A stretch of DNA of 64,000 nt. It comes from an uncultured Solirubrobacterales bacterium (GTDB taxonomy: Bacteria; Actinomycetota; Thermoleophilia; Solirubrobacterales; 70-9). How positions within the stretch are numbered: the stretch's first letter is position 1; each line of letters begins with the position of its first letter. Positions 1 through 64,000 of the stretch are shown piece after piece. A model generated the notes under the pieces. It had not been told where the DNA came from. It made no database searches and saw nothing but the letters and a program-made list of their open reading frames with translations. The position numbers and the translations under genes were made by a program. The stretch is taken from assembly GCA_963778715.1 (NCBI GenBank), contig CAVZVK010000005.1:2698-66697 (forward strand). The letters run 5' to 3'.

Positions 1-86
1 TGGCCAGCGCGCTGCTGGCGGTGAGCATCCCGCTCCAGACGAGTCGTTTGACGATGTCGTTATCCATACCGGTTTCGCGACCTTAC

Positions 87-687
87 CTATCGCGGCTCGA
101 GGCCGTCGCAGATCGTCGCCACGACAAGCTCCTTTGCCTGCTCGAAGTCGGTCGTCGGTCGGCCGGGATCACCTCGAAGATCCAGCCGGAGAGCAGCTGC
201 TCGATCGCCCCGTAGAACGACATCGAGGCGAAGACCGGGTCGATGTCGCGGCGGAAGGTGCCCGCCTCCTGGCCGTCGGCGACGATCTTGGCGATCGAGT
301 CATAGGCGCGGCGGATCTCGGCCAGGTGGGTGCGGCCGAAGGAGTTGGCGGCGCGGGTGACCTCGACGATGATCACCTTCATCAGCTCCGGGTCGTGGCG
401 GTAGGAGTCGACGATGAAGGCGGCGACCGCGGCCAGCTTCGCGCGGGCGACTCGGCGCTCGCGTCGGCCTCCTCGATCGCCGCCAGCAGCAGCGACCAGC
501 GCTCGCTGAAGAGCTCGTTGAGCACCTCCTCCTTGGAGTCGAAGTAGTGGTAGACGAGGCCGTAGGCGACCCCGGCCTCGTCGGCGATGTCGGAGACGCG
601 GGTCGAGTGGAAGCCCTGGCGGGCGAAGACGCGGATCGCGGCGTCGAGGATGTTGCGGCGCTTGTCGACCGGGGGCGCCTTGGCCAC
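87..687 (-). pseudogene. TetR/AcrR-family transcriptional regulator, reading frame broken by about 2 apparent frameshifts
   Basis: GTG start at 687 is preceded by GGAGG. The [43 protein letters not shown] (ORF 382..687) continues in the frame of ORF 83..838 (...[11 protein letters not shown]). A third frame ends ...[14 protein letters not shown] with TAG at 87..89. Confidence 0.8.
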
Positions 688-699
688 AGGCGCTGCACC

Positions 700-1522
700 T
701 CCGTCGAGCTGCGGCCAGGCGTAGGCGTCGGGGCCGGCGGTTGGCGAGCGAGGGAAGCGAGTCGCGGACCCGATCCTGGGCGGCGAGGTCGAGGTCGGCG
801 GCGACGAAGCACTCCTCGTCGGGAGCCGTCGCGAGCACCGACGCCCCAGGGGTCGACGATCGCCGAGTGGCCGTAGGAGCTGTAGTGCGGCGGCGCCTCG
901 CCGATCTGGTTGGGGGCGAGGACGAAGACCTGGTTCTCGATCGCCCGCGCCCGCAGCAGAACCTCCCAGTGATCGCGGCCGGTCGCCGCGGTGAAGGCCG
1001 AGGGGACGGTGATCAGCCGGGCGCCGCGGACGGCGAGGATCCGGAACAGCTCCGGGAAGCGAAGGTCGTAGCAGACGGTCAGGCCGACGCTGAGCATCGC
1101 CGATCTGCGGCGGTGACGATCTCCGAGCCCGGCTCCTCGTGCTCGGACTCGCGGTAGGCGACGCCGCCGACGTCGACGTCGAACATGTGGATCTTGCGGT
1201 AGACGGCGAGGTCGGCGCCGTCGGGGCCGATCAGGACCGAGGTGTTGAACGCCCTCTCATCGGCCCGCTCGCGAGACGCTGCCGGCGAGCAGGTGGATGC
1301 CGAGCTCGCGCGCCCATCCCCGGGCGGCGCTCAGGCTCGGGCCCGTCGAGCGGCTCGGCGCCGGCGAGCAGCTCCTCGCCGCCGGCCAGCAGGCTCCACT
1401 TCTCCGGGCAGAGCGACGAGCTCGGCGCCGTCGGCGGCGGCGGCGCGGACCAGCCGCTCGGCGGCGCCGAGGTTGCGCGCCTTGTCGGCGGTCGAGTTGA
1501 GCTGTACAGCGGCTGCCCGCAA
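700..1522 (-). pseudogene. carbon-nitrogen hydrolase (nitrilase superfamily), at least 3 apparent frameshifts, 3' end undefined
   Basis: Pieces lie in three frames: MRAAAVQLNSTADKARNLGAAERLV (ATG 1522), the catalytic-Cys block [26 protein letters not shown], and AIVDPWGV / [35 protein letters not shown]. No in-frame stop was found before the TetR start. Confidence 0.75.
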
Positions 1523-1560
1523 GCTTCTCCTCTTCGGTCTTGTTTGCGCCGCAACTGGCT

Positions 1561-1576
1561 GATTGACCAGTCAATC
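1561..1576. promoter_or_regulatory. inverted repeat GATTGAC-CA-GTCAATC upstream of the nitrilase-TetR pair (candidate TetR operator)
   Basis: 7+7 bp perfect arms with a 2-bp spacer, read directly, 39 bp upstream of the nitrilase start codon. Confidence 0.35.
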
Positions 1577-1659
1577 GGTTGAGGCCTCAGTATAGGTGGC
1601 GGGTGCGCGGCGCCTCCCCGCGCGCGACCCGGCGGAAAACGATCATGCGGGCGAGGCGC

Positions 1660-2505
1660 TCAGGACCCGATAATGCGGCCGACGATCCGGTCCCATGACT
1701 CGAGTCGGGGTGACGATCCTCAGCCGCGCCTGGACCTTCGCGTCGGCGCCGACCAGGTAGCGGGCGCGAGGGCGGCGCGCGGTCAGCGCCCTGCTCGATC
1801 GTCGAGGCGACCCGCTCGGGTGGGATCCCCCGCTCCCCGAGTTTGCGGCTCAGCCGCCGCACTGCCTCCAGCTGCTTTCCGTAAAGCTTCTCGGTGTCGG
1901 GGACGCGCTCGATCATCGCCTCGGCCTCGCGATCGACCCGCTCCCAGATCGGCGTCGCGATCGAGCCGGGCTCGACGATCGAAACCGATATTCCCCATGG
2001 CCGCAGCTCCTGGCGGAAGACGTCGCCCATCGCCTCGATCCCGAACTTGGCGACGTGGTAGGGGCCGTTCATCGGGAACGCGATGCGCCCGCCGATCGAG
2101 CTGATGAAGACGATCCGCCCGCGGGCCTCGCGGATCGAGGGGCAGCGTGGCCTTCGTCACGGCCAGCTGGCGCGACCGTGTTGACCTCGAGCTGCCGCCG
2201 GAAGTCCTCGATCGGGATCGTCTCGAGCGGCCCGGGGACGACGATGCCCGCGTTGTTGACGAGCCCGTCGAGGCCTGCGCCGTCGGTCTCCGCCGCGACC
2301 TGCGCCGCGGCGGCGTCGATCTGCGCCGGCGTCGGTCACGTCGAGGATCAGCGGAACCAGGCGCTCCGAGCCGGCCTCGCGGAGGGAGTCCGCGTCGGCA
2401 TCCCGGCGCACGCCGGCGAAGACCCGCCAGCCCGGCGGAGTCGAGTCGCAGCGCTGTGGCGCGGCCGATCCCCGTCGAGGCGCCGGTGACCAGGGCCGAG
2501 GGCAC
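1660..2505 (-). pseudogene. short-chain dehydrogenase/reductase (SDR), at least 4 apparent frameshifts
   Basis: GTG at 2505 gives PSALVTGASTGIGRATALRL. The NNAGIVVPGP block and the YxxxK block NGPYHVAKFGIEAMGDVFRQEL follow. The C-terminus reads ...DRIVGRIIGS with TGA at 1660..1662. Segments are spread over ORFs 1783..2505, 2157..2411 and 1587..2072. Confidence 0.8.
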
Positions 2506-2554
2506 CCGCGCAGGCTATCGGGAGCGAGGGCCGGCGTGCCGATGCACGTAACCT

Positions 2555-5500
2555 GTGCAAACCATGGTCGAGATCGGCAAAGACGACGCCGAGCGCAAGC
2601 AGGTGACGGTGCTGTTCGCCGACGTCAAGGGGTCGATGGACCTGGCCGAGCAGCACGACCCCGAGGAGTGGCGCAAGATCATGCAGCGCTTCTTCTCGAT
2701 CCTCGCCGAGGCGGTCGAGCGCTTCGAGGGCACGGTCGACAAGTTCACCGGCGACGGGATCATGGCCGTCTTCGGCGCCCCGGTCGCCCACGAGGACCAT
2801 GCCCGGCGGGCCTGCTACGCGGCGCTGCAGATGCTCGACGACGTCGCCGAGTACGCGGCCGAGCTGCGCCGCGAGCAGAGCCTCAACTTCTCGATCCGGA
2901 TCGGGATCAACTCCGGCGAGGTCGTCGCCGGGGCGATCGGCGACGGCAGCGAGGGCGACTACACGGCGATCGGCCACACGGTCGGCCTGGCGCAGCGGAT
3001 GGAGGCGCTGGCCGAGCCGGGCAAGGCGTACCTGACCGAGCACACCGCCGAGCTGGCCGCCGGCTTCCTCGACCTCGAGCGACCTCGGCGAGTTCGAGAT
3101 CAAGGGGGCGAGCCGGCCGGTCAGGGTCTTCGAGCTGGCCGGCGTCGGCGCGGCGCGCTCGCGCCTCGACCTCTCGCGCGAGCGCGGCTTCTCGCGCTTC
3201 GTCGGCCGCGACCGACGAGATGGACGATCTTCGAGGAGGCGCTGGCCGGGCCGAGGAGGGCGAGGGCGGCGTCGTCGGCATCGTCGCCGAGCCGGGCGTC
3301 GGCAAGAGCCGGCTCTGCCACGAGTTCGCCGAGCGCTGCCGCGGCGCAGGGGATCGAGGTCTTCGAAGCCAGGCGCAATCGCACGGCAAGTCGATCCCCT
3401 TCATGCCGGTGCTGCAGATGATGCGCGCCTACTTCGGCATCGACGACGCGCGAGCCGGAACGGCTCGCCCGCGAGAAGATCGCCGGCCGGGCGCTGCTGC
3501 TCGACCCCGAGTTCGCCGAGGACCTGCCGCTGCTCTTCGACTTCCTCGGCGTCCCCGATCCCGACCGGCCCGTGCCCCAGATGAGCGCCGAGGCGCGGCA
3601 GCGGGCGCTCGGCGGAGTCGTCTGCCGCCTCCTCAAGCGCCCAACCGGCGCGACACCGTCGTCATCCTGGTCGAGGACCTGCACTGGATCGACGAGGGCA
3701 GCGACGGATGCTGGGCGAGCTGGTCGCCTCGGTCGAGGGCACGCGGACGCTGGCGATCGTCAACTTCCGCCCCGAATACACGCCCGACTGGGACGCGAGC
3801 TCCTATCTACCAGGTCGCGCTCGAGCCCCTGGGCGAGGCCGACACCCGCGAGCTGCTGCGCGACCTGGCCGGCGAGGACCCCTCGCTCGACGGGCTCGAG
3901 GAGCTGATCCACGAGCGAACCCAGGGCAACCCGTTCTTCATCGAGGAGATCGTCCGCGAGCTGGCCGAGGCCGGCTACCTGGAGGGGGAGCGCGGCGCCT
4001 ACCGGCTGGCCCGCCCGGTCGAGGACACCGGCGTGCCGGTCACCGTGCAGGCGATCCTCGCCGCGCGGATCGACCGGCTCGATCCCGACGCCAAGCAGCT
4101 CCTGCAGGTCGCCTCGGTGGTCGGCAAGGAGCTCGGCGCGCGGGCGCTGCGGCTGACCGCCGGGCTCGAGGAGGAGGAGATGGAGCCGGCCCTCTGCGAG
4201 CTGACCGACGCCGGCTTCCTCTACGAAGCCGAGCTCTACCCGGAACGGGTCCTCGCCTTCCGCCATCCGCTGACCCGCGAGGTCGCCTACGGCACCCAGC
4301 TGGCCGAGCGGCGAGCGGCCACCCACGCCGCCGCGGCGCGGGCGATGATCGAGCTCGACCCCGACCGCCACGACGAGCTGGCGGCGCTGGTCGCCCAGCA
4401 CATGGAGGAGGGCGGCGAGACCCTGGAAGCGGCGCGCTGGTCGGCCGCGCCGCCTACTGGGCCGGCAGCAGCCAGCCGGCCGAGGCGCTGCGGCTCTGGC
4501 AGAAGGTGACGAGCTGGCCGACGAGCTCGAGGACGGCCGAGGAGACGACCGCGCTGGCGGTCACCTCGCGCCTGCTAGCAGCTCGACTTCGCCTGGCGCC
4601 TCGGAATGGACCCCGAGGAGGAACGGCGGCTGGCCGCCGAGGCCGAGGAGATCGCGACGCGGACCGGCGACCTGCGCTCGCTGGCGCTGCTGCGGATGGC
4701 CACCGGCGCCCGCCCGGCCTGGTCGCAGAGACACTGACGAATGGATCGCCGCGGCCGAGGAGGCGATCCGCCTCGCCGACGAGTCGGGCGACCTGCACCT
4801 GCGCGTCGCGATCCGCGGCGCGCGGCGTCCTACGCGTACCTCTGCGCCGGCGACCTCGACGGCTTCGAGCGGACGCTCGACGAGATGCTCGAGCTGGCCG
4901 GCGGACGACCGCCGACGGGCGCCGGGATCGTGATCGGCAGCCCGGTCGCCTGGGCGCTGATGGCCAAGGACGGTGCGCGGGAGCGCGGCCGATTCGAGGA
5001 GGCCGAAAGCGCTGCTCGACGCGGCGCTGCGCATCGCCGACGAGGCCGAGCGACCCCGAGACCGCCAGCTGGATCCGCGGCACCCAGGCGCTGCTGAGGA
5101 GCGACGCAGGGCGACATCGAGGGCGGCGGTCGCGCTGGCCCGCCGCAACTGCGAGCTGACCGAACGGCTCGGCGACGTCTTCTCGCGCAGCCTCGCCCTC
5201 GAACTCGAACCTCGCCGACGTCGCAGCTCGCCGCCGGGGACTTCGCGGCGGCCCTGGAGTCGATCGAGGAGGCGGAGCGCCTCTACCGCGAGGCGATGGG
5301 CAACGGCGGCGAGATCGAGGCCTGGCGCGGGCCTCCGGGCCGAAGCACTGCTCGGCGTGGGCCGCGTCGAGGAGGCGATCGAGGTGGCCGAGTGGCCGTG
5401 AGGTCGCCGCGAACGGGGCATGTCTGGTCGCTGCCGCCTCGGCCTGCTGGCGCTGGCCCGGGCGCGGGCGGCGGCCGGCGCGCCCGGCGGCACACGAGGC

Positions 5501-5609
5501 CCTCGACGAGGGGGCCGCGATGGCCGAGAGACACGGACGTCACGGTGACCCTGCGCCGAGATCGAAGCCGAGCGCGACTCGCTCGCCGCCGGCGCGGGCG
5601 AGCGCCTGA
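2555..5609 (+). pseudogene. class III adenylate/guanylate cyclase fused to an AAA/STAND ATPase and a TPR-like C-terminal region, many apparent frameshifts
   Basis: Cyclase motifs VTVLFADVKGS and FTGDGIMAVFGAP (ORF 2555..3421). Walker A IVAEPGVGKSRL, VILVEDLHWIDEGS and NPFFIEEIVRELAEAGYL (ORF 2536..4509). Helical repeats continue in shifting frames to about 5609. Confidence 0.8.
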
Positions 5610-5614
5610 CCGCG

Positions 5615-6598
5615 ATGGCCGAGGCCAGCCTTCGTAACCGGCGGCTCGGGCTTCATCGGCGGCCGGCTGATCGAGCGCCTGGTCGGCGAGGGCCGGCCGG
5701 TGCGGGCGCTGGCGCGCTCCGAGGCGGCCGCGGCCAAGGTCGAGGCGCTCGGCGCCGAGGCGGTGCGCGGCGACCTCGGCGACCGCGCCTCGCTCGCCGC
5801 CGGCGCCGCCGGCTGCGACGTCGCCTTCCACCTCGCCGCCCACCTCGGCGAGTGGGGGCCGTGGGAGGACTTCGAGCGCGGCAACGTCGAGGGCACCCGC
5901 AACGCGCTCGCCGCCTGCGAAGAGGCCGGCGTGCGGCGCTTCGTCCACTGCGGCACCGAGGCGGCGCTGATGGCCGGCGAGCCGCTCGTCCACGTCGACG
6001 AGACGGCGCCGCTGCGGCCCGGACTCGCGGGCCCCCTACCCGGCGACCAAGGCGAAGGCCGAGCTGGCCGTCCGCGAGGCCGAGCCGCGACGGCTTCGAG
6101 ACCGTCGTGGTGCGGCCCCGGTTCGTCTGGGGCAAGGGCGACACGACGCTGCTGCCGGAGATGGTGAAGACGGTCGAGGCGGGCAAATTCGCCTGGGTCG
6201 GCGGCGGCCGCAACGTGACCGACACCGCCCACGTCGACAACGTCGTCGAGGGCCTGCTCCTCGCCGCCGAGAAGGGCCGGCCCGGCGAGGCCTACTTCGT
6301 CACCGACGGCGAGCCGGTCGTCTTCCGCGAGTTCGTCACCGCGATGCTGCGAGACCCAGGGCGTCGAGCCGCCCGACCGCAGCCTGCCCGCCTGGACCGC
6401 GGCGCCCGCTGGCCCGCGTCTGCGAGGCGGCCTGGAAGCTGCCTGCCCCTCCGGGCGAGCCGCCGATGACCAAGTTCCGCTCCTGGATCCTGACCCAGGA
6501 GTGCACGATCGACATCTCCAAGGCGCGCGAGGAGCTCGGCTACGAGCCCCTCGTCACCCACGAGCAGGGCCTGGCGGAGATGCGCGAGCGTAGCCTAG
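5615..6598 (+). pseudogene. NAD-dependent epimerase/dehydratase family protein, about 3 apparent frameshifts
   Basis: AFVTGGSGFIGGRLIERL Rossmann motif; later VVVRPRFVWGKGDT and AYFVTDGEPVVFREF; C-terminus [23 protein letters not shown]. The exact stop is unclear because TAGs at 6591 and 6596 are out of frame. Confidence 0.7.
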
Positions 6599-7309
6599 CG
6601 GCGCGGCGCGGTGGCGCTCGAGCTCGGCGACCATCAGCTTGGTGTGCAGGGCGGCGATCAGGTCCTGGAGGGGCTGGGCGCCGGCTTCGAGCATCTCGAC
6701 CACGCGCTCGGGCGAGACCTCGCCGGCGAGGCGGTCCATCACCATCTCGACCTCCTCGCGGACCAGGTCTTCGAGGGCGCTCTTGTAGCGCAGGGTGTCG
6801 TAGACGGTGAAGCCGATCTCCTCGTCGTAGCCGCCGGCGCGGAAGCGGCTGATCGCCTCGATGATCTTCACGTCGGAGGGCGAGTAGCCGCGGCTGTTGG
6901 GGCTCAGCACCTCGAGCTTCTCGAGCCGGTCGAGCACCTCCTTGGGGACGCCGTAGCGCTCGCGCACCTCGGCGGCGCTGGTCCGGGTGCGCTCGCCGGC
7001 CAGGGCGCGGTCGAGGATGCGGTCCTCGAGCTCGACCAGGGCGCGGGCGCGCTCGGGGTCCTCGTCGAGCACCGACTTGATCGCCTTCAGCGGCATGAAG
7101 CGCTCCTCCTGCAGCTGCTTGATCAGCTTGATCCGGTCGACGAACTCGGGCGGGTAGTAGGCCATGTTGCGGCTGGTCTTGACCGGCTCGGGCAGCAGGC
7201 CCTCGCGCAGGTAGTGCTTGATCGTCGGCGCCGGCACGCCGGAGGCCTCGGCCAGCTCGCCCATCCGCAGCAGCCGTCCGCCGGTCTTGCGCCGTTGGCC
7301 CGGGCTCAT
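6554..7309 (-). CDS. MerR-family transcriptional regulator
   Basis: ATG at 7309. [32 protein letters not shown] plus a long helical C-terminal part. It forms the lower part of fused ORF 6554..7588. The last few residues are uncertain. Confidence 0.8.
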
Positions 7310-8544
7310 GCGCGGAACGTGGTCGCGGCGTCGGCGCTGGGGCCCGGCGGCGGCGCCGGACTCGAGCATCGCCGCGATCTCCTCGTCGGAGTAGCCGGCC
7401 TCGCGCAGGACCTCGTCGGTGTGCTCGCCGAAGGCCGGCGCCGGCCGGGTCGGGTCGCCGGGGGTGCGGCTCAGCTTCACCGGGACGCCGAGCTGGCGCA
7501 CCGGGCCGAGGCCCGGCTGCTCCATCTCGACCACCATCTCGCGGGCGCGGACCAGCTCGGAGTCGAGCGCCTCGTCGATGTCGAGCACCGGCTCGATGCA
7601 GCAGTCGTGCTCGTCGTTGAAGGCCTTCCACTCGTCGCGGGTGCGTGCGCGGAAGACCTCGGCGACCTGGCGCCAGCCGTCGGAGCCCGGCGGCTCGAAC
7701 TGCTCCTCGATCAGGTCGGGGCGCTCGACCCCGTTGCAGAAGGCGGCCCAGAACTTCGGCTCGAGCGCGCCGCAGCGTGACCCAGCCGTCGGCCGCCTCG
7801 TAGGGCAGGTAGCAGACGCAGGCCGCCGGCGAGCTGCTGCTCGCCGCGCCGCGGCACCTCGCCGTCGCAGAAGTAGCGGCCGGCGACCATCGCCAGCCAG
7901 GAGAGGGCGCCGTCGGCCATCGAGACGTCGACCATCTGGCCCTCGCCGGAGCGCTGGCGCTCGTGCAGCGCCGCCATCACCCCGAAGGCGGCCATCAGCG
8001 CGCCGCCGCCGAGGTCGGCGATCTGGCCGCCGGACTGCACCGGCGGCCCGTCCTTGGCGCCGGTCAGGCCGAGCAGGCCGACCAGGCCGAGGTAGTTCAT
8101 GTCGTGGCCGGCGCGCTGGGTGTAGGGGCCGTCCTGGCCGTAGCCGGTGATCGCGCAGAAGACGATCGCCGGGTTGGCCTCGCGCATGCGCTCGTAGCCG
8201 ACGCCGAGCCGGTCGAGCACGCCCGGGGCGGAAGCCGTCGAGGACGACGTCGTAGCGCTCGACCAGGCGCAGCAGCGCCTCGCGCCCCTGCTCGCTCTTG
8301 AGGTCGAGGCGGATCGAGCGCTTGCCGCGGTTGAGCGCGAGGTAGAGCGCCGAGCGCGTGCCCAGCTCCTGCTGCTCGTCCTGCCGTAGTAGGGCGGCGC
8401 CCAGCGGATGTAGTCGCCCATGCCGGTGTCCTCGACCTTGAGCACCTCGGCGCCGAGGTCGGCGAGCAGCAGCGAGCAGAAGCCGCCCGGCAGCAGCCGG
8501 GTGAGGTCGAGGACCTTGACGTCGCTAAGCGGGAGAGCGCTCAC
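7306..8544 (-). pseudogene. family III CoA-transferase (CaiB/BaiF type), about 3 apparent frameshifts
   Basis: GTG at 8544 gives [37 protein letters not shown]. Then [18 protein letters not shown]. The C-terminal piece [15 protein letters not shown]...[10 protein letters not shown] lies in ORF 6554..7588. The likely stop overlaps the MerR ATG (ATGA). Confidence 0.8.
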
Positions 8545-9425
8545 GCTTCGGCACTCCCAGCAGCTCGCGCGCCTCGGCGACGCGTGGCGGCGCGGCGGCC
8601 GACGTCCTCGGCCATCTGGCGCGCCTTGGCGATCAGGTCGCCGTTGGAGCTCGCACATCTCGCCGTTCGGCAGGTAGAGGTTGTCCTCGACCCCGGCGCG
8701 GACGTTGCCGCCCAGCACCAGCGAGGCGCCGAGCAGCTTCCACTGGTCGCGGGAGATGCCGATCACCTGCCACTGGTTCGGTCGCCCTCGGCGCCGCCGG
8801 GGATCTGGTCGGACATCAGGGCGACGTTGCGCGGCGTCGGCCGGATGCCGCCGTTGACCCCCATCACCAGCGAGATCTGCAGCGGCGTGCGCTCCAGCAG
8901 GCCCATGTCGATCAGCGGGTCGAGGTTGGCGACGTGGCCGGAGTCGAAGCACTCGTGCTCGGGCTTGATCCCGAGCTCCCGCATCGCGGTGAGGAACTCG
9001 ATGATCGTGTCGAAGCTGTTCTCGAAGACCGCCTTGAAGACGAAGTCCTTGCGCCGCTGGGAGTACTTGGCGTAGTTCATCGAGCTCATGTTGAGCGCGG
9101 CGACGTCGGGCCGCAGCGCCCGCAGGTACTCGATCCGCTTCTCGATCGGGATCCCGATCGCGCCGGTCGAGTAGTTGACGATCACGTCGCCGACCTCGGC
9201 CAGGATCGCCTCGGTGATCGCGCGGAAGTCCTCGATCTCATAGGACGGCGTGCCGTCGGGCTTGCGGGCGTGGATGTGGATCTGCGAGGCGCCCTCGTCG
9301 ACCGCCCGCCGCGCCTCGGCCGCGTACTCCTCCGGCGTGTAGGGGATCGCCGGGCACTGGTCGCGGTTGGCGATCACCCCGCTGATCGAGCAGCTGATGA
9401 CCACCGGGTCGTCGAACGAGCTCAC
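8525..9425 (-). pseudogene. 3-keto-5-aminohexanoate cleavage enzyme family (BKACE/DUF849), about 2 apparent frameshifts
   Basis: GGAGGG lies 7 nt upstream of GTG 9425. The sequence SSFDDPVVISCSISGVIANRDQCPAIPYTPEEYAAEARRAVDEGASQIHIH...[12 protein letters not shown] continues across ORFs 8763..9425 and 7711..8952. TAG at 8525..8527. Confidence 0.7.
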
Positions 9426-9484
9426 TCTTCTCCCTCCTGGGGCGAGTTATCCGTGTATATGACGGGAAAGTCGCCCCGCCGCCG

Positions 9485-11081
9485 TCATACCGGCATCACC
9501 CCGTGGCGCTTCTTGCGGCTTCTCGACGTGCTTGTCTTTCGGCCATGCGCAGGGCCTTGACGATCGTCGGGCGCGTCTCGCGCGGGTCGATGACGTCGTC
9601 GATCACGGCGTTGCCGGCGGCGATGTAGGGGTCGATCTGCTCGCGGACCGCGTTCAGCATCGCCTCGCGGGTCGCCTCCGGGTCGTCGGAGGCCTCGATC
9701 GTCGAGCGGCCGATGATGTTCGACCGCGCCCTCGGCGCCCATCACCGAGATCTCGGCGCCCGGCCAGGCGACGATCAGGTCCGGCTCGTAGGCCTTGCCG
9801 CACATCACGTAGTAGCCGGCGCCGTAGGCCTTGCGCACGACCACGGTCACCTTCGGCACCGTGGCGCGGCTGACCGCGTAGAGCATCTTCGCGCCGTGGC
9901 GGATGATCCCGGCGTGCTCGACCTTGGCGCCGACCATGAAGCCGGGCACGTCCTGGAGGAAGACGAGCGGGATGTTGAAGGCGTCGCAGAGGTTGATGAA
10001 GCGCGCCGCCTTGTCGGCCGAGTCGTTGTCGAGGATGCCGGCCAGCTGCTTGGGCTGGTTGGCGACGATCCCGGCCGGCTGGCCGCCGAAGCGGGCGAAG
10101 CAGGTGATCAGCGTCTTGGCGAACTTCGGCTTGATGTCGAACAACTCGCCGTCGTCGACGATCTCGCGGATCACGTCGTACATGTCGTAGGGCTGGCGCG
10201 AGGAGTCGGGGACGATCTCCATCAGCTTCTCCGACATGCGGTCGTCGGGGTCGGCAGCTCTCGATGCACCGGCGGCTTCTCCTCGCAGTTGGCCGGGAAG
10301 TAGGAGAGGTACTGCTTGACCGCTCGATGCACTCCTCGTCGTCCTTGACCTCGAGGTCGCCGACGCCGGATTTGCGGCAGTGGACCTTGGCGCCGCCGAG
10401 CTCCTCCATCGAGATGTCCTCGCCGGTGACCGCTTTGGTCAGGTGCGGGCCGGCGAGCGCCATCGCGCCCTGGCCGGAGACCATCGGCACGAAGTCGGCG
10501 AGCGCCGGGATGTAGGCGGTGCCGGCCGCGCAGGGGCCCATCATCGCCGCGACCATCGGGATCACGCCCGACATTTCGACCTCCTCGCGGAAGAGGTGGC
10601 CGGAGCCGGCGAAGAGCGAGCCCGCCGCCTCCTGGATGCGGGCGCCGGCCGAGTCGAGCAGCCAGATGAAGGGCATCCGCTTGGAGAGCGCCATCTCGCG
10701 CAGGCGGGTGACCTTGAGCTCGCCGGTCATCCCCATCGAGCCGGCCATCACGGTGAAGTCGTAGGCGGCGACGCAGCAGGGGCGGCCGTCGACGTCGCCC
10801 CAGCCGGTGATCACGCCGTCGGCCGGCGCCTCCTTGCCCTCCATCGCCCGCTGGGCGAAGTGGGGGCGGCCGTGGATGCCCATCTCGACGAAGGTGCCCT
10901 CGTCGACCAGCAGGTCGATCCGCTCGCGGGCGGTCAGCTTGCCGCGCTCGTGCTGCTTGGCGATCTTCTCCTCGCCGCCGCCGAGCTTCGCCTTCTCGCG
11001 CCGCTCGTGCAGCTGCTCGGTCAGCTCGCCCAGCGGGGCCGTGCCCGGCAGCAGGTGCTTGGTCTCCTGATCAGTCGCCAC
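9485..11081 (-). pseudogene. acyl-CoA carboxylase carboxyltransferase (PccB/AccD5-like beta subunit), about 3 apparent frameshifts
   Basis: GTG at 11081. KLTARERIDLLVDEGTFVE, DFTVMAGSMG and AAMMGPCAGTAY-like blocks (ORF 9654..11585), then GIVANQPKQLAGILD...VVVRKAYGAGYYVM. The C-terminal ...KKRHGVMPV is typical of this family (ORF 9485..10237). Confidence 0.8.
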
Positions 11082-11866
11082 TACCGTCCCTTCCACTGCG
11101 GATCGCGTTTCTCGAAGAATGCGCGTGACGCCCTCGACGATGTCCTCGGTCGAGAAGGTGAGCGAGAGCTGCGAGCGCAGGTACTCGAGCGCGTCGTCGA
11201 CCGCCATGTCCTGCTGGCGGTACATCGCGTCGTGGCCGAGCCGCATCAGCACCGGGCTCTTGGAGGCGAGCTTCGTCGCCCAGTCGGCGACCGCGGCGTC
11301 GAACTCGCCGGCCGGGACGACCTTGTTGGCGAGCCCGTACTCGACCGCCTGCTCGGCGCTCAGCCGCTCGCCCAGCAGCATCATCTCGTTGACCTTCTTG
11401 CGCGGGACGTTGCGGTAGATGATCGCCATGATCATGTAGGGGAAGGCGCCGACGTTGATCTCCGGCGTGCCGAAGGTGGCGCCCTCTTTGGCGATCACCA
11501 GGTCGCAGGAGAGGGCGAGGCCCATCCCGCCCGCCAGGACGTGGCCGTTGGCCGCGCAGAGGGAGGGCTTGCCGAGGCGCGGCATCAGCCGGAAAAATTC
11601 GAGGAAGAGGTCGGTGGCGAAGTGTTTGGCGACGAGCGGAACGTCGGCGGCGAAGCCACCCGAGGTCCGCCCCGGCGCAGAAGACTTTGTCGCCCGCGCC
11701 CGGTGAGGACGACCGCGCGCACCTCCTCGGCGTCGCGCGCCGTCTTCATCGCGTCGACCAGCTCGGCCAGCATCTGCCCGGAGAGCATGTTGCGCTTCTC
11801 CGGGTTGTTCAGCGTCACCGTGGCGACGCCGTCGGCGACCTCGTACTTGACGACCTCGTAGTCCAT
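11081..11866 (-). pseudogene. enoyl-CoA hydratase/isomerase (crotonase) family, at least 2 apparent frameshifts
   Basis: MDYEVVKYEVADGVATVTLNNPEKRNML (ATG 11866). Then AANGHVLAGGMGLALSCDLVIA and FGTPEINVG (upper part of ORF 9654..11585). A shifted frame ends RAFFEKRDPQWKGR with TAG at 11081..11083. Confidence 0.8.
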
Positions 11867-11925
11867 CGAGGCGAGACCATAGCCGAACCGCGCTGAAAGT
11901 AGGAAGTGCTACTGTCCACCCGCAC

Positions 11926-11988
11926 GACGTGTCTGAGTTTAGGCCGCCGCATATGGACGGCCCAGAAGATCAGACACCCCCTGCCGAT
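11926..11988. repeat. nested-hairpin element, copy A (outer stem GTGTCTGA/TCAGACAC, inner stem GGCCG/CGGCC)
   Basis: Read directly: GACGTGTCTGAGTTTA-GGCCGccgcatatggaCGGCC-cagaagaTCAGACACCCCC. It lies in the divergent region between the crotonase and ACAD genes. A second copy is at 42525..42580. Confidence 0.6.
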
Positions 11989-12016
11989 CACGAACTGCGA
12001 ACGAGGAGAGAGACCA

Positions 12017-13240
12017 GTGGCGACCGCGACGACCAACGGCTCCAAAGTCATCAAGCCCGACTTCGAGGCGGGCCGCAAGCACTTCATCTTCAGCCAGGAG
12101 CACGAAGACCTGCGCGAGTCGATGCAGTCGTGGGTGAAGAAGGAGCTGTGGCCGCACCGCAACGAGTGGGAGGACACCTACTGGCCGACTCCGACGCGAT
12201 GAAGCGGGCCGGCGAGCTCGGCTTCCTCGGCCTCTGCTTCCCCGAGGAGTACGGCGGCCAGGGCGGCGACTACTTCTACTCGCTGGTCCGCGCCGAGTGC
12301 ATGAGCTACTCCGGCTCCGGCGGCACCAACATGGGCTTCGCCGTGCAGAGCGACATGGTGCTGCCGCCGATCCACCTGCTCGGCACCGAGGAGCAGAAGC
12401 GCCGCTACCTCGAGCCGGGCCTCAAGGGCGAGAAGATCGGCTGCCTCGGGATCACCGAGCCGGGCGCCGGCTCCGACGTCGCCGGCATCCGCACCACGCG
12501 CGATCCGCGACGGCGACGAATACGTGATCAACGGCTCCAAGACCTTCATCACCAACGGCCCCCGCGCCGACTTCATCGTCCTCGTCACCAAGACCGACCC
12601 CGAGCGCCCGCCACGAGGGCATCACGCTCTTCGTCCTCGACCTGCGCGACGAGGAGGGCGAGCACGTGCCCGGCTTCAGCGTCTCGGCCGAGCTGGAGAA
12701 GATGGGAATGCACGCCTCCGACACCGGCGAGCTCTCCTTCGAAGACGTCCGCGTGCCGGCCGACGCCGTGCTCGGCGAAGTCGGCAAGGGCTTCTACCAC
12801 ATCGCCTGGGAGCTCCAGGGCGAGCGGCTGGTCGCCGCCGCCGGCTGCCACGCGGGTGCGGAGCGGATGATCGAGAAGACGCTCGAGTACGCCAAGGAGC
12901 GCGAAGCCTTCGGCCGCCCGATCGGCAAATTCCAGGCGATCCGCCACAAGTTCGCCGAGATGGCGACCAAGACCGAGGCCGCGAAGCAGTTCACCTACGC
13001 GACCGCCTGGCGCTTCGCCAACGGCGAGTACCCGGTGCGCGAGATCACGATGGCCAAGCTCTTCGCCTCCCGCGTCGCCTGCGAGGTCGCCGACGACTGC
13101 GGTCCAGATCCTCGGCGGCTACGGCTACATGAAGGAGTACGAGATCGAGCGCGCCTACCGCGACGTCCGCCTCAACCGGATCGGCGCCGGGCACCGACGA
13201 GGTGATGCTCGACGTGATCGGGCGCTCCTACGGGCTGTAG
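12017..13240 (+). pseudogene. acyl-CoA dehydrogenase (paralog 1), about 5 apparent frameshifts
   Basis: AGGAGAG then GTG 12017. Blocks FLGLCFPEEYGGQGG, KIGCLGITEPGAGSDVAGI, NGSKTFITNG, EREAFGRPIGKFQAIRHKFAEMATK and GGYGYMKEYEIERAYRDVRL are spread over 4 ORFs. TAG at 13238..13240. Confidence 0.85.
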
Positions 13241-13255
13241 AGCGCTGGAAGTCGG

Positions 13256-13435
13256 TCAGGCGTTGGTCGCGATGACCGTGCCGATGGTGGCGAAGATGCC
13301 GAGCATAGTCGCACCCCAGAGCTGGAACATGAGCATGCGCAAATCCCGGATGTCCCGGTCGACGCGCTCGAATCCCGCGTCCACTTTGTGGGCCAGGTCA
13401 TTTAGTCGCTCGTCAGTCCACATCGTTCGCTCCAT
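13256..13435 (-). CDS. small hypothetical protein (59 aa) with a hydrophobic C-terminal segment
   Basis: Internal ATG 13435 of ORF 13256..13600: MERTMWTDERLNDLAHKVDAGFERVDRDIRDLRMLMFQLWGATMLGIFATIGTVIATNA. The codon usage looks protein-like. The upstream part of the ORF overlaps the ACAD2 start. Confidence 0.5.
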   Translation of the reverse strand: MERTMWTDERLNDLAHKVDAGFERVDRDIRDLRMLMFQLWGATMLGIFATIGTVIATNA

Positions 13436-13487
13436 GCTGGCGACGCTAACAGACACCAACGCAGACAACACGCTTCGAGTGTAACGG

Positions 13488-14666
13488 ATGACGGTAATCA
13501 AAGACACAGGACAGCGCGCCACCCTTCCCCCCTTCGGCGAGGAGCACGAGGAGCTGCGGGAGACGGTCAGCCGCTTCGTCGCCAAGGAGATCGCGCCCAA
13601 CGTCGACGAGTGGGAGGAGGCGCGTGAATTCCCCCGCGAGCTCTACGGGCGCTGCGCCGAGCTGGGCTTCCTCGGCCTGAAGTTCCCGGAGGAGTACGGC
13701 GGTCAGGGCGGCACGCATCTGCACGACGCGATCTGGGTCGAAGAGCTGGCGCGCTCCGGCGGCTCCGGCGGCGTCGCCGCCGGGCTCAACGCCCACACCT
13801 CGATCGCGATGCCGCCGATCTTCAACTTCGGCACCGAGGAGCAGAAGCAGCGCTGGCTGGTGCCGGGAATCGCCGGCGAGAAGATCGGCGCGCTGGGGAT
13901 CACCGAGCCGGGCGCCGGCTCCGACGTCGCTGGCATCTCCACCTTCGCCCGCAAGGTCGACGGCGGCTACGTCGTCAACGGCTCCAAGACCTTCATCACC
14001 AACGGCGTCCGCGCCGACTTCCTCGTCTGCGCGGTGAAGACGACGCAGGAGGGCGGCCACGGCGGCATCTCCTTCCTCGTCCTCGAGCGCGAGATGCCCG
14101 GCTACGAGGTGGCGCAGAAGCTGGAGAAGATGGGCTGGCACTCCTCCGACACGGGCGAGCTGGCCTTCACCGACGTCGAGGTGCCCGAGGAGAACCTGCT
14201 CGGCGAGGAGAACGGGGGCTTCAAGCTGATCATGGCCAACTTCGCCTGGGAGCGGCTGCTGATGGCGATCGGCGCCGTCGGCGCGATGCAGCGCCTGATC
14301 GAGCGGACCGTCGAGTACGCCCTCGAGCGCGAAGCCTTCGGCCGCCCCATCGGCAAGTTCCAGGCGATCCGCCACCAGGTCGCCGAGATGGCGACCAAGG
14401 CCGAGACCTCCCGCGCCCTCACCTACAACGCCCTGCGCCTCTTCCACGAAGGCCAGGACTGCATCCAGGACGTGACGATGGCCAAGCTCGTCACCCAGCG
14501 CGCCGTCCTCGAGATAGCCGACCAATCCCTCCAGATCCACGGCGGCTACGGCTACATGCGCGAGTACGGCATAGAGCGAGCCGTCCGCGACGCCCGCCTC
14601 GGCCCAATCGGCGGCGGCACGGACGAGGTAATGAAGGAGATCCTCGGCAAGCTGATGGGGCTGTAG
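13488..14666 (+). CDS. acyl-CoA dehydrogenase (paralog 2), intact
   Basis: 392-aa uninterrupted ORF with FLGLKFPEEYGGQGG, KIGALGITEPGAGSDVAGI, NGSKTFITNG, EREAFGRPIGKFQAIRHQVAEMATK and GGYGYMREYGIERAVRDARL. Confidence 0.93.
   Translation: MTVIKDTGQRATLPPFGEEHEELRETVSRFVAKEIAPNVDEWEEAREFPRELYGRCAELGFLGLKFPEEYGGQGGTHLHDAIWVEELARSGGSGGVAAGLNAHTSIAMPPIFNFGTEEQKQRWLVPGIAGEKIGALGITEPGAGSDVAGISTFARKVDGGYVVNGSKTFITNGVRADFLVCAVKTTQEGGHGGISFLVLEREMPGYEVAQKLEKMGWHSSDTGELAFTDVEVPEENLLGEENGGFKLIMANFAWERLLMAIGAVGAMQRLIERTVEYALEREAFGRPIGKFQAIRHQVAEMATKAETSRALTYNALRLFHEGQDCIQDVTMAKLVTQRAVLEIADQSLQIHGGYGYMREYGIERAVRDARLGPIGGGTDEVMKEILGKLMGL
14631..14662. repeat. left boundary direct repeat (att-like), ATGAAGGAGATCCTCGGCAAGCTGATGGGGCT
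   Basis: Encodes the last residues MKEILGKLMGL of ACAD paralog 2. It matches 18700..18731 with one mismatch. Confidence 0.85.
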
Positions 14667-14713
14667 GGATTAGCAGGGATTTCCCGCTCCTTCTCCCCGT
14701 CGTCCGCATCGGG

Positions 14714-14736
14714 CGGACACGATTCGGACACATCGC
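14714..14736. repeat. internal direct repeat CGGACACGATTCGGACACATCGC (arm-site-like, contains CGGACAC twice)
   Basis: 22/23 identical to 18562..18584. Lies 51 bp inside the left boundary repeat. Confidence 0.75.
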
Positions 14737-14819
14737 TCCGCGCCTGGGCGATCTGATCCTCGGCAGACACGCGCTAGCAGCTATCGAGCACATATCGCTA
14801 CTGTTTCGTGCCCTAGCCC

Positions 14820-15089
14820 ATGTCGCTCGCGTCTGAAAGCGTCCCAACCGCGATGCGCCGCTCCGATCAGCCCCAGCCCGCCCTAGGCAAAGCAATCCGC
14901 CAGCTTCGCCAAAAGCGCGGCGTCACCCAGGAAGACCTCGCCCACGAGGCCGACATCACCACTGGCACCCTCTCCCTGATCGAGCGCGGCCAGGCCAACC
15001 CGACCTGGGGAACCCTCAAGGGCATCGCAGCCGGACTCGGTATTTCGATGGGCGAGCTAGGAAAGCTCGCCGACAAATTCGAGCATTAG
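14820..15089 (+). CDS. XRE/Cro-family helix-turn-helix protein
   Basis: 89-aa ORF. LGKAIRQLRQKRGVTQEDLAHEADITTGTLSLIERGQANPTWGTLKGIAAGLGISMGEL is a classic HTH_3 pattern. An alternative ATG is at 14853. Confidence 0.85.
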   Translation: MSLASESVPTAMRRSDQPQPALGKAIRQLRQKRGVTQEDLAHEADITTGTLSLIERGQANPTWGTLKGIAAGLGISMGELGKLADKFEH

Positions 15090-15173
15090 CTCACTGAAAG
15101 TTTAAGAACTTATCTGTTTACATTCAACTGTGTAAAGTCCCGCTGCGATTCGCCAGGGGTCGGAGGCTCAAAG

Positions 15174-15650
15174 ATGACGGGGTCAGAGGTTTATGTCGGT
15201 ATAAACGTTGCCGGGGGTATCGCTTACCTGGGGGTCTGCCGAGGCAAGCAGCTCGACCTAAGCGATTCTGCCGAAAGCATCGAGCCAAACCGACAACTGG
15301 CGCTGGCAGAGCAGCTAGAGGATTTCCGTGCCCGCCTCGGTCAGGAGTTTCGGCGTCTCGCACCACAAGAAGTCGGGATAGCCCGTACGCGTAAGTTCTC
15401 ACAGTGGCAGTACAAACCAGCCGCGGCACGCTTCGGGCTGGAGGCAGTAGCCATGATGGCAGCCATACAGGAGGGGATCCCCTGCAGCATGGTGGTGCAG
15501 GAGGATGCTGCAAAGGCGGCCCAGGTGCCTGTCACCAAGTTTGCGGAGGCCATGCCTGCCCGATTTGGAATCGATCCAACCCATCACTGGGACAAACGAG
15601 CTCTGGCCTTCGCGACGGCCCTTGCATTGGCGAAGGGCGAAACGAGATGA
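15174..15650 (+). CDS. hypothetical 158-aa protein, possible RuvC/RNase-H-like fold with degenerate catalytic residues
   Basis: GGAGG lies 7 nt upstream of the ATG. N-terminal VYVGINVAGGIAYLGV and later AAARFGLEAVAMMAAIQEGIPCSMV and DKRALAFATALALA resemble the resolvase topology by eye. The stop overlaps the kinase ATG. Confidence 0.55.
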   Translation: MTGSEVYVGINVAGGIAYLGVCRGKQLDLSDSAESIEPNRQLALAEQLEDFRARLGQEFRRLAPQEVGIARTRKFSQWQYKPAAARFGLEAVAMMAAIQEGIPCSMVVQEDAAKAAQVPVTKFAEAMPARFGIDPTHHWDKRALAFATALALAKGETR

Positions 15651-16753
15651 CTGGAGCTCGTACTGAGCTCCGCAAGCTGACACTGCCATATGCCGCCCTG
15701 GAGACGGTTTATCAAGGGGACTGCGAAGTACGGCAATATCGCAACGAGCTAACTGGACAGCTTCAGGTCGGCAAGCGCATAGACGTCCTCGGAATGGAGG
15801 AGGCAGTTGCCTTTCGCGAGGGGGAACTGCTGCAGCAAATTGATCATCAGCACCTTGCCAAGGTGCAAGAGGTCGTTGAGGTGTCTGGCTATCCAGAGCC
15901 AATGCACGTCATCGAGCTGATCATGCCCTGGTATGAGCGGGGAAGTATCTGTGATGCCCTTCTTCGGGGAGAGGAATTCTCAGTGGGAGAGGCAATTACG
16001 CTCATGGCCGGCGGCCTGCTCGGTGTAGCTGAGCTGCACGAGTGTCATGGCATCCTGCATCGCGACCTTAAGTCACCGAACTTCTTTCTCTCCGATGACG
16101 ATCGGTTGTTGGTCGGTGATCTAGGAGCAGCCGCTCCTATGGACACAGATGGTTCGGCGGAGGCCCTGCCAGCGCCACGCCTCTACTCCCCGCCGGAGTC
16201 ACTCACCGTGGGACGACTTGACCGTCGCTCTGAGATTTATCAGTGCGGCCTCGTGCTTCATGAGCTTGTTTCAGGATCCTTCCCGTACGACGATCCGAAG
16301 CTATCGATCGATTCCGTGGCATCGCGGCTGGCAGAGGGAAAGCCAGCACTCCGACCAACCCATTTGATCCACGCTCCTTGGGTACCGCGCGGCCTTCGCT
16401 CAGTTATCAACAAAGCGCTGCAGACAAACCCCGCTGCCCGTTATTCCAGTACGCAACACATGAGTAGGGCGTTGAACCGAGTTACATACGTCGACTGGCG
16501 TCGCATCGTCGACACTCCTGACCGCAAACGATGGGAGGGAACAACGGTCCATCATCCTGGTCGCCGCTTTGCGGTTGAGGCCAAACTCATGCCTCCAAAT
16601 CGCCGTCGCCACAAATCGGCCTGGGCTCTAAGCGGGCTCCAACGCGTGAACCGTTGGCAGCGGATGATTCCCGATGCACCAGCTACAGATCTCGACGGAA
16701 CTCAGGCCACCCACTTCTTCGACCAAATGGTCGTTAGTGCCACCAAACGTTGA
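15647..16753 (+). CDS. Hanks-type Ser/Thr protein kinase (368 aa) with an uncharacterised C-terminal extension of about 100 aa
   Basis: ATGA overlap with the upstream gene. Motifs QVGK43, HRDLKSPN (codons from 16058), GDLG and YSPPE. The Gly-rich loop is degenerate (VYQGDCEV). The upstream 81 codons of ORF 15404..16753 overlap the previous gene and are not used. Confidence 0.85.
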   Translation: MTGARTELRKLTLPYAALETVYQGDCEVRQYRNELTGQLQVGKRIDVLGMEEAVAFREGELLQQIDHQHLAKVQEVVEVSGYPEPMHVIELIMPWYERGSICDALLRGEEFSVGEAITLMAGGLLGVAELHECHGILHRDLKSPNFFLSDDDRLLVGDLGAAAPMDTDGSAEALPAPRLYSPPESLTVGRLDRRSEIYQCGLVLHELVSGSFPYDDPKLSIDSVASRLAEGKPALRPTHLIHAPWVPRGLRSVINKALQTNPAARYSSTQHMSRALNRVTYVDWRRIVDTPDRKRWEGTTVHHPGRRFAVEAKLMPPNRRRHKSAWALSGLQRVNRWQRMIPDAPATDLDGTQATHFFDQMVVSATKR

Positions 16754-17118
16754 GCCGACTGGGTAAGCACGGCGCGTTCGTCTGCAGGGAGATGCTGGAG
16801 CAAGTCCCTGTGTCGCTGCAACCAAGCACTCTGTGCTCGGTAGGACGCTCCGGCACCTTTGCCCTCCGGCTTGATTGCGCCAGCCGCGGCGGCCTCACGA
16901 AGAACTGAACGCAAGCTAACGACCCGCCGGTCGGCCCTGGTCCGGCTCGTTAGAAGTGCTCGAATCGCAGGCGCAAGCCTAGGAATCACGGCAAGTTCGC
17001 CCGCCAACTCCTCGATTGCTCCCTCCAGCGGCCAGCCATCAACTGGAATCCGGCTGATACCGCTAGCGGTCCACAGCAAGCCGACAAGCGACAGCGGGCT
17101 GATCAGCGGCGTCGACAT
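16702..17118 (-). CDS. hypothetical protein (138 aa)
   Basis: Uninterrupted ORF with ATG at 17118 and no motif I recognise. Its 3' end overlaps the kinase 3' end by 52 nt (convergent). It is divergent from the wHTH gene 21 bp away. Confidence 0.5.
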   Translation of the reverse strand: MSTPLISPLSLVGLLWTASGISRIPVDGWPLEGAIEELAGELAVIPRLAPAIRALLTSRTRADRRVVSLRSVLREAAAAGAIKPEGKGAGASYRAQSAWLQRHRDLLQHLPADERAVLTQSAQRLVALTTIWSKKWVA

Positions 17119-17143
17119 TTGTAAGGTTAGACTTTACATTTGT
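17115..17143. promoter_or_regulatory. two ACATTTGT direct repeats 21 bp apart, each overlapping one of two divergent start codons
   Basis: ACATTTGT at 17115..17122 (contains CAT, the ATG of the minus-strand gene) and at 17136..17143 (contains the TTG of the plus-strand gene). AT-rich spacer. Confidence 0.4.
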
Positions 17144-17487
17144 CAGCCGACGGAAAAGCGCGACAGAAACGTGGCGGTCCAAAGCCAACCGACCTCGCTG
17201 ATTGGCTATTTGGCTATGGCCCGAGGCGGAGGTTGCTCGCATGTCTTTGGGGCCCAAAGACGCACCGGGTGATTCCGCCAAAGAAAGGCTTTTCTGCTGC
17301 TCAGCTCGCTGGTATGGCCGGTAAGTCCCGCCCTGCGATTGAGGCGGATATCGCTTCGCTTGAGCGCCTGGGGCTACTCACCCGCAAGCAGATCGGGAAA
17401 CGCGATCGCTTCTTCCCTCGCTCTACCCGGCTGGCCAGAGCAATCAACGCTTTGATCCGCGCGGTTGACGATGCAGTCGGCATCTAA
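17140..17487 (+). CDS. winged-helix (ArsR/MarR-like) DNA-binding protein
   Basis: 115-aa ORF with a TTG start. RRRLLACLWG...FSAAQLAGMAGKSRPAIEADIASLERLGLLTRKQIGKRDRFF fits an H1-H2-H3-wing pattern. Confidence 0.6.
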   Translation: MSADGKARQKRGGPKPTDLADWLFGYGPRRRLLACLWGPKTHRVIPPKKGFSAAQLAGMAGKSRPAIEADIASLERLGLLTRKQIGKRDRFFPRSTRLARAINALIRAVDDAVGI

Positions 17488-17564
17488 TCCGCGTCCCAAA
17501 TCACAGCTCGTGAATGTTCCATCCGAGGGAGCATGTAATCTGTGCCTTGCAAGGTACGGATTTA

Positions 17565-18164
17565 ATGTCTCCACGAATAAAAGATTCCCCACTTCTGACG
17601 AGAAATGAGATCGCTGAGATCAGCGGTGTCTCGATCAATGCTGTGAACAAGGCGCTTGAACAACGGGTCGCAAAGGCGCGGCGACAGCGGGGACGAACAT
17701 TGCTGGCGGCCGATGAGGCGGCGGCGCTGGCGCTGCTCTCGGAACTTCCGATTAGCCTCTCGATCAAGTTCAAACGTGAGGTGCGGAACTGGATCGTCGG
17801 GCGGAACCCCGCCAGAGCGGAGGAGTTCGAGCTTTCGCGAGCCCTGCGAGTTGCAATGACGGAGAACGCCGCCGATGTGGCCAAACGGGCGTTTGACTAC
17901 GTGCGCCTGCGTGAGAGGTACGTCGAGGTCGATCCAGGCAAGAGGGGCGGCACGCCGGTGATCCGAGGGACGCGGGTGCCGGTGCGAACCCTGGCTCAGC
18001 TTGTCGAGGGCGGGGAGAGCCCTAAGGCGCTCAAGGAGGACTACCCGCACATTCCAGAGGAGGCATACGACGTTGCCGTGCTGTGGGCAAAGGGAAATCC
18101 ACGCCGCGGGCGGCCAACCGGACAGCATCGGCTCCAAACGGCGGGTCACGCCCCAACGGCGTGA
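17565..18164 (+). CDS. DUF433-domain protein with an N-terminal HTH-like region (putative antitoxin)
   Basis: ATG at 17565 within ORF 17514..18164. The C-terminal GGTPVIRGTRVPVRTLAQLVEGGESPKALKEDYPHIPEEAYDVAVLWA matches the DUF433 signature as I know it. Confidence 0.7.
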   Translation: MSPRIKDSPLLTRNEIAEISGVSINAVNKALEQRVAKARRQRGRTLLAADEAAALALLSELPISLSIKFKREVRNWIVGRNPARAEEFELSRALRVAMTENAADVAKRAFDYVRLRERYVEVDPGKRGGTPVIRGTRVPVRTLAQLVEGGESPKALKEDYPHIPEEAYDVAVLWAKGNPRRGRPTGQHRLQTAGHAPTA

Positions 18165-18559
18165 AACTCTGGATTGACGAGTGCTTGTCGCCGACTCTTG
18201 TAGCGCGCGCCAATCGTCGCGGATACTGGGCGACCTGCAACCGCGACCGAGATCTGCTCGGCATCGCCGATAAGAACCTGCACGAGCTGGTCATTGACGA
18301 AGAAGCGGTTTTCGTCACGAATGACGAAGCGGATTTCGTCGCGCTCTACAAGAGGGTCGATCTGCACACCGGCCTCCTGATCTTGCCGCAGACCGATACA
18401 CGCGAGTCGCTATGGCGTCTGCTCGATGTCGCGCTCGACTACATCGAGCAGAAGGCCCGCATCGCAGCCGAGACAGCCGCCGAGTGGATGCTAAACAAGC
18501 GGATCGAGGTCGATCCGGGCGGCAAAGCCACCCACAATGATCTACCGGGCAGGGAATAG
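18161..18559 (+). CDS. DUF5615/Mut7-C-like PIN-fold protein (putative toxin)
   Basis: GTG 18161 overlaps the upstream stop (GTGA). KLWIDECLSPTLV...AVFVTNDEADFVAL resembles DUF5615 proteins, which pair with DUF433. Confidence 0.6.
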   Translation: MKLWIDECLSPTLVARANRRGYWATCNRDRDLLGIADKNLHELVIDEEAVFVTNDEADFVALYKRVDLHTGLLILPQTDTRESLWRLLDVALDYIEQKARIAAETAAEWMLNKRIEVDPGGKATHNDLPGRE

Positions 18560-18561
18560 CG

Positions 18562-18584
18562 CGGACACGATCCGGACACATCGC
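18562..18584. repeat. internal direct repeat CGGACACGATCCGGACACATCGC (partner of 14714..14736)
   Basis: 22/23 identical. Lies 115 bp inside the right boundary repeat. It is followed by three CGTGCC motifs at 18651, 18671 and 18681. Confidence 0.75.
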
Positions 18585-18699
18585 CGAGACCACCACCGAT
18601 CACGACCGACAATCGCCCTCATCCCCGAACAAGCTGATTTGCTTGAAATCCGTGCCCTCGGATGATCCCGCGTGCCCCCCCGTGCCATGCTCGGAAGTC

Positions 18700-18731
18700 A
18701 TGAAGGAGATCCTCGGCAAACTGATGGGGCT
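18700..18731. repeat. right boundary direct repeat ATGAAGGAGATCCTCGGCAAACTGATGGGGCT
   Basis: A non-coding relic that would still translate to MKEILGKLMGL followed by TGA. 31/32 identical to 14631..14662. Confidence 0.85.
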
Positions 18732-19466
18732 TTGAAGCCGGTTGCTACCGCCTCGGCCTCACTCCTGATCTGGGTCTGCGCTGCCATGCAGCTGGGCGGG
18801 CCCGCATTCGCCGGGCCGAACAGCCTTCGACCCAGAGGGGATGCGAGCAACGTGCCACGACCACGGATCACGCGGCGGCTGATCCCATTCCCACCCAAGC
18901 GCAAGCGGCAGATGATGGCCTACTCGGAGCGGCACTACGGGGAACACACTTGGCGGCTGCGGCACCCGCGGATGATCGTCGAGCACTGGGCGGAAACGGG
19001 CAGTGCTTCGGCCGTCTACAACACGTTCGCGCCTGACACACCCGATCCGGAGCTGCATGAGCTGCCCAATGTCTGCGCGCATTTCGTCGTCTCGGGGGAC
19101 GGGCGCATCAATCAGCTGGTCTCGACGCGGATTCGCTGCCGGCACACGGTCGGGCTCAACTGGACGGCGATCGGGATCGAGCACACTGGTTTCAGCGACG
19201 GCGAAGTGCTGGGCGATCGGCGGCAGATGCATGCGTCGCTGCGGCTGACGCGATATTTGCGCTGTCGCTTTCAGATCCGGATCCGCAACGTGATCGGCCA
19301 CGCGGAGAGCCTCTCCTCGCCCTACCACCGCGAGCGCGTGCGGAGCCTGCGGACGCAGACGCACGGTGACTGGCGGCATCGGTCGATGCAGACGTACCGG
19401 CGGCAGCTTTGCCATCTTGGCTCCTGCTCAGGCCGAGATGATCGACAGGCCCAGCCCCGCGGCTGA
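18732..19466 (+). CDS. N-acetylmuramoyl-L-alanine amidase (Amidase_2/PGRP-like), probably secreted
   Basis: ORF 18672..19466. Signal-like KPVATASASLLIWVCAAMQLGGPAFA. Then AHFVVSGDGRINQLV, TVGLNWTAIGIEHTG and NVIGHAE. The start is uncertain; TTG 18732 is proposed because upstream codons lie in the island repeat. Confidence 0.65.
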   Translation: MKPVATASASLLIWVCAAMQLGGPAFAGPNSLRPRGDASNVPRPRITRRLIPFPPKRKRQMMAYSERHYGEHTWRLRHPRMIVEHWAETGSASAVYNTFAPDTPDPELHELPNVCAHFVVSGDGRINQLVSTRIRCRHTVGLNWTAIGIEHTGFSDGEVLGDRRQMHASLRLTRYLRCRFQIRIRNVIGHAESLSSPYHRERVRSLRTQTHGDWRHRSMQTYRRQLCHLGSCSGRDDRQAQPRG

Positions 19467-19499
19467 GCCAAGGCTTGGCGGCGACGCCATCTGGGTACC

Positions 19500-20105
19500 G
19501 TGACCCGCATGGAAGAGGTGATCGACGGCGTATTCCACTGGAAGGCGATCCATCCGCGGATCGAAGCCGAGGTGGGCTGTCATTTCGTGCCGGGGTCCGG
19601 CACGCTGATCGACCCGCTGGTACCGGACGAGGGGATCGAGTGGTTCGACGGCCGCGGTGTGCAGCGCGTCGTCCTCTCCACTCGCCACCACCTGCGCCAC
19701 GCACCGCGCTTCGCCGAGCGCTTCGGCTGTCCCATCCTCTGCCACGAGTCGGGCCTCTACGAGTTCGAGGGCGACCCGGACGTCGACGGCTTCGCCTTCG
19801 GCGACCGGCTCGCCGAGGACGTGGTCGCGCTCGAGATGGACTCGATCTCCCCCGACGACACGGTTCTCCAGATCGAAACCGGAGGCGGCGCGCTGCTCTT
19901 CGCCGACAGCCTCATCCACTACGACGCCGTCGGCTTCGTCCCGGACCGATTGATCGGCGACGACCCCGAGGGGGTCAAGCGCAGCATCCGCGCCCGCGCC
20001 GGCGAGCTGCTCCAGGAGCGTTTCGAGCACCTCCTCTTCGCCCATGGCGACCCCCTGCTCGGCGAAGGCCGCGAGGCGCTGCGGGGAATCGCCAGGGGCC
20101 ATTGA
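19500..20105 (+). CDS. hypothetical protein, possible metallo-beta-lactamase-fold
   Basis: 201-aa uninterrupted ORF. VVLSTRHHLRH and LLFAHGDP are only loosely MBL-like, so the family call is weak. Confidence 0.4.
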   Translation: MTRMEEVIDGVFHWKAIHPRIEAEVGCHFVPGSGTLIDPLVPDEGIEWFDGRGVQRVVLSTRHHLRHAPRFAERFGCPILCHESGLYEFEGDPDVDGFAFGDRLAEDVVALEMDSISPDDTVLQIETGGGALLFADSLIHYDAVGFVPDRLIGDDPEGVKRSIRARAGELLQERFEHLLFAHGDPLLGEGREALRGIARGH

Positions 20106-20536
20106 TCTACCTGCTGCGACACGGGGACGCCGAGGACGGCAGCGGCGGCGACGCGGCCCGGCGCCTGACACCGAAGGGAGAGCGGCAGGCCGCAGCCGCA
20201 GGGCAGGCGCTGGATGCGCTCAACGCCGAGATCGACGCCTGCCTGACCAGTCCCAAGCTGCGGGCGGCGGACACTGCCCGGCTCGCCTGCCAGGCACTTG
20301 GCCTAGAGCTCGAGGCCACCGAGGAGCTGCGCGGCGGCCGCTTCGACTCGCTCGTCCTCTCCGCCGGCCGCGGCAACGTCCTCCTCGTCGGCCACGAGCC
20401 CGACTTCTCCGGCGAGGTCGCCCGTCTCACCGGAGCCAACGTGAAGCTGCGCAAGGGCGGCCTGGCGATCGTCGAGGGCAGCACCCTGCTGGCGCTGCTG
20501 CGACCGAAGGACCTCACCCGGATCGCCGCCGGCTGA
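20102..20536 (+). CDS. sixA: phosphohistidine phosphatase SixA-like (histidine phosphatase superfamily)
   Basis: TTG 20102 overlaps the upstream stop. IYLLRHGDAE...RLTPKGERQA...LLVGHEPDFS, in the lower part of ORF 19475..20536. Confidence 0.7.
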   Translation: MIYLLRHGDAEDGSGGDAARRLTPKGERQAAAAGQALDALNAEIDACLTSPKLRAADTARLACQALGLELEATEELRGGRFDSLVLSAGRGNVLLVGHEPDFSGEVARLTGANVKLRKGGLAIVEGSTLLALLRPKDLTRIAAG

Positions 20537-20630
20537 CGGCCGAGGACGTTTGCCGCAGTAGCTGGCATTTCGCCAAGCGTCGAGTAGGGTCGTACTCGAC
20601 CAGTACGCGGCAGGGAGAAAAGAGGGTTGC

Positions 20631-21168
20631 ATGGCCTACGAAATGGAGATCCGGGGAAGTCAGGATCGCGTCAAGATCCGCAGCCCATGGGCGGCGGCGC
20701 TGCTGCCGATCATCACCCTGGGGATCTACCACCTGGTCTGGTGGTACCGGATCAATCGCGAGCTGCGCGACTACGGCAAGGCCAAGGGCTTCGACCTCGG
20801 ACAGAACCCGACCAACTCGGTGCTCGCCCTCTTCCCGGGCGGGCTCATCATCGTCCCCGCCTTGATCACCTACTGGCGCGGCACCAAGCGGGTCATGGGC
20901 GCCTCCAAGGTCGGCGGCCAAGAGCCGCTCAACGGCTGGATCGCGATCCTGCTCTACCTCTTCATCGCACCCGGGCCTCTGGGCCTACATCCAGGTCTCG
21001 CTGAACAGCCTCTGGCAGGCTGAGGCGGACGCGATCGAGGGCCTGCCGGCGCCGCCGGAGCCGAGCGACCAGATGCCGCCGCCGCTCCCCCAGGAGCCGG
21101 CCGCGACCGAGCCGCCCCCGGCGGACCCGCCGCCCGTCGATCCGCCGCCAGCGGGGCCAACAGCCTGA
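20631..21168 (+). pseudogene. DUF4234-type membrane protein with a Pro-rich tail, one apparent frameshift near 20975
   Basis: LLPIITLGIYHLVWWYRINRELRDYG (ORF 20631..21023). A +1 frame continues YIQVSLNSLWQAEADAIEGLPAPPEP... to TGA at 21166..21168. Confidence 0.6.
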
Positions 21169-21178
21169 TCGGAGTCCC

Positions 21179-21598
21179 GTGAAGCAGCGCGTCAACCTGA
21201 TCACCCTCGGAGTGGGCGATCTCGGGCGGGCGCGCCGCTTCTACGAAGCGCTGGGCTGGACGACCGGCGCTGCCGAGGACGACGACGTCGTCTTCTTCCA
21301 AGCCGGCGAGATGATCGTCGCGCTCTGGGACCGCGCTCGCCTCGCCGCGGACAGCTGCGTCGAGGACTCCGGCGGCTGGGGCGGCACGACGCTGGCGCTC
21401 AACCTCGGCTCGCGGCCCGAGGTCGACGCGGTGATCGAGGAGGCCCGCGGCGCCGGCGCGACGATCGGCCGCGAGCCGGCCGAGACCTTCTGGGGTGGCT
21501 ACAGTGGCGTCTTCGTCGACCCCGACGGCAACCCCTGGGAGGTCGCCCACAACCCGCACTGGACGATCACCGAGGACGGCGGCGTCAGACTCTCTTGA
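21179..21598 (+). CDS. VOC/glyoxalase-family protein
   Basis: 139-aa ORF. NLITLGVGDLGRARRFYEALGW...GYSGVFVDPDGNPWEVAHNP. Confidence 0.8.
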   Translation: MKQRVNLITLGVGDLGRARRFYEALGWTTGAAEDDDVVFFQAGEMIVALWDRARLAADSCVEDSGGWGGTTLALNLGSRPEVDAVIEEARGAGATIGREPAETFWGGYSGVFVDPDGNPWEVAHNPHWTITEDGGVRLS

Positions 21599-21599
21599 C

Positions 21600-22389
21600 G
21601 TGGTCAACCGCGTCCACCTCAACCTGATCGACAGCTCACGGCAGCTGTTCGAGCTCGATCCCGACGCCACCGTCGAGGCCGGCCCCGGCTGGGTCTTCGG
21701 CGCCGGCAGCCCTGAGCATCCGGTGATCTCGAACGCGGCCTTCCGCAACGACGATAGCCTTGACGCCGAGGAGTTCGTCGCTCGCGCCAAGAGCTTCTTC
21801 GCCAAACGAGGGCGCGGCTTCAGCGTCTGGGTCCGCGGCGATCAGCCGGAGGACCGCGACCTGCTCGCCGCCGCCGAGGCCGCCGGGCTCCAGTTCGTCT
21901 ACGAGATGCCGGAGATGGTCCTCAAGGCGCCGGTCGACCCACCGCGCCGGGCTGCTGGCGCAGAGATCCGCAGGCTGACCGAGGTCGAGCAGGTCGACGA
22001 CTACTGGGAGATCGCCGCCGCCTCCTACGCCAGCCTCGGCTTCCCGCCCGAGGTCTTCGGCAGCTACGGCAACCGCGCCGGGCTGCTCGGCCGAGAACGT
22101 CGCCGCCTTCCTCGCCTACCTCGACGGCGAGCCGGTCAGCATCGCGATGACGATCGTCAGCCACGGCGTCGCCGGCATCTACTGGGTCGGCAGCCTCGAG
22201 CGGGCGCGCGGCAAGGGGCTCGGCGAGGCGACGACCGCCGCCGCGACCAACGCCGGCTTCGAGCTGGGCGCCGACCTCGCCTCGCTGCAGGCCTCGCCGA
22301 TGGGCAAGCCGATCTACGAGCGCATGGGCTACGAGACCCTCTTCGACTACCGGCTCTATATGTCGGCCCCGCCTTCCACAGATCGCTAG
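21600..22389 (+). pseudogene. GNAT-family N-acetyltransferase, one apparent frameshift near 22090
   Basis: The N-terminal part lies in ORF 21495..23291. The C-terminal part is ORF 22147..22389 with GVAGIYWVGSLERARGKGLGEATTAAATN...YERMGYE. Confidence 0.7.
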
Positions 22390-22409
22390 CCGGCTCTAAC
22401 ATCGAAACC

Positions 22410-23291
22410 GTGCCCCAGGTAGCCGCAGAGAACGAGGAGGCGCTCGAAGCCTGGGACGGCGTCCTCTTCGACCGCTTCCTCCGCTTCCGGGACATCGTCA
22501 CCGACGGCCTCGGCGCCCACGGCGAGGCGGCGCTCGCGGCCCATCCGCCCCGGCCGGGAGAGCGCGTGCTCGACATCGGCTGCGGCTTCGGCGACACCAG
22601 CCGGCGGATCGCCGAGCTGGTAGGCAAGTCGGGCTCGGTGCTCGGCGTCGACGTCGCTCCCCGCTTCATCGAGCTGGCCCAGCAGGAGGCCGAGTGCGCC
22701 GCGCTGGCCAACGTCAGCTTCGATGTCCGCGACGTGCAGGTGACCACGTTCGAGGACCGCTTCGACTACGCCTTCGCTCGCTTCGGCACGATGTTCTTCG
22801 CCAGCCCGGTGGCGGCGATGCGCAACGTGCGCGAGGCGATGACGCCCGGCGGCCGCCTCTGCATCGTCGTCTGGCGGCGCAAGCTCGACAACGAGTGGCT
22901 GCACCGGGCCGAGAAGGTGGTCGACGAGTACCTCGAGGAGCCGGAGGAGACCGACGAGCCCACCTGCGGCCCCGGTCCCTTCTCGATGGCCAACGCCGAC
23001 ACCACCAGCGACATCCTCCAGGGCGCCGGCTTCGTCGACGTGGAGCTGCGCCGCTGCGACATCCCGATCAAGATCGGGAACGACCTCGACCACGCGGTCG
23101 AGTTCGCCACCGCGATCGGCCCAGCAGGCGAGTTGATCCGCCTTGTCGGCGACGAAGCGGAGCAGATCAGGCCCACGATCGAGGCCTCCCTGCGCGAGGC
23201 CCTGGCCGAGTTCGTCGGCCCCGACGGCGTCATCGCCGACGCTTCGACCTGGATCGTCAGCGCTAGAGCGCCTCAAGCCGCGTCCGCATAG
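22410..23291 (+). CDS. class I SAM-dependent methyltransferase
   Basis: GTG 22410 within ORF 21495..23291. SAM motif RVLDIGCGFGDTS, then GGRLCIVVW. Confidence 0.8.
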   Translation: MPQVAAENEEALEAWDGVLFDRFLRFRDIVTDGLGAHGEAALAAHPPRPGERVLDIGCGFGDTSRRIAELVGKSGSVLGVDVAPRFIELAQQEAECAALANVSFDVRDVQVTTFEDRFDYAFARFGTMFFASPVAAMRNVREAMTPGGRLCIVVWRRKLDNEWLHRAEKVVDEYLEEPEETDEPTCGPGPFSMANADTTSDILQGAGFVDVELRRCDIPIKIGNDLDHAVEFATAIGPAGELIRLVGDEAEQIRPTIEASLREALAEFVGPDGVIADASTWIVSARAPQAASA

Positions 23292-23308
23292 CTGACTGGC
23301 CAGTCAGC
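23291..23308. promoter_or_regulatory. perfect 18-bp palindrome GCTGACTGGCCAGTCAGC
   Basis: Read directly. It starts on the last base of the methyltransferase stop codon, 63 bp upstream of the next gene. Operator or loop-less terminator stem. Confidence 0.35.
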
Positions 23309-23370
23309 CAGCGCCAGATCCATATAGCCTCCCGGGCCGACTTTACGAACTAGAAGGAGAACGCAGACTG

Positions 23371-24201
23371 ATGGGACTTCTCGATGGGAAAGCGGCGATC
23401 GTCACCGGCTCGGCGCGCGGGATCGGCCGGGCGACCGCCGAGCTGTTCGCCAGCGAGGGCGCCAAGGTTCTGATCAACGACCTCGACGCCGACGTCGCCG
23501 AGCAGGCGGCGGGCGAGATCGACGGCGAGACCGCCGTCCACGCCGGCGACCTGACGCAACCCGAGGCCGCCGACAAGCTCGTCGCCGCCGGGGTCGACGC
23601 CTTCGGCGCCGTCGACATCGTCGTCAACAACGCCGGCTACACCTGGGACGGCGTCGCCCACCGGATGACCGACGAGCAGTTCCAGGCGATGCTCGACATC
23701 CACACGGTCGTGCCCTTCCGCGTCGCCCGGGCGCTCGCGCCCCACTGGCGCGAGGCGGCCAAGGCCGAGCGCGGCGAAGACAAGGAGGTCTTCCGCAAGC
23801 TGATCAACATCTCCTCGACCTCGGGGACGATGGGCAACGCCGGCCAGGTCAACTACTCGGCGGCGAAGATGGCCGTCGTCGGCCTGACCAAAACCCTCGC
23901 CAAGGAGTGGGGCCAGTTCAAGATCAACGTCAACGCGGTCGCCTTCGGCTTCGTCGAAACCCGCCTCACCGCCGCCAAGGAGGAGGGTGGAGAGATGACC
24001 ACCCCGGGTGGCGAGAAGATCGAGCTCGGCATCCCCGAGCAGATGCGGGCGATGGCCTCGGCGATCATCCCGCTCGGCCGTCCCGCCACGCCCGAGGAGG
24101 CCTCCGGCCCGGTCCTCTTCCTCGCCTCGCCGCTGGCCAACTACGTGCACGGCCAGGTGCTCAACGTCACCGGCGGCATGTTCGGGGGGATGTACACCTG
24201 A
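23371..24201 (+). CDS. SDR-family oxidoreductase (FabG-like)
   Basis: 276-aa ORF preceded by AGGAGA. AIVTGSARGIGRA, NNAG and YSAAKMAVVGLTK. Confidence 0.88.
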   Translation: MGLLDGKAAIVTGSARGIGRATAELFASEGAKVLINDLDADVAEQAAGEIDGETAVHAGDLTQPEAADKLVAAGVDAFGAVDIVVNNAGYTWDGVAHRMTDEQFQAMLDIHTVVPFRVARALAPHWREAAKAERGEDKEVFRKLINISSTSGTMGNAGQVNYSAAKMAVVGLTKTLAKEWGQFKINVNAVAFGFVETRLTAAKEEGGEMTTPGGEKIELGIPEQMRAMASAIIPLGRPATPEEASGPVLFLASPLANYVHGQVLNVTGGMFGGMYT

Positions 24202-24683
24202 TGTCCCAGGCGGCAGGTGACAGGCGTCCGCCCCGCTACCTCGACGTGGCGGACCGGATCTGGCCTGTCACCCGTCGCTTCATGGGCCTGCACACCGCTC
24301 TCTACAAGGCGAGCGGCGGGCGGCTCGGCCACCAGGTGCCCGGGGGCCCGGGCAAGATGCTGCTGCTCGACCACGTCGGGGCGAAGAGCGGCACCAAGCG
24401 CACCTCGCCGCTGCTCTACTTCAGGGACGGCGAGGACCTCGTGGTCGTCGCCTCCAAGGGCGGCTTCCCCAAGCACCCGGCCTGGTTCCACAACCTGATG
24501 GCCAACCCCGACACGACGGTGCAGGTCGGCCCGCAGCACAGCAAGGTCCACGCCCGCGTCGCCAAGCCCGAGGAGCGCGAGCGCCTCTGGAAGCTGGCCG
24601 TCAAGGCATACCGCGGCTACGCCGACTACCAGGCCCGCAGCAAGGGCCGCGAAATCCCGCTGGTCATCCTCGAGCCGCGCTGA
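24201..24683 (+). CDS. deazaflavin(F420)-dependent nitroreductase-family protein (DUF385 type)
   Basis: ATG 24201 overlaps the upstream TGA. LLLDHVGAKSGTKRTSPLLYFRDGEDLVVVASKGGFPKHPAWFHNLMANP, in the lower part of ORF 23907..24683. Confidence 0.8.
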   Translation: MSQAAGDRRPPRYLDVADRIWPVTRRFMGLHTALYKASGGRLGHQVPGGPGKMLLLDHVGAKSGTKRTSPLLYFRDGEDLVVVASKGGFPKHPAWFHNLMANPDTTVQVGPQHSKVHARVAKPEERERLWKLAVKAYRGYADYQARSKGREIPLVILEPR

Positions 24684-24686
24684 GAG

Positions 24687-24787
24687 TAGGGGCACGGCCC
24701 CCTCTCCCAGAGGCTTCGCAACCACGCCCCGCACCGAGGCAAACGATCTGCTGCGCAACGGCCTCTGGGAGAGGGGGCCGTGCCCTA
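24687..24787. terminator. long inverted repeat (24-bp perfect stem, 46-nt loop) between convergent genes
   Basis: GGCACGGCCCCCTCTCCCAGAGGC at 24691..24714 pairs with GCCTCTGGGAGAGGGGGCCGTGCC at 24761..24784. The right arm runs into the stop codon of the minus-strand SDR. Confidence 0.5.
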
Positions 24788-25641
24788 CTTCGGCTGCCGC
24801 TCCTCGGCGACCGGCTCGCCGGACTCGCTCGGCGATCGCCTCCGGGGGCCACGGCCCGGCCCAGTTGTCGCGGGCGCCGTCGATCGTGATCGTCGTGCCG
24901 GAGAAGAAGTCGCCGGCGGGCGAGGCGAGGTAGGCGACCAGCCAGGCCATCTCCTCGGCGCGGCCGGCGCGGCCGATCGGGATCGAGCGCTCGAGGTTGT
25001 CGACGACGACCTGCGGATACTTGGTCAGCAGCGTCTCGGTGGCGAACTGGCCGGCGGCGAGGGCGCAGGTCTTGATCCCGAAGCGCGCCCACTCGATCGC
25101 CAGCGTCCGCATCATGTTCTCGACCGCGGCGCGGGCGGCGCCGGAGTGGACCATTCCCGGCATGCCGTGGTGGGGCGAGAGGGTGACGCTGAGCACCTTG
25201 CCGCCGCCCTGCGGGATGAAGGCCTTGGTCGCGGCGGCGTGGGTCATCAGCCAGGTGCCCTGGACGTTGAGCTCGATCACAGTGCGGAAGCCTTTCGGGG
25301 TGATCGTCTCGGCCGGGGCGAGGAACTGGCCGCCGGCGTTGTTGACGAGGACGTCGAGCCGGCCGTGGCGCTCGAGCACGCCGTCGAAGAAGCGGTCGAC
25401 CGCCTCCTCGTCGCGGATGTCGAGCGCCTCGTGCTCGAAGGTGCCCGCAAGGCCCTCCGCCAGCCCCGCGGTCTCGGCCAGCGGCTCCTCGCGGCGCCCG
25501 CAGCCGATCACGGCGGCGCCGAGGCGCGCCAGCTCCAGCGCCGTCTCGCGCCCGAGGCCGCTGCCGGCGCCGGAGACGACGCAGACCTGCCCGTCGAGCA
25601 GGTCCGGCCCTGAAGATGCGCGAATGCCCGCTGTCAGCCAT
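24785..25641 (-). pseudogene. SDR-family oxidoreductase, about 2 apparent frameshifts
   Basis: ATG at 25641. QVCVVSGAGSGLGRETA, VNNAGGQF and ITIDGARDNW in ORF 24141..25721. A shifted frame ends ...EPVAEERQPK with TAG at 24785..24787. Confidence 0.75.
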
Positions 25642-25688
25642 GCGCGCGCAAGCCTATATACGGACGCTCGCCGGTAACCTGAGCGGCG

Positions 25689-26605
25689 ATGAAGGTGCGC
25701 GTAGAGGCGAAACCGCTGCACGAGCCGCTGGCCGGCGGCACCCCGGGCGCCACGGTCACGGTCGAGCCGATCGTCGCCGGCACGGTCACCTGGCCGCGGA
25801 CGATGATGGAACGGCCCGGGCGGGCGCTTCGAGACGCTGAAGCTGGCTGCGCGCGCTGCTCAGCGGCAAGCCGGCCGCGACGGTGCCGGTCCCCTGCCTT
25901 CCTGATCCGCCACCCCAGCGCCGGCGCGATCCTCGTCGACACCGGCCTGCACCCCTCGATCGCCACCGACGGCAAGGAGAACTTCGGCGGCCTCGGCGGC
26001 GCGCTTCGGCAACCCGGCCCTCGAGCCGGCGAAGACGTGCCCGCGCAGCTGCGCGAGCGCGGCCTCGACCCCGGCGAGATCCCGATCGTCGTGATGACCC
26101 ACATGCACATCGACCACACCTCGGCGATCTCCGAGTTCCCCAGCTCGACCTTCGTCCTCAGCGAGACCGAGTGGGAGGCGCCGCGACCGGCGGCCGAGCC
26201 CGCTGCTCAACGGCTACCGGCGCCCCCACTTCGACTACGCCTTCGACTACCGCACGGTCGACTTCGACCGCGGCGGGATCGACTCCTACGCGAGCTTCGG
26301 CCGCTGCTTCGACCTCTTCGGCGACGGCTCGATCCGGCTCGCCTTCACCCCCGGCCACAGCGCCGGCCACATGTCGGTGATCTGCCCACCTGAAGGAGCG
26401 CGACTTCGTGATCGGCGGCGACGCCACCTACACCAAGGCCCAGCTCGACGGCGACGCGCCGCTGGCGCCGCGCCCCTTCGACGCCCACAACTACCGCCGC
26501 TCGCTGCAGGAGCTGAAGCTGTTCCGCCGCGAGTACCCCGACGCGATCGTCACCCCGGGCCACGACGCCGAGTTCTACGCCGGGCTCAGCGCCCGCTACG
26601 AGTAA
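25689..26605 (+). pseudogene. metallo-beta-lactamase-fold hydrolase (AHL-lactonase-like), about 3-4 apparent frameshifts
   Basis: FLIRHPSAGAILVDTG and HxHxDH as VVMTHMHIDHTSA (ORF 25689..26393). Then RLAFTPGHSAGHMSV and DAIVTPGHDAEFY (ORFs 25883..26380 and 26408..26605). Confidence 0.75.
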
Positions 26606-27297
26606 CGAGCCCCGCGTACATCTCGCGCACCGGGACGAAGATCTGCTCGGCGACCTCGAGCTGGCGCTCGCGGCTCGGCCCCTCCTCGTGCGGGAAGGAG
26701 AGCGGCTCGCCGAACTGGACGGTGACCTTGGGGAAGCGGAAGCGCTTCCAGCGCCGCACCTTCTCCGAGCCATGGATCGCGACCGGCACGACGGGCGCGC
26801 CCGATTCGAGCGCGATACGGCCGATCCCCGGCTTGACCTCTTTCAGCTTGCCGCTGCGCGAGCGCCCGCCCTCGGCGTAGACGAGCAGCATTTCTCCCTG
26901 CTCGAGCAGCGTGAAGGCGGTCTTGAACGACTCCTCGTCGCGGTGGCCGCGGCGGACCGGGAAGACGCCGCCGTGCTTGTAGATGTAGGTGAGGACGGGA
27001 GGGCCGAACATCTGCGACTTGGCCATGAAGCGGACCTTGCGCCGCAACAGGTAGAGGCCGATGAAGAAGTGGTCCATCTGGCTGAAGTGGTTGGGGGCGA
27101 GGATCAGCGGCGCCCTCGCGCGGCACGTTCTCGACCCCGATCGCCCGCACCCGGTAGATCAGCAGGGTCGGCAGCGAGACGAGGATGCGGACAAAGGTGT
27201 AGGTCCAGCCGACCCCCTTGCGCGCCGAGGCGTGGAACTGGTCGAAGTACTCCGCCGGACGGTCGTCCTTGTAGACCTGTGGCTTCATGCCGGTCAT
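26586..27297 (-). pseudogene. plsC: 1-acyl-sn-glycerol-3-phosphate acyltransferase (PlsC family), one apparent frameshift near 27100
   Basis: MTGMKPQ...IGVENVPREG (ORF 26596..27297), then APNHFSQMD, VFPVRRG, VYAEGGRS and VPVAIHG (ORF 26586..27077). Confidence 0.8.
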
Positions 27298-28765
27298 GAA
27301 GTGCGACGGCCTCGGCCCCGACGAGCCGACGGTCCCAGCCCGCCGCGGCGCCAGCCGCTCCAGCAGTTGCTCGCGCTCATCCTCACGCCATCGCCGGCTC
27401 GTAGCGCGCCGCCTCGCGCCACATCTCCCCCACCTGCTCCAGGGTCCAGCGGCCGGTGGCGATCCCGGCCAGGTAGGCGGCGCCCAGCGCGGTCGTCTCG
27501 GCGATCTCGGGTACGACTACCTCGGCGCCGAGCACGTCGGCCTGAAACTGCATCAGCCAGCGGTTGGCGACAGCACCGCCGTCTGCCTTCAGCACCGCAA
27601 GCCGCTCGCCGGAGGCGGCCTCCTGAGCCCGCACCGCGTCGACCGTCTGGTAGGCGATCGCCTCCAGCGCCGCACGCGCCAGGTGGGCCCGGCCACTGCC
27701 GCGGGTGAGGCCGACGATCGTGCCCCGCGCGTAGGGATCCCAGTGCGGCGAGCCGAGGCCGGTCAGCGCCGGGACGAAGTAGACCCCGTCATTGCCGTCG
27801 AGCGAGGCTGCGAGCGCCTCGCTCTCCTCGGCCCGCTCGATCACCCCCAACCCGTCGCGCAGCCACTGCACCGCCGCCCCGGTGACGAAGATCGAGGCCT
27901 CTAGCGCGTATGCGGGCGCCTCGTCGGTGCCGCAGGCCACCGTCGCCAGCAGGCCCTCGACCGGCGCCGGCGCCTCGGCGCCCGTGTGGAGGAGGACGAA
28001 GCTGCCGGTGCCGTAGGTGTTCTTGGCCGTCCCCGCCCGGTGGCAGGCCTGGCCGAAGAGGGCGGCCTGCTGGTCGCCGGCGATCCCGGCAACCGGCACC
28101 TCGCCGCCGAAGACGCTGGTCGTCCCGTAGACATGGGCGGAAGGCAACGGCTCGGGCAGCTGCGCCGGCGTCGACGCCGAACAGCGCGCACAGCTCCTCG
28201 TCCCAGCGCAGGCGGCCGATGTCGAACAGCATCGTCCGCGAGGCGTTGGTGTGGTCGGTCGCGTGGCGGCCGGTGAGCTTGAACAGCAGCCAGGATCGAT
28301 CGTGCCGAAGGCGCCCGCTCGGCTCCCTCGACGTTGCGCACGCAGCCACTCGATCTTGGTCGCCGAGAAGTAGGGGTCGAGGACGAGGCCGGTGCGCTCG
28401 CGGACCAGCGGCTCGTGACCGGCGGCGCGCAGCTCCGCGCAGCGCTCGGCGGTGCGCCGGTCCTGCCAGACCAGGGCGCGATGCAGCGGCTCGCCGCTTG
28501 CCGGGTCCCAGGCGACGACCGTCTCGCGCTGGTTGGTGATCCCGATCCCATCCAGGTCCGCCCCCTGGATGCCGGCGTCGACGATCGCCTGCGCCGCGAC
28601 CTGCCGGGTAACGTCCCAGATTTCGGCGGCGTCGTGCTCGACCCAGCCCGGCCGCGGGAAGTGCTGCTCGAACTCCGAGTAGGCGCGGCCGGCGATCCGC
28701 CCCTCGCGGTCGAAGACAAGGCAGGTCGTGCCCGTCGTCCCCTGGTCGATCGCAAGAATGCTCAA
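27294..28765 (-). pseudogene. glpK: glycerol kinase, at least 3 apparent frameshifts
   Basis: TTG at 28765. [48 protein letters not shown] and LKADGGAVANRWLMQFQADVLG (ORF 27383..29059). The C-terminal tail probably shifts frame to a TGA that overlaps the plsC ATG. Confidence 0.85.
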
Positions 28766-30195
28766 GAGTCGCCAGACTATCGGCGTGGCCACGCTCGAAG
28801 CACAGACTTTCGCCGGGCTCGGCGAGCAGGCAGGAGCGCTCCGCAGCGGCGAGGCCAGCTCGCGCGAGCTGGTCGAAGCGGCGCTCGAGCGTGCCGAGCA
28901 AGCGCAGGAGTCCCTCAACGCCTTCCGCGTGATCTGCGCCGAGGAAGCGCTGGTCGCGGCCGAGGAGGCGGATCGCCGCCTCGGGGCGGGAGAGGAGCCG
29001 CCGCTGCTCGGCGTCCCGGTCGCGATCAAGGACGACGTCGAGCTGGCCGGGCACACCACCCCGTTCGGCTGCGGCGGCGGCAGGCCGGCGCGTGCGCGAC
29101 GCAGAGGCGGTGAGACGGCTGCGCGCGGCGGGCGCGATCGTAATCGGCAAGACGCATGCTCCCGAGGTCGGCCTCTGGCACTTCACCGAGACTCCACTGC
29201 ACGGCGCCACCCGCAACCCCTGGAACCTCGACCACACACCCGGCGGCTCCAGCGGCGGCGCCGCCGCGGTGGTGGCGGCCGGTGTCGTCCCGGCGGCGAT
29301 CGGCTCCGACGGGGCCGGCTCGATCCGCATCCCCGCCGCCTGGACCGGGCTGATCGGCCTCAAGCCCCAGCGCGGCCGGGTCTCCACCTGGCCCGACCCC
29401 GAGGCCTTCAACGGGCTCAGCTGTTACGGCCCACTGACCCGCAGCGTCGGCGACGCTGCTCTGCTGCTCGACGCGGTCCACGGCAACGTCCCGGCCGACC
29501 TGCACAAGCTGTCGCCGCCGGGCGAGCCCTTCGCCGAGGCCGCGGCCCGCGAGCCGGGTCGCCTGCGCATCGCGATTTCCTTTGCGACGCCCTTCGGAGT
29601 CCCGGCCAAGGCAGACGACGAGCATCGAGCGGCGATCGAATCCTTCGCCGGGCAGCTTGCCGACCTTGGCCACGAGATCGTCCGCGCCGATCCCGACTAC
29701 GGAATGGTCGGGCCGACGATCGTCGCGCGGGGAGAGGCAGCCGTGGAGGAATGGCTGTGCGCCCACGGCGAAGACCGCGCTGCGCTGGAGCCGCGCACAC
29801 GCACGGCGGCTCGCATCGGCAGAGCGCTACAGGGCCTGCCCCTGCGGCTCGCGCGCGCCGCCGAGCCCGGCCTGCAACGTCGGATAGGCCGGGTCTTTGA
29901 GCGCTGCGACGTCGTCCTCACGCCGACGACGGCGAAGCCCCCTCCTCGCATCGGCGCACTCGACGGACGGGGGTACTGGAAGACCGGCAGCACAGCCGGT
30001 GCCATCTGCCCCTTCGCCTTCGCCTGGAACGTGACCGGCTGGCCCGGCCTCAGTGTCCCGGCGGGCCTCACCGCCAGCGGCTTGCCAATCGGCGCCCAAC
30101 TGCTCGGCCGCGAGAACGACGAGGCAACCCTGCTCTCCCTCGCCGCCTCGATCGAGCGCGAGCTCGGCAGCTGGCCTCAGGCGCGGGCTCTATAG
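28758..30195 (+). pseudogene. amidase-signature family amidase, one apparent frameshift near 29080
   Basis: [17 protein letters not shown] (ORF 28728..29900) then [33 protein letters not shown] (ORF 29092..30195). The start is uncertain (ATG 28758 or GTG 28785). Confidence 0.8.
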
Positions 30196-30866
30196 GCGCG
30201 GAGGAAGTCGGCGAGCTGGCGGCCGCGGTGGAGGAAGCCGCCGATGGACCGGCCCGTGGCGCGATGGGAGAGGTCGAGCTCGTACTCGCGGATGCGGTAG
30301 CCGGCCCGCACCGCGTCCACGGTCATGCCCAGCTCCATCCCGTAGCCGCGGGCGAAGGGCAGGGTCGCGCGCAGCACCTCGGCCCGCATCGCCCGCTGGC
30401 CTGAGATCGGGGCTTCGGCCTCGAAGCCACAGAGACGCCCGATCGCCCAGCGGGCGAAGCCCAGGGCGAGCCCGAAGCCGCCGCCGACCCGTTGGCCGAA
30501 GGCGGCGACGGCGAGGTCGCCCTCTCCCACCCGCACGGCGTCGACCAGCGGCACGAGGTGCACCGCCGAGTCGCCGAGGTCGCCGTCGCAGAGCAGAACC
30601 AGCTCGGGACTGGACTCCTCCTCGCTCAGCGCTGCCTGCGCCGCTGCGGTCACGTTGGCGCCCTTGCCGTGCGGCCGGCCGCGGCTGACCACCCGCGCCC
30701 CCGCCGCCATCGCCGCCTCGGCGGTGCCGTCGCTCGACGCGTCGTCAGCAACCCAGATCGCCGCATCGGGGAAGGCTCCGCGCAGCGCACCGACGGTCGC
30801 GCCGATCCGGTCGGCCTCGTTGCGCGCGGCTACGACGACCGCCAGGGCCTCGCCGGAAGTCGTCAT
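30177..30866 (-). CDS. family 2 glycosyltransferase
   Basis: ATG 30866 overlaps the upstream stop (ATGA). LAVVVAARNEADRIGATVGAL...WVADDASSDGT. Lower 229 codons of ORF 30177..31913. Confidence 0.75.
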   Translation of the reverse strand: MTTSGEALAVVVAARNEADRIGATVGALRGAFPDAAIWVADDASSDGTAEAAMAAGARVVSRGRPHGKGANVTAAAQAALSEEESSPELVLLCDGDLGDSAVHLVPLVDAVRVGEGDLAVAAFGQRVGGGFGLALGFARWAIGRLCGFEAEAPISGQRAMRAEVLRATLPFARGYGMELGMTVDAVRAGYRIREYELDLSHRATGRSIGGFLHRGRQLADFLRAYRARA

Positions 30867-32266
30867 GCCGTTGACCCCGGGACGAGCAGCCAGCCGAGCA
30901 TCCCAGCCGGCACTGCCCAGACCGCATTCGCCTCGCGGCGATCGGAGAGGTCGAGGACGGTGCGAGTAGCGAAGATGCCACCGCCCCGGGCGCGGATCGT
31001 CGCGGCGGATCGTCGCCACGGACGATCGACGTACTTGCCCTCGAAGGCGACCCCGAGGTTCGGGCCGACGAAATCGATCTCGGCCCCACTCGCCGTTCGC
31101 TCGTACATCAGCGTGCTCGCCTCGAGCAGCGCTGCCGGGCCCTGCTCGCCGCTGGCGCGCAGCAGCAGCATCCCGAGCTGCTGCTCGCTCAGCTGCGAGT
31201 CGTCCGGCTGCTGCCGCCGTCCGTCCCTGAGGTGCGGGAGCTGCGCCAGCAGCGGATCGACGAGGTAGACCTTCTCCTGCGCCCGCAGGTTGGGCAGCTC
31301 CCCTCTCGCCTGGTGACATCGCCATGCCATCAGGGCGAAGCTGAGCGCATCGATCCGATCGTCGACTCGGTGATGGTCGGAAAGGCCCACGTCCCGCGCC
31401 ACCGCCGATGCGTTGAGCGGCGCGGCGAGCCCGACCGTCAGCCGCTCGAGAAACGCCGCGACCTCTCCATCTCCCATCGCCGTGGTCTGGAAGGCATCGC
31501 CGGCGATCGTCTCCCACAGCGCCTGCGCAAACCCCTCGCTGACGTCGGCGCCTTCGACGAAATCCCTGACCGCGCGCGGAAAGCCGCCGATGCGGAGGTA
31601 GGACTGCCAAGCGTGATCGAGGTCCGAGAAGAACGGCGAGAGGTCCGATACCGCTTCTTCCCCAGCGGCGGTGAGGATGTCCTTGGGGCGCAGGGACGCC
31701 TGTGGCAGCCCGTCGAAGCGGCCGCTCGCGAGACAAAAGGAGCGAAAGTCCATCGGCAGCAGCAGCCGATCGGAGTCGGCTATCTCGCCGCGCCGGCCGG
31801 CCAGCGCCTTGGTCGCCTCGCGCAGGTCGCGCGCTGAGGAGCCCGACAGCACCACGCAGCTGCGGCGGAAGGTCACGTCTCCGTCGCGCAGCTCCTTGAT
31901 CGCGGCCGCCCATCCGCTCACCGCGGTGATCTCGTCGAGGAACCAGTAGCGCTCACCGTCCAGCGTCGCCGTATCCTGCTGTCCCACGGCAATCAGCCTG
32001 CGCACATCCTGAGCGCTGAGGCCGTCGCAGGAGCAGAAGAAGACCAGGCGGGGGTTGGCCCCGGCAGCGATCGTGGCAGCGATCGCACGCTTCACCTCAA
32101 CGCTCTTACCAACCCGCCGAGGGCCTCTCAGCACATAGAGGCCTGGCGCGCGCAAACCAGCCAGCGGTCGCGGCTCGTAGAGGAAGGGGGCCTGTCCCGC
32201 CTCATGCAGATCGGCGTCGTCGTCCTGCCAGCCATCGCCCCGCCACCATACGGAGCGATCGGTCAT
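30863..32266 (-). CDS. AAA-family ATPase with a DUF4143-like C-terminal domain
   Basis: ATG 32266 within ORF 30863..32356. Walker A LRGPRRVGKS and Walker B YWFLDEIT. Uninterrupted 467 aa. Confidence 0.75.
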   Translation of the reverse strand: MTDRSVWWRGDGWQDDDADLHEAGQAPFLYEPRPLAGLRAPGLYVLRGPRRVGKSVEVKRAIAATIAAGANPRLVFFCSCDGLSAQDVRRLIAVGQQDTATLDGERYWFLDEITAVSGWAAAIKELRDGDVTFRRSCVVLSGSSARDLREATKALAGRRGEIADSDRLLLPMDFRSFCLASGRFDGLPQASLRPKDILTAAGEEAVSDLSPFFSDLDHAWQSYLRIGGFPRAVRDFVEGADVSEGFAQALWETIAGDAFQTTAMGDGEVAAFLERLTVGLAAPLNASAVARDVGLSDHHRVDDRIDALSFALMAWRCHQARGELPNLRAQEKVYLVDPLLAQLPHLRDGRRQQPDDSQLSEQQLGMLLLRASGEQGPAALLEASTLMYERTASGAEIDFVGPNLGVAFEGKYVDRPWRRSAATIRARGGGIFATRTVLDLSDRREANAVWAVPAGMLGWLLVPGSTA

Positions 32267-32291
32267 CAACCTCCGCAACTGACCATCGTTC

Positions 32292-32350
32292 ACCCAAAAA
32301 ACCATAGCAAATTGGGGGTTGAACAACCAAAATACAGTTGTTTTTTGGGT
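32292..32350. promoter_or_regulatory. 11-bp inverted repeat ACCCAAAAAAC / GTTTTTTGGGT in an AT-rich divergent intergenic region
   Basis: Arms at 32292..32302 and 32340..32350, read directly, between the ATPase start (32266) and the biotinyl-carrier start (32393). Confidence 0.35.
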
Positions 32351-32392
32351 TCTCACTCAGCACAGCGGGCACGGCGGATATTGTGCCGCGCC

Positions 32393-32602
32393 ATGGAGAT
32401 CGAGGCGCACATCACTGGCAACGTCTGGAAAATCGAGGTCGCGGTGGGAGACACGATCGAGGACGGCGACACCGTCGTCATCCTCGAGTCGATGAAGATG
32501 GAGATCCCGGTCGAGGCCGAAGACGACGGCACGGTCAAGGAGATTCGCTGCGAGGAGGGCCAGTCGGTGAGCGAAGGCGACGTCCTCGTAGTGCTCGAGT
32601 GA
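32393..32602 (+). CDS. small biotin/lipoyl-attachment domain protein (BCCP-like, 69 aa)
   Basis: MEIEAHITGNVWKIEVAVGDTIEDGDTVVILESMKMEIPVEA... with an (E/A)SMKM biotinylation-type motif. Lower part of ORF 32204..32602. Confidence 0.8.
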   Translation: MEIEAHITGNVWKIEVAVGDTIEDGDTVVILESMKMEIPVEAEDDGTVKEIRCEEGQSVSEGDVLVVLE

Positions 32603-33408
32603 CGGCGGAGCGGCTCGCCGGGGGCAAGCTCCTCCTCGACTCCCCCGCCGAGGCGGTCGTCCGCCTCCGCATCTCCAACCCCGACCGGCGCAACGCGCTC
32701 GACCACGAGATCCTCGACGCGCTCGCCGAGACCCTGCCCCGCCTCGACCAAGGAATCGAGACCCGCTGCCTGCTGATCACCGGCGCGCCGCCGGTCTTCT
32801 CCGCCGGCTACGACATCGCCTCGATTCCCTCCGAGACCTTCGAGCGCGACGCGGAGGCCCTTGTCGCCCATCCCTTCCACGCCGCGATGGAGGCGATCGC
32901 CGCCCATCCCTGGCCGACCGTGGCGGCGATCAACGGCCACTGCATCGGCGGCGGCCTGGAGCTGGCGATCACCTGCGACCTGCGGATCTGCGCGGCGGGG
33001 GCGAAGCTGGGCATGCCGCCGGTCAAGCTCGGCCTCGTCTACAGCCACACCGGCCTGCGCAAGTTTCTCGACACGGTCGGCCTCGCCCGCACCAAGGAGC
33101 TCTTCCTCACCGGGCGCAACTTCGAGGCCGAGCGCGCCGCCGAGATCGGCCTGGTGCACGAAGTCGTCGAGGCGGCGGCGCTGGAGGGCGCCGCGGTCGA
33201 GCTGGCGGCCGAGATCGCCGCCAACGCGCCGCTCTCGATGCGCGGCAACAAGAGTGCGATCGACCTGCTCGCCGCCTCGCCGCAGATCAGCGAGCAGCAG
33301 GAGGCCGGGCTGATCGCCCTGCGCGAGTCCTGCTTTGCCTCCGAGGACTTCCGCGAGGGCATCCAGGCCTTCGCCGAGAAGCGCAAGCCCGAGTGGAAGG
33401 GCCGTTGA
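32599..33408 (+). CDS. enoyl-CoA hydratase/isomerase family protein, intact
   Basis: GTG 32599 overlaps the upstream TGA. RNALDHEIL, FSAGYDI, INGHCIGGGLELAITCD and DFREGIQAFAEKRKPEW. Lower part of ORF 32338..33408. Confidence 0.85.
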   Translation: MTAERLAGGKLLLDSPAEAVVRLRISNPDRRNALDHEILDALAETLPRLDQGIETRCLLITGAPPVFSAGYDIASIPSETFERDAEALVAHPFHAAMEAIAAHPWPTVAAINGHCIGGGLELAITCDLRICAAGAKLGMPPVKLGLVYSHTGLRKFLDTVGLARTKELFLTGRNFEAERAAEIGLVHEVVEAAALEGAAVELAAEIAANAPLSMRGNKSAIDLLAASPQISEQQEAGLIALRESCFASEDFREGIQAFAEKRKPEWKGR

Positions 33409-34034
33409 GCGCGGCCAGCAAAGCGCTCGCCGCCGCCGACCCGACGATGGCGGCGCTGATCGAGCGCCTCGGCCACATCGACCTGGAGACGCGCTTGCGG
33501 CGCCGCAGCGAGGAGCGCCCGGCGGATGCCTACGGCGCGCTGCTGCGGGCGATCGTCGGTCAGCAGCTCTCGACCAAGGCGGCGCGGACGATCTATGGCC
33601 GCGTGCTCGAGCTCTTCGACGGCTCGACGCCCGCCCCCGAGCAGCTGCTCGAAGCCGAGGAAGCCGACCTTCGCGCCGCCGGCCTCTCCGGCCGCAAGGT
33701 CGAGTACATCCGCGACCTGGCCTCGCACGTGATCGAGGGCGAGCTGGAGCTCGACCGGCTCGACGAGCTCCCGGACGAGGAGGTGGTCGAGGAGATCGTC
33801 GCCGTGCGCGGACTCGGCGTCTGGACGGCGGAGATGTTCCTGATGTTCCACCTCGAACGGCCCGACGTGCTCTCCGGCGGCGACCTCGGCATCCGCAAGG
33901 CGATCCAGGTCGAGTACGAGCTGGAGGAGATGCCGGCCCCGACGCGGGTGATCGAGATCGGCGAGCCCTGGCGCCCGCACCGCAGCCTCGCCTCCCTCTA
34001 CCTCTGGGAGTCCCTCGCCGCCACGCCTGCTTGA
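33393..34034 (+). CDS. HhH-GPD base-excision DNA glycosylase (AlkA-like)
   Basis: 213-aa ORF. LLRAIVGQQLSTKAARTIYGRV, LRAAGLSGRKVEYIRDLA, RGLGVWTAEMFLMF and DLGIRKA. The start could instead be TTG 33405. Confidence 0.8.
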   Translation: MEGPLSAASKALAAADPTMAALIERLGHIDLETRLRRRSEERPADAYGALLRAIVGQQLSTKAARTIYGRVLELFDGSTPAPEQLLEAEEADLRAAGLSGRKVEYIRDLASHVIEGELELDRLDELPDEEVVEEIVAVRGLGVWTAEMFLMFHLERPDVLSGGDLGIRKAIQVEYELEEMPAPTRVIEIGEPWRPHRSLASLYLWESLAATPA

Positions 34035-34114
34035 CGGGGCGATCGCCCCGGCCGGCCGCGCGCTTGAAAAACGCGGCGGTGGGTAAATGACGGCGAAACG
34101 AATTGGGAGAAACG

Positions 34115-34219
34115 ATGGCACTCACTGCGCTTGCTTCACTGCCCCTCGCGACAACGATCGTCCTGCCGGGGATCATCGTCGTCATCATCATCGTCCTGCT
34201 GCTGATCTGGCTGCTCTAG
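34115..34219 (+). CDS. candidate 34-aa hydrophobic micropeptide upstream of bioB
   Basis: Not in the ORF track (too short). GGGAGA lies 5 nt upstream of ATG 34115. MALTALASLPLATTIVLPGIIVVIIIVLLLIWLL, TAG at 34217..34219. Confidence 0.35.
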   Translation: MALTALASLPLATTIVLPGIIVVIIIVLLLIWLL

Positions 34220-34284
34220 CCGCGAATCGCGAGGCTGATCGCAGAGGCCGGAACCGTCCGGGGCGCCGCCTAGCCTTGCTCCGG

Positions 34285-35433
34285 ATGCCGGCCTTGATCT
34301 CCTTCGAGGAAGCGCTTGCCCTGGGCGAGCTGACCGACCACCAGGAGATCGGCGATGTGGTCGAGCGCGCCTGGGCCGTGCGGCGCGAGAACTTCGGCGA
34401 CTCGACCGACATGTGCTCGCTGGTCAACGCCAAGTCGGGGGGCTGCGCCGAGGACTGCGGCTTCTGCGCCCAGTCACGCTACGCCGAGGCCGACACGCCG
34501 ATGCACGCGATGATGGAGCCTGAGCAGATTCTCGAGCACGCGAAAGCAGCCGAGGCGGCCGGCGCCCACCGCTTCTGCATGGTCACCCAGGGCCAGGGCC
34601 TCTCCAAGCGCGACTTCGAGAAAATTCTCGAAGGGGCGGAAATGGTCGCCGAGCAGACCAACCTCAAGCGCTGCGCCTCGATCGGCCACATGTCGGCGGA
34701 GCGGGCGAAGAAGCTGCGCGAGGCGGGGATCCAGCGGGTCCATCACAACGTCGAGTCCTCGCGCTCCTACTACCCGGAGGTCTCGAGCACCGTCCGCTAC
34801 GAGGGCCGGCTGCGGACGATCCAGGCGGTCAAGGAGGCCGGGCTAGAGACCTGCGTCGGCGGCATCCTCAACCTCGGCGAGACGCCGCGCCAGCGGGTCG
34901 AGATGGCCTTCGAGCTGACCGAGATCAACCCGACCTCGGTGCCGATCAACCTGCTCAACCCGCGCGACGGGACCAAGTTCGGTGACCGCCCGCTGATGGA
35001 CGCCTGGGAGGTCGTCAAGTGGGTCGCGATCTTCCGCCTGATCATCCCCGGCGCCCTCTTCCGCCTCTGCGGCGGCCGGGTCGAGAACCTCGGCGACCTG
35101 CAGCCGCTGGCGGTCAAGGCCGGCCTCAACGGGGTGATGATGGGCAACTTCCTGACAACGCTCGGCGCCGAGCCGGAGGACGACCGGGCGATGTTCGAGG
35201 AGCTGGGCCTGAACGTGGCGCGCCAGCCCGACAACGGCGCCAACCCGCGGCCCGACAACCGCGACGGCTGGCTCGAGGGCGAGACACCGGCGACGCCGAT
35301 CGACGCGTTGATCGACCACCAGGACGAGGCCAATTTCTGGGACCCCTCGACCCAGCTGCGGGTGATCAAGAAGGCGAAGAAGCCGCCGCCCTATCCAAAG
35401 GCCGCCTCCTCCGCGCCCGCGCGGGCGCGCTAA
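34285..35433 (+). CDS. bioB: biotin synthase
   Basis: ATG 34285 within ORF 34087..35433. Radical-SAM GGCAEDCGFCAQS, HHNVESS, and a C-terminal tail of about 50 aa. Uninterrupted. Confidence 0.9.
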   Translation: MPALISFEEALALGELTDHQEIGDVVERAWAVRRENFGDSTDMCSLVNAKSGGCAEDCGFCAQSRYAEADTPMHAMMEPEQILEHAKAAEAAGAHRFCMVTQGQGLSKRDFEKILEGAEMVAEQTNLKRCASIGHMSAERAKKLREAGIQRVHHNVESSRSYYPEVSSTVRYEGRLRTIQAVKEAGLETCVGGILNLGETPRQRVEMAFELTEINPTSVPINLLNPRDGTKFGDRPLMDAWEVVKWVAIFRLIIPGALFRLCGGRVENLGDLQPLAVKAGLNGVMMGNFLTTLGAEPEDDRAMFEELGLNVARQPDNGANPRPDNRDGWLEGETPATPIDALIDHQDEANFWDPSTQLRVIKKAKKPPPYPKAASSAPARAR

Positions 35434-35497
35434 TGACCAACGGAGATCACGCACCCGCGCTCCCGCGTCCGGGGGCGGCCGGGAACACCCTGGGCCG

Positions 35498-36693
<1,196 letters not shown>

Positions 36694-36696
36694 GCC

Positions 36697-37355
36697 TTGC
36701 GCGGCGTCTTCGTCACCGGCACCGGCACCGAGGTCGGCAAGACCGTGGTGGCCGCGGTCATCGCCCACACGCTCGCCTCCGAGGGCGAGACCGTGGCGGT
36801 CTTCAAGCCGGCGGTGACCGGGCTGGAGGAGCGCGGAGAGTCAGACCACGCGCTGCTGCGCCGCGCCGCCGCCTCCAGCCAGAGCGACGAGGAGATCGCG
36901 CCCTACCGCTACGGGCCGCCGGCCTCGCCCCACCTTGCCGCGGCGCTTGCCGGCGAGCGAGATCGAACCCGACCGCCTGCTGGCCGCGGCCCGTGCAGCC
37001 GCGCGAAGGCGCCGACGCGCTCGTCTGCGAGGGCGTCGGCGGCCTGCTCGTCCCCCTCTCCCTCGACTACCTAGTCCGCGACCTCGCCGCCGACCTGGCG
37101 CTGCCGCTCGTCGATCGCCGCCTCGCCGGGCCTCGGCACGATCAACCACACGCTGCTGACGATCGAGGCGGCGCGCGCCGCGGGGCTGACCGTCGATGCC
37201 GTCGTCCTCACCCCCTGGCCGGAGGAACCGACCGGCATCGAGCACTCCAACCGCGAGACGATCGAGTCGCTCGGCAGAGGTGCGCGTCGAGACCCTGCCC
37301 CCTGCTCGACCTCGCGGAGCCCGGCAGCTGGCCGGAGCTGTCCCTCAGTCGCTGA
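36697..37355 (+). pseudogene. bioD: dethiobiotin synthase, about 2-3 apparent frameshifts
   Basis: TTG at 36697. [21 protein letters not shown] (ORF 36697..37074), then [13 protein letters not shown] and [12 protein letters not shown] in the frame of ORF 36483..37355. Confidence 0.8.
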
Positions 37356-38848
37356 CTGCGCCGAGCACGGCCTCGCGCCCGGCCAGCTCCTCGCCGCCGA
37401 GGTTGACCGCGGCCTCGGCTCCCTCGACGGAGACCGTGTCCCGCTTGGCGCGGATCGCGGTCGCGCCGACCACGGCGCCCGGCGCCGCGACCACCGCGCA
37501 GACGCTCATCGCGTGGCCGAGCGCGTCGACGAACTGCTGCGGGCTGGCGTCGGCGAAGTTGGCGCCGACCGAGCCCTGGAAGATCGCGCCGGTGACGGCG
37601 ACGCCGAGGCTGCCGCCGATCATGCGGAACATCGAGAGCACGCCGGAGGCGATGCCGGCCTTCTCGACCGCGACCGCGTTCATCGCGGCGCTGGTCATCG
37701 GCGACATCGTCATCGCGATGCCGATGCCGAGCAGCATGAAGCCGGGCAGCAGGTCGAGGTAGCTGGAGTCGACCGCGATGCCGCTGAAGCTGTAGAGCGA
37801 GGCGGCGACGACGCCGAGCCCGGCGGCGATCAGCCAGCGCGGCCCGAAGCGGTCCGCCAAGCGGCCGGCGACCGGCGCGACGCCGACGATCATCAGGGTC
37901 GAGGGCAGGAACCTGATCCCCGCCTCCAGCGGCGAGTAGCGGAGGATGTCCTGCATGTAGAGGGCGAGGAAGAAGAAGACGCCGAGCATCGAGAAGGAGA
38001 CGATCAAGGCGACGACGACCGCGCCGAGGAAGTTGCGGTCGGAGAAGAAGCGGAATTCGACCATCGGCACCTTGACCCGCAGCTCGATCGCGACGAAGGC
38101 GGCGATGCCGACGGCGGCGCCGACCAGCAGGGCGACGATCTCGGTCGAGCCCCAGCCCCATGCGTTGCCCTCGACCAGGGCGAGGATCAGCGCCGTGAGG
38201 GCGCCGGTGAGCAGCGGCGACGCCGGCGTAGTCGACCTCGCGGCCGACGGTCGTTGTCGCGCGACTCGCGCACGGCGAAGAGCGCCGCGGTGACGGCGCC
38301 GATCGCGACCGGGATGTTGAGGTAGAAGATCGCCCGCCAGCTGACGTGCTCGGTGAGGAGGCCGCCGACCACCGGGCCGACCGCGAGCGCCAGCGCCGAG
38401 ACCCCCGCCCACATCCCCATCGCCTTGCCGCGCTCGCGCGGCCGGGAAGGCGTCGGTGATGATCGAGAGCGTCGCCGGCATCATCAGCGCCGCGCCGACG
38501 CCCTGGACGACGCGGCTGGCGACGAGGTCGGTCGGAGTTCTGACGGCGAAGCCGGCCGTCGCCGAGGAGAGGGCGAAGATGACGACGCCGAAGAGGAACA
38601 TGCGGCGGCGGCCGAAGATGTCGCCGAGCCGCCCGCCGGTGGCGAGCAGCACGGCGAAGGAGAGCGTGTAGCCGTTGATCGTCCACTCGAGGCCGGAGAT
38701 CGAGGCGTGCAGGTCGCGCTGGATCGACGGCAGGGCGACGTTGACGACGGTGTTGTCGAGCATGATCATGAACAGCGCGAAGCACATCGCTCCGAGCGTC
38801 CACCACTTGCGGTTGTCGTCGGTGATCAGGTGGCTGGTAACGGGTCAA
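37345..38848 (-). pseudogene. MFS transporter (DHA2/EmrB-QacA type), about 4-5 apparent frameshifts
   Basis: RKWWTLGAMCFALFMIMLDNTVVNVALPSIQRDL and GRLGDIFGRRRMF (ORF 37345..38787). AMGMWAGVSALALAVGPVVGG (ORF 38187..38420). Many TM segments. The TTG start at 38848 overlaps the marR stop. Confidence 0.8.
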
Positions 38849-39386
38849 GCCGGTCCGACCTCCTTCAGGTGCTCATAGGTCTGCGCGATGTCGTCGCGGT
38901 CCATCAGCGAGTCGACCGCGGCGTCGAGCTTGCGCCGCTGCGCCGCGGTGAGGCTCGCGGCGAACGTCTCCATGCCCGGCCTGGCGCACGACCATCAGGG
39001 TGTCGACGAGCTTCTTGCCCTTGGCGGTGATCGCGACGCGGCGGACGCGGCGGTCCTCGGGGTCCTCGACCCTGGTGGCGAGCCGCTTCTTGACCAGGCC
39101 GTCGACGGCCCGGCTCATCGAGGGGACCGAGACGCCGAAGCGCCTCGGCCAGGTCGCCGACCTGGCGCGCCTCGGTCGCCTCGCCCAGGCCCACCCAGCT
39201 CGAGCAGCGCCTTGCACTGGGTCATCGAGAGGCCGCTCTCCTCGATCACCCGCAGCAGGTTGCCGCGGTCGTAGAGGAAGAGGTGGCGCAGCAGGGCGCT
39301 GATCCGCGCCGCGGTCTCCTGCGCCTCCTCGCTGACCTCCGGGTCCGCCACCTCTCGACGATCGCCGCGATCTCGCTCGCTTGCAT
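38845..39386 (-). pseudogene. MarR-family transcriptional regulator, about 3 apparent frameshifts
   Basis: ATG at 39386. LSMTQCKALLELG, VGDLAEAFGVSVPSMSRAVDGLVKKRLATRVEDPEDRRVRRVAITAKGKKLV, spread over ORFs 39115..39429, 38904..39194 and 38873..39412. TGA at 38845..38847. Confidence 0.75.
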
Positions 39387-39392
39387 GCGCAT

Positions 39393-39435
39393 AATAGTTG
39401 CATATGCGACAACTATTTCTCAATGGCAATAGTTG
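39393..39435. promoter_or_regulatory. three AATAGTTG half-sites (one inverted pair plus a third copy), candidate MarR operator in the marR/bioA divergent region
   Basis: AATAGTTG at 39393..39400, its complement CAACTATT at 39410..39417, and AATAGTTG again at 39428..39435. Read directly. Confidence 0.45.
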
Positions 39436-39505
39436 CTCGTGTGATCGACATCACGCAGAACTCGCGTTCCGGCCGCGCAGCGCGGGTCTAGTCTCCGGCT
39501 CGTCG

Positions 39506-40835
39506 GTGATCGTCGGTGCGGATCATGCGCAGCTCGATCGGGACCACCTCTGGCACCCGTTCACGCAGCAGCAGGCCTGGTGCGAGGAAGAGCCGCTGAT
39601 GATCGAGCGGGCGGAGGGCTCCTATCTGATCGACGAGGAGGGCCGCCGCTACCTCGACGGCGTCTCCTCGCTCTGGTGCAACGTGCACGGCCATCGCCAC
39701 CCCGGCATCGACGCCGCGGTGCGCGAGCAGCTCGGCAGGGTCGCCCACTCGACCATGCTCGGCCTCTCCCACCCCGGCGCCGCCGAGCTGGCCGCGCCGC
39801 CTGGTCGATCTCGCCCCGCCCGGCCTCTCGCGCGTCTTCTACTCGGAGTCGGGCTCGACCGCGGTCGAGATCGCGCTGAAGATGGCCTTCCAGTACCAGC
39901 AGCAGCGCGGCGGCCAGCACGCCCGCCGCACCTCCTTCGTCCACCTGCGCGACGCCTACCACGGCGACACGATCGGCTCGGTCTCGGTCGGCGGCATCGA
40001 CCTCTTCCACTCCGCCTACCGGCCGCTGCTGTTCTCGACCCACGCAGCCGAGCCCGGCGACGCGGCCGACCTCGAGCGCATCCTCGACCTGCACGAAGAA
40101 GAGATCGCCGCGGTGATCGTCGAGCCGCTGGTCCAGGGCGCCGCCGGGATGCTCATCCACCCGCCCGGCTACCTGCGCGCCGTGCGCGAGCTCTGCGACC
40201 GCTACGGCGTGCTGCTGATCTGCGACGAGGTGGCGACCGGCTTCGGCCGCACCGGCACGATGTTCGCCTGCGAGCAGGAGGGCGTCGCGCCCGACCTGCT
40301 CTGCCTCGCCAAGGGCCTCACCGGCGGCTACCTGCCGCTGGCGGCGACCCTCGCCACCGAGCGGATCTACGAGGGCTTCCTCGGCGCCTCCGAGGAGTGG
40401 CGCACCTTCTTCCACGGCCACACCTACACCGGCAACCCGCTCGCCTGCGCCGCCGCCCTCGCCAACCTCGACGCCTTCGAGAGCGAGCGCACGATCGAGC
40501 GCCTGCAGCCGAAGATCGCGCTGCTGCGGGAGCTGCTCGACGAGGTCGCGAGCGATGCCCGAGGTCGCCGAGATCCGCGCGCGCGGCTTCATGGTCGGAA
40601 TCGACCTCGGCGAACACGACCCCGCCCTCCGCCTCGGCCACCAAGTCACCCTGGAGGCCCGCAAGCGCGGCGCGATCATCCGCCCGCTCGGCGACGTGGT
40701 CATCCTCATGCCCCCGCTTTCGATCTCCGACAGAGGAGCTGCAGAGAGCTGGTGCTGATCACTGCCGAGTCGATCGAGGCCGCCTGCACGGCCACAATGC
40801 GGGCGCTGCCGGAGCGTCTCGCTCAGGCAGCCTGA
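39506..40835 (+). pseudogene. bioA: adenosylmethionine-8-amino-7-oxononanoate aminotransferase, about 3 apparent frameshifts
   Basis: GTG at 39506. [11 protein letters not shown] and [13 protein letters not shown] (ORF 39398..). [28 protein letters not shown] and [15 protein letters not shown] (ORF 39882..40835). MVGIDL...[14 protein letters not shown] (ORF 40555..). Confidence 0.85.
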
Positions 40836-40856
40836 CCTTTCCGCGTAGCGTGCGGT

Positions 40857-41430
40857 GTGATGGATTCGGGGTTCACCCGTAGTAGGGGCGTGAGCGAGGC
40901 AGTCCTTACAGCCGCGGTCGAGGTGCCCGGAGAGGCCGCCTTCGACTTCGAGCGGCTGTATCGATCGAGCCGCGACGACGTCTACGCCTATGCCGCCGGC
41001 CTGCTCCGCGACCGGGCCGCGGCCGAGGACGTCACCGCGGCGGCCTTCGAGCGCGCCTACCGCAAGCGCGCCCGCTTCAACCCGCGAAAGGGCTCGCCGA
41101 GGGCCTGGCTCTTCGGCATCGCCCGCAACGCTGCGCTCGACGAGCTGCGACGCCGCAGCCGCCACGCGAAGCTGGCGCAATGACCCAATCGACGAGACCA
41201 TCGACGTGGGCGCCGATCAGCAGCGAGCGGCAGCGAGTTGCGGCTGGTCCTGACCGCCGCGCTCGTACAGCTCGAGCCGCCGCGAGCGGGAGCTGATCGC
41301 GCTCAAGTTCTTCGCCGGGCTCAGCAACGGTGAGATCGCCCGTGTGCTCGGCACCAGCGACTCGAATGCCGGCACCAAGCTGCACCGCGCCGTCAACAAG
41401 CTGAGGGAGGCATGCAATGGAGCGCTCTAG
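40857..41430 (+). pseudogene. ECF-type sigma-70 family RNA polymerase sigma factor, about 2 apparent frameshifts
   Basis: FERLYRSSRDDVYAYAAGLLRDRAAAEDVTAAAFERAY and AWLFGIARNAALDELRRR (ORF 40857..41183). A shifted frame gives RELIALKFFAGLSNGEIARVLGTSDSNAGTKLHRAVNKLRE. TAG at 41428..41430. Confidence 0.8.
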
Positions 41431-42519
41431 GGATTACGAGGAGATCGCCGTGGTCCTGGCGGAAGCGCGATCGACTCCAACCCCTAACTTCTGCGAGGAG
41501 CTCGATGAGCTGGTGGCGAGCGGGTTCCGGCGGGACCCACGCGTTGACCGACCTCGTCTGTCGGCTCTCGCGGACCGCCTGCGTGACCTCTCTCCCCGGC
41601 GCGCCCTCTTCGCCACCGGCGGTACTGCGCTGGCCGCGATCGCACTGGCGACCGTAGTCGTCGCCAGCCTCGATTCGGGCTCGGGCCCGGCAACGATCGA
41701 ACGCCAGGCTGCCCCCCGACCGGCAAAGACCCAGTTCTCGGAAGAGATCCACGCGCCCGCTGGAGTCCCCGCCAACGCCGGCTCCTCGGCCGGCCAGGAA
41801 TCCAGCGCTGTCGAAGCCGAAGTGATCCCGCCCAACCGCGGCGTCCGTCAGCGCGAGATCGAGCGCTCGGCCGAGATCGGCCTGGTTGCCGAACCGGATG
41901 ATGTCGCCGCCGACTCGGCCAGGGTGTTCAGCGCAGTCCACGACGTACGGGGAATCGTCCTGCATTCGACGACCACGGCCGGAAGGCATGCCGGAGCCTA
42001 TTTCGACCTGCTCATCCCCAGCGCCAGGCTCGGCGATGCACTGGCGTCCTTCTCGGCGATCGACGAGGTGCGAACGCGACACGAGGCGACAACAGACATC
42101 ACCGCCCCCACGGTCGCCCTGGGCGAACAGCTCCAGGACTCGCGGGCGAAGGTTGACAGCCTCCTTGCCCAACTCGCCACGACCGAATCCGAATCCGAAC
42201 GGGAAGCGGTCGAAATCGAGCTGAGCCGCGAGCGCCACCGTGCCGCCGTCCTGCGCGGCCGCCTCGACAAGCTGCACCGCCGCGCCGACTACTCGCGCGT
42301 CTCGCTGCGAATCGAGAGCTGGCTCCTCCTCCCACTCGACCGACGGCGCCTGGGGAGTGGATGACGGCCTTCCACGACGCCGGCCGCATCCTCGGCATCG
42401 CCGCCGGCGTCGCCCTGATCGGCATCGCCATCCTCGCCCCGTTGGCCCTGATCGCTCTCCTGGCCTGGCTCGCCAGAAGCGCCTGGCTGCGTTGGGCACG
42501 CCGCCGCGCCCTCGCTTAA
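41417..42519 (+). pseudogene. DUF4349-like membrane protein (possible anti-sigma partner), one apparent frameshift near 42330
   Basis: The start overlaps the sigma gene end. Central TM ALFATGGTALAAIALATVVVA. The coiled C-terminal half follows (ORF 41417..42364). A shifted frame adds the TM tail ILGIAAGVALIGIAILAPLALIALLAWLA and TAA at 42517..42519. Confidence 0.6.
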
Positions 42520-42524
42520 CCGGA

Positions 42525-42580
42525 GACGTGTCTGACTTTAACCACCAAATACGGTGGGAAAACTCAGACACGCCCCCGAT
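42525..42580. repeat. nested-hairpin element, copy B (outer stem CGTGTCTGA/TCAGACACG, inner stem CCACC/GGTGG)
   Basis: GACGTGTCTGACTTTA-aCCACCaaatacGGTGGg-aaaacTCAGACACGCCCCCGAT. It starts 6 nt after the stop codon at 42517..42519 and lies upstream of the NUDIX gene. Confidence 0.6.
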
Positions 42581-42644
42581 ATGGTGGCTCGATGGACGAG
42601 AGAAGCGGGGGCCGGCGGAGGCGCCGAATCTCGGTGAGCCCGCA

Positions 42645-43235
42645 GTGCCACGGCCGGCCGCTTCGGTCGTGCTGCTTGCGACGGGGCGGCAAGCACTCGC
42701 GATCGGGCGCTTGAGGTGCTGCTGCTGAAGCGGACCGAGGAGGCGAAGTTCATGCCGAACGTGTGGGTGTTTCCAGGTGGCGCCGTGGACGACGGGGACG
42801 GCGTGGATGAGGCGCGGCTTCAAAGCCTGCGCGGTGCGGGAGCTGGAGGAGGAGGCGGGGATCGCGCTGCCAGCGGACGAGGAGCTGGTGCTGTTCTCGC
42901 GCTGGATCACGCCGGAGGTCGTCTCGCGCCGCTTCGATGCCTGGTTCTTCCTCGCCCTGGCGCCGGCGCACTCGCCGCCGCGGCCCGACGGGGTCGAGAC
43001 CACTGACGCGGGCTGGTTCGAGCCGGCGCGGGCACTGGAGGCTCAGGCAGCCGGCGAGATCGTGCTCGCCTTTCCGACGATCAAGCAGCTCGAGTCGCTG
43101 CTGCCCTTCTGCAACTCCGACGAGGCGCTTGCCGCGCACCGCGAGCTCGCGGTCGAGCCGGTCCTGCCCAAGGTGATCGGCACACCCGAGGACAACCGCG
43201 TCGTCCTCCCCGGCGATCCCGACTACCCGGCCTGA
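42645..43235 (+). pseudogene. NUDIX hydrolase, about 2 apparent frameshifts
   Basis: LLLKRTEEAKFMPNVWVFPGGAVDDGD (ORF 42716..) then the Nudix box AVRELEEEAGIALP and WFEPARALE (ORF 42777..43235). The start is uncertain (GTG 42645). Confidence 0.7.
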
Positions 43236-43241
43236 GGCGAT

Positions 43242-43943
43242 TTAGCTCGCCGGAAACGGCGCGAGGCCGGCGTGCCAGGGCCCGGGCGGATACGTGTGGA
43301 GGCCGCTCTCCTCCATCTCCCCCTGCAACCGTTTGAACAGCTGGCCGGCGTTTTTCAGCACCGCTTTCAGTTCCTCGGCGCTGCGCTCGCCGAGCTGCCA
43401 GAGGAACCAGAGCTGGCGGTCGTTGATGCCGAAGTCGACCTCGCCGGTCATCGTCGTCGTCCAGGCGAGGAAGCCGGGGCTGAAGAGCTCGCGCAGGGCG
43501 ACCGGGTCGTACTCGCTGGGCACCGTGGCGAGGAAGCGCTTGTTGAAGTCGATCGACTCGAACTCGACCTTGCGGGCGAAGCGCTGGGTGACGTGCTCGT
43601 GGCCCTCGATCGACTCGACGTTGAAGGCGGGCACCACCTGGGCCAGGTCGGGCATGTGGGCCTTGGCCAGCAGCGCGCTGGGCAGCACCGCCTTGCCGAA
43701 GAGGCCGCCGACTTCCTTCTCGTCGGCGTCGCAGCAGGAGCCCCAGAAGCCCTCGGCGAGCTGCCCCGTGAGCCGGTTGGTCCCGCCCACGCAGAGCGCC
43801 ACCGGCGCGTCTTTGGGGTTGATCCCGCCGACCGGCTCGTATTTCAGCTCGTGCCGCTCGCCGTAGGTGGCGACGATTTCGGCCCATTCCTGCGCTTCTT
43901 GCTTGGCTCCCATCGAGGTCGATCCTATGCCCAGCACCGCCAC
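43242..43943 (-). CDS. hypothetical protein (233 aa), intact
   Basis: Uninterrupted ORF with protein-like composition (…FESIDFNKRFLATVPSEYDPVALRELFSPGFLAW…). Family not recognised with confidence. The start may be the internal ATG 43913. Confidence 0.55.
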   Translation of the reverse strand: MAVLGIGSTSMGAKQEAQEWAEIVATYGERHELKYEPVGGINPKDAPVALCVGGTNRLTGQLAEGFWGSCCDADEKEVGGLFGKAVLPSALLAKAHMPDLAQVVPAFNVESIEGHEHVTQRFARKVEFESIDFNKRFLATVPSEYDPVALRELFSPGFLAWTTTMTGEVDFGINDRQLWFLWQLGERSAEELKAVLKNAGQLFKRLQGEMEESGLHTYPPGPWHAGLAPFPAS

Positions 43944-44000
43944 AGCCGAGTATGGCCGCGCATGATGCCAGTTGGCCGGTCGACCAGTAGGATGGGCTCA

Positions 44001-44568
44001 ATGACTATCGCCATCATCGTGGTCGTCGCGATCATCGTCATCGCGGTCCTCTACTACATCGCCAAGCGCAACTCGATCATCTCCTCGCGCAACCGGGTCG
44101 ACGAGTCGTGGAGCGGGATCGACGTGCAGCTGAAGCGCCGCCACGACCTCGTGCCCAACCTGGTCGAGACGGTCAAGGGCTACGCCGAGCACGAGAGCCA
44201 GACCTTCGAGAAGACGACCCAGGCGCGGGCCGCGGCGATGGCCGCCCAGGGCGTCGAGGAAACCGCCAAGGCCGAGCAGCAGCTGACCCGGGCGCTGGCC
44301 GACGTCAAGGCCGTCGCGGAGAACTACCCGACCCTGCGCGCCACCGAGAACTTCCAGCAGCTCAGCCGCAACCTCTCCGAGCTCGAGGACGAGATCCAGG
44401 CCTCGCGCCGGATCTACAACTCCAACGTGCAGTCCTACAACACCGATGATCGAACAGTTCCCGGGCTCGATCATCGCCAACCAGGGCAACTTCACCAAAC
44501 GCGAGTTCTTCGAGATCGAGGACGCCTCGGATCGCGAGCCGGTCTCGGTCAGCTTCAGCAAAGACTGA
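44001..44568 (+). pseudogene. LemA-family membrane protein, one apparent frameshift near 44445
   Basis: MTIAIIVVVAIIVIAVLYYIAKRNSIISSRNRVDESWSGIDVQLKRRHDLVPNLVETVKGYA...IYNSNVQSYNT, then the shifted MIEQFPGSIIANQGNFTKREFFE. TGA at 44566..44568. Confidence 0.8.
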
Positions 44569-44586
44569 GGTCCCTAAGCTCTTGTC

Positions 44587-44778
44587 ATGACGACGGCTAC
44601 CGAGCAAACGCTCTGGATCTGCGAGAGCTGCGGCTTCATCTACGACCCGGCGATCGGCGATCCCGACGGCGGCATCCCGCCCGGCACCAAGTTCGAGGAC
44701 ATCCCCAAAGACTGGTTCTGCCCCGTCTGCGGCGCCCGCACCTCGGACTTCCGCCCGCTGGAGCCCGGCGAGGCCTAG
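44587..44778 (+). CDS. rubredoxin
   Basis: 63-aa [15 protein letters not shown]...DWFCPVCGA (two CxxCG knuckles). Confidence 0.9.
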
Positions 44779-44795
44779 GCCCGCCCGGGGGCGCC

Positions 44796-46487
44796 ATGAA
44801 GCACGACTTCGACTGGTTCGTGGTGGGCTCCGGCTTCGGGGGCTCCGTCTCGGCGCTGCGACTCGCTGAAAAGGGCTACTCGGTCGCGGTGCTGGAGTGC
44901 GGCAGCCGCTTCCGCGACGAGGACTTCGCCGAGTCCAACCTGAAGCATCCGCGCCGCTACTTCTGGTTCCCCCGCTTCGGCATGCGCGGGGTGATGCGGA
45001 TGACCTTCTTCAAGGACGTCTTCATCGTCTCCGGCAGCGGCGTCGGCGGCGGCAGCCTCGGCTACGCAAACACGCTCTACCGCGCCCGCCCGGCCTTCTT
45101 CAGCGATCCGCAGTGGAGCGAGCTGGGTGAGTGGGACCGCGAGCTGGCGCCCCACTACGACACCGCCGAGCGGATGCTCGGGGTGGTCGAGTACGAGGGG
45201 ATCGGGCCAGCCGACAAGCTGCTGCAGGAATACGGCGAGGAGATCGGCGTCGGCGAGACCTTCACCAACACCCGCGTCGGCGTCTTCTTCGACAAGCCCG
45301 GGGTCGAGGTCGAGGATCCGTTCTTCGGCGGCGAGGGGCCCAGCCGCACCGGCTGCATGCGCTGCGGCAGCTGCATGGTCGGCTGCCGCCACGGGGCCAA
45401 GAACACGCTGATGAAGAACTACCTCTGGTTCGCCGAGAAGCTCGGCGTGCAGATCCAGCCCGAGCGCCAGGTGACCGAGATCCGCCCGCTCGGCGCCGCC
45501 GACGGCTCCGACGGCTACGCGGTGACCAGCGAGCGCTCGGGCTCCTGGCTGCGCAAGCGGCGGCGCACCCAGACCGCCCGCGGCGTGATCGTCGCCGCCG
45601 GCGCCCTCGGCACCAACAACCTGCTCGCCAACTGCCGCCACAGCGGCGCCCTGCCCCACATCTCGGACAGGCTCGGCGACCTCGTCCGCACCAACTCGGA
45701 GTCGATCCAGTCGGTCACCGCGCCCGACGACGAGCGCGACTTCAGCCGCTCGGTCGCGATCACCTCGAGCATCTATCCAGATCCCGACACCCACATCGAG
45801 GTCGTCACCTACGGCCAGGGCGGCGACGCGATGGCCGGCACCTTCACCGCGATGACCGGGCCGGGGACGAAACTGAGCCGCCCGATCAAGTGGCTGGCCG
45901 CGGTCCTCCGCCACCCGCTGCGCACCGTGCGGATGCTGATCCCGCACCGCTGGTCCCAGCGCACGGTGATCCTGCTGGTGATGCAGACGGTCGACGCGGC
46001 GATGCACTTCCGGCCCAAGCGCAAGCTGTTCGGGCGCGGCGTGCGCCTGCAGACCGAACAGGACCCGGGCCGGCCCAACCCGACCTACATCCCGGCTGCC
46101 GAGCAGGTGGCGCGCTGGTTCGCGAAGCGAACCGGCGGCGTCGCCCAGAGCGCGATCACCGAGTCGGTCCGCAACATTCCCTCGACCGCCCACATCCTCG
46201 GCGGCGCCGTCGTCGGCGAGGGCCCAGAGAGCGGCGTCGTCGACGCCGGCAACCGCGTCTTCGGCTACGAGAACCTGCTGGTCTGCGACGGGGCGGCGAT
46301 ACCGGCCAACCCCGGCGTCAACCCAAGCCTGACGATCACCGCCAAGGCCGAGCACGCGATGAGCCTGATCCCGCCAAAGGAGGGTGCGGAGCCGGGCCAC
46401 CTGCCGGAGGCGGCCGGCCGGCGGGGGCGTCGGGGCTGGTCCCCGGAGCTTCGGCCGAGGCTCCCGGGGACCCGGCCCCGCGCCTGA
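44796..46487 (+). CDS. GMC-family FAD-dependent oxidoreductase (cholesterol-oxidase-like)
   Basis: ATG 44796 within the chimeric ORF 43272..46487. FDWFVVGSGFGGSVSALRLAEKGYSVAVLECG and the C-terminal NLLVCDGAAIPANPGVNPSLTI. Uninterrupted 563 aa. Confidence 0.85.
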   Translation: MKHDFDWFVVGSGFGGSVSALRLAEKGYSVAVLECGSRFRDEDFAESNLKHPRRYFWFPRFGMRGVMRMTFFKDVFIVSGSGVGGGSLGYANTLYRARPAFFSDPQWSELGEWDRELAPHYDTAERMLGVVEYEGIGPADKLLQEYGEEIGVGETFTNTRVGVFFDKPGVEVEDPFFGGEGPSRTGCMRCGSCMVGCRHGAKNTLMKNYLWFAEKLGVQIQPERQVTEIRPLGAADGSDGYAVTSERSGSWLRKRRRTQTARGVIVAAGALGTNNLLANCRHSGALPHISDRLGDLVRTNSESIQSVTAPDDERDFSRSVAITSSIYPDPDTHIEVVTYGQGGDAMAGTFTAMTGPGTKLSRPIKWLAAVLRHPLRTVRMLIPHRWSQRTVILLVMQTVDAAMHFRPKRKLFGRGVRLQTEQDPGRPNPTYIPAAEQVARWFAKRTGGVAQSAITESVRNIPSTAHILGGAVVGEGPESGVVDAGNRVFGYENLLVCDGAAIPANPGVNPSLTITAKAEHAMSLIPPKEGAEPGHLPEAAGRRGRRGWSPELRPRLPGTRPRA

Positions 46488-46542
46488 CGGTCTCGCCGCC
46501 GAAGTAGGCCTGTTCAGCTGTCAGCCGGCCTCGGCGAGGCGC

Positions 46543-47124
46543 TCAGCTACGATCCCAGTTGACGACGTTCCAGAAAGCGTCGATGTAGTCGGGGCGCTTG
46601 TTCTGGTACTTGAGGTAGTAGGCGTGCTCCCAGACGTCGCAGCCGAGCAGCGGCACGCTGCCGTCGGAGATCGGCGAGTCCTGGTTCGGCGTCGAGACGA
46701 CCGCGAGGCCGGAGCTGTCCTTGACCAGCCAGGCCCAGCCGGAGCCGAAGCGGGCGATGCCGGCGGCCTTGAACTCGTCCTTGAAGGAGTCGAAGGAGCC
46801 GAAGGTCTCGCCGATCGCCGCGCCGAGGTCGCCGCCGGGCTCACCACCGCCGTCGGGGCTCAGCATCTGCCAGAAGAGCGAGTGGTTGTAGTGGCCGCCG
46901 GCGTTGTTGCGCACCGGGCCCTGCTTGTCGCCGGGCAGGCTGGAGAGATTGCGCAGCACGTCCTCGACCTCGCGGTCGGCCCACTCGGTCCCCTCCAACG
47001 CCGCGTTGGCTTTGTCGACGTAGGCCTGGTGGTGCTTGTCGTGGTGCACGCGCATCGTCGCCTCGTCGATGTGGGGCTCGAGCGCGTCGTATGCGTAGGG
47101 AAGGTCGGGAACCGAAAAGGCCAT
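46543..47124 (-). CDS. sodA: Fe/Mn superoxide dismutase
   Basis: ATG 47124 within ORF 46543..47214. [25 protein letters not shown] and [20 protein letters not shown]. Confidence 0.93.
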
Positions 47125-47218
47125 CTGGCGTCTCCTCATGATTGGACTGGTAGGAAGCCTAACGCCGCCACGCGTTCTCGCTGACCCGCCCACTAAGCCG
47201 TCGAGCACGGGCACCTAA

Positions 47219-48022
47219 GTGCGGGATGGGGAAGGAGACGACACCGATCGGCGCTCGAATGCCCGGCCCGGGGAGCAGCTCACCGTCGAACGTGAGCTCT
47301 GGGAGCGCTTTGCCCGCGATCGCGAGCCCGCTGTCCGTGAAGAGCTAGTGCGGCGCAACATGGCCTTCGCCAAGCGCCTGGCGTTGCGCTACCGCGGCGC
47401 CAGCGAGTCCTTCGACGACCTGCTCCAGGTCGCCAACCTTGGCCTGCTGAACGCGGTCGATCGCTTCGACCCCGAGCGCGGCATCCCCTTCACCGCCTTC
47501 GCCTCGCCGACGATCCTCGGTGAGCTGAAGCGCCACTTCCGCGACCGGGTCTGGACGGTGCGCGTGCCGCGCGGCCTGCACGACCGCATGGCCGAAGTCG
47601 ACAAAGCGATCACCGAGCTGACCAAGCAGCTGCAGCGCTCACCCACCGTCGGCGAGATCGCCGAGAAGCTGGGGCTCGAGCAGACCGACGTGCTCGAGGT
47701 GCTGGAGGCCAACCACAACCGCCGCCCGCTCTCGCTCGATCGTCCCGCCGGCGGCGAGGACTCAGACGAGGCTCCGCCCTCGGAGTGGGTCGGCGAGGAG
47801 GACGAGCGCTTCGAGCTGGTCGAGGGCCGGATCGCCCTCGACGCGGCCCTGCCCTACCTCGAGGAGCGCGAGCGCGTCGTCCTGCGCCTGCGCTTCGTCG
47901 AGGACATGACCCAGTCGCAGATCGCCGAGCGGATCGGTCACTCGCAGATGCACGTCTCTCGCATCCTGCGTCGCGCTCTGGTGCAGATTCGCGAGCGGAT
48001 TGAGGAGGAAGGTGGGCGGTGA
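47219..48022 (+). CDS. SigB/SigF-type (group 3) sigma-70 family sigma factor
   Basis: 267-aa ORF. DDLLQVANLGLLNAVDRFDPERGIPFTAFASPTILGELKRHFRD and the region 4 segment MTQSQIAERIGHSQMHVSRIL. Confidence 0.85.
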   Translation: MRDGEGDDTDRRSNARPGEQLTVERELWERFARDREPAVREELVRRNMAFAKRLALRYRGASESFDDLLQVANLGLLNAVDRFDPERGIPFTAFASPTILGELKRHFRDRVWTVRVPRGLHDRMAEVDKAITELTKQLQRSPTVGEIAEKLGLEQTDVLEVLEANHNRRPLSLDRPAGGEDSDEAPPSEWVGEEDERFELVEGRIALDAALPYLEERERVVLRLRFVEDMTQSQIAERIGHSQMHVSRILRRALVQIRERIEEEGGR

Positions 48023-48029
48023 GGTGGCG

Positions 48030-48089
48030 GGGTGGGGTCCCCAAAACGCTCGGCGGGAGCCTCGCTTGAGTGTTTTGGGGACCCCACCC
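48030..48089. terminator. hairpin with an 18-bp perfect stem between convergent sigma and anti-sigma genes
   Basis: GGGTGGGGTCCCCAAAAC at 48030..48047 pairs with GTTTTGGGGACCCCACCC at 48072..48089. 24-nt loop. Confidence 0.6.
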
Positions 48090-48122
48090 GGCCACCTGAT
48101 CGACCCGGCTGCCTCGCTGGGA

Positions 48123-48959
48123 TCAAGCTCTGGTGAATCTGATTATCAGGTAGTCCCCGTCGTCGGACTGGTCGACCTCGAGCTCGTCGACCAGCGCCTC
48201 CAGAGAGCCGCCGAGATCAGGGACCGCCAGCTCCTCGCGGATCTCGCTTGCGGCGCCTTTTTCCATCGGGCCGAGGCGCAGCTCGAGGCCGGCTTCGCTC
48301 TCGCCGAGGCCGAGCCGCACGCAGCCGTCGGCGAAGCGGCCGGGTGCCGCGACCGAAATCGCGTCGGTGATCAGGACGGCATCGGACACCCGGTCGACCG
48401 AGAGGTCGCGACGGGCGGCAAGCACGCCGACCAGACGCGCCAGCACCGGTTCGAGCAGCTCGGCGCTGCCGACCGAGATCTCGGTGCCGGCAACCTCGGG
48501 GACCAGCTTCGGCTCCGCCGGACCGCCCCCATTCGTGCCACCACCCTTTAGCGGCAGCCGCATCATCACCTCGGTGCCACGGTCGAGGCCACCGGAGATG
48601 CTGAAGCTGCTGGAGAGCGCTGCGATCAGCGAAAGTCCGAGTTTGAGGCTGGCGCGCTCCGGATCGGCCTGCGGGCTGATCCCAGCGCCACTGTCGCTGA
48701 CGGTTACGGTCATGCCCTCGCTATCGGGCTGGGCATCGACCAGGAGTGGCCCCGGGCCGTCGGGATAGGCGTGGACGACGACGTTCATGCAGGCCTCGGT
48801 CACCACGGTCTTCAGGTCGGCGACACCGGCTTCGTCCATCCCCATCTGCTCCCCCATCCCGGCCAACGCGTGGCGAACCACCGCTACGTTGTCCGCCCTG
48901 GCGGGAAGCCTCATCTGAAGCCCGGTCGGCTTCTCGTTGGTGGTGGAGCCGTTTGCCAT
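48123..48959 (-). CDS. RsbW-like anti-sigma factor/serine kinase (HATPase_c) with an extra C-terminal domain
   Basis: 278-aa ORF. VAVVRHALAGMGEQMGMDEAGVADLKTVVTEACMNVVVHAY...VTVSDSGAGI. About 130 extra C-terminal residues. Confidence 0.7.
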   Translation of the reverse strand: MANGSTTNEKPTGLQMRLPARADNVAVVRHALAGMGEQMGMDEAGVADLKTVVTEACMNVVVHAYPDGPGPLLVDAQPDSEGMTVTVSDSGAGISPQADPERASLKLGLSLIAALSSSFSISGGLDRGTEVMMRLPLKGGGTNGGGPAEPKLVPEVAGTEISVGSAELLEPVLARLVGVLAARRDLSVDRVSDAVLITDAISVAAPGRFADGCVRLGLGESEAGLELRLGPMEKGAASEIREELAVPDLGGSLEALVDELEVDQSDDGDYLIIRFTRA

Positions 48960-49032
48960 CTAGCGTGATTCCCCGCTGGGGAGCCTGTTCCCCGCGGACA
49001 GCGAGCATAGCCGTCTTGCGTTGGCCATTCCG

Positions 49033-49440
49033 CTACCCGAGGCGCGATGGCGCAAAACGCCTGACAGCCTCTTCGGGGTCGACGAAGACCTCGCCGCGGA
49101 CGAATAAACCATCCCGCAGCTGCCAGATCCAGGCGACCGGCATGTCGCGAATACCGAGCTCGCGGCTGCGGACGTAGACCCTCCCGATCACCAGCATGCG
49201 GTCCTCGAGCTGCTCGACCCGGCTCGGCGTGATCAGCAGCTCTTCCCAGATCCGTTCGACGTCGGCGAGGTACTGGCGCAGGCCGTCAGAGCCGGTGTAG
49301 GGAGCCTCGCGGCCGACCTCCTCAGCGGTCACGGCGAAGAACTCCATCTGCTCGGAGCAGAGCGCCACGATCGTCTCCTCGTCACGCTGGTTGAAGGCGT
49401 GGAAGAGGCGTCCGACCAGCGCCTCGCCAGTCTCAGCCAT
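49033..49440 (-). CDS. SnoaL/NTF2-like domain protein
   Basis: ATG 49440 within ORF 49033..49713. LVGRLFHAFNQRDEETIVALCSEQMEFF...AWIWQLRDGLFVRGEVF. Confidence 0.65.
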   Translation of the reverse strand: MAETGEALVGRLFHAFNQRDEETIVALCSEQMEFFAVTAEEVGREAPYTGSDGLRQYLADVERIWEELLITPSRVEQLEDRMLVIGRVYVRSRELGIRDMPVAWIWQLRDGLFVRGEVFVDPEEAVRRFAPSRLG

Positions 49441-50825
49441 CGCCGTCCCCGATGGCGGAATCGGGCGCCGGCCCATTCGAGGCTCGGGCGACGACAAGGA
49501 TCGCGGCATCGTCGTCGGGCGCGCCCGCGATGAAGGCGCGCAGCGCGACTTCGAGGCGCTGCACGGCGTGCGCCGGGTTGCCGGCGCCGGCGAGCTCGGC
49601 GTGCAGCCGCTGCTCGCCGAAGCGTCCCGTCCTCGCCGTTCGCCTCGATGATCCCGTCGGTAACCAGAACCAGCTGCTGGCCCGGCTCGATCGTCTGCTC
49701 GCTGATCTGCCACTGGACGTCGCTGAAGGCGCCGAGCACAGGGTCGGCGCTGGCCGCCTCGGTGACCTCGTCGCCGTCGATCAGGAGCGGCGGCGGGTGG
49801 CCGGCAACGGCGATCCGCACCGGCTCAGCGCGGGTCCTCGCTGAGACCGAGCGCGGCGATGCTGCAGAGCGAAGCGTCCTGGCGCGCCAGCAGGGCGCGG
49901 TTGAGCGTCGTCAGGGCAACCAGCGGGTCGTCGGTCAGCTGGGCGGCGGTGCGCAGCGTGTAGCGGGCAAGCGCGGTGATCGAGGCGGCGCGGGCGCCGC
50001 GGCCGGTGACGTCGCCGATCACCAACATCCAGCCGCCGGCGACCCGGAAGGCGTCGTAGAAGTCCCCGCCGACCTCGTTCTCGGCCCCCGCCGGCCGGTA
50101 CATCGCCGCCAGCGACCAGCCCGGGATGTGAGGCAGTGGCGGTGGCAGCAGACCGCGCTGCAGCGTTTCGGCGATCTCGGCGCGCGCCCCTTCGGCCCGC
50201 TCGAGGTCGGCGAAGAGGCCGCTGTTGTCGAGGGCGAGGGCAACGCGGCCTGAGAGGACCCAGGCGAAGCGCGCGTCATCGGCGCGGTAGCGGCGGCCCG
50301 ACCAGGCCACGCCGAGGGTGAGGGCGCCCTTGACCTGGCGCGCGCGCCTGCAGGGCGACGGTGATCGCCGACGTGACACCAATCCCGCGCAGGAACTCGA
50401 GGTCGTCCTCGTCGTGGGAGATCTCGCGCAGGTCCTGCTCGGACATGCGCTCGAAGAAACGCGGCCGCAGCGCCGCCGCGTCCTCGCCCTCGACCATCGG
50501 CTCCGGCAGCGACGGGCTGGCGCTCCCAGAGGCCCCGCTCAACCTCCGGTCCGGCCCCCGGGCGCCACCCTGAGCGCCGCCCGGCGCGGTTGCTCTTGAT
50601 CGATCACGTCAATCGCGCAGAAGTCAGCGACGTAGGCACGAGGATGTCGCAGATCGCGTCGAAGGTCTCCTCCAGGGAGCCGGCCGCGTCGGAGACCGCG
50701 GCGATTTCGGCGAGGATCTGGAAACGCCGCTGGGCCCTGCGACCGCGGGCAACCAAAACAGTCAGCCAAGCGGCGAGCGCCCCCAGCGCGACGGCGAGCC
50801 CCCCGATGACGAACCAGTCCCACAC
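49433..50825 (-). pseudogene. membrane-anchored GAF + PP2C (SpoIIE/RsbU-like) phosphatase, about 4 apparent frameshifts
   Basis: TM MWDWFVIGGLAVALGALAAWLTVLV (ORF 50604..50825). GAF-like pieces (50276..50542). PP2C block YRPAGAENEVGGDFYDAF...MLVIGDVTGRGARAA (49825..50382) and VAGHPPPLL...LVLVTDGIIEA (49329..49820). The stop overlaps the SnoaL start. Confidence 0.75.
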
Positions 50826-50858
50826 GCCACCGACTCTACGTCGGAACGGGGTTGAGCG

Positions 50859-51971
50859 CTAAGGCGCTTCGCGCAGGGCGCGGGCGCTGGCGCGCGGAAC
50901 GGTGCGGGAATCGCCGCCGGTCCAGGCGTTGAAGCGATACCAGGAGGGCTTGGCTTCGCGATTCGCGGTGAGCAGGCCGGCGGAGTCGCAGAACTGGCAG
51001 GAGCCCGCCTGGTCGGCCCAGGAGAACCACCAAACGCCGCCGATGTTCCAGCGCCCCCGGTTGCCCGTCAGCATCGCGAAGGCGCGATCGAGTTCCCGCG
51101 CCTGGCCCTGTGCCCCGCGCTCCCAGCGCGACTCGAAGCCGGCTGAGCCCCAGCCCATCTCGGTGACGTAGAACGGCGTCCGCGCGTCACCGTTGAAGGT
51201 CATGATCCGCCGCAAGTTTTCGATCTCGGCTTCCATCGCGCCGGCGTCTGCCACATACGGATGCAGGGCGACGCCGTCGAAGTAGCGCTTGATCCCGGGC
51301 ACCCGGTAGAGCTGGGAGAGGAATGCCCCGGACTGGACGTTGGGCGGGGTCTGCAGTGGCCGGCCGAAGAGCCCGCCGAGGATCACGGTCGAGCCCGGGT
51401 CGGCGCGGTGGAGGATGCGGCCCGAGATCTCGACCAGGCGGGCGAAGCGGGTGGCGTCGGGTTCCTTGGAGAAGGTGACGATGTTCTCCTCGTTCCAGAT
51501 CTCCCACTGGCGCACCGGCAGCCGCGGCAGTTCGCGGTTTTCGCGCCAGAAGCGGCCATTTGGCCCGTAGCGGAGCTCCGCGCCGCGCAGGAAGCGGGCC
51601 CACTCCTGGCGCTGGCGAGCGTTCGTGACCGGTTCACCGCCGAGCCGCGGTGAGACCCAGCTGGGCGTGCCCCAGACAAAGGGGAATGCCGTCAGCCCGT
51701 TTTCGGCCGCCAGGGCCACCTGCTCGTCGAACTCCGACCAGTCCGGGTCGAAGCGTTCCGAGGCCCGCGGCTCCAGTTCCGCCCAGTTCATCGGCAGGCG
51801 GACGCTTTCGACCCCGGCCTCTGCCATCAGTTCGTAGTCGGACGCGTCGGTAACGCCCTGGGGCGACATGCCGAAGAACCCACGCGGCGGCACGCCGGCT
51901 CGCGAACCCGCCATGGCGGGCGTCAGCGCAAGCAGCGCCACGGTCAGAGGTATGAGCAGGAGCTTCCGCAT
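50859..51971 (-). CDS. secreted TIM-barrel glycoside hydrolase (clan GH-A like)
   Basis: ATG 51971 within ORF 50859..52109. Signal peptide MRKLLLIPLTVALLALTPAMA. The WEIWNEEN acid/base-type motif and VTEMGW nucleophile-type motif. Uninterrupted. Confidence 0.7.
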   Translation of the reverse strand: MRKLLLIPLTVALLALTPAMAGSRAGVPPRGFFGMSPQGVTDASDYELMAEAGVESVRLPMNWAELEPRASERFDPDWSEFDEQVALAAENGLTAFPFVWGTPSWVSPRLGGEPVTNARQRQEWARFLRGAELRYGPNGRFWRENRELPRLPVRQWEIWNEENIVTFSKEPDATRFARLVEISGRILHRADPGSTVILGGLFGRPLQTPPNVQSGAFLSQLYRVPGIKRYFDGVALHPYVADAGAMEAEIENLRRIMTFNGDARTPFYVTEMGWGSAGFESRWERGAQGQARELDRAFAMLTGNRGRWNIGGVWWFSWADQAGSCQFCDSAGLLTANREAKPSWYRFNAWTGGDSRTVPRASARALREAP

Positions 51972-52083
51972 CGATCCCAACAGATGACCCGAGGGGCGAG
52001 CGAAAGTAGCGGCTCGATCCAGACCTCGGCCTACGACCACGAAATGATCGCATGGATCGAGGCGGGAACCGCGTTCGTCCCTT

Positions 52084-52482
52084 GTCAGCCCACCAGTCGC
52101 GCTGGCCATCGACGTCCTCGCGCGGAGCCTCGCCGAGATTGGGCGCGCCGATGACGAGGATCTCGAGGCCCTCCGGCCCGGCCTCGTAGCCTCGCCACGT
52201 ACCGGGCGGGACGCGCACCGCGTCCCATTCCGTGAGCTCGACGATCTCGTCGTCGAGCTTCATCCGCCCGCTCCCGCGCAGGACCACGTACACCTCCTCC
52301 TGCTTCTTGTGCGTGTGGCCGTACGGAAAGCGATAGCCGGGCGGGACGCGCTGGTAGCTCAGGCCGGATTTCTCGAGCTCGAGCGCCACGGTCGCCAAGC
52401 GGAACTCCAGGTCCGGCGCGCCGTCGAACCTGGACCCGAGATCCTCCAGGTCCTCCTTGAGGTTCCTGAGCGTGAACGGCAC
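52084..52482 (-). CDS. cupin-domain protein (3' end uncertain)
   Basis: The upper part of ORF 51634..52482 reads PPGYRFPYGHTHKKQEEVYVVLRGSGRMKLDDEIVELTEWDAVRVPPG. The ORF then runs about 450 nt further across the next gene in another frame. I treat that part as read-through. Confidence 0.6.
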
Positions 52483-52561
52483 GGCGCAATCCTATGGCAC
52501 CCCTGGCTGGGGTCGCCGATCGAATGCGTCAAGCGCCGCGGTGCCGGGTTCCGCGAAAATC

Positions 52562-52577
52562 ATCGGGGCGCCCGGAT
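52562..52577. repeat. distal att-like repeat ATCGGGGCGCCCGGAT (copy of the tRNA-Pro 3' end)
   Basis: Exact 16-nt match to 55218..55233, read directly. Confidence 0.8.
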
Positions 52578-52915
52578 CGATTTGGCTCTGGCAAAGACCA
52601 GAAGGACGGCCATGCATCACCCCCGGCATCACGCAGTGCCCGACGCGACATGACACGACGCTTTGATTTGACGTCCGTCACGACGCTGCTTCCTGCACGC
52701 TAAGTGGGTGGCAGGGTCAATCTCACCCAACCGATCGTGGTGTTCGGAGCATCAGACCTCAGGTAAGGCTTCTCGCATACAGAGAAATGAATTTCCCCAG
52801 ATCACGATGCGGGAGACGCGGCGGGGCATTCGCCCCGCCGCTCCCATGTCACAGTGGGGCAGCCTTTAGCGACTGGTGCACCTCGACTGAGGGCTCCCGC
52901 GACCGAAGAGCGTAG

Positions 52916-52939
52916 CTTTGGCTGAGCGCTCAGCCAAAG
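52916..52939. terminator. perfect 24-nt palindrome CTTTGGCTGAGCGCTCAGCCAAAG
   Basis: Lies immediately downstream (minus strand) of the TAA stop at 52940..52942. Confidence 0.55.
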
Positions 52940-53714
52940 TTAGGAACCCTCGGCCAGTTCGGAAATCTCCGATAGCACCTCAACGTCAATGACGTCCCGC
53001 CCCGCGTGCCGCTTGGTCCCGCACAGCGGACATGTCTCGATCGGCTCGTCCAAGGCCTCGTGCAGCCGCTGGTGTAGGACAACTACGACTGAGAGCAACT
53101 CGGTAGCGTTGCGCAGGACATCGGGCCACAACGTTAGTGGGATCTTCGTCGCCTCGCCACGTTCGTATCGCGCGGTGTCATCCTCCAAGAAACGGTTCAC
53201 GCCCAGCACCACCTCGACCGCGTCCTTTAGGTTGTTCCGGGTCTTCAAAAAGTCCACATAGGTAGACTTTTCTTTGAGCTAGAGCGGCTTCAGCGCGCCG
53301 TTCGCGCCTATCGTGCTCACGCTCGGCATCGATCCCTTTCGCGCGAGCTCGCGCCCGCCGCCACGCCCGCCGCTGATCAATGCTCTCGGTCAGCACGCGG
53401 TTCACTTCGCTGTCCTCTAGTAGCACGGTGGCGATTGCCACCCGCTCATCGAGGCTGACGTCGGCAAGCTTTCTCCGGCGCGGCGGCTTCTGGGCCGCAG
53501 CCTGTCGAACCTCCTCCTGGCGCTCCGCCGGCGTCGCCACCCAGCCACCGTGGCCGTCTGGCTCCACGAGACCCTTTCGATAAAGACGTAGGCGAGCTGG
53601 TCGAATAGCGCCGTCCGGCAGGTCGATCGCTGCGCACAACTGCTTGTCGGTCACCGGCCCTTGGGTTCGGACTATGTCCAGAACCAACTGCATTGAAGTC
53701 CCTAGCTTCTCCAT
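52940..53714 (-). pseudogene. hypothetical winged-helix protein with a charged coiled region and a C-terminal CPLCG motif; two overlapping ORFs join with one frameshift near 53270
   Basis: ORF 53178..53714 (LVLDIVRTQGPVTDKQLCAAI...RLRLYRKGLVEP) ends in Gly/Arg-rich junk. The other frame continues KEKSTYVDFLKTRNNLKDAVEVV... (ORF 52940..53257). Confidence 0.5.
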
Positions 53715-53773
53715 GATGCAATCCCCTTGTGGGTCGATGGGGCGCCGGACGTTGCCGGCGCCCCCAGCGCCTC

Positions 53774-54025
53774 CTAGGCCGCTTCCTTGGAATCACCCGT
53801 TTTCGTCGGCAGTGCCGCCTCGGTCCGGCGGATACCCTTGCCGAGCTCCTTAAGCACGCGCCCCTGGAGCTCAGGATGCCGCAGCAGCAGCATGTCCACG
53901 TGCTTTCTGAGGTTGTCGGCCTTGCGTACCAAGGCCTCCACCTCGCCGCTCATGCTGTCCTCCATGATCAGCGTCGAGTCGTTCGTGAGGTAGGCCCCGC
54001 TCACCGGGTCTGCTCCACGCATCAC
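53774..54025 (-). CDS. hypothetical protein (83 aa)
   Basis: ORF with a GTG start. The frame stays open and protein-like upstream (…DGWIQRRLADEGSTLVLCRAQ), so the true start may be further upstream. Confidence 0.4.
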   Translation of the reverse strand: MMRGADPVSGAYLTNDSTLIMEDSMSGEVEALVRKADNLRKHVDMLLLRHPELQGRVLKELGKGIRRTEAALPTKTGDSKEAA

Positions 54026-54123
54026 CTGAGCACGACAGAGGACCAGCGTGGAACCTTCGTCCGCGAGCCGGCGCTGGATCCAGCCGTCAGGCTTCGCCTG
54101 GGTCAGCCCCCAGACTTCGCGCT

Positions 54124-54415
54124 TTAGCTTTTGTACGTGGCCTGGTCCTCGGGCTCCAGTGATTCGACGTCTCCGTCAGCACCGGGACCCTTGGGGAAAA
54201 CGGCCGTGTACAGCTCCCCCTGAGTGATCGCGTTGGCCGCCTTGTCCAGCTTGCTGGTCGCGACCTTGTCACCAAACGCCTCGAAGGCGGCCTCCTTCAT
54301 TGCCTTCGTATCGCGCCGAACTTCGCCGTCGCTCTCGCCGGTGTAGCCCTCGGCCTCGTACGCAGCAGTGACGCGGCGGTTCAACCTCGTCATCGAACGG
54401 GTTCAAGAACTTCAT
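54124..54415 (-). pseudogene. hypothetical small acidic protein, probable frameshift near 54385
   Basis: GGAGA lies 7 nt upstream of ATG 54415 (MKFLNPFDDE...). This then joins ORF 54124..54393 (…NRRVTAAYEAEGYTGESDGEVRRDTKAMKEAAFEAF…). Confidence 0.4.
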
Positions 54416-54621
54416 TTCATTTCTCCTTGGTGTACTCGGCTCTGAAGGGCCGGTAGTGCAATCGGATAGATGAGGAAGCGCTTAACAGCACGCGGCCGAG
54501 GCGAGCGAAGCTGCCATCGGCAGTTGATCCATCTTGAACTCCTCCCTGGGGCACCCCTAAGGGTGGTGCAGTCAAAGGATTGGCAAAGCTAGAAGCGAGA
54601 ATAGCATCGCCTCACGGGGGA

Positions 54622-54938
54622 TCAGATGCCGAGGACCAGCGCGAGTGCTTCGTTAACGGCTCGGAGCTCGCCCGCGTCGAGGCGCCCAGCGGACCGCCCG
54701 AGACGTCCGGGTCAACGACCGTGGTTTGCTCGACGAGGACCCGGGTCTCCGTGTCGTCCAGTGAGATCGTTGGTCGGAAGGTCGCCGGACGAGCGCTGGT
54801 AGACGTAGGAGCGACCAGCGTTGTGCTCAGGGCCATGAACTCGTCTGCCTGAACCACGACGGCGTAACGGGCGCCCTCCTGCTCTCTCCCTCGCGCACCC
54901 CGCGGGGATGGCAGGCGGAAGATCTCGCCGCGAACCAC
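54622..54938 (-). pseudogene. MazF/PemK-family endoribonuclease toxin, one apparent frameshift near 54700
   Basis: VRGEIFRLPSPRGARGREQEGARYAVVVQADEF...VLVEQTTVVDP (ORF 54612..54938). A shifted frame gives the typical tail GRLDAGELRAVNEALALVLGI with TGA at 54622..54624. Confidence 0.75.
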
Positions 54939-55184
54939 CTAGTTAACGGGGTCTGGCGCTAGCTCTGCCATTTGCTCGCGAATGAGGCCCATCTCGTCTC
55001 GGTCTGCTTCGTCAACGGCCAGCCGCTCGACCTCCGCGGCGATCGACGAGCGCGCCCGGCGTCGGGCGGCAGACTCCAGGAGCGCGGCTCTAACCGCCTC
55101 GGAGTCGGTCATCGAGCCTCCGCGCACGATCCGCAGGGCGGCTGCGGAGCTGTCGTCCAAGCGAACATGGAGCGAGTGACTCAT
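54939..55184 (-). CDS. ribbon-helix-helix (CopG/MazE-like) antitoxin
   Basis: 81-aa ORF directly abutting the toxin start. HSLHVRLDDSSAAALRIV...SEAVRAALLESAARRR. Confidence 0.7.
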   Translation of the reverse strand: MSHSLHVRLDDSSAAALRIVRGGSMTDSEAVRAALLESAARRRARSSIAAEVERLAVDEADRDEMGLIREQMAELAPDPVN

Positions 55185-55193
55185 GAGATGAAC

Positions 55194-55212
55194 GTAGCAC
55201 AGATCGTGCTAC
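55194..55212. promoter_or_regulatory. palindrome GTAGCAC-AGATC-GTGCTAC upstream of the antitoxin gene (candidate autoregulatory operator)
   Basis: 7-bp arms with a 5-bp spacer, 10 bp upstream of the antitoxin ATG (55184). Confidence 0.4.
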
Positions 55213-55218
55213 AGAATA

Positions 55219-55292
55219 TCGGGGCGCCCGGATTTGAACCGGGGACCTCACCGACCCGAACGGTGCGCGCTACCAGGCTGCGCCACGCCCCG
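55219..55292 (-). tRNA. tRNA-Pro (anticodon CGG)
   Basis: The reverse complement CGGGGCGTGGCGCAGCCTGGTAGCGCGCACCGTTCGGGTCGGTGAGGTCCCCGGTTCAAATCCGGGCGCCCCGA folds as a 74-nt cloverleaf. Anticodon loop TTCGGGT. No encoded CCA. Confidence 0.9.
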
Positions 55293-55324
55293 AGAGGCGG
55301 CGATTATCCCAGACGGGCCGGGGA

Positions 55325-56032
55325 CTACTGGACGGCTTCGATCGCGGCTTCGATCTGGGCCAGGCTGGGGCCGTCCTGAAGGGTCCGGGTGCCGTCCGGG
55401 CCGCTGACGATCGCCGCCTGGCGGGTGCGGATGCCGAGGTCCCGTGCCGAGTTCGTCGTAGCCTTCGAGCGCTGGCTGATCGCGCCGTCGGAGCCGCCGT
55501 CTTCTTCGAGGTCTTCCAGCCATTCGGGCTCGTTCAGTTCCTCGATCCCGCCGGCCACCGAGTCGAGGAAGTCCTGGTCGATGCCGAAGCGTTCGGCTTC
55601 GTCCTGATTGCGGAAGAAGAGGTAGGTGTACTGCCAGCCGTAGCCCTGTTCGGCCGCCGCTTCGGCGCCGTAGAAGCCGAGCTCCAGCGGGCTTTCGGTG
55701 ACCGAGTAGTGGCGGTAGAGCAGCTTCACGTCGCCGGGCCGGGCGTAGTTGTCGACCAGGCCGGGGATCGTGCTGAGGAAGTCCTCGCGGCAGCTCGAGC
55801 ACTGCAGGTCGTTGAAGACCTGGATCGAGACCGGGGCGTCGGAGGAGCCGAGCCGGTCGCCTTCCTGGGGCACCCCGCCGAAGATTTCCTGCGCTTCGGC
55901 GATGCCGGCGATGTGGACGACGTTGCGGCCCGGCCTTCTGGGTGGCGATGTGACGACGCGTAGCCGAGCGCGAGCAGCGGCGAGGGCGAGGGCCAGGACG
56001 ACCCAGATCCGGCCCCGCCGCGGGATCGGCAT
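55325..56032 (-). CDS. DsbA-family thioredoxin-fold protein, membrane-anchored or secreted
   Basis: 235-aa ORF. N-terminal hydrophobic RIWVVLALALAAA. CxxC active site in VFNDLQCSSCRED. Confidence 0.75.
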   Translation of the reverse strand: MPIPRRGRIWVVLALALAAARARLRVVTSPPRRPGRNVVHIAGIAEAQEIFGGVPQEGDRLGSSDAPVSIQVFNDLQCSSCREDFLSTIPGLVDNYARPGDVKLLYRHYSVTESPLELGFYGAEAAAEQGYGWQYTYLFFRNQDEAERFGIDQDFLDSVAGGIEELNEPEWLEDLEEDGGSDGAISQRSKATTNSARDLGIRTRQAAIVSGPDGTRTLQDGPSLAQIEAAIEAVQ

Positions 56033-56184
56033 GGCCGGCCGGCTCGCTTCTCGACGGTCGCGGCATCGCCATTATCGCGACTCGGGCCCGGCGGATACCC
56101 GCAACCTGCGCCGAGGCGGATTGACACGTCCGCGTCAGGGGTAAATATCGTCCTACCCGATTTCAACTACAAGGGAGGTCCGCC

Positions 56185-56372
56185 GTGGCCAATCACCTGA
56201 CCCCGTCCGAGCTTGCCGACGAGCTTCACATGAAGCGGCAGGAGGTGATCGGCAAGTGCGTGGAGATGGGCATCCCGATCTTCCACGGCCGCATCGACAA
56301 GACCCTCTTCCAGACCTCGCTGCGCAGCATCGCCGCGGGCCAGCCGCTGAGGCACGACCGCGCGCCGACTAG
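56185..56372 (+). CDS. small helix-turn-helix-like protein (3' end uncertain)
   Basis: AAGGGAGG lies 6 nt upstream of GTG 56185. ANHLTPSELADELHMKRQEVIGKCVEMGIPIFHGRIDKTLF. ORF 56185..56562 runs on into the next gene, so a lost stop is likely (out-of-frame TAG at 56370). Confidence 0.45.
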
Positions 56373-56398
56373 CCACTTAACTAGACTCCCCCCCGCAT

Positions 56399-58187
56399 GT
56401 GGGGCGGGGAACCAAATCGGCCACGCTCGCGGACCTGCTGCCGCGCTCGGCCAAGGTCTACGGCGGCGCGCCCGCGGTCCGCTTCAAGGACGGCGAGCGA
56501 ATGGGTCAACCGCAGCTTCGACGAGGTGCTGGAGACCGTCCGCTCGCTCTCGCTCGGCCTGATCGACCTCGGCGTCGACAAGGGCGACAAGGTCTCGATC
56601 CTCGCCAACACCCGCCCCGAGTGGACCTACGTCGACTTCGCCGCGCTCTCGCCGGCGCCATGGTCGTGCCGATCTACCAGACCAACTCGCCCGAGGAGTG
56701 CCAGTACGTGCTGGAGAACTCCGACGCCAAGGTCGTCATCGTCGAGGACGACGAGCAGATGGAGAAGATCCGCGCGGTCCGCGACCGGCTGCCGCTGCTC
56801 GAGCACGTGGTGCGGATGACCGGCTCCAGCGAGGACGCGATCTCGCTCGACGGACCTCGCCGCCCGCGGCGCCGCGCGCGACGCCGCCGAGTGGGAGGCG
56901 CGCTATCGGTCGGTCGACCCCGGACGACATCTGCACCTTCATCTACACCTCCGGCACGACCGGGCCGCCCAAGGGCTGCGTGATCAGCCACGGCAACTAC
57001 CGCGCGATGCTCGACATGGTCAACGAGACCAGCGTGATCGAAGGCGGAAGACCTCACCTACCTCTACCTGCCCCTCGCCCACTCCTTCGCCCTGCTGATC
57101 CAGCTCGGCAGCTTCGACCTCGGCGCGACGATCGCCTACTGGGAGCGCGACCCGCTGAAGATCATGCCCAACCTGGCCGAGCTGAAGCCGACCTACTTCC
57201 CCTCGGTGCCGCGCATCTTCGAGAAGATCTACACCGCCGCGACCAGCGGCATGGAGAAAGAGGGCGGGCTCAAAAAGGCGATCTTCAACTGGGCGATCGG
57301 GGTCGGCGAGAAGATGCGCGCGGCCGAGCGCGCCGGCCGCAAGCCGGGCTTCCTGCTGCGCACGCAGTACGAGTTCGCCGACGAGCAGGTGCTGTCGAAG
57401 ATCCGCGGCCTCTTCGGCGGCAACCTGCGCCTCGCCGTCTCCGGCGCCGCGCCGATCAGCCCCGAGATCCTGCGCTTCTTCGACGCCGCCGGCGTGCTCG
57501 TGCTCGAGGGCTGGGGGATGACCGAGACCTCGACCGCGGCGACGATCTCCACCCCCGACGACTTCAAGGTCGGCACGATCGGCAAGCCGTTCCCCGGCTG
57601 CGAGGTCAAGATCGCCGAGGACGGCGAGATCCTGGTCAAGGGCCCCAACGTCTTCCAGGGCTACTACAAGAACGAGGAGGCGACCCGCGAGGCGATCGTC
57701 GACGGCTGGCTGCACACCGGCGACATCGGCGAGATCGACTCCGACGGCTTCATCAAGATCACCGGCCGCAAGAAGGACATCATCATCACCGCCGGCGGCA
57801 AGAACATCACCCCGGCCAACCTCGAGAACGAAATCAAGCAGCACCCGCTGGTCTCCCAGTGCGTCGTCGTCGGCGACCGCAAGCCCTACCTGGTCGCCCT
57901 GGTCACCCTCGACCCCGAAGAGGCGCGTCGCCTACGCCAAGGAGCACGGCCTGCCCGAGGACCCCGCGCAGCTGGCCGCCAACGCCGAGGTGCGCGCCGC
58001 GATCGAAGCCCACGTCGAAAAGATCAACGAGAAATTCGCCCGGGTCGAGCAGGTGAAGAAGATCGCGATCCTCCCCCGCGACCTCTCGCAGGAAAGCGGC
58101 GAGCTGACCCCGACGCTGAAGGTCAAGCGGGCGGTCGTCGCCAGCAAGCACGAGCACGAGATCGAGCAGCTCTACGCGGAGGCCTGA
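56399..58187 (+). pseudogene. long-chain fatty acid-CoA ligase (AMP-forming), about 5 apparent frameshifts
   Basis: Blocks over ORFs 56399.., 56397.., 56698.., 57164.. and 57990..58187: ICTFIYTSGTTGPPKG, EGWGMTETS, WLHTGDIGEIDSDGFIKITGRKKDIIITAGGKNI, and the C-terminal LTPTLKVKRAVV. Confidence 0.85.
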
Positions 58188-58208
58188 GGCGGCGGACGCC
58201 CCGGTCGG

Positions 58209-59464
58209 CTAGGAGGCCTCGCCGGACTGGCGCAGCAGGACCGAGGTGGTCTGCTCGAGCACGCGGCGCCAGGCCGAGGCTCTGCTCGGGCTCCTCTTCG
58301 GCGGCCCGCTCGACCACGCGGCGGACGCGGCGCTCGGAGATCTCGAGGCCGTGGCGCTCGGCGATCTCCTTGTAGCGGTCGTAGTCCTGGGCCAGGGTCG
58401 CGGTGACCGATTCGAAGCCGTGGCGGGCGATTTTCAGCCGCCGCGAGTAGTCCATGATCGGCGTGCCGAACATCAGCTCGTCGTTGGGCTCGGGCTCGAC
58501 CAGGATGATGTCGACGCCCGGGTACTTCTCCTCCCACTGGGCGACCGCCTCGTGCAGGCGGGCGTGGGCGATCAGGCGGAAGGTCTGGTTGGCGATCGCC
58601 GGCAGGCCCATGTCGGAGACCCGCCGCACGCGGGTGCCGAAGACCGTCGGGATCGTCTTCTCGAAGTCGTTGACGAAGGGGACCAGCGGGTTGACGACGA
58701 CGATGAATTTGGCGCCCTTCTCGACCGCGATGTCGACGTTGGTGGTCGAGCGGATGCCGCCGTCGACCATCTGGCGGCCCTTGAGGTCGACCGGCTTGTA
58801 GACGATCGGCAGCGCGGTCGAGCACTGGACCGCCTTCGAGATCGGCACGTCGTTCCAGCCCTCCTCGCCGAAGACGATCCGCTCGCAGGTGTCGAGGTCG
58901 GTGGCGGCCAGGTAGAGCTCTTTGTCGAGCAGGCGGAAATCGTCGACGCGGCCGTCTTCGGCGAGCGCTTCGGCGACGTAGTCGGCGACGCCGCTGCCCG
59001 AGTAGAAGCCGGTCGGCAGCGCCTCGGCAAGGCCGACGCCGATGTCGATCGCCGAGAAATCGCCCATCCGCGCCAGGCTGCGCAGCAGCTCGAGCGATGC
59101 GCAGCGGCAGCATCGCCGCCTTCTGCAGGAAGCCGAGGTAGTTGGGCCGCAGCACCTTGCCGAGGTTGAGGTCCTCCAGCTCGGAGGGGATGCGGCGGTT
59201 GATCACCTGCATCATCTCGTCGGGCGTGACCCCGTTGGCCAGCATCGAGGCGACGAAGGAGCCGGCGCTGGTGCCGACGTAGACGTCGAAGTTGTTGACG
59301 GTGCTGTTGACCGCGAGCAGGTCGAGGGCGCGCAGGGCGCCGATCTCGTAGACCCCGCCGGTGAAGCCGCCGCCGCCGAGGACGAGGGCGGTCTTCGATG
59401 GGCGTTTGCGGCTGCGGCGCCGTCGCGGTTGCGACTCTATGTCCACAACTTTGCCCATAAACAT
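58209..59464 (-). pseudogene. patatin-like phospholipase, about 2 apparent frameshifts
   Basis: ALVLGGGGFTGGVYEIGAL and GTSAGSF (ORF 58172..59464). Then MVDGGIRSTTN and a long C-terminal part (ORF 58123..59067). A shifted tail ends ...VLLRQSGEAS with TAG at 58209..58211. Confidence 0.8.
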
Positions 59465-59479
59465 GCATTATCCCATTCA

Positions 59480-60739
59480 GTGAGGCGGACCCCGGCAATC
59501 TTTGCCGCGATTTGCGCGTTGCTTGCGTTCCTGCCTGGTCGCGACGGCCGCGCAGGCGGCTTCCCGCGAGGCGCTCTGCGCCAGCCTGCGTTCCCGGCTC
59601 GTGCGCGGTGGAGGCGGCGCCAGCGGCCTCTACGTGGTCGACGCCGAAACCGGCGCGCCGGTCTGCGCCCGCGCCGCCAGGACGACCGCGGCCGCTGGCT
59701 TCGAACATGAAGCTGTTCACGACCTCGACCGCGCTGGCGCGGCTGGGGACGCAGTCGCGGATCGCGACCGACGCTGATGACCGACGGCGGGATCGACCGC
59801 AACGGCGTCCTGCACGGCAGCCTCTACCTGGTCGGCGGCGGCGACCCGGCCCTCGGCACGCCCTCCTTCTACAGGCGCTTCCTCGGCGGCCTCGGCACCA
59901 ACGTCTTCCTGCTCAAGCGCGCAGGTCCGCGAAGCGGGGATCGCGCTCGGTCACCGGGCGCCTCTACGCCGACGACAGCATCTTCGACCGCCTGCGCGGG
60001 GTCGCCGACTCCGGCTACGCGACCAGCTCCGAAATCGGGCCGCTCTCCGGGCTCTCCTTCAACTCCGGCTACAGCACGCCAGCGCCAGCGGCTTCGCCAG
60101 CGACCCCGCCCTGACCGCGGCCAGCACGCTGGCGCCTCCCTGCGCCGGGCCGGCGTGCGGATCGCGCCCGACGGTCGCGCTCGGCACGGCCCCGCCCTTC
60201 AGCACCGAGCTGGCCCGGATCGAATCGCCGCCGCTGACCGAGATCGTCAACACCACCGACGTCTACTCGGACAACTTCTTCGCCGAGATGCTGATCAAGC
60301 TGCTCGGCGCGCGCTTCGGCGGCGCGGGCAGCACGGCCGCCGGGGCCAAGGTGGTCGAGAGCTTCGCCCGCGGCCACGACTCGGGCGTGCACGCCGTCGA
60401 CGGCTCCGGCCTGACCCGCTCCAACCGCGCCTCGCCGAAGCAGGTCGTCGGCCTGCTCGAGTCGATGCGCGAAACGGCCGGTAGGCGACGAATTCATCCA
60501 GGACCTGGCCCTGACCGGCCACGAGGGCACCGTCGCCGACCGCATGCACGGCACCGCCGCCTACGGCCGCTGCCGCACCAAGACCGGCACGATCAACTCG
60601 GTCAGCAACCTCTCCGGCTACTGCTTCAACCGCGACGGCAAGATCATGATCTTCTCGATCCTGATGGCCGGCGTCCGCGACCTCGGCCTCGCCCATCTGG
60701 AGCAGGACCTGATCGCCGCCGAAATCGCGATCTTACTGA
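59480..60739 (+). pseudogene. dacB: D-alanyl-D-alanine carboxypeptidase/endopeptidase (PBP4, peptidase S13), at least 5 apparent frameshifts
   Basis: Signal-like RRTPAIFAAICALLAFLP. SxxK in PLASNMKLFTTSTAL, SxN in VYSDNFFAEM, and CRTKTGTINSVSNLSGY, spread over five ORF fragments. A shifted frame ends IARSY with TGA at 60737..60739. Confidence 0.8.
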
Positions 60740-60929
60740 GAGTTCTTTTCTTCGCGGCGCGTCGCCCGCTCGTCAAGGACGGCGTAGACGGCCGACACCG
60801 ATGAGAAATCCGATCAGCCCGACCGCCTGAATGGCAGCTTCGCTCGAATCCTTGAAGAGGAGCACTCCGGCACCGATGATCAGCCGTGCCGACCGCAATT
60901 CCGATATTCGCGTATCGAATTCCGTTCAA
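60733..60929 (-). pseudogene. small two-TM hypothetical protein, about 2 apparent frameshifts
   Basis: ORF 60618..60929 start (NGIRYANIGIAVG) joins shifted frames LIIGAGVLLFKDSSEAAIQAVGLIGFLIGV and AVYAVLDERATRREEKNSQ. TAA at 60733..60735. Confidence 0.35.
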
Positions 60930-60962
60930 AGCCAGGCGCTCGATCTATACAGACAACTCATT

Positions 60963-61193
60963 TCATCCACCATAGCGCAGGATCAGGTCAATGACCGCAA
61001 CAACTGCCCCAACCATGCCACCGAGATAGCCGTCGGTAAGCGCCCGGCGCTCGATCCGCTGCCTCGGCCACCCAGCAGCGAGTCTGCCAACGCCGAGCGC
61101 GACGCCGCCGAGAACCACCCCCGCACCAACGGCCGCAGCGGCAGCCTCAAACATCATGGTCAAAGGGCCAATCTGGGCGAGCGCCATGTCCAT
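60963..61193 (-). CDS. small hydrophobic hypothetical protein (76 aa)
   Basis: ATG 61193 within ORF 60963..61487. MDMALAQIGPLTMMFEAAAAAVGAGVVLGGVALGVG...GGMVGAVVAVIDLIL. Confidence 0.45.
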   Translation of the reverse strand: MDMALAQIGPLTMMFEAAAAAVGAGVVLGGVALGVGRLAAGWPRQRIERRALTDGYLGGMVGAVVAVIDLILRYGG

Positions 61194-61293
61194 GAGCCTG
61201 CCAGAGCCCGATTCACGCGTGGCGCGCAGAATGTGCCGAAAGCGCAACTTCTCTGCAACCCGCCCCGTGACGCGGCACCTAGAATCGGTCGCC

Positions 61294-64000
<2,707 letters not shown>

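Follow-up and report, generated by a model that had tools for sequence, protein, structure and literature searches.

Two copies of a palindromic element in the window

The window, that is, the whole 64-kb stretch of DNA analysed here, carries two copies of a hairpin-forming element, copy A ahead of the gene ACAD1 and copy B between a DUF4349-family gene and a Nudix gene (Table 1). Their sequences were confirmed letter for letter as given in the first-pass annotation, as were the two halves of the inner stems (GGCCG/CGGCC at 11942-11946 and 11958-11962 in copy A; CCACC/GGTGG at 42542-42546 and 42553-42557 in copy B) and the positions relative to the neighbouring genes: the TAA codon sits 5-8 nt before copy B, and the GTG start codon of ACAD1 (12017) lies about 40 nt past the arm of copy A. 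With the covariance model described below, copy B reached 66-69 bits and copy A 36-38 bits on either strand, and the next match in the window had 13 bits. Copy B has the canonical form, and copy A is a variant that is 5 nt longer.

Table 1. Coordinates of the two copies and of the features next to them (positions in the 64-kb window)
Feature	Position	Strand	Basis and remarks
Conserved motif GAAAGTAGGAAGTGCTACTGTCCAC, outside the element	11895-11919		Context of copy A, which lies directly 3' of the motif
Copy A, full element, variant	11922-11984		Covariance model; 49-nt core 11929-11977
Copy A, left arm GTGTCTGA	11929-11936		Pattern and 8-mer search
Copy A, inner hairpin GGCCG(CC)/(GG)aCGGCC, CATAT centre	11942-11962		Sequence, RNA and DNA folding
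Copy A, right arm TCAGACAC	11970-11977		Pattern and 8-mer search
Stop codon (TAA) of DUF4349-family gene	42517-42519	+	Context of copy B, just 5' of the element; sequence, domain annotation
Copy B, full canonical element	42521-42578		Covariance model; 44-nt core 42528-42571
Copy B, left arm GTGTCTGA	42528-42535		Pattern and 8-mer search
Copy B, inner hairpin CCACC/GGTGG around AAATAC	42542-42557		Sequence, RNA and DNA folding
Copy B, right arm TCAGACAC	42564-42571		Pattern and 8-mer search
TATGGT (-10-like, 42580-42585), N6, ATG of Nudix gene (42592)	42580-42594	+	Leaderless layout 8 nt past copy B

The pattern GTGTCTGA-N15-45-TCAGACAC matched the window exactly twice, at the two cores, and none of 100 dinucleotide-preserving shuffles gave any match; chance is ruled out as the source of such hairpin pairs. 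Within the window, the arm 8-mer was confined to the four arms of copies A and B. The half-motif CAGACACC upstream of ACAD2 (13450), noted earlier, can be put down to chance: it was observed three times versus 2.0 expected, and three occurrences were reached in 35 of 100 shuffles. Folding of both strands gave z values of -4.0 to -9.0 as RNA and of -3.7 to -8.4 as DNA, relative to shuffled sequences.

Copy B takes up the short stretch that separates the DUF4349 stop codon from a predicted leaderless promoter of the Nudix gene. The same TAnnnT-N6-ATG layout was found at the orthologous loci L051, L064, L082, and L118, and at the orthologous copy B loci the upstream stop codon falls 3-14 nt before the element. 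Copy A lies between the putative operator-like motif GAAAGTAGGAAGTGCTACTGTCCAC, which is kept in the window and in all nine relatives compared, with or without the element, and the ribosome-binding site of ACAD1. Because a TACTGT box (11910-11915) precedes it and the ribosome-binding site (12004-12011) follows it, copy A is probably inside the ACAD1 5' UTR.

Architecture and size of the family

The repeat unit is a near-perfect palindrome of 46-52 bp, which opens with GGRC-GTGTCTGA-s-TTT, continues with a variable centre that is self-complementary and AT-rich in its middle, and closes with AAA-s-TCAGACAC-GYCC. The C-rich 3' flank reported at first is the mirror of the G-rich 5' flank (GGRC...GYCC), and the palindrome is therefore longer than had been stated; the 'GAT' that both copies share is no feature of the family. 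The arms are invariant across the matches listed, nearly all of which are exactly 45 nt long; the outer ends are invariant, at about 22-25 bp per half, and the distance between the arms, read from the sequence, is 36 bp from start to start. The consensus arm (GGRC-GTGTCTGA-s-TTT) shows neither internal self-complementarity nor a GTAG. Variant arms containing GAAAC or GACTC were seen, and one relative (L123) has compensating substitutions within the arms themselves, GTTTCTGA/TCAGAAAC.

The covariance model and an alignment were built from 111 copies of relatives. In this alignment, 81.7% of the cells of the centre were paired versus 76.5% in shuffles, and the covariation score was 0.185 versus 0.113, with none of 500 shuffles as high and slid controls at about half, in support of the compensatory change previously noticed in the inner stem. 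Switching between G-C and C-G was found at pairs 16/43, 22/37, 23/36, and 27/32, and two discrete central types could be distinguished, C-first (about 75%) and G-first (about 25%). The centre thus differs between copies yet keeps its pairing, and it varies continuously about the consensus even within one orthologous locus. The 28-nt centres differed on average at 11.0 positions at the same locus in different genomes, about as much as at unrelated loci (12.0). Identical or near-identical copies were also found at unrelated loci of different genomes (L012/L029; the X1 contig), all clustering round one consensus.

The search for further copies took the family well beyond the original two, to at least 118 loci, among the matches listed nearly all in Solirubrobacterales metagenome-assembled genomes. 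The repeat occurs in soil Solirubrobacterales bacteria and is lineage-specific. Throughout 887 kb of DNA, 232 occurrences of the arm 8-mer were inside 116 elements and only 2 were elsewhere, versus about 13 expected. The covariance model detected no degenerate copies in the window (filters off) or in 745 kb and 405 kb of further DNA (default filters). Copies are solitary, with pairs on one stretch of DNA 3.4-30 kb apart, and their density is low, with two in the 64 kb of the window and, beyond the seeded copies, about three in carrier loci totalling about 880 kb; judged from this carrier DNA, the copy number looks low, nearer that of a regulon than that of a classic REP family.

Gene context and presence or absence between relatives

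All copies among the matches listed are extragenic. When gene context was scored for 83 copies, 52 lay between divergent genes (63%), 29 between tandem genes, and two between convergent genes (2%). The base rate is 22% for divergent and 20% for convergent contexts, which makes the divergent excess (p = 1e-15) and the convergent deficit (1.5e-6) significant. In some of the tandem contexts, the preceding stop codon is 3-17 nt away. The flanks have the consensus G-Y-C-C followed by G-rich sequence, and the flanking genes, as read by eye from the sequences, are mixed: IspH, DnaX, Nudix, FadB, acyl-CoA dehydrogenase, ThiE/ThiO, BioB, PNPase, Ku, and Zwf/Gnd. The motif TANNNT-N5-8-start was found 3' of the element on 48 of 157 outward-facing sides versus 2 of 157 in shuffled controls, and at leaderless genes the distance from the element to the -10 box ranged from 2 to 58 nt, varying even among orthologous loci. 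At many loci, both the leaderless start and its -10 box sit downstream of the element, which is therefore outside that mRNA. The element lands or survives nearly always 5' of genes, as a rule with between a few and some tens of nucleotides separating it from the -10 box of promoters predicted to be -10-only and often leaderless; either insertion targeting or selection may cause this placement.

Between close relatives, the element is present or absent as a whole block. At the IspH site, one exact copy and one variant were found among 76 unselected relatives, while relatives at 93-96% amino-acid identity were cleanly empty (ccaccg|gTACCCT), and filled and empty loci were interleaved inside one shallow sub-clade. 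The copy A site contained the element in none of nine relatives (85-94% identity), and soil DNA contigs with flanks about 97% identical join 11919/11920 to 11997-12018 without it, their divergence from the window beginning at 11919/11920. The BioB site is filled in two relatives (L023 and L101) and empty in the window. The alignment of filled and empty IspH loci showed no target-site duplication, and whichever boundary offset was taken, direct repeats of 2-5 nt were no more frequent than with permuted flanks. The indels could also be precise deletions of an unstable palindrome rather than insertions.

Nature of the element

The evidence points to a DNA element rather than an RNA gene or a terminator. 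Among the options first proposed, a REP-type or protein-recognised DNA element fits best, whereas a structured RNA does not, given the lack of an Rfam match and of strand asymmetry. On balance, we lean towards a small, non-coding, non-autonomous REP/REPIN-like palindromic DNA repeat that is mobile or duplicative, a reading to which we give a little more than even credence and which builds on the size of the palindrome (about 50 bp), its place beside gene starts, and its patchy presence among close relatives. REPINs are REP doublets that form hairpins and are mobilised by RAYT transposases in Pseudomonas and Enterobacteria; in the published account, two invariant ends in inverted orientation enclose a less conserved spacer that forms a hairpin, compensatory changes are common, and the excised unit is asymmetric (PMC3116915). 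In our comparison, this description, at a larger scale, appears to be the closest published match to the layout of the element. Both are symmetric palindromic units with two invariant inverted ends and a less conserved spacer that keeps its length and pairing through frequent compensatory changes (here in the 111 copies and in the arm variant of L123); both are extragenic, with copies forming a cloud round a master sequence and a slightly asymmetric excised or inserted block. The differences are that the element, at 46-52 bp, is about half the size of a REPIN (roughly 90-110 bp); that a REP is itself an imperfect palindrome with a conserved GTAG-type tetranucleotide, whereas the arms here are not palindromic and have no such tetranucleotide; that REPs number tens to hundreds per genome, while the copy number here is apparently low (in about 880 kb of carrier loci); that the element prefers the 5' side of genes and divergent promoters, whereas REPINs occupy random or 3' extragenic space; and that its host is a Thermoleophilia lineage of Actinomycetota. 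Genomes with a REP/REPIN-RAYT system also have a single-copy RAYT gene (a Y1/HUH transposase), which the repeats typically flank. No transposase or recombinase was present among the annotated genes of the window, and none was seen beside the 118 listed loci when the flanking genes were read by eye.

A host cis-regulatory site is possible but unlikely. Here the element, placed shortly before -10-only promoters, would act as a long palindromic operator or as a cruciform driven by supercoiling; a conserved DNA-binding protein on the arms would set one or both flanking promoters, and gain and loss of the block would be regulon turnover. Decaying selfish repeats usually leave degenerate copies and half-sites, and neither was found in the DNA scanned, which counts against the REPIN-like reading; their absence and the strong promoter-side bias would be explained just as well if purifying selection maintained a host function. 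The invariant arms are likewise expected from such selection, the bias is extreme, with the element beside the -10 box, the apparent copy number is low, and the 36-bp arm spacing with an AT-rich centre would favour cruciform extrusion. However, point mutation normally creates binding sites, not clean blocks of about 51 nt; the flanking genes, from their names, share no common theme; the 2-58 nt spread speaks against RNA polymerase making a fixed contact; and a dimer on double-stranded DNA does not predict G-C/C-G covariation between the halves. In a concrete version, the GACAC of each arm would make two putative inverted WhiA-type sites. GACAC is the published motif of the actinobacterial factor WhiA; such sites work in both orientations and at differing distances ahead of promoters, those of leaderless genes included, and the motif is similar to the GACA core of the -35 element (PMC3781837, PMC10243135). 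Every invariant arm (TCAGACAC, GTGTCTGA) has GACAC or GTGTC in a promoter-upstream position, but a 5-mer match is weak evidence (in a 13-nt arm the chance is about 2%), and the motif is lost in the GAAAC and GACTC variants. WhiA, moreover, binds as a monomer to a 5-nt asymmetric motif, and nothing known about it calls for a paired centre or for a palindrome of 50 bp.

A minimal MITE, in which the two terminal inverted repeats of a DDE-type insertion sequence stand back to back, is in our view improbable. The covariation would then reflect left and right ends derived from parents with differing inner repeat positions, and no hairpin would be needed. Terminal inverted repeats are indeed present, with the invariant outer ends noted above, the C-first and G-first types resemble subfamilies, and the element is inserted or deleted as a block. 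Against this stand the lack of a target-site duplication of 2-5 nt, both at any offset and in the IspH comparison, the absence of any longer element with these ends in the roughly 1.3 Mb covered from carriers and relatives, and centres that vary continuously around the consensus yet keep their pairing, even within one orthologous locus. The Correia element, a promoter-proximal MITE of Neisseria, is similarly a short, non-coding, strain-polymorphic inverted repeat near gene starts that could alter expression, but it is 100-155 bp long, duplicates a TA target, and has defined promoter and IHF sites, while the element is one third the size and duplicates no target.

A structured RNA is very improbable, whether as a regulatory hairpin in a 5' UTR, as a small RNA, or as a terminator that is bidirectional or needs a factor. 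In favour of this reading, hairpin stability is very high, with z as low as -9.0, copy B and other tandem copies begin a few nucleotides past a stop codon, and copy A probably lies in the ACAD1 5' UTR. Nevertheless, the Rfam scan proposed earlier returned no match to the element, even at E up to 10: with Rfam 15, the sole match in the window at gathering score was a tRNA elsewhere, the best matches at E up to 10 were chance microRNA models (15-17 bits), and nothing was found beside the elements in 18 related loci. Wobble pairs favour neither strand (27 G-T versus 42 A-C on the sense strand), the -10 box and leaderless start lie downstream of the element at many loci, and metatranscriptome contigs gave no usable signal. 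As an intrinsic terminator, a role suggested for copy B, the element was rejected: a GC-containing hairpin does follow directly on the stop codon in some copies, including this one, but no T/U run comes after the stem (the flank is GYCC), the stem sequence is conserved, and the copies are not at 3' ends, most being upstream of promoters and only 2 of 83 convergent. An integron attC site, recognised by structure as folded single-stranded DNA, was also rejected: it shares conserved outer inverted sequences, a variable self-pairing centre and, at the short end, a similar length, and the outer core resembles its GTCTAAC...GTTAGAC, but GTCTGAG...CTCAGAC has two mismatches to RYYYAAC/GTTRRRY, including the invariant AAC/GTT, and instead of arrays of co-oriented cassettes the copies are solitary, mostly between divergent genes, with no nearby integrase.

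For the REP/REPIN-like repeat that we favour, the observations suggest that the element would be copied or lost as an entire block, and that its invariant arms would be read by a sequence-specific protein, be it a transposase, a recombinase, or a host DNA-binding protein. The element would have to fold back on itself as single-stranded or cruciform DNA, which would explain why the pairing of the centre is kept while its sequence drifts or swaps between copies. Side effects on the neighbouring promoters may follow.

Structure and distribution of the repeat

The two hairpin copies reported in the first-pass annotation were both found in the window (69% G+C) exactly as described there, each with invariant inverted 8-mer arms around a variable, self-pairing centre. 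The pattern GTGTCTGA-N15-45-TCAGACAC matched twice in the window, while none of 100 dinucleotide-preserving shuffles gave any match. Against shuffled sequence, both copies folded on either strand with z-scores of -4.0 to -9.0 as RNA and -3.7 to -8.4 as DNA. Beyond these two copies the arm 8-mer does not occur again in the 64 kb, and a covariance model of the family (R1), run on the window with filters off, returned copies A and B only, the next match scoring 13 bits. The half-motif CAGACACC previously noted upstream of ACAD2 proved to be a chance occurrence.

By scanning one genome per species for CGTGTCTGANTTT-N10-40-TCAGACAC, at least 118 loci were recovered; among the matches listed, nearly all belong to Solirubrobacterales MAGs, with a few chance matches in low-GC Firmicutes and others. 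The real matches are almost all exactly 45 nt long (again among those listed), so copy B is canonical and copy A, longer by 5 nt, is a variant. The consensus of 111 distinct copies (alignment A1), nnnGGGCGTGTCTGAGTTTnnCCGCCAnATnTGGCGGnnAAACTCAGACACGCCCnnn, identifies the element as a near-perfect palindrome of 46–52 bp. The C-rich 3' flank described earlier does exist, but it is the mirror of the G-rich 5' flank and so forms part of the palindrome.

The covariation that had been claimed was borne out in A1, with a score of 0.185 versus 0.113 in shuffles, reached by none of 500 shuffles, while all slid controls scored about half. Symmetric pairing was seen in 81.7% of cells versus 76.5% in shuffles; at pairs 16/43, 22/37, 23/36, and 27/32, G-C is swapped for C-G or A-U, and positions 20–21 with 38–39 form an internal loop. 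The centres are of two types, C-first (CCCGCC...GGCGGG, ~75%) and G-first (GGGGTC...GACCCC, ~25%). One relative carries a compensating change in the arms (GTTTCTGA/TCAGAAAC), and a few loci have a second arm type (GAGTCTGC/GCAGACTC). Together, the pairing, the covariation, and the arm changes indicate that self-pairing of one strand is either under constraint or restored by whatever process produces the copies. A second palindrome with the same layout and other arms (GAGTCTGC...GCAGACTC, GCGTCTGC...GCAGACGC) was observed at three of the related loci, and the GTCTG/CAGAC core that it shares with the element suggests, from sequence comparison, a wider superfamily.

No half-sites or decayed copies were found, either by model searches or by counting the arm 8-mer in the DNA covered: with default filters, the copies that R1 detected in 745 kb of carrier loci all had exact arms, and 405 kb of unselected DNA from relatives yielded just two copies, one canonical and one variant. 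Of the arm 8-mers in 887 kb, 232 lay within 116 elements and two lay outside them, where ~13 were expected. The copy number looks low.

Positions of the features discussed (window coordinates unless a related locus, L, is named)
Feature	Position	Detail
Copy A	11922-11984	Arms 11929-11936/11970-11977
Copy B	42521-42578	Arms 42528-42535/42564-42571; between a DUF4349-family gene and a Nudix gene
25-nt motif	11895-11919	GAAAGTrGGAAGTGCTACTGTCCAC, with inverted repeat AAGTG-N8-CACTT; ECH/ACAD1 intergenic region
Acyl-CoA dehydrogenase paralogues	12017-13205, 13488-14666	In tandem; first is ACAD1 (GTG at 12017)
Third acyl-CoA dehydrogenase fragment	18694-18731	C-terminus
XRE-type HTH gene plus DUF5615 gene	14820-15089, 18083-18559	Within 14.8-18.6 kb, where few genes are called
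Small ORFs	52900-55300	No Pfam match
tRNA gene	55219-55292	Minus strand; adjoins the small ORFs
Frameshifted genes	9654-13205, 42240-43235, 43272-46487	
Deletions in contigs of relatives	11662, 11703, 12185-12194, 12498/9	1–2 nt relative to window
Second palindrome	L002:329-373, L005:6456-6500, L038:2231-2275	
Tandem 3' flank	L097:81-170	Three units

Genomic context and promoters

The gene context of each copy was scored from the coding potential on either side. Among the loci listed, 52 of 83 copies (63%) lie between divergent genes, 29 between tandem genes, and two between convergent genes, compared with base rates in the same loci of 22% divergent and 20% convergent (divergent excess, p = 1e-15; convergent deficit, p = 1.5e-6). 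The element is thus almost never placed where a terminator would be most useful. Where a gene does end beside it, the stop codon is 3–17 nt away (among the loci listed).

A TANNNT box followed after 5–8 nt by an in-frame start codon is the signature of a leaderless promoter, and this arrangement was present at 48 of 157 gene-start sides versus 2 of 157 shuffled controls, among the loci listed. Because the -10 box and the leaderless start lie beyond the element, it falls outside the adjacent mRNAs at many loci. Copy A may be an exception in this respect, lying between a TACTGT box (within the conserved 25-nt motif) and the ribosome-binding site of ACAD1, where it is probably transcribed as 5' UTR. 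On both flanks of the elements at the 118 loci we observed TAnnnT boxes, often TACCCT, TAGGGT, or TAGCCT, with a start codon 6–8 nt downstream. The promoters of the lineage appear, as far as their sequences tell, to be -10-only, which with such close starts would make leaderless mRNAs common and intergenic regions very short.

The -10 box lies 2–58 nt past the end of the element and the spacing varies even among orthologous loci, so the arm was rejected as a -35 element or a fixed activator site. A pathway-specific regulon was likewise rejected, since the flanking genes, whose names were read from sequence by eye and not from a database, fall into 99 protein clusters with no common function.

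Some other features of the window were recorded. The 25-nt motif beside copy A is shared by the window and every relative examined (L199-L207, L087). The divergent operon also encodes a MerR-family regulator, whose operator the motif probably is, overlapping the TACTGT -10 box. The tandem acyl-CoA dehydrogenase paralogues are 70–87% identical over long stretches. DUF5615 proteins are often partnered with DUF433 as a toxin-antitoxin-like module, and the run of small ORFs may be what is left of an integrated element. Frameshifts split or fuse many genes, running an enoyl-CoA hydratase into a carboxyltransferase, placing ACAD1 in three frames, shifting the Nudix N-terminus, and fusing LemA to a GMC oxidoreductase. 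Contigs of relatives carry short deletions relative to the window, and the frameshifts look like indel errors of long-read assembly, not pseudogenes.

Presence and absence among relatives

At the IspH site the element is present in eight genome loci, 9 nt before the -10 box of IspH, while 76 unselected metagenome IspH upstream regions (74–96% identity) contained one canonical element and one arm variant. The closest relatives (93–96%) show an empty site, ...ccaccg/gTACCCT..., against the filled ...ccacc(GTGTCTGA...TCAGACACgcccctcg)gTACCCT..., and the filled loci are confined to a single shallow IspH sub-clade, in which they are interleaved with empty ones. The copy A site is empty in all nine relatives compared (85–94% acyl-CoA dehydrogenase identity), each of which keeps the adjacent 25-nt motif, and soil DNA contigs ~97% identical in the flanks pass from 11919/11920 to 11997-12018 through short alternative sequences that lack copy A. 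At the BioB site, L023 and L101 carry the element and the window lacks it. No target-site duplication was detectable flanking the copies. At L097, three tandem units of the 3' flank gtccctcggtacgggtcaggcac directly adjoin the element and displace the IspH promoter, which may be a trace of element copying or repair.

The 28-nt centres differ on average at 11.0 positions between genomes at the same locus and at 12.0 between unrelated loci, and one locus has both C-first and G-first centres at identical junctions. Copies that are identical or nearly so were found at unrelated loci of different genomes (L012/L029), and a soil contig (X1) carries a near-copy of copy B at an aminotransferase locus. 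The centres scatter around one consensus, GTTTTCCCGCCACATATGGCGGGAAAAC. Judged by sequence, this variation fits repeated copying or exchange between copies, and is at odds with fixed sites that diverge slowly by vertical descent.

Nature and significance of the element

The reading that we favour, by a modest degree and on the analysis as a whole, is that of a mobile repeat, the arms of which would be the recognition part and which would fold as a single DNA strand or a cruciform. Among published elements, REPINs come closest: their two inverted ends are invariant, the spacer between them is less conserved but keeps its length and pairing, often through compensatory changes, and the excised unit is asymmetric (PMC3116915). 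For this likeness we take the element to be a small, non-autonomous palindrome of a REPIN-like kind. It was not filed as a REP because its arms are non-palindromic and lack a GTAG-type signal, its copy number is seemingly low, and its distribution is promoter-side. No transposase was found among the annotated genes of the window, nor among the small flanking proteins read by eye.

A primarily regulatory element seems unlikely, though a host function would agree equally well with the absence of decayed copies, the low number of copies, and the extreme bias towards the promoter side. Such a function might be that of an operator, or of a cruciform sensitive to supercoiling, between -10-only promoters that stand back to back. 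Each arm also contains GACAC, the motif of actinobacterial WhiA, as yet a 5-mer coincidence; this factor works from varying distances upstream of a promoter and in both orientations (PMC3781837, PMC10243135). The mobile and regulatory readings are compatible, as a palindrome that moves may be retained where it is of use. We also consider, as a rather doubtful proposal, that the element serves as a portable promoter module, a ~50-bp palindrome that would copy itself, insert just upstream of -10-only leaderless promoters, and couple or reset the flanking, often divergent, promoters via cruciform extrusion, two inverted protein-binding arms (possibly for a WhiA-type factor), or both.

A minimal MITE of the DDE type is improbable, as no target duplications were found and no longer parent element appeared in ~1.3 Mb of DNA from carriers and relatives. 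Very improbable is an RNA element: the structured-RNA and terminator options raised earlier lost ground with no relevant Rfam match (searched around both copies at the gathering score and to E = 10, and in 18 related loci at the gathering score), no favoured strand, no T-run after the stem in the family flank consensus, and only 2 of 83 copies in convergent contexts. The wobble-compatible strand at pair 10/35 showed no better pairing at the other positions of the element, and the sense strand of copies in tandem contexts had 27 G-T versus 42 A-C mispairs (p = 0.09). Soil metatranscriptome depth at both copies was zero or uninterpretable, because the contigs derive from relatives without the element. 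An integron attC was rejected because the arms do not match the core consensus of attC, and a phage origin because the viral contig collection gave no match.

The family is real, previously undescribed, and of the short palindromic repeat kind, in uncultured soil Solirubrobacterales; literature searches on the motif, or on palindromic repeats in this order, returned nothing relevant. REP/REPIN-type repeats have been known mostly from Proteobacteria, usually at the 3' side of genes or in random extragenic space, whereas the element is half the usual size and lies almost only on the promoter side. In annotation it should be masked as a repeat, not called a terminator, riboswitch, or small RNA, and its presence or absence is a strain-level marker. 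If mobile, it would point to a hairpin-recognising enzyme in the lineage and offer a compact system in which to study DNA transposition that depends on structure; if retained for function, it would be a natural cruciform or operator cassette that rewires leaderless promoters. Should it be a portable promoter module, regulatory wiring in small-genome soil Actinomycetota would spread by transposition and not by point mutation.

Follow-up and report, generated by a model that had tools for sequence, protein, structure and literature searches.

A probable stranded lambda-type island, stripped of its integrase, at the 3′ end of an acyl-CoA dehydrogenase gene in an uncultured Solirubrobacterales bacterium

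The window analyzed here is a 64,000-nt stretch of contig CAVZVK010000005.1 (positions 2,698 to 66,697, forward strand) from a member of the Solirubrobacterales (70-9). In it, an intact acyl-CoA dehydrogenase (ACAD) gene is followed by a cluster of genes lying between two copies of a direct repeat. The features, in window coordinates, are as follows.

13488–14666, plus strand: ACAD gene, target gene, intact (Pfam Acyl-CoA_dh_N/M/1)
14625–14662, plus strand: attL core (B-O-P′), 38-nt repeat containing the 32-mer at 14631–14662 (repeat and locus alignment)
14663–14775, minus strand: P′ arm, which is also a 113-nt 3′ stump of a tyrosine integrase gene (tblastn, blastn, and alignments)
14775/14776: deletion junction (blastn spacing in relatives and alignment)
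14820–15089, plus strand: XRE-family regulator, conserved backbone (Pfam HTH_3, 5e-14)
15118–15135: inverted repeat TTACA-N8-TGTAA, within an AT-rich spacer 5′ of p158 (sequence)
15174–15650, plus strand: p158, RuvC-fold protein (AF2 and Foldseek)
15647–16753, plus strand: Ser/Thr protein kinase (Pfam Pkinase, 3e-25)
16702–17118, minus strand: p138, small convergent open reading frame (ORF) overlapping the kinase 3′ end (homologues and dN/dS)
17120–17138: inverted repeat TGTAA-N9-TTACA, in the gap from which p138 and the wHTH gene diverge (sequence)
17140–17487, plus strand: small winged-helix-like protein, wHTH (weak HTH_11 and PDC-M05A matches)
17565–18164, plus strand: DUF433 protein, putative antitoxin (Pfam DUF433, 4.9e-15)
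18161–18559, plus strand: DUF5615/PIN-like protein, putative toxin (Pfam DUF5615, 4.7e-12; PIN_10, 0.011)
18561–18699, plus strand: P arm (conservation across elements)
18694–18735, plus strand: attR core (P-O-B′) and displaced native ACAD end (repeat and locus alignment)

The first-pass annotation had described a 32-bp direct repeat around a ~4.1-kb segment of lower G+C than its flanks, and both observations hold. The two copies of the 32-mer (14631–14662 and 18700–18731) agree at 31 of 32 positions, with one G-to-A change in the second; at up to three mismatches they are the only two sites in the whole window, and none of 100 shuffled controls contained two matches. The 32-mer sits inside a longer 38-nt repeat (14625–14662 and 18694–18731, 35/38 identical). 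A further direct repeat, GCGGACACGATYCGGACACATCGC, absent from the earlier note, occurs at 14713–14736 and 18561–18584 (23/24 identical). Computed G+C is 0.599 for the 4.0 kb at 14663–18699 (59.9% against about 69–70%), compared with 0.684 for 8000–14630 and 0.701 for 18732–26000; 518 equal-sized windows elsewhere in the 64 kb had a mean of 0.700 (sd 0.021) and a minimum of 0.647.

The locus at the ACAD 3′ end was compared across 80 related Solirubrobacterales genomes, where the ACAD orthologue is 90–96% identical to that of the window. The first-pass annotation had suggested looking in relatives for empty sites; at least three were found (L002, L018, and L020), in which the amidase domain begins 54–63 nt past the ACAD stop. 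The right flank in the window (…GGGGCTTTGAAGCCGGTT) corresponds to what is found at the L020 empty site (…GGGGTTGTGAAGCCCGTT). The ACAD stop is TGA at empty sites, whereas GTAG ends every occupied attL, and the attL and attR cores co-vary inside individual relatives' loci. Empty sites, right-flank match, and co-varying cores together support the earlier proposal of site-specific integration into the ACAD 3′ end with restoration of the reading frame.

The last 11 codons of ACAD fall within the att core, and its TAG stop (14664–14666) comes from the element. The repeat at 14631–14662 is the end of the ACAD gene as it now stands; the native end, with its TGA, is the attR copy. That copy (ATG AAG GAG ATC CTC GGC AAA CTG ATG GGG CTT TGA) translates to MKEILGKLMGL and a stop, as previously noted. 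It is not, as had been claimed, attached to nothing: the native TGA (18733–18735) is overlapped by a TTG start at 18732, in frame with the downstream Amidase_2 domain, and at the empty site of L020 an equivalent GTG overlaps the ACAD TGA.

It is logically possible that the 4 kb is ancestral and that shorter loci in relatives arose by deletion between repeats present by chance, but we give this a negligible probability. Nearly every relative has different content in the interval from ACAD to the first syntenic anchor, which ranges from 54 nt to >8.5 kb; the G+C of the segment falls below that of the lowest comparable window; and the segment contains an integrase stump and conserved attP arms. 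The segment is a real foreign island at the end of the ACAD gene, and the ACAD 3′ end is an insertion hotspot in the Solirubrobacterales.

In 16 of the 80 loci, a full-length tyrosine integrase gene (~390 aa, 79–100% identity) lies on the minus strand directly against the end of ACAD, and a 17th integrase at this site, in L037, is frameshifted. These integrases match Pfam PF00589 Phage_integrase (7.9e-17), SAM_3, Phage_int_M, and phrog_1 (1.2e-69), and are ~30% identical to integrases from phages of Gordonia and Mycobacterium. Wherever the contig extends far enough, the integrase is adjoined by an upstream excisionase gene (HTH_17, 2.5e-11; TIGR01764, 30.9 bits against a cut-off of 28.8), and in intact relatives the XRE gene is divergent from xis-int. 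The parental int+ elements measure 3.6–9.8 kb; neither replication or transfer genes (among the intact relatives' ORFs scanned) nor phage structural genes (among the ORFs scanned for the element family) were found.

The first-pass annotation reported no recombinase in the island. None is intact, but an integrase stump at 14663–14775 had been overlooked. It corresponds to about codons 353–390 of the relatives' 427-codon integrase ORF, and all catalytic residues are deleted. Only residues 350–427 of the L015 integrase match the window by tblastn, and 14601–14775 matches the int 3′ end at 16 loci by blastn. In L004, L013, L022, L033, L051, and L056, whose XRE gene shares about 90% nucleotide identity with that of the window, 14601–14775 and 14774–15076 map 2247–2432 nt apart; relative to int+ elements, the window therefore lacks 2.25–2.43 kb containing int codons 1 to ~352, xis, and a 94-aa ORF. 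The integrase and excisionase were once present in the island and were removed by a later ~2.3-kb deletion.

The junction at 14775/14776 appears in no other locus retrieved. The same cargo island occurs in L081–L085 (94.5% nucleotide identity), where int residues 230–427 are kept and the XRE 5′ end is gone; the junction in L087 is a third kind, and a fourth is seen in the L037 second unit. Stumps of varied length are seen in the window, the L081 group, L087, L035, L062, and the second unit of L037 (27 nt of P′). Because near-identical cargo islands in other metagenomes show different integrase truncations, the integrase must have been lost repeatedly. These junctions also bear on the suggestion that the island arrived already without its integrase, by homologous recombination of the conserved flanks (e.g., by transformation or transduction from a relative). 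Against L081, dS is 0.09–0.16 for the island genes and 0.235 for the adjacent ACAD gene, which is compatible with lateral island exchange, but the window's junction has no counterpart elsewhere, and the closest copies (L081–L085 and L087) differ in theirs, as independent decay of separate int+ integrations predicts. We consider such an arrival unlikely, and it would alter only the route, not the identity of the element.

Both attachment sites are well preserved. In the about 21 loci with a second core copy, arm-type boxes (GGACACRATYCGGACACATC) flank both sides, with the GGACAC boxes positioned at core+82 and core−139. The P′ arm of the window holds the boxes GGACACGATTCGGACACATC at 14715–14734 and retains 85 of the 86 positions invariant in int+ relatives. 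The P arm region, 75–87% identical in about 22 elements, carries GGACACGATCCGGACACATC at 18563–18582 together with conserved GATCAC, GAACARGCTSATTTGC, and CCGTGCCATGCTCGG, and retains 88/90 invariant positions; homology ends abruptly to the left of the GGACAC box. Conservation and geometry suggest that the arm-type boxes are bound by integrase. Since both att sites are still near consensus, the element qualifies as a cis-mobilisable element (CIME). The first-pass annotation had offered a decayed remnant or a cis-mobilisable element as alternatives; both descriptions are correct and denote the same thing, a deletion derivative that keeps near-consensus attL and attR. A family-HMM search found no integrase able to act in trans in the 64-kb window. 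No excision product or free circle was found, and a single metagenome scan for the P-O-P′ junction yielded only two contigs, each of which is a tandem array. The island may by now be fixed.

Tandem accretion at the ACAD site takes place in relatives: L051 and L081 have three core copies each and L094 has five, and arrays also occur in L015 and L037. Such arrays could be viewed as an integron-like platform, in which a resident integrase beside ACAD captures promoterless cassettes, each consisting of cargo and a ~170-nt site (P arm plus core). The integrase, where present in arrays, is always in the ACAD-proximal unit, up to five cores are reached, and some units are tiny, at 0.87–1.1 kb with one toxin-antitoxin pair each (L029, L081, L094, and L065). 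However, the stump lengths vary as a deletion continuum and not as a dedicated cassette format, the integrase falls far short of the thresholds for integron integrases (27 bits where 265 are required, and 21 where 435 are), and neither strand of the P arm plus core folds into an attC-like hairpin (z −0.14 and +0.21). Having an excisionase and arm-type repeats is a hallmark of lambda-type elements, and we regard the integron-like model as highly unlikely.

All seven uninterrupted ORFs proposed for the island are real, as judged from domain matches, structure, and dN/dS, and the Pfam matches listed above bear out the XRE, kinase, and DUF433/PIN-like assignments. Cargo dN/dS is 0.07–0.26 against L081 and 0.10–0.15 against L087; the cargo is under purifying selection. 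The AF2 model of p158 (pLDDT 95.7) upholds the earlier RuvC-like call at the level of fold: the top 12 PDB matches by Foldseek are all RuvC (TM 0.72–0.78, E 4.6e-10), and no match was found in Pfam, NCBIfam, PADLOC, or PHROG. The p158 stop overlaps the kinase start (ATGA), and a kinase lies 3′ of the p158 homologue in every context examined with a downstream gene on the contig. The kinase domain resembles defence kinases (PADLOC mad6, 7.7e-32; PD-T4-6, 3.6e-26). The former unknown ORF, p138, is a conserved third member of the p158-kinase module, with homologues in the equivalent position in L092 (E 1e-18) and L090 (E 2.5e-11) and dN/dS of 0.26 and 0.15. The wHTH ORF is likewise conserved (dN/dS 0.13 against L081), with an uncertain start at TTG 17140 or GTG 17269; JGI annotates a 72-aa product in L081. 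The module may represent a defence or abortive-infection system.

The RuvC (RNase H-like) fold of p158 is genuine, and some RNase H-fold enzymes are transposases; p158 was accordingly considered as a recombinase or resolvase that would keep the island autonomous in place of the integrase. This candidate was rejected, and we judge the idea extremely improbable. In an alignment of 50 family members, the four RuvC catalytic carboxylate positions are unconserved (H/N stands in place of D7 and H/E/R in place of E66, and the counterparts of D138/D141 vary), and no acidic column is nearly invariant. Homologues of p158 always occur with the kinase and a p138-like ORF, even in the unrelated island of L090, which has its own tyrosine integrase and excisionase. 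Among the 80 ACAD-site loci, p158 is confined to this cargo type, although the att sites are common to all.

The hexamer TTTACA occurs just twice in the 64 kb, both times within the inverted repeats at 15118 and 17120. The 15118 region is conserved in L087, and from its sequence this repeat is a putative operator or promoter element. In the pair next to attR, the DUF5615 GTG start overlaps the DUF433 stop (GTGA), and the pair recurs at the ACAD hotspot in L015, L025, L043, L076, and L094. This putative toxin-antitoxin pair may stabilise the island.

Taken together, these data very probably describe a stranded lambda-type island with its integrase and excisionase deleted, its att sites near consensus, and its cargo under selection. 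On this reading, 14663–18699 is an integrated member of a lambda-type family (tyrosine integrase plus excisionase) whose target in the Solirubrobacterales is the last ~35 nt of the ACAD gene. In the intact attP, a duplicate of the terminal ACAD sequence (ATGAAGGAGATCCTCGGCAAGCTGATGGGGYTGT) precedes a TAG of the element's own, and the core is flanked by two pairs of 11-nt-spaced GGACAC boxes ~140 nt upstream and ~85 nt downstream. Judging by the anatomy of the locus, crossover in the common core would have left ACAD intact at attL and moved the gene's native terminus, along with the amidase start codon that overlaps it, to attR. A single deletion after integration then took int codons 1 to ~352, xis, and the small ORF and spared the 113-nt stump with the P′ arm boxes. 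The XRE gene, the RuvC-fold/kinase/p138 module with the wHTH gene after it, and the DUF433/DUF5615 pair are retained through selection. Self-excision is no longer possible, and movement would need Int and Xis from a related int+/xis+ element, most plausibly one integrated in tandem at the same ACAD site, as in relatives.

Comparable arrangements are known in several systems. Actinomycetota also host the pSAM2-type AICEs, which integrate into tRNA genes and carry replication (RepSA) and FtsK-like transfer genes. The ACAD-site family shares with them an int-xis module whose phage-type tyrosine integrase lies directly at the att site, but its target is ACAD, and the scan of the relatives' ORFs showed no RepSA- or FtsK-like genes. 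Lambdoid phage 21 and the e14 element are (defective) prophages at the 3′ end of E. coli icd, where a tyrosine-integrase element supplies a substitute gene end of ~165 nt, leaving icd intact and the native end displaced. The ACAD-site elements likewise replace the 3′ end of a metabolic gene, keeping it intact and displacing the native end, although the substitute segment is much shorter and the ORFs scanned include no phage structural genes.

CIMEs derived from ICESt1/ICESt3-type elements at the fda 3′ end in Streptococcus thermophilus (Pavlovic et al. 2004; reviewed in PMC5704250) resemble the island in their target (a protein-coding gene 3′ end), attL/attR flanks, deleted integration genes, and related autonomous elements at the same site, and they share tandem accretion with int+ elements with its family. 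Here, in contrast, the host is an uncultured member of the Thermoleophilia/Solirubrobacterales, cis-mobilisation is putative, and the parental elements are small (sizes above), with no conjugation module in the ORFs scanned. About half of the ssrA-specific islands of Dehalococcoides lack an integration module and are read as CIMEs (PMC3146451). They and the ACAD-site family share tandem small islands downstream of one gene, bounds formed by repeats of the target 3′ end, a reverse-strand integration module adjoining attL, and an integrase ORF that extends into the direct repeat. The Dehalococcoides islands use a large serine recombinase, a tmRNA target, and a 20-bp repeat (PMC3146451), whereas the ACAD-site family combines a tyrosine integrase and Xis with lambda-like arm-type repeats, a protein-coding target, and a ~34–38-nt core.

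The 4-kb segment at the 3' end of the acyl-CoA dehydrogenase (ACAD) gene is an integrase-deleted, CIME-type (cis-mobilizable element) member of a family of tyrosine-integrase islands located at an ACAD 3'-end hotspot. The island occupies positions 14663–18699 and is laid out as follows:

14625–14662, attL core, at the ACAD 3' end
14663–14775, P' arm, inside attL
14820–15089, plus strand, XRE
15174–15650, plus strand, p158, a RuvC-fold protein
15647–16753, plus strand, kinase
16702–17118, minus strand, p138
17140–17487, plus strand, wHTH
17565–18164, plus strand, DUF433
18161–18559, plus strand, DUF5615
18561–18699, P arm, inside attR
18694–18731, attR core

The first-pass annotation had noticed the repeat, a drop in G+C content, and seven ORFs, and all three hold. 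ATGAAGGAGATCCTCGGCAAGCTGATGGGGCT lies at 14631–14662 and recurs with one G-to-A change at 18700–18731; these are its sole copies in the window (no third occurrence at up to three mismatches), and two matches were found in none of 100 dinucleotide-preserving shuffles. When extended, the direct repeat covers 38 nt with 35/38 identical. The G+C content of 14663–18699 is 59.9% compared with 68.4% and 70.1% in the flanks, and the minimum over 518 windows of that size from the rest of the 64 kb was 64.7%. The seven ORFs are all real: Pfam matches are clear for XRE, the Ser/Thr kinase, DUF433, and the PIN-like DUF5615, p158 has a predicted fold, and the two remaining small ORFs are under purifying selection. 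The dN/dS ratios were 0.07–0.26 for all seven genes when the window was compared with L081, a further copy of the cargo island, and 0.10–0.15 for p158, the kinase, and p138 when compared with a more distant copy, L087.

The ACAD protein was used as a query to collect 80 loci (L001–L080) from species-representative Solirubrobacterales/Thermoleophilia MAGs at 90%–96% identity. The DNA past the ACAD stop is hypervariable, with the first syntenic anchor located anywhere from 54–63 nt (L002, L018, and L020, which are empty sites) up to at least 8.5 kb downstream. A second (or third) core copy is present downstream in approximately 21 loci, always in the same orientation and with the same GGACAC geometry, and the core repeats bound elements of 0.9–9.8 kb. 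In these relatives, a tyrosine recombinase of ~390 aa abuts attL on the minus strand. It matches Pfam Phage_integrase (PF00589, 7.9e-17), SAM_3, and Phage_int_M as well as phrog_1 (1.2e-69), and it shares ~30% identity with Gordonia and Mycobacterium phage integrases. The integrase is full length at exactly the ACAD-end position in 16/80 loci and frameshifted in L037; an excisionase gene (HTH_17, 2.5e-11; TIGR01764 above its cut-off) sits beside it wherever the contig permits. The intact backbone runs attL, int (minus), xis (minus), a 94-aa ORF (minus), XRE (plus), variable cargo, P arm, and attR. The cargo of the relatives is the usual content of defense islands:

AAA_13/SMC-like ATPase
UvrD helicase
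SNF2 helicase with methyltransferase
DUF4143 ATPase
Fic
DUF4062
VapBC-type pairs

A conserved plus-strand ORF of 360–422 aa near attL, called from GC3 and lacking a Pfam match, gave the impression of a new recombinase but proved to be an antisense reading of the integrase gene.

The window retains the end of this integrase gene. The minus strand of 14663–14775 encodes its C-terminal ~38 residues (~353–390), and xis is absent. Window positions 14601–14775 align to the int 3' end of integrase-carrying (int+) relatives and 14774–15076 to the region upstream of XRE, two blocks that are 2247–2432 nt apart in L004, L013, L022, L033, L051, and L056. In the alignment, the deletion junction follows …GACACGCGCT, and the window has lost everything upstream of int codon ~353, including all catalytic residues (among them the Tyr of YAHVF), xis, and one small ORF. 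The initial statement that the island has no recombinase is right for its seven ORFs, none of which contains a recombinase domain, but it overlooked the minus-strand stump at 14663–14775. A search for another tyrosine recombinase in the window, with an HMM of 14 family integrases against all 462 stop-to-stop ORFs (≥80 aa), produced nothing below E = 0.69; this window-wide screen covered tyrosine recombinases only, and a profile built from one family could overlook a very distant member. Five further loci (L081–L085, from JGI and Logan contigs) carry the same cargo island at 94.5% nucleotide identity, but they retain integrase residues 230–427, and their XRE is short of its first 78 nt; a single deletion would not turn this form into that of the window, nor the reverse. 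L087 (84% identity) lacks XRE and shows a third junction, and a fourth occurs in the second L037 unit. The differing junctions indicate that integrase loss is recurrent in the family.

A second direct repeat, GCGGACACGATYCGGACACATCGC, is located at 14713–14736 (82 nt inside attL) and at 18561–18584 (139 nt before the attR core), and each copy contains two GGACAC boxes with 11-nt spacing; the boxes of both window arms follow the conserved geometry of the family. Invariant GGACACRATYCGGACACATC boxes are found on both arms of approximately 22 elements and are putative arm-type repeats to which the integrase would bind. The core is common to attP and the empty sites (attB). Among positions that are invariant in int+ relatives, the window retains 88/90 across the P arm and core and 85/86 across the core and P' arm; judged by sequence, its att sites look intact. 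Homology between elements breaks off sharply to the left of the P-arm GGACAC box, which puts the functional attP at ~250–290 bp. The attL and attR cores of a locus carry matching variants (AAATTG at either end in L004 and L054; GGGAAGGCG at either end in L077), as expected if one integration made each pair. Empty sites end in …GGGGTTGTGA, whereas occupied attL sites end in …GGGGYTGTAG followed by element DNA; the present ACAD stop is thus supplied by the element, and attR now holds the native end, TGA included. The empty sites and the paired co-varying cores support the original proposal of integration at the ACAD 3' end. An exact-pattern scan of metagenome contigs for the excision product or free circle (attP junction) returned two contigs only, both tandem arrays, a weak negative given the strict pattern.

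In 14 int+ elements, the reading frame of the integrase continues to the att core without meeting a stop. Once integrated, it runs ~37 codons into ACAD antisense; in attP reconstructed from the 11 elements with both att sites (L003, L004, L013, L015, L022, L033, L051, L054, L059, L060, and L077) it runs ~33 codons into the P arm, and all 11 end at one shared, conserved TGA in a GTGATC box. Pairwise differences by codon position across this extension were 289/464/486. This does not resemble a coding pattern, and the conservation of the extension is better explained by DNA-level binding sites.

Downstream of attR is an N-acetylmuramoyl-L-alanine amidase gene. Its TTG start at 18732, in frame with the Amidase_2 domain, overlaps the native ACAD TGA (TTGA, 18732–18735), and in the empty site L020 a GTG start overlaps the TGA in the same way (GTGA, L020:11176–11179). 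These overlaps indicate that ACAD and the amidase gene share 4 nt in the native state and were separated by the insertion. The insertion also duplicated the ~35 nt that precede the amidase start, and they are still present in the attR core copy. Any insertion at the ACAD att site parts ACAD from the amidase.

Several loci contain tandem arrays, with three cores in L051, three in L081, and five in L094; tandem units also occur in L015 and L037. Four arrays (L051, L037, L015, and L094) combine int+ and int- units, and an integrase, where present, is always in the ACAD-adjacent unit. This layout is consistent with successive integrations at the ACAD-proximal site, by which older units would be pushed downstream and decay. 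Mini-units of 0.87–1.1 kb between cores were seen at L081:13525–14431, L029:11144–12046, and L094:6277–10580, in arrays of up to five cores downstream of ACAD. Each contains one TA-like pair (PIN_3 plus a 78-aa ORF, or DUF433 plus DUF5615) and then the P arm, and the P' arm is almost gone. Many of the 80 ACAD loci have 0.3–8 kb of unrelated DNA between ACAD and the first syntenic gene with no detectable second core, and the downstream "host" genes (the amidase, a 201-aa protein, and a SixA-like phosphatase) are themselves variably present, which suggests that the hotspot is larger and older than the recognizable elements.

In the cargo of the window island, p158 (158 aa) has no sequence-family match; its fold was predicted with a pLDDT of 95.7, and the top 12 PDB matches in Foldseek were all RuvC (TM 0.72–0.78, E down to 4.6e-10), so the earlier label "RuvC-like" was apt as a description of the fold. 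The RuvC tetrad (D7, E66, D138, and D141, E. coli numbering) is not conserved in the p158 family, where the positions are H/N, H/E/R, or variable, in a column mapping made by secondary-structure position rather than residue-level superposition. The nearly invariant residues of the family are G9, G15, R54, W78, A83, R86, W139, R142, A145, and A149. p158 was considered as the recombinase of the island and rejected because the catalytic carboxylates are not conserved; this points instead to a kinase partner. The family has 112 representatives in a library of 1.84 billion proteins, and a kinase of ~356–368 aa follows p158, overlapping or abutting its stop, in every examined context with a downstream gene on the contig (the copies in L081–L084 and L086–L087, the loci L088, L089, L090, and L092, and one further contig). 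In L090 and L092, a convergent p138 homolog overlaps the 3' end of the kinase gene. The module comprises a p158-type gene, the translationally coupled ~360-aa kinase, a p138-type ORF, and usually a small wHTH:

15174–17487, window
6001–7867, L090, where the island is unrelated and encodes an integrase and excisionase of its own plus a Dcm-type methylase and a HATPase protein
151–2119, L092

The kinase domain matches the PADLOC mad6 and PD-T4-6 models; p158 and p138 have no PADLOC, Pfam, NCBIfam, or PHROG model, and a literature search for RuvC-kinase defense systems found nothing relevant. It is reasonable to regard the module as a candidate for a defense function. The constant gene linkage, the 112-representative family, and the defense-like neighbors suggest a stronger reading, to which we give a rather low probability: that the module is a previously undescribed anti-phage/abortive-infection system, and that the ACAD 3' end is an exchange locus for int/xis islands that deliver such modules, lose their integrase, and accumulate in tandem. 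The module is a testable candidate and would be new if true.

The sole two TTTACA hexamers of the 64 kb are in the two AT-rich spacers of the island, each within an inverted repeat:

15118–15135, TTACA-N8-TGTAA, upstream of p158
17120–17138, TGTAA-N9-TTACA, in the divergent p138–wHTH spacer

Both repeats are likely to be a shared operator/promoter element of the cargo module.

A second small integrase-less island is present at 52562–55233. A perfect 16-nt direct repeat, ATCGGGGCGCCCGGAT, is found at 52562–52577 and 55218–55233 (no shuffle gave two matches), and tRNA-Pro(CGG) (55218–55293, minus strand) has the second of these copies as its 3' end. The 2.66 kb between the copies has a lower G+C content (~0.63–0.64) and contains a MazF/PemK toxin gene (54612–54938, minus strand; 6e-12), an 81-aa ORF upstream of it, and several small ORFs with no family match.

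The first-pass annotation had offered a decayed remnant or a cis-mobilizable element, and the ACAD island fits that description as an integrase-deleted, CIME-type family member that keeps an integrase stump and att sites and may be either still mobilizable or simply fixed. It is bounded by att direct repeats from site-specific integration, its integration genes are lost and the seven ORFs encode neither recombinase nor transfer domains, and autonomous relatives carry the cognate integrase at the same att site (16/80 loci). The catalytic domain of an autonomous lambda-type element (PF00589) is absent from the window and present in the relatives, and the attP has the lambda-type arrangement of a core shared with attB and repeats on both arms. 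An integron-like reading was rejected: the integrase scores far below the integron-integrase cut-offs (TIGR02249, 27.1 bits versus 265; NF011946, 21.1 versus 435), the single-strand DNA fold of 18600–18735 does not surpass that of shuffled sequences on either strand and so gives no attC-like hairpin, and the integrase stumps have graded lengths. The early report of no replication or conjugation gene stands, with no AICE/ICE/IME genes (replication, relaxase, or FtsK-like transfer) among the window ORFs or 20 large ORFs of int+ relatives. Prophage or satellite genes (capsid, terminase, primase, or packaging hijack) were likewise not found in these elements of 0.9–9.8 kb, whose only PHROGs matches were to integrase, excisionase, repressor-type HTH, kinase, and one family of unknown function.

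The element kind is ordinary, its lineage little studied, and no new mechanism is involved. In an uncultured order of soil actinobacteria, these data document the 3' end of one gene, ACAD, as an insertion hotspot where minimal int/xis islands repeatedly bring defense-like and toxin-antitoxin cargo, lose the integrase by independent deletions, and stack in arrays. For annotation, the lesson is that an att-flanked island "without recombinase" can still show an integrase 3' stump and arm sites. The pattern is the CIME/accretion pattern already known from streptococci and Dehalococcoides. The arrays at the ACAD site resemble the deletion-and-accretion scheme described for CIMEs (PMC5704250), and they closely match the tandem ssrA islands of Dehalococcoides, about half of which have no integration module and in which the ORF of a serine integrase runs into the direct repeat (PMC3146451), similar to the integrase ORF overlap seen here.

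Follow-up and report, generated by a model that had tools for sequence, protein, structure and literature searches.

Several described bacterial systems have a protein kinase at their centre. Stk2 of Staphylococcus epidermidis and PD-T4-6 (Vassallo et al. 2022) are single-gene systems, each consisting of a soluble eukaryotic-like Ser/Thr kinase that is encoded in mobile or variable DNA and is the presumed effector. Hanks-type kinase domains are also found in multigene defence systems, namely in MAD6 of MADS and in PglW of type 2 BREX. HipBST is a small kinase-centred cassette in which the gene of a small partner, HipS, lies directly upstream of that of HipT, a kinase with the HipA fold. In the kinase-repressor pair CapK-CapS, encoded ahead of the immune operons that it controls upon DNA damage, CapK belongs to the anti-sigma-factor-type kinases and CapS contains a STAS domain (PMC13373217). 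Here, we describe a cassette that shares traits with each of these systems. Its conserved unit is composed of a small gene (gene 2), a kinase gene (gene 3), a gene that converges on and overlaps the kinase gene (gene 4), and a small gene for a DNA-binding protein whose family varies between loci.

The cassette was found in the window, by which we mean the whole 64,000-nucleotide (nt) stretch of DNA analysed, from an uncultured Solirubrobacterales bacterium (contig CAVZVK010000005.1). A preliminary description of this DNA, made by eye, had proposed that three same-strand genes at 14820-16753 form a tripartite unit of an HTH protein, an adaptor and a kinase, located in a horizontally acquired island beside a toxin-antitoxin pair. 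The coordinates and motifs of these genes were verified against the window sequence, and the surroundings bore out the island. The GC content is 57 to 62% across 15000-18500 versus about 68 to 74% in the flanks, and the cassette lies inside a 4.1-kb island bounded by a 38-nt direct repeat (repeat family D1). The left, attL-like copy (14625-14662) is at the 3' end of an acyl-CoA dehydrogenase gene (13488-14666). The right, attR-like copy (18694-18731) is 92% identical to it, with differences at synonymous positions only, and still codes for ...EVMKEILGKLMGL-stop. An equivalent repeat pair surrounds an equivalent gene set in a relative, locus L001, where the right-hand counterpart copy is at 11525-11553. 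No integrase gene was found inside the att-flanked window island. The pair next to the cassette, in the same island (17514-18559, plus strand), consists of ORFs at 17514-18164 and 18083-18559 and matches DUF433 and the PIN-like DUF5615 (Pfam, E = 6e-15 and 8e-11). Rfam families were not detected within 14000-20000, and promoter and terminator scans of the locus remained at chance level. Judged by their homologues, with E values down to 1e-220, the genes at 14820-16753 are genuine conserved genes rather than chance ORFs.

Gene 2 (15174-15650, plus strand) codes for a protein of 158 amino acids, and a GGAGG ribosome-binding site was read from the sequence at 15162-15166 (plus strand), 7 nt before its ATG. 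This protein had been called RuvC/RNase-H-like and noncatalytic by eye from three segments, which we located at residues 6-21, 83-107 and 140-153, and the profile searches and structure prediction that were to follow returned the RuvC fold. For gene 2, a word-indexed protein search yielded 3 relatives (for gene 4, 8), and the gene 2 family, comprising 132 representative clusters, emerged from an exhaustive profile search. Its profile matches a solved Deinococcus RuvC (7w8d) over the full length (E = 1.5e-4). The AF2 model, predicted from a 78-sequence alignment with a pLDDT of 95.5, matched RuvC of T. thermophilus, D. radiodurans and E. coli in Foldseek from end to end (E = 7e-10; TM score, 0.72 to 0.77); an all-helical AlphaFold model from a 4-sequence alignment (pLDDT, 42) was discarded in its favour.

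The likeness to the RuvC resolvases (PF02075) does not extend to the active site. The acidic tetrad of RuvC (D7, E66, D138 and D141 in E. coli numbering) was not found in the gene 2 family: among 78 members, the column of the first catalytic Asp contains N in 30, H in 25, S in 12, A in 4 and D in 2 (N, H or S in 67), that of the last catalytic Asp contains A in 45 and S in 13, and the window protein carries N11, A70/R71 and A143 at the catalytic positions. At the gathering threshold of PF02075, the window protein gave no match and 2 of the 78 members did, the best E value being 7.6e-6. Gene 2 has no match or model in Pfam, NCBIfam, PHROGs or PADLOC. Informative fusions were sought among long homologues and rejected, their N-terminal extensions being low-complexity and domain-free and P0254 a spurious repeat protein. 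These data indicated that gene 2 is a predicted RuvC-fold protein whose catalytic centre is lost family-wide. It further differs from the resolvases in its setting, since it is not located beside ruvAB and is always paired with a kinase.

Gene 3 (15647-16753, plus strand) encodes a soluble Hanks-type Ser/Thr kinase of 368 amino acids (Pfam Pkinase, E = 3e-25), for which at least 138 full-length homologues were found. Its ATG overlaps the stop codon of gene 2 (ATGA at 15647-15650). In the ORF list, its frame reaches back to 15404, and the start at 15647 is backed by the aligned N termini of 27 homologues and by independent 368-amino-acid gene calls. The Pkinase match covers residues 27-273 with 89.5 bits versus a cut-off of 31.7, and Pkinase and PK_Tyr_Ser-Thr are the only Pfam matches. 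In an alignment of 28 family sequences, E58, H138-R139-D140, K142, N145, D158 (in GDLG) and P183-E184 are invariant and K43 nearly so, while the Gly-rich loop is degenerate (VYQGDCEV) and retains G24 as its sole conserved residue. The N terminus of the kinase (LTLPYES...) is conserved as well. Neither a transmembrane segment nor a sensor domain is present. Residues ~276-368 (nt 16472-16750, plus strand) form a C-terminal domain peculiar to the family, about 90 to 95 amino acids long, in which D283, W284 and F358 are invariant. No Pfam family covers this domain, and its profile produced noise against the PDB, with no sequence relative. The alignment, Pfam and PDB profile searches thus agree with the preliminary description of a soluble Hanks kinase having an intact core, HRD and GDLG motifs, a degenerate loop and an unassignable C-terminal part. 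Its suggestion that genes 2 and 3 are coupled held as well, as the two overlap or are separated by a gap of ≤5 nt in 12 of 12 loci. The enzyme is apparently a cytoplasmic Hanks-type kinase with intact catalytic residues and is putatively active.

The proposed composition of the unit, on the other hand, had to be revised at both ends. Gene 1 (14820-15089, plus strand), an XRE/Cro-type HTH protein of 89 amino acids (Pfam HTH_3, E = 5e-14), was excluded from the conserved unit because its phmmer homologues are restricted to the near-identical island copies L001-L006. In L012, L019 and L020, housekeeping genes directly adjoin gene 2. Similarity of gene 1 to HipB/Y4mF-type antitoxin models is weak, with every score far below the cut-off. 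From its distribution, gene 1 is a local accessory of the window island that stands outside the conserved cassette. The neighbourhood comparison that the preliminary description had called for therefore upheld the pair of gene 2 and kinase and not the tripartite arrangement with the HTH.

At the other end, a core member had been overlooked. Gene 4 (16702-17118, minus strand) codes for an orphan protein of 138 amino acids and converges on the kinase gene, the 3' ends overlapping by 52 nt on opposite strands (16702-16753). It was found in 15 of 15 loci with sequence downstream of the kinase, and the overlap ranges from 52 to 142 nt in the 12 of 12 loci measured. Relative to its counterpart in L008, substitutions fall 13/6/34 on the three codon positions. 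Conservation of this kind marks gene 4 as a core member of the cassette, one that annotation pipelines routinely miss owing to its antisense overlap with the kinase gene. It has no match in Pfam, NCBIfam, PHROGs, PADLOC or the PDB, where the profile search gave noise. A winged-helix element around the motif LRxLAAxGxLxPEGxGWxAGYR was considered from one weak PaaX match (E = 0.037) and is not claimed here. Divergent from gene 4 lies gene 5 (17140-17487, plus strand), encoding a small DNA-binding protein of 115 amino acids, probably of the winged-helix type, with weak HTH matches only. Homologues of gene 5 are found in L009, L015, L130 and L131. Its position is taken by MerR_1 in L012 and HTH_1 in L017, and MerR-, LysR-HTH- or unassigned small proteins occupy it in other loci. 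On the strength of these comparisons, the three genes reported previously are the left two-thirds of a self-contained four-gene cassette that moves horizontally, the HTH being a local addition.

Linkage within the cassette is strict. Gene 2 is located immediately upstream of the kinase gene in 18 of 18 distinct loci and was absent at about 105 loci with unrelated kinases. The negative controls included loci from one metagenome scan with the kinase profile, which was dominated by generic HRD-motif kinases of 22 to 33% identity and retrieved no family members. Comparison of the pairwise-identity matrices of gene 2, the kinase and gene 4 gave Mantel r values of 0.75, 0.86 and 0.68, which none of 2000 permutations reached, and the kinase and gene 4 are the tightest coevolving pair (0.86). 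No fewer than four phyla are represented among the hosts (Actinomycetota, Pseudomonadota, Myxococcota and Rhodothermales), and cultured ones include Streptomyces, Nocardioides and Micromonospora, plus a Curtobacterium plasmid. Distribution across the four phyla is patchy, the location changes from genome to genome, and the flanks differ at every locus. Since the flanks vary and housekeeping genes abut the cassette in L019, L020 and L012, where it is sandwiched between two of them, the unit appears to move as such.

The genomic surroundings were surveyed by a census of about 17 loci with no statistical background. Among 126 neighbouring ORFs, Phage_integrase was the commonest family, with 4, and rve occurred twice. 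Defence-related neighbours include Shedu SduA, AriA/PtuA-like ATPases, a PbeA-like helicase and HEC-07. The plasmid copy, L129, adjoins a RES toxin and TniQ, and an AAA_21 ATPase pair lies beside the cassette in L131. A DNA methylase, an SNF2 helicase, DUF1156 and DUF499 are neighbours in L132, CHAT and PIN_12 genes in L130, and a PIN gene in L009. The surroundings of the loci comprise integrases, transposons, toxin-antitoxin pairs and genes for defence, and the context is one of mobility or conflict in most of them. Neither the IMG/VR viral contigs nor the phage records yielded a close relative, and the scan of the former returned generic kinases only.

In public databases, the cassette proteins are annotated as hypothetical proteins or plain kinases. 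The preliminary description knew of no system with this composition, and our searches of PADLOC, Pfam, NCBIfam, PHROGs and the literature were likewise empty; neither gene 2 nor gene 4 is represented by a PADLOC model, and no system that pairs a RuvC-like protein with a Ser/Thr kinase was found in the literature searched. The best PADLOC matches of the kinase are mad6 (E = 7.7e-32) and then PD-T4-6 (E = 3.6e-26), with Stk2 at E = 3.5e-6. These matches are confined to the generic kinase domain, with scores about equal to that of Pfam Pkinase, and therefore do not tie the enzyme to any defence family. To about the same degree, the domain resembles the solved signalling kinases PknB and StkP. Automatic annotation might nevertheless label the kinase PD-T4-6. 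The cassette kinase differs from Stk2 and PD-T4-6 in having its own C-terminal domain and in being tied to a pseudo-RuvC, gene 4 and a DNA-binding protein, and the fact that in 18 of 18 loci it never occurs without gene 2 argues for a system other than single-gene PD-T4-6. MAD6 and PglW are much larger proteins whose partner genes are absent from the cassette, and the kinase scores only 52.8 against the NCBIfam cut-off of 460 for MAD6 (NF047741) and 24.8 against 990 for PglW. CapK-CapS shares with the cassette a kinase with a small DNA-binding partner, defence neighbourhoods and, as a concept, a DNA-derived trigger. It was rejected as a described counterpart, being of a different kinase class, with no homology, another gene order and no RuvC-like component (PMC13373217).

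We propose that the cassette functions in conflict, as a kinase-effector module of either the toxin-antitoxin or the abortive-infection type, a reading to which we assign a probability of about 45%. As in type II toxin-antitoxin systems, a small partner lies upstream of an overlapping putative effector gene in mobile or variable DNA. In the complex formation, trigger, toxicity and regulatory logic that we infer, the pseudo-RuvC would be made in a fixed ratio with the kinase and could be its inhibitor, its sensor or both, for example by binding branched DNA or a RuvC-targeting phage protein. Once released or activated, the kinase would phosphorylate cellular or invader proteins, leading to growth arrest, and gene 4 and the DNA-binding protein would govern expression, both by autoregulation and by transcription that converges over the overlap. 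More speculatively, and on balance doubtful, the cassette may represent a new class of bacterial immune or addiction modules, where a Holliday-junction resolvase, no longer catalytic, has become a subunit that serves a eukaryotic-like protein kinase as sensor or regulator. Such a subunit would recognise the invader's branched replication or recombination intermediates, or decoy invader proteins that target host RuvC, whereupon the kinase would shut the cell down; gene 4 would be a third component under overlapping antisense transcription.

A different role, which we consider unlikely, would be that of a mobile-element regulatory switch with no toxin, in which DNA damage or branched DNA acts through the pseudo-RuvC on the kinase, and the kinase in turn phosphorylates gene 4, the small DNA-binding protein or both, thereby derepressing neighbouring genes, for example those of excision, transfer or adjacent defence operons, with a logic like that of CapK-CapS. 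The fourth gene, always a small DNA-binding protein and MerR-like or excisionase-like (HTH_17-like) at several loci, would suit such a switch, as would the frequent integrase or transposase neighbours, the att-flanked window island that has no integrase, and the documented kinase-repressor control of immune operons on DNA damage (PMC13373217). However, CapK and CapS are an anti-sigma-factor-type kinase and a STAS protein with no homology to the cassette, the neighbours vary per locus so that a constant regulated target is missing, and in L012 the two flanking housekeeping genes leave nothing to regulate. The least probable account makes gene 3 a routine signalling kinase with a housekeeping role and accessory proteins, unconnected to conflict or mobility. 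Its equal similarity to PknB/StkP-type kinases and the metabolic genes adjoining some loci are what such an enzyme would show, but a patchy spread over four phyla with a new location in each genome, one plasmid-borne copy, a low-GC window island flanked by att-like repeats and a kinase with no membrane or sensor domain are not.

Two other toxin-antitoxin schemes were weighed, both improbable. TakA of Mycobacterium tuberculosis keeps the toxin TglT inactive by phosphorylation, and in a type VII-like arrangement the cassette kinase could be the antitoxin that restrains a toxic gene 4 or gene 2 product in this manner. The tight coevolution of the kinase with gene 4 (Mantel r, 0.86), the unassigned activity of this orphan and a convergent overlap that could couple the expression levels of the two genes are in line with such a scheme. 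Against it, genes 4 and 2 show no features of an enzyme or a membrane toxin, the nuclease centre of gene 2 is lost, and searches of Pfam, PADLOC and NCBIfam revealed no homology to a known type VII pair. The preliminary description had instead drawn a parallel with HipBST, taking the XRE HTH, the RuvC-like adaptor and the kinase as its three members. As an analogy of gene order the parallel stands: the window has an HTH, a small protein and a kinase on one strand, genes 2 and 3 are coupled, the small partner is directly upstream of the kinase as in HipBST, and gene 1 is faintly similar to HipB/Y4mF-type models. Homology is another matter, and we very much doubt it. HipT has the HipA fold, whereas the cassette kinase is of the Hanks/Pkinase fold and has no HipA-family model among its Pfam or NCBIfam matches; HipS is unrelated to the RuvC fold of gene 2, which is thus not HipS-like; a conserved HipB-type HTH is likewise lacking, as the HTH precedes gene 2 only in the window island and its near-identical copies and its place is taken by housekeeping genes in L012, L019 and L020; and the two further conserved genes, 4 and 5, are ignored by this scheme and have no HipBST counterpart.

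Kinase-based immunity and kinase toxins are represented by few known examples, mostly single-gene ones, and little is understood of the way in which these kinases sense infection. The cassette adds to them a compact, widespread and completely unannotated system, together with two orphan pieces, gene 4 and the C-terminal domain of the kinase. A junction-binding fold that has been stripped of catalysis and hard-wired to a Hanks kinase offers a testable hypothesis for a sensing mechanism. If the cassette proves to be a mobile-element regulator instead of a conflict module, it would still constitute a new kinase-based control circuit.

The three same-strand genes claimed in the preliminary description were found exactly as stated, and that observation is confirmed. 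Gene 1 (14820-15089, + strand) encodes an 89-amino-acid (aa) XRE-type helix-turn-helix (HTH) protein (HTH_3, E=5e-14), gene 2 (15174-15650, +) a 158-aa protein, and gene 3 (15647-16753, +) a 368-aa kinase. Both translation signals that had been read are in the sequence: a GGAGG lies 7 nt before the ATG of gene 2, and the kinase start overlaps the gene 2 stop in an ATGA, the gene 2-kinase junction being coupled. A mechanical ORF list gives a longer version of the kinase frame, from 15404; we placed the start at 15647 because the aligned N termini of 27 homologues and independent gene calls agree on it. The three-gene unit had left out gene 4 (16702-17118), which encodes 138 aa on the strand opposite to the kinase and is conserved among loci. 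Gene 5 (17140-17487), for a probable winged-helix protein, is divergent from gene 4.

The loci came from three sources, namely a genome collection, a plasmid collection and contigs on which homologues of the kinase or of gene 2 are encoded; HMMs built for the kinase, gene 2 and gene 4 were run against their six-frame ORFs. Gene 2 was directly upstream of the kinase in 18/18 distinct loci and was absent from about 105 loci with unrelated kinases. Gene 4 was present at all 15 loci with enough sequence downstream of the kinase, its most distant homologues being those of Micromonospora (E=5e-11), a Curtobacterium plasmid (1.6e-5) and Streptomyces (2e-4), and its 3' end overlaps that of the kinase gene by 52 to 142 nt (12/12 loci measured). 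Compared with an 87%-related copy, gene 4 of the window shows 13/6/34 substitutions at codon positions 1/2/3, a distribution that marks it as a real coding gene; no relative was found in the profile libraries searched or in the PDB. The three core proteins (gene 2, kinase, gene 4) co-evolve and behave as a single unit of inheritance: their pairwise identities over 12 loci gave Mantel r values of 0.75, 0.86 and 0.68, and 0 of 2000 permutations were as high as observed. The small gene that comes next, divergent from gene 4, encodes a probable winged-helix protein in the window and in L009, L015, L130 and L131, a MerR_1 protein in L012, a LysR-type HTH protein in L017, and other small proteins elsewhere. 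The expected co-occurrence of the three genes as neighbors therefore held for gene 2 and the kinase and failed for the XRE HTH gene, which is confined to near-identical copies of the window island; at other loci housekeeping genes directly adjoin gene 2 (alcohol dehydrogenase type in L012, DnaB in the Nocardioides antri locus L019, ribonucleotide reductase in L020). The cassette is shown to be a fixed four-gene set in which the fourth, DNA-binding gene is interchangeable. The DnaB gene of L019 (3490-6219) carries an intein that includes a LAGLIDADG homing endonuclease, a feature unrelated to the cassette.

No profile library recognized the gene 2 protein of the window, and a word-based search yielded three close relatives only. 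An exhaustive HMMER search seeded with a small alignment expanded the family to 132 representative clusters, mostly of 150 to 170 aa. The sole significant PDB match of a 78-sequence profile was full-length Deinococcus RuvC (7w8d, E=1.5e-4), and Pfam RuvC was reached by 2 of the 78 members. The AlphaFold model built from the same alignment (pLDDT 95.5) has a predicted beta-beta-beta-alpha-beta-alpha-beta-alpha topology; its top Foldseek matches are bacterial RuvC structures (E down to 7e-10, TM 0.72 to 0.77), and phage RuvC-like proteins rank first in the viral library. In the alignment, the first catalytic Asp column holds N, H or S in 67/78 members and D in 2/78, the last catalytic Asp column is A or S, and the Glu position in the window protein is A70/R71, while conservation lies instead in several Arg and aromatic positions (R54, R60, R73, W78, Y80, R86, W139, R142). 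Judged by these columns, the family as a whole has lost the catalytic centre. Profile, model and alignment thus bear out the by-eye reading of gene 2 as a noncatalytic protein with a RuvC-like order of elements and Asn at the first acidic position. Despite its RuvC fold, gene 2 was not filed as RuvC, since it failed both the catalytic and the Pfam-threshold test. One subfamily (P0146, P0148, P0151 and P0164) carries apparently disordered N-terminal extensions of 120 to 190 residues, rich in Pro, Ala, Glu and Asp and without a detectable domain; these could be real or start-codon miscalls in high-GC genomes.

The Hanks catalytic core and degenerate Gly-rich loop previously ascribed to the kinase were borne out by the Pfam Pkinase match (E=3e-25, residues 27 to 273) and by a 28-sequence family alignment, in which K43, E58, HRD138-140, K142, N145, D158 and PPE183-184 are invariant or nearly so. 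By sequence, then, it is assigned to the Hanks/Pkinase superfamily, with an intact catalytic core but neither a membrane nor a sensor domain. Its relatives, proteins of about 360 aa in at least 138 clusters, align end to end, so the last ~95 residues constitute a conserved domain, in which D283, W284 and F358 are invariant and several Trp residues nearly so; no PDB sequence relative of this domain was found. A metagenome scan with the kinase profile was swamped by generic kinases. Residues 8 to 33 (window 15668-15745; LTLPYESxRTxYEGxSEVRLYRNE), before and across the degenerate loop, belong to the best-conserved segments of the family, and gene 2 may dock there, in which case they would be more than an ATP lid.

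The island setting beside a toxin-antitoxin-type pair, as earlier proposed, was also found. The GC content drops to 57 to 62% over 15000-18500 versus ~70% in the flanks, and the cassette is followed by a DUF433/DUF5615 (PIN-like) pair, a typical antitoxin-toxin arrangement. A 38-nt direct repeat (92% identical; 14625-14662 and 18694-18731) encloses this pair together with gene 1 and the four genes of the cassette. On the left, the repeat forms the 3' end of an acyl-CoA dehydrogenase gene; on the right, it still specifies the final 13 residues and stop of that gene, the differences being synonymous only. In the near-identical island L001, an equivalent pair (7209-7237 and 11525-11553) surrounds the same genes. 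Such a pattern is what site-specific integration into a gene 3' end leaves behind, and the repeats look like attL/attR. No integrase lies between them, from which we infer that the 4.1-kb low-GC element is a remnant or is mobilized in trans. A second direct repeat (29 nt, 90% identical; 14708-14736 and 18556-18584) lies just inside the island; the order is 38-nt then 29-nt at the left end and 29-nt then 38-nt at the right end, so the repeat pairs are not collinear, and an exact-pattern search found the 29-nt repeat only once in L001. The listed DUF433/DUF5615 ORFs (17514-18164 and 18083-18559) overlap by 82 nt; in L001 the pair is called as 199 aa and 132 aa with a 4-nt overlap, which points to later starts in the window. 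L001, 97% related, also contains directly after the right repeat a block (11523-14977) missing from the window, with a PIN_3 gene and its 78-aa partner, a 448-aa unknown and a Fic protein; the window counterpart (18732-19500) holds an ORF with an Amidase_2 domain (18672-19466). The site appears to be a hotspot gathering toxin-type genes.

Cassette hosts include Solirubrobacterales and other Actinomycetota, among them Streptomyces malaysiensis/samsunensis/demainii, Nocardioides antri/rotundus, a Micromonospora sp. and a Curtobacterium flaccumfaciens plasmid, together with MAGs assigned to Pseudomonadota, Polyangia/Myxococcales and Rhodothermales. Neither the viral contigs of IMG/VR nor the phage records of GenBank yielded a close relative. 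The flanks differ in each locus; in a raw census of 126 ORFs from 13 loci, Phage_integrase was the commonest neighboring Pfam family (4), with rve at 2. Recognized defence or toxin genes adjoin the cassette in many loci, among them Shedu SduA, AriA/PtuA-like ATPases, a PbeA-like helicase and HEC-07. The same group of neighbors includes a pair of AAA_21 ATPases in L131; a DNA methylase, an SNF2 helicase, DUF1156 and DUF499 in L132; CHAT and PIN_12 in L130; a RES toxin and TniQ in L129; a Tn7/Mu-like transposition set in L020; and PIN in L009.

We favor, at a probability of roughly 0.45, a toxin-antitoxin or abortive-infection-type module in which the effector would be the kinase; the pseudo-RuvC, produced in stoichiometric amount with it, would act as its inhibitor and/or sensor; gene 4 and the DNA-binding protein would control expression. 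The pseudo-RuvC might sense branched DNA or draw off, as a decoy, invader proteins that target RuvC, and use of a pseudo-resolvase as sensor is a tentative, rather doubtful proposal. A kinase-repressor switch of mobile elements, for which the DNA-binding gene and the integration signature might speak, seems unlikely; it recalls CapK-CapS in logic only, because CapK belongs to a different kinase class from the Hanks-type kinase (PMC13373217).

The cassette is not HipBST, since the kinase fold and the partner both differ and the HTH gene is not conserved; a HipBST-like triad, suggested by the order HTH, adaptor, kinase, is very improbable as an explanation. To a type VII-like arrangement, with the kinase as antitoxin, we give very little weight. 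That this is an ordinary signaling kinase is highly improbable. Its kinase domain is as near to PknB/StkP as to any other kinase, and its NCBIfam scores for MAD6, PglW and PknB-PASTA fall well short of the cut-offs. Obligate partners set the cassette apart from Stk2 and PD-T4-6, in which the kinase is a single-gene system. MADS and BREX are excluded by the low scores together with the lack of their partner genes; the top PADLOC matches, mad6 and PD-T4-6, are confined to the generic kinase domain. The claim that the composition is undescribed stands, as searches of open-access papers and preprints found no account of a Ser/Thr kinase with a RuvC-like partner.

In public records the cassette proteins are named "hypothetical protein" or "protein kinase" without exception, and an automatic tool would probably label the kinase PD-T4-6 and miss the rest of the cassette. 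Gene 4 homologues are missing from RefSeq-derived tables at 6975-7454 (-) of L129 (the Curtobacterium plasmid NZ_CP104931) and 8026-8487 (-) of L019, apparently because of the opposite-strand overlap with the kinase gene. Gene 4 thus represents a systematic annotation gap that affects a conserved gene.
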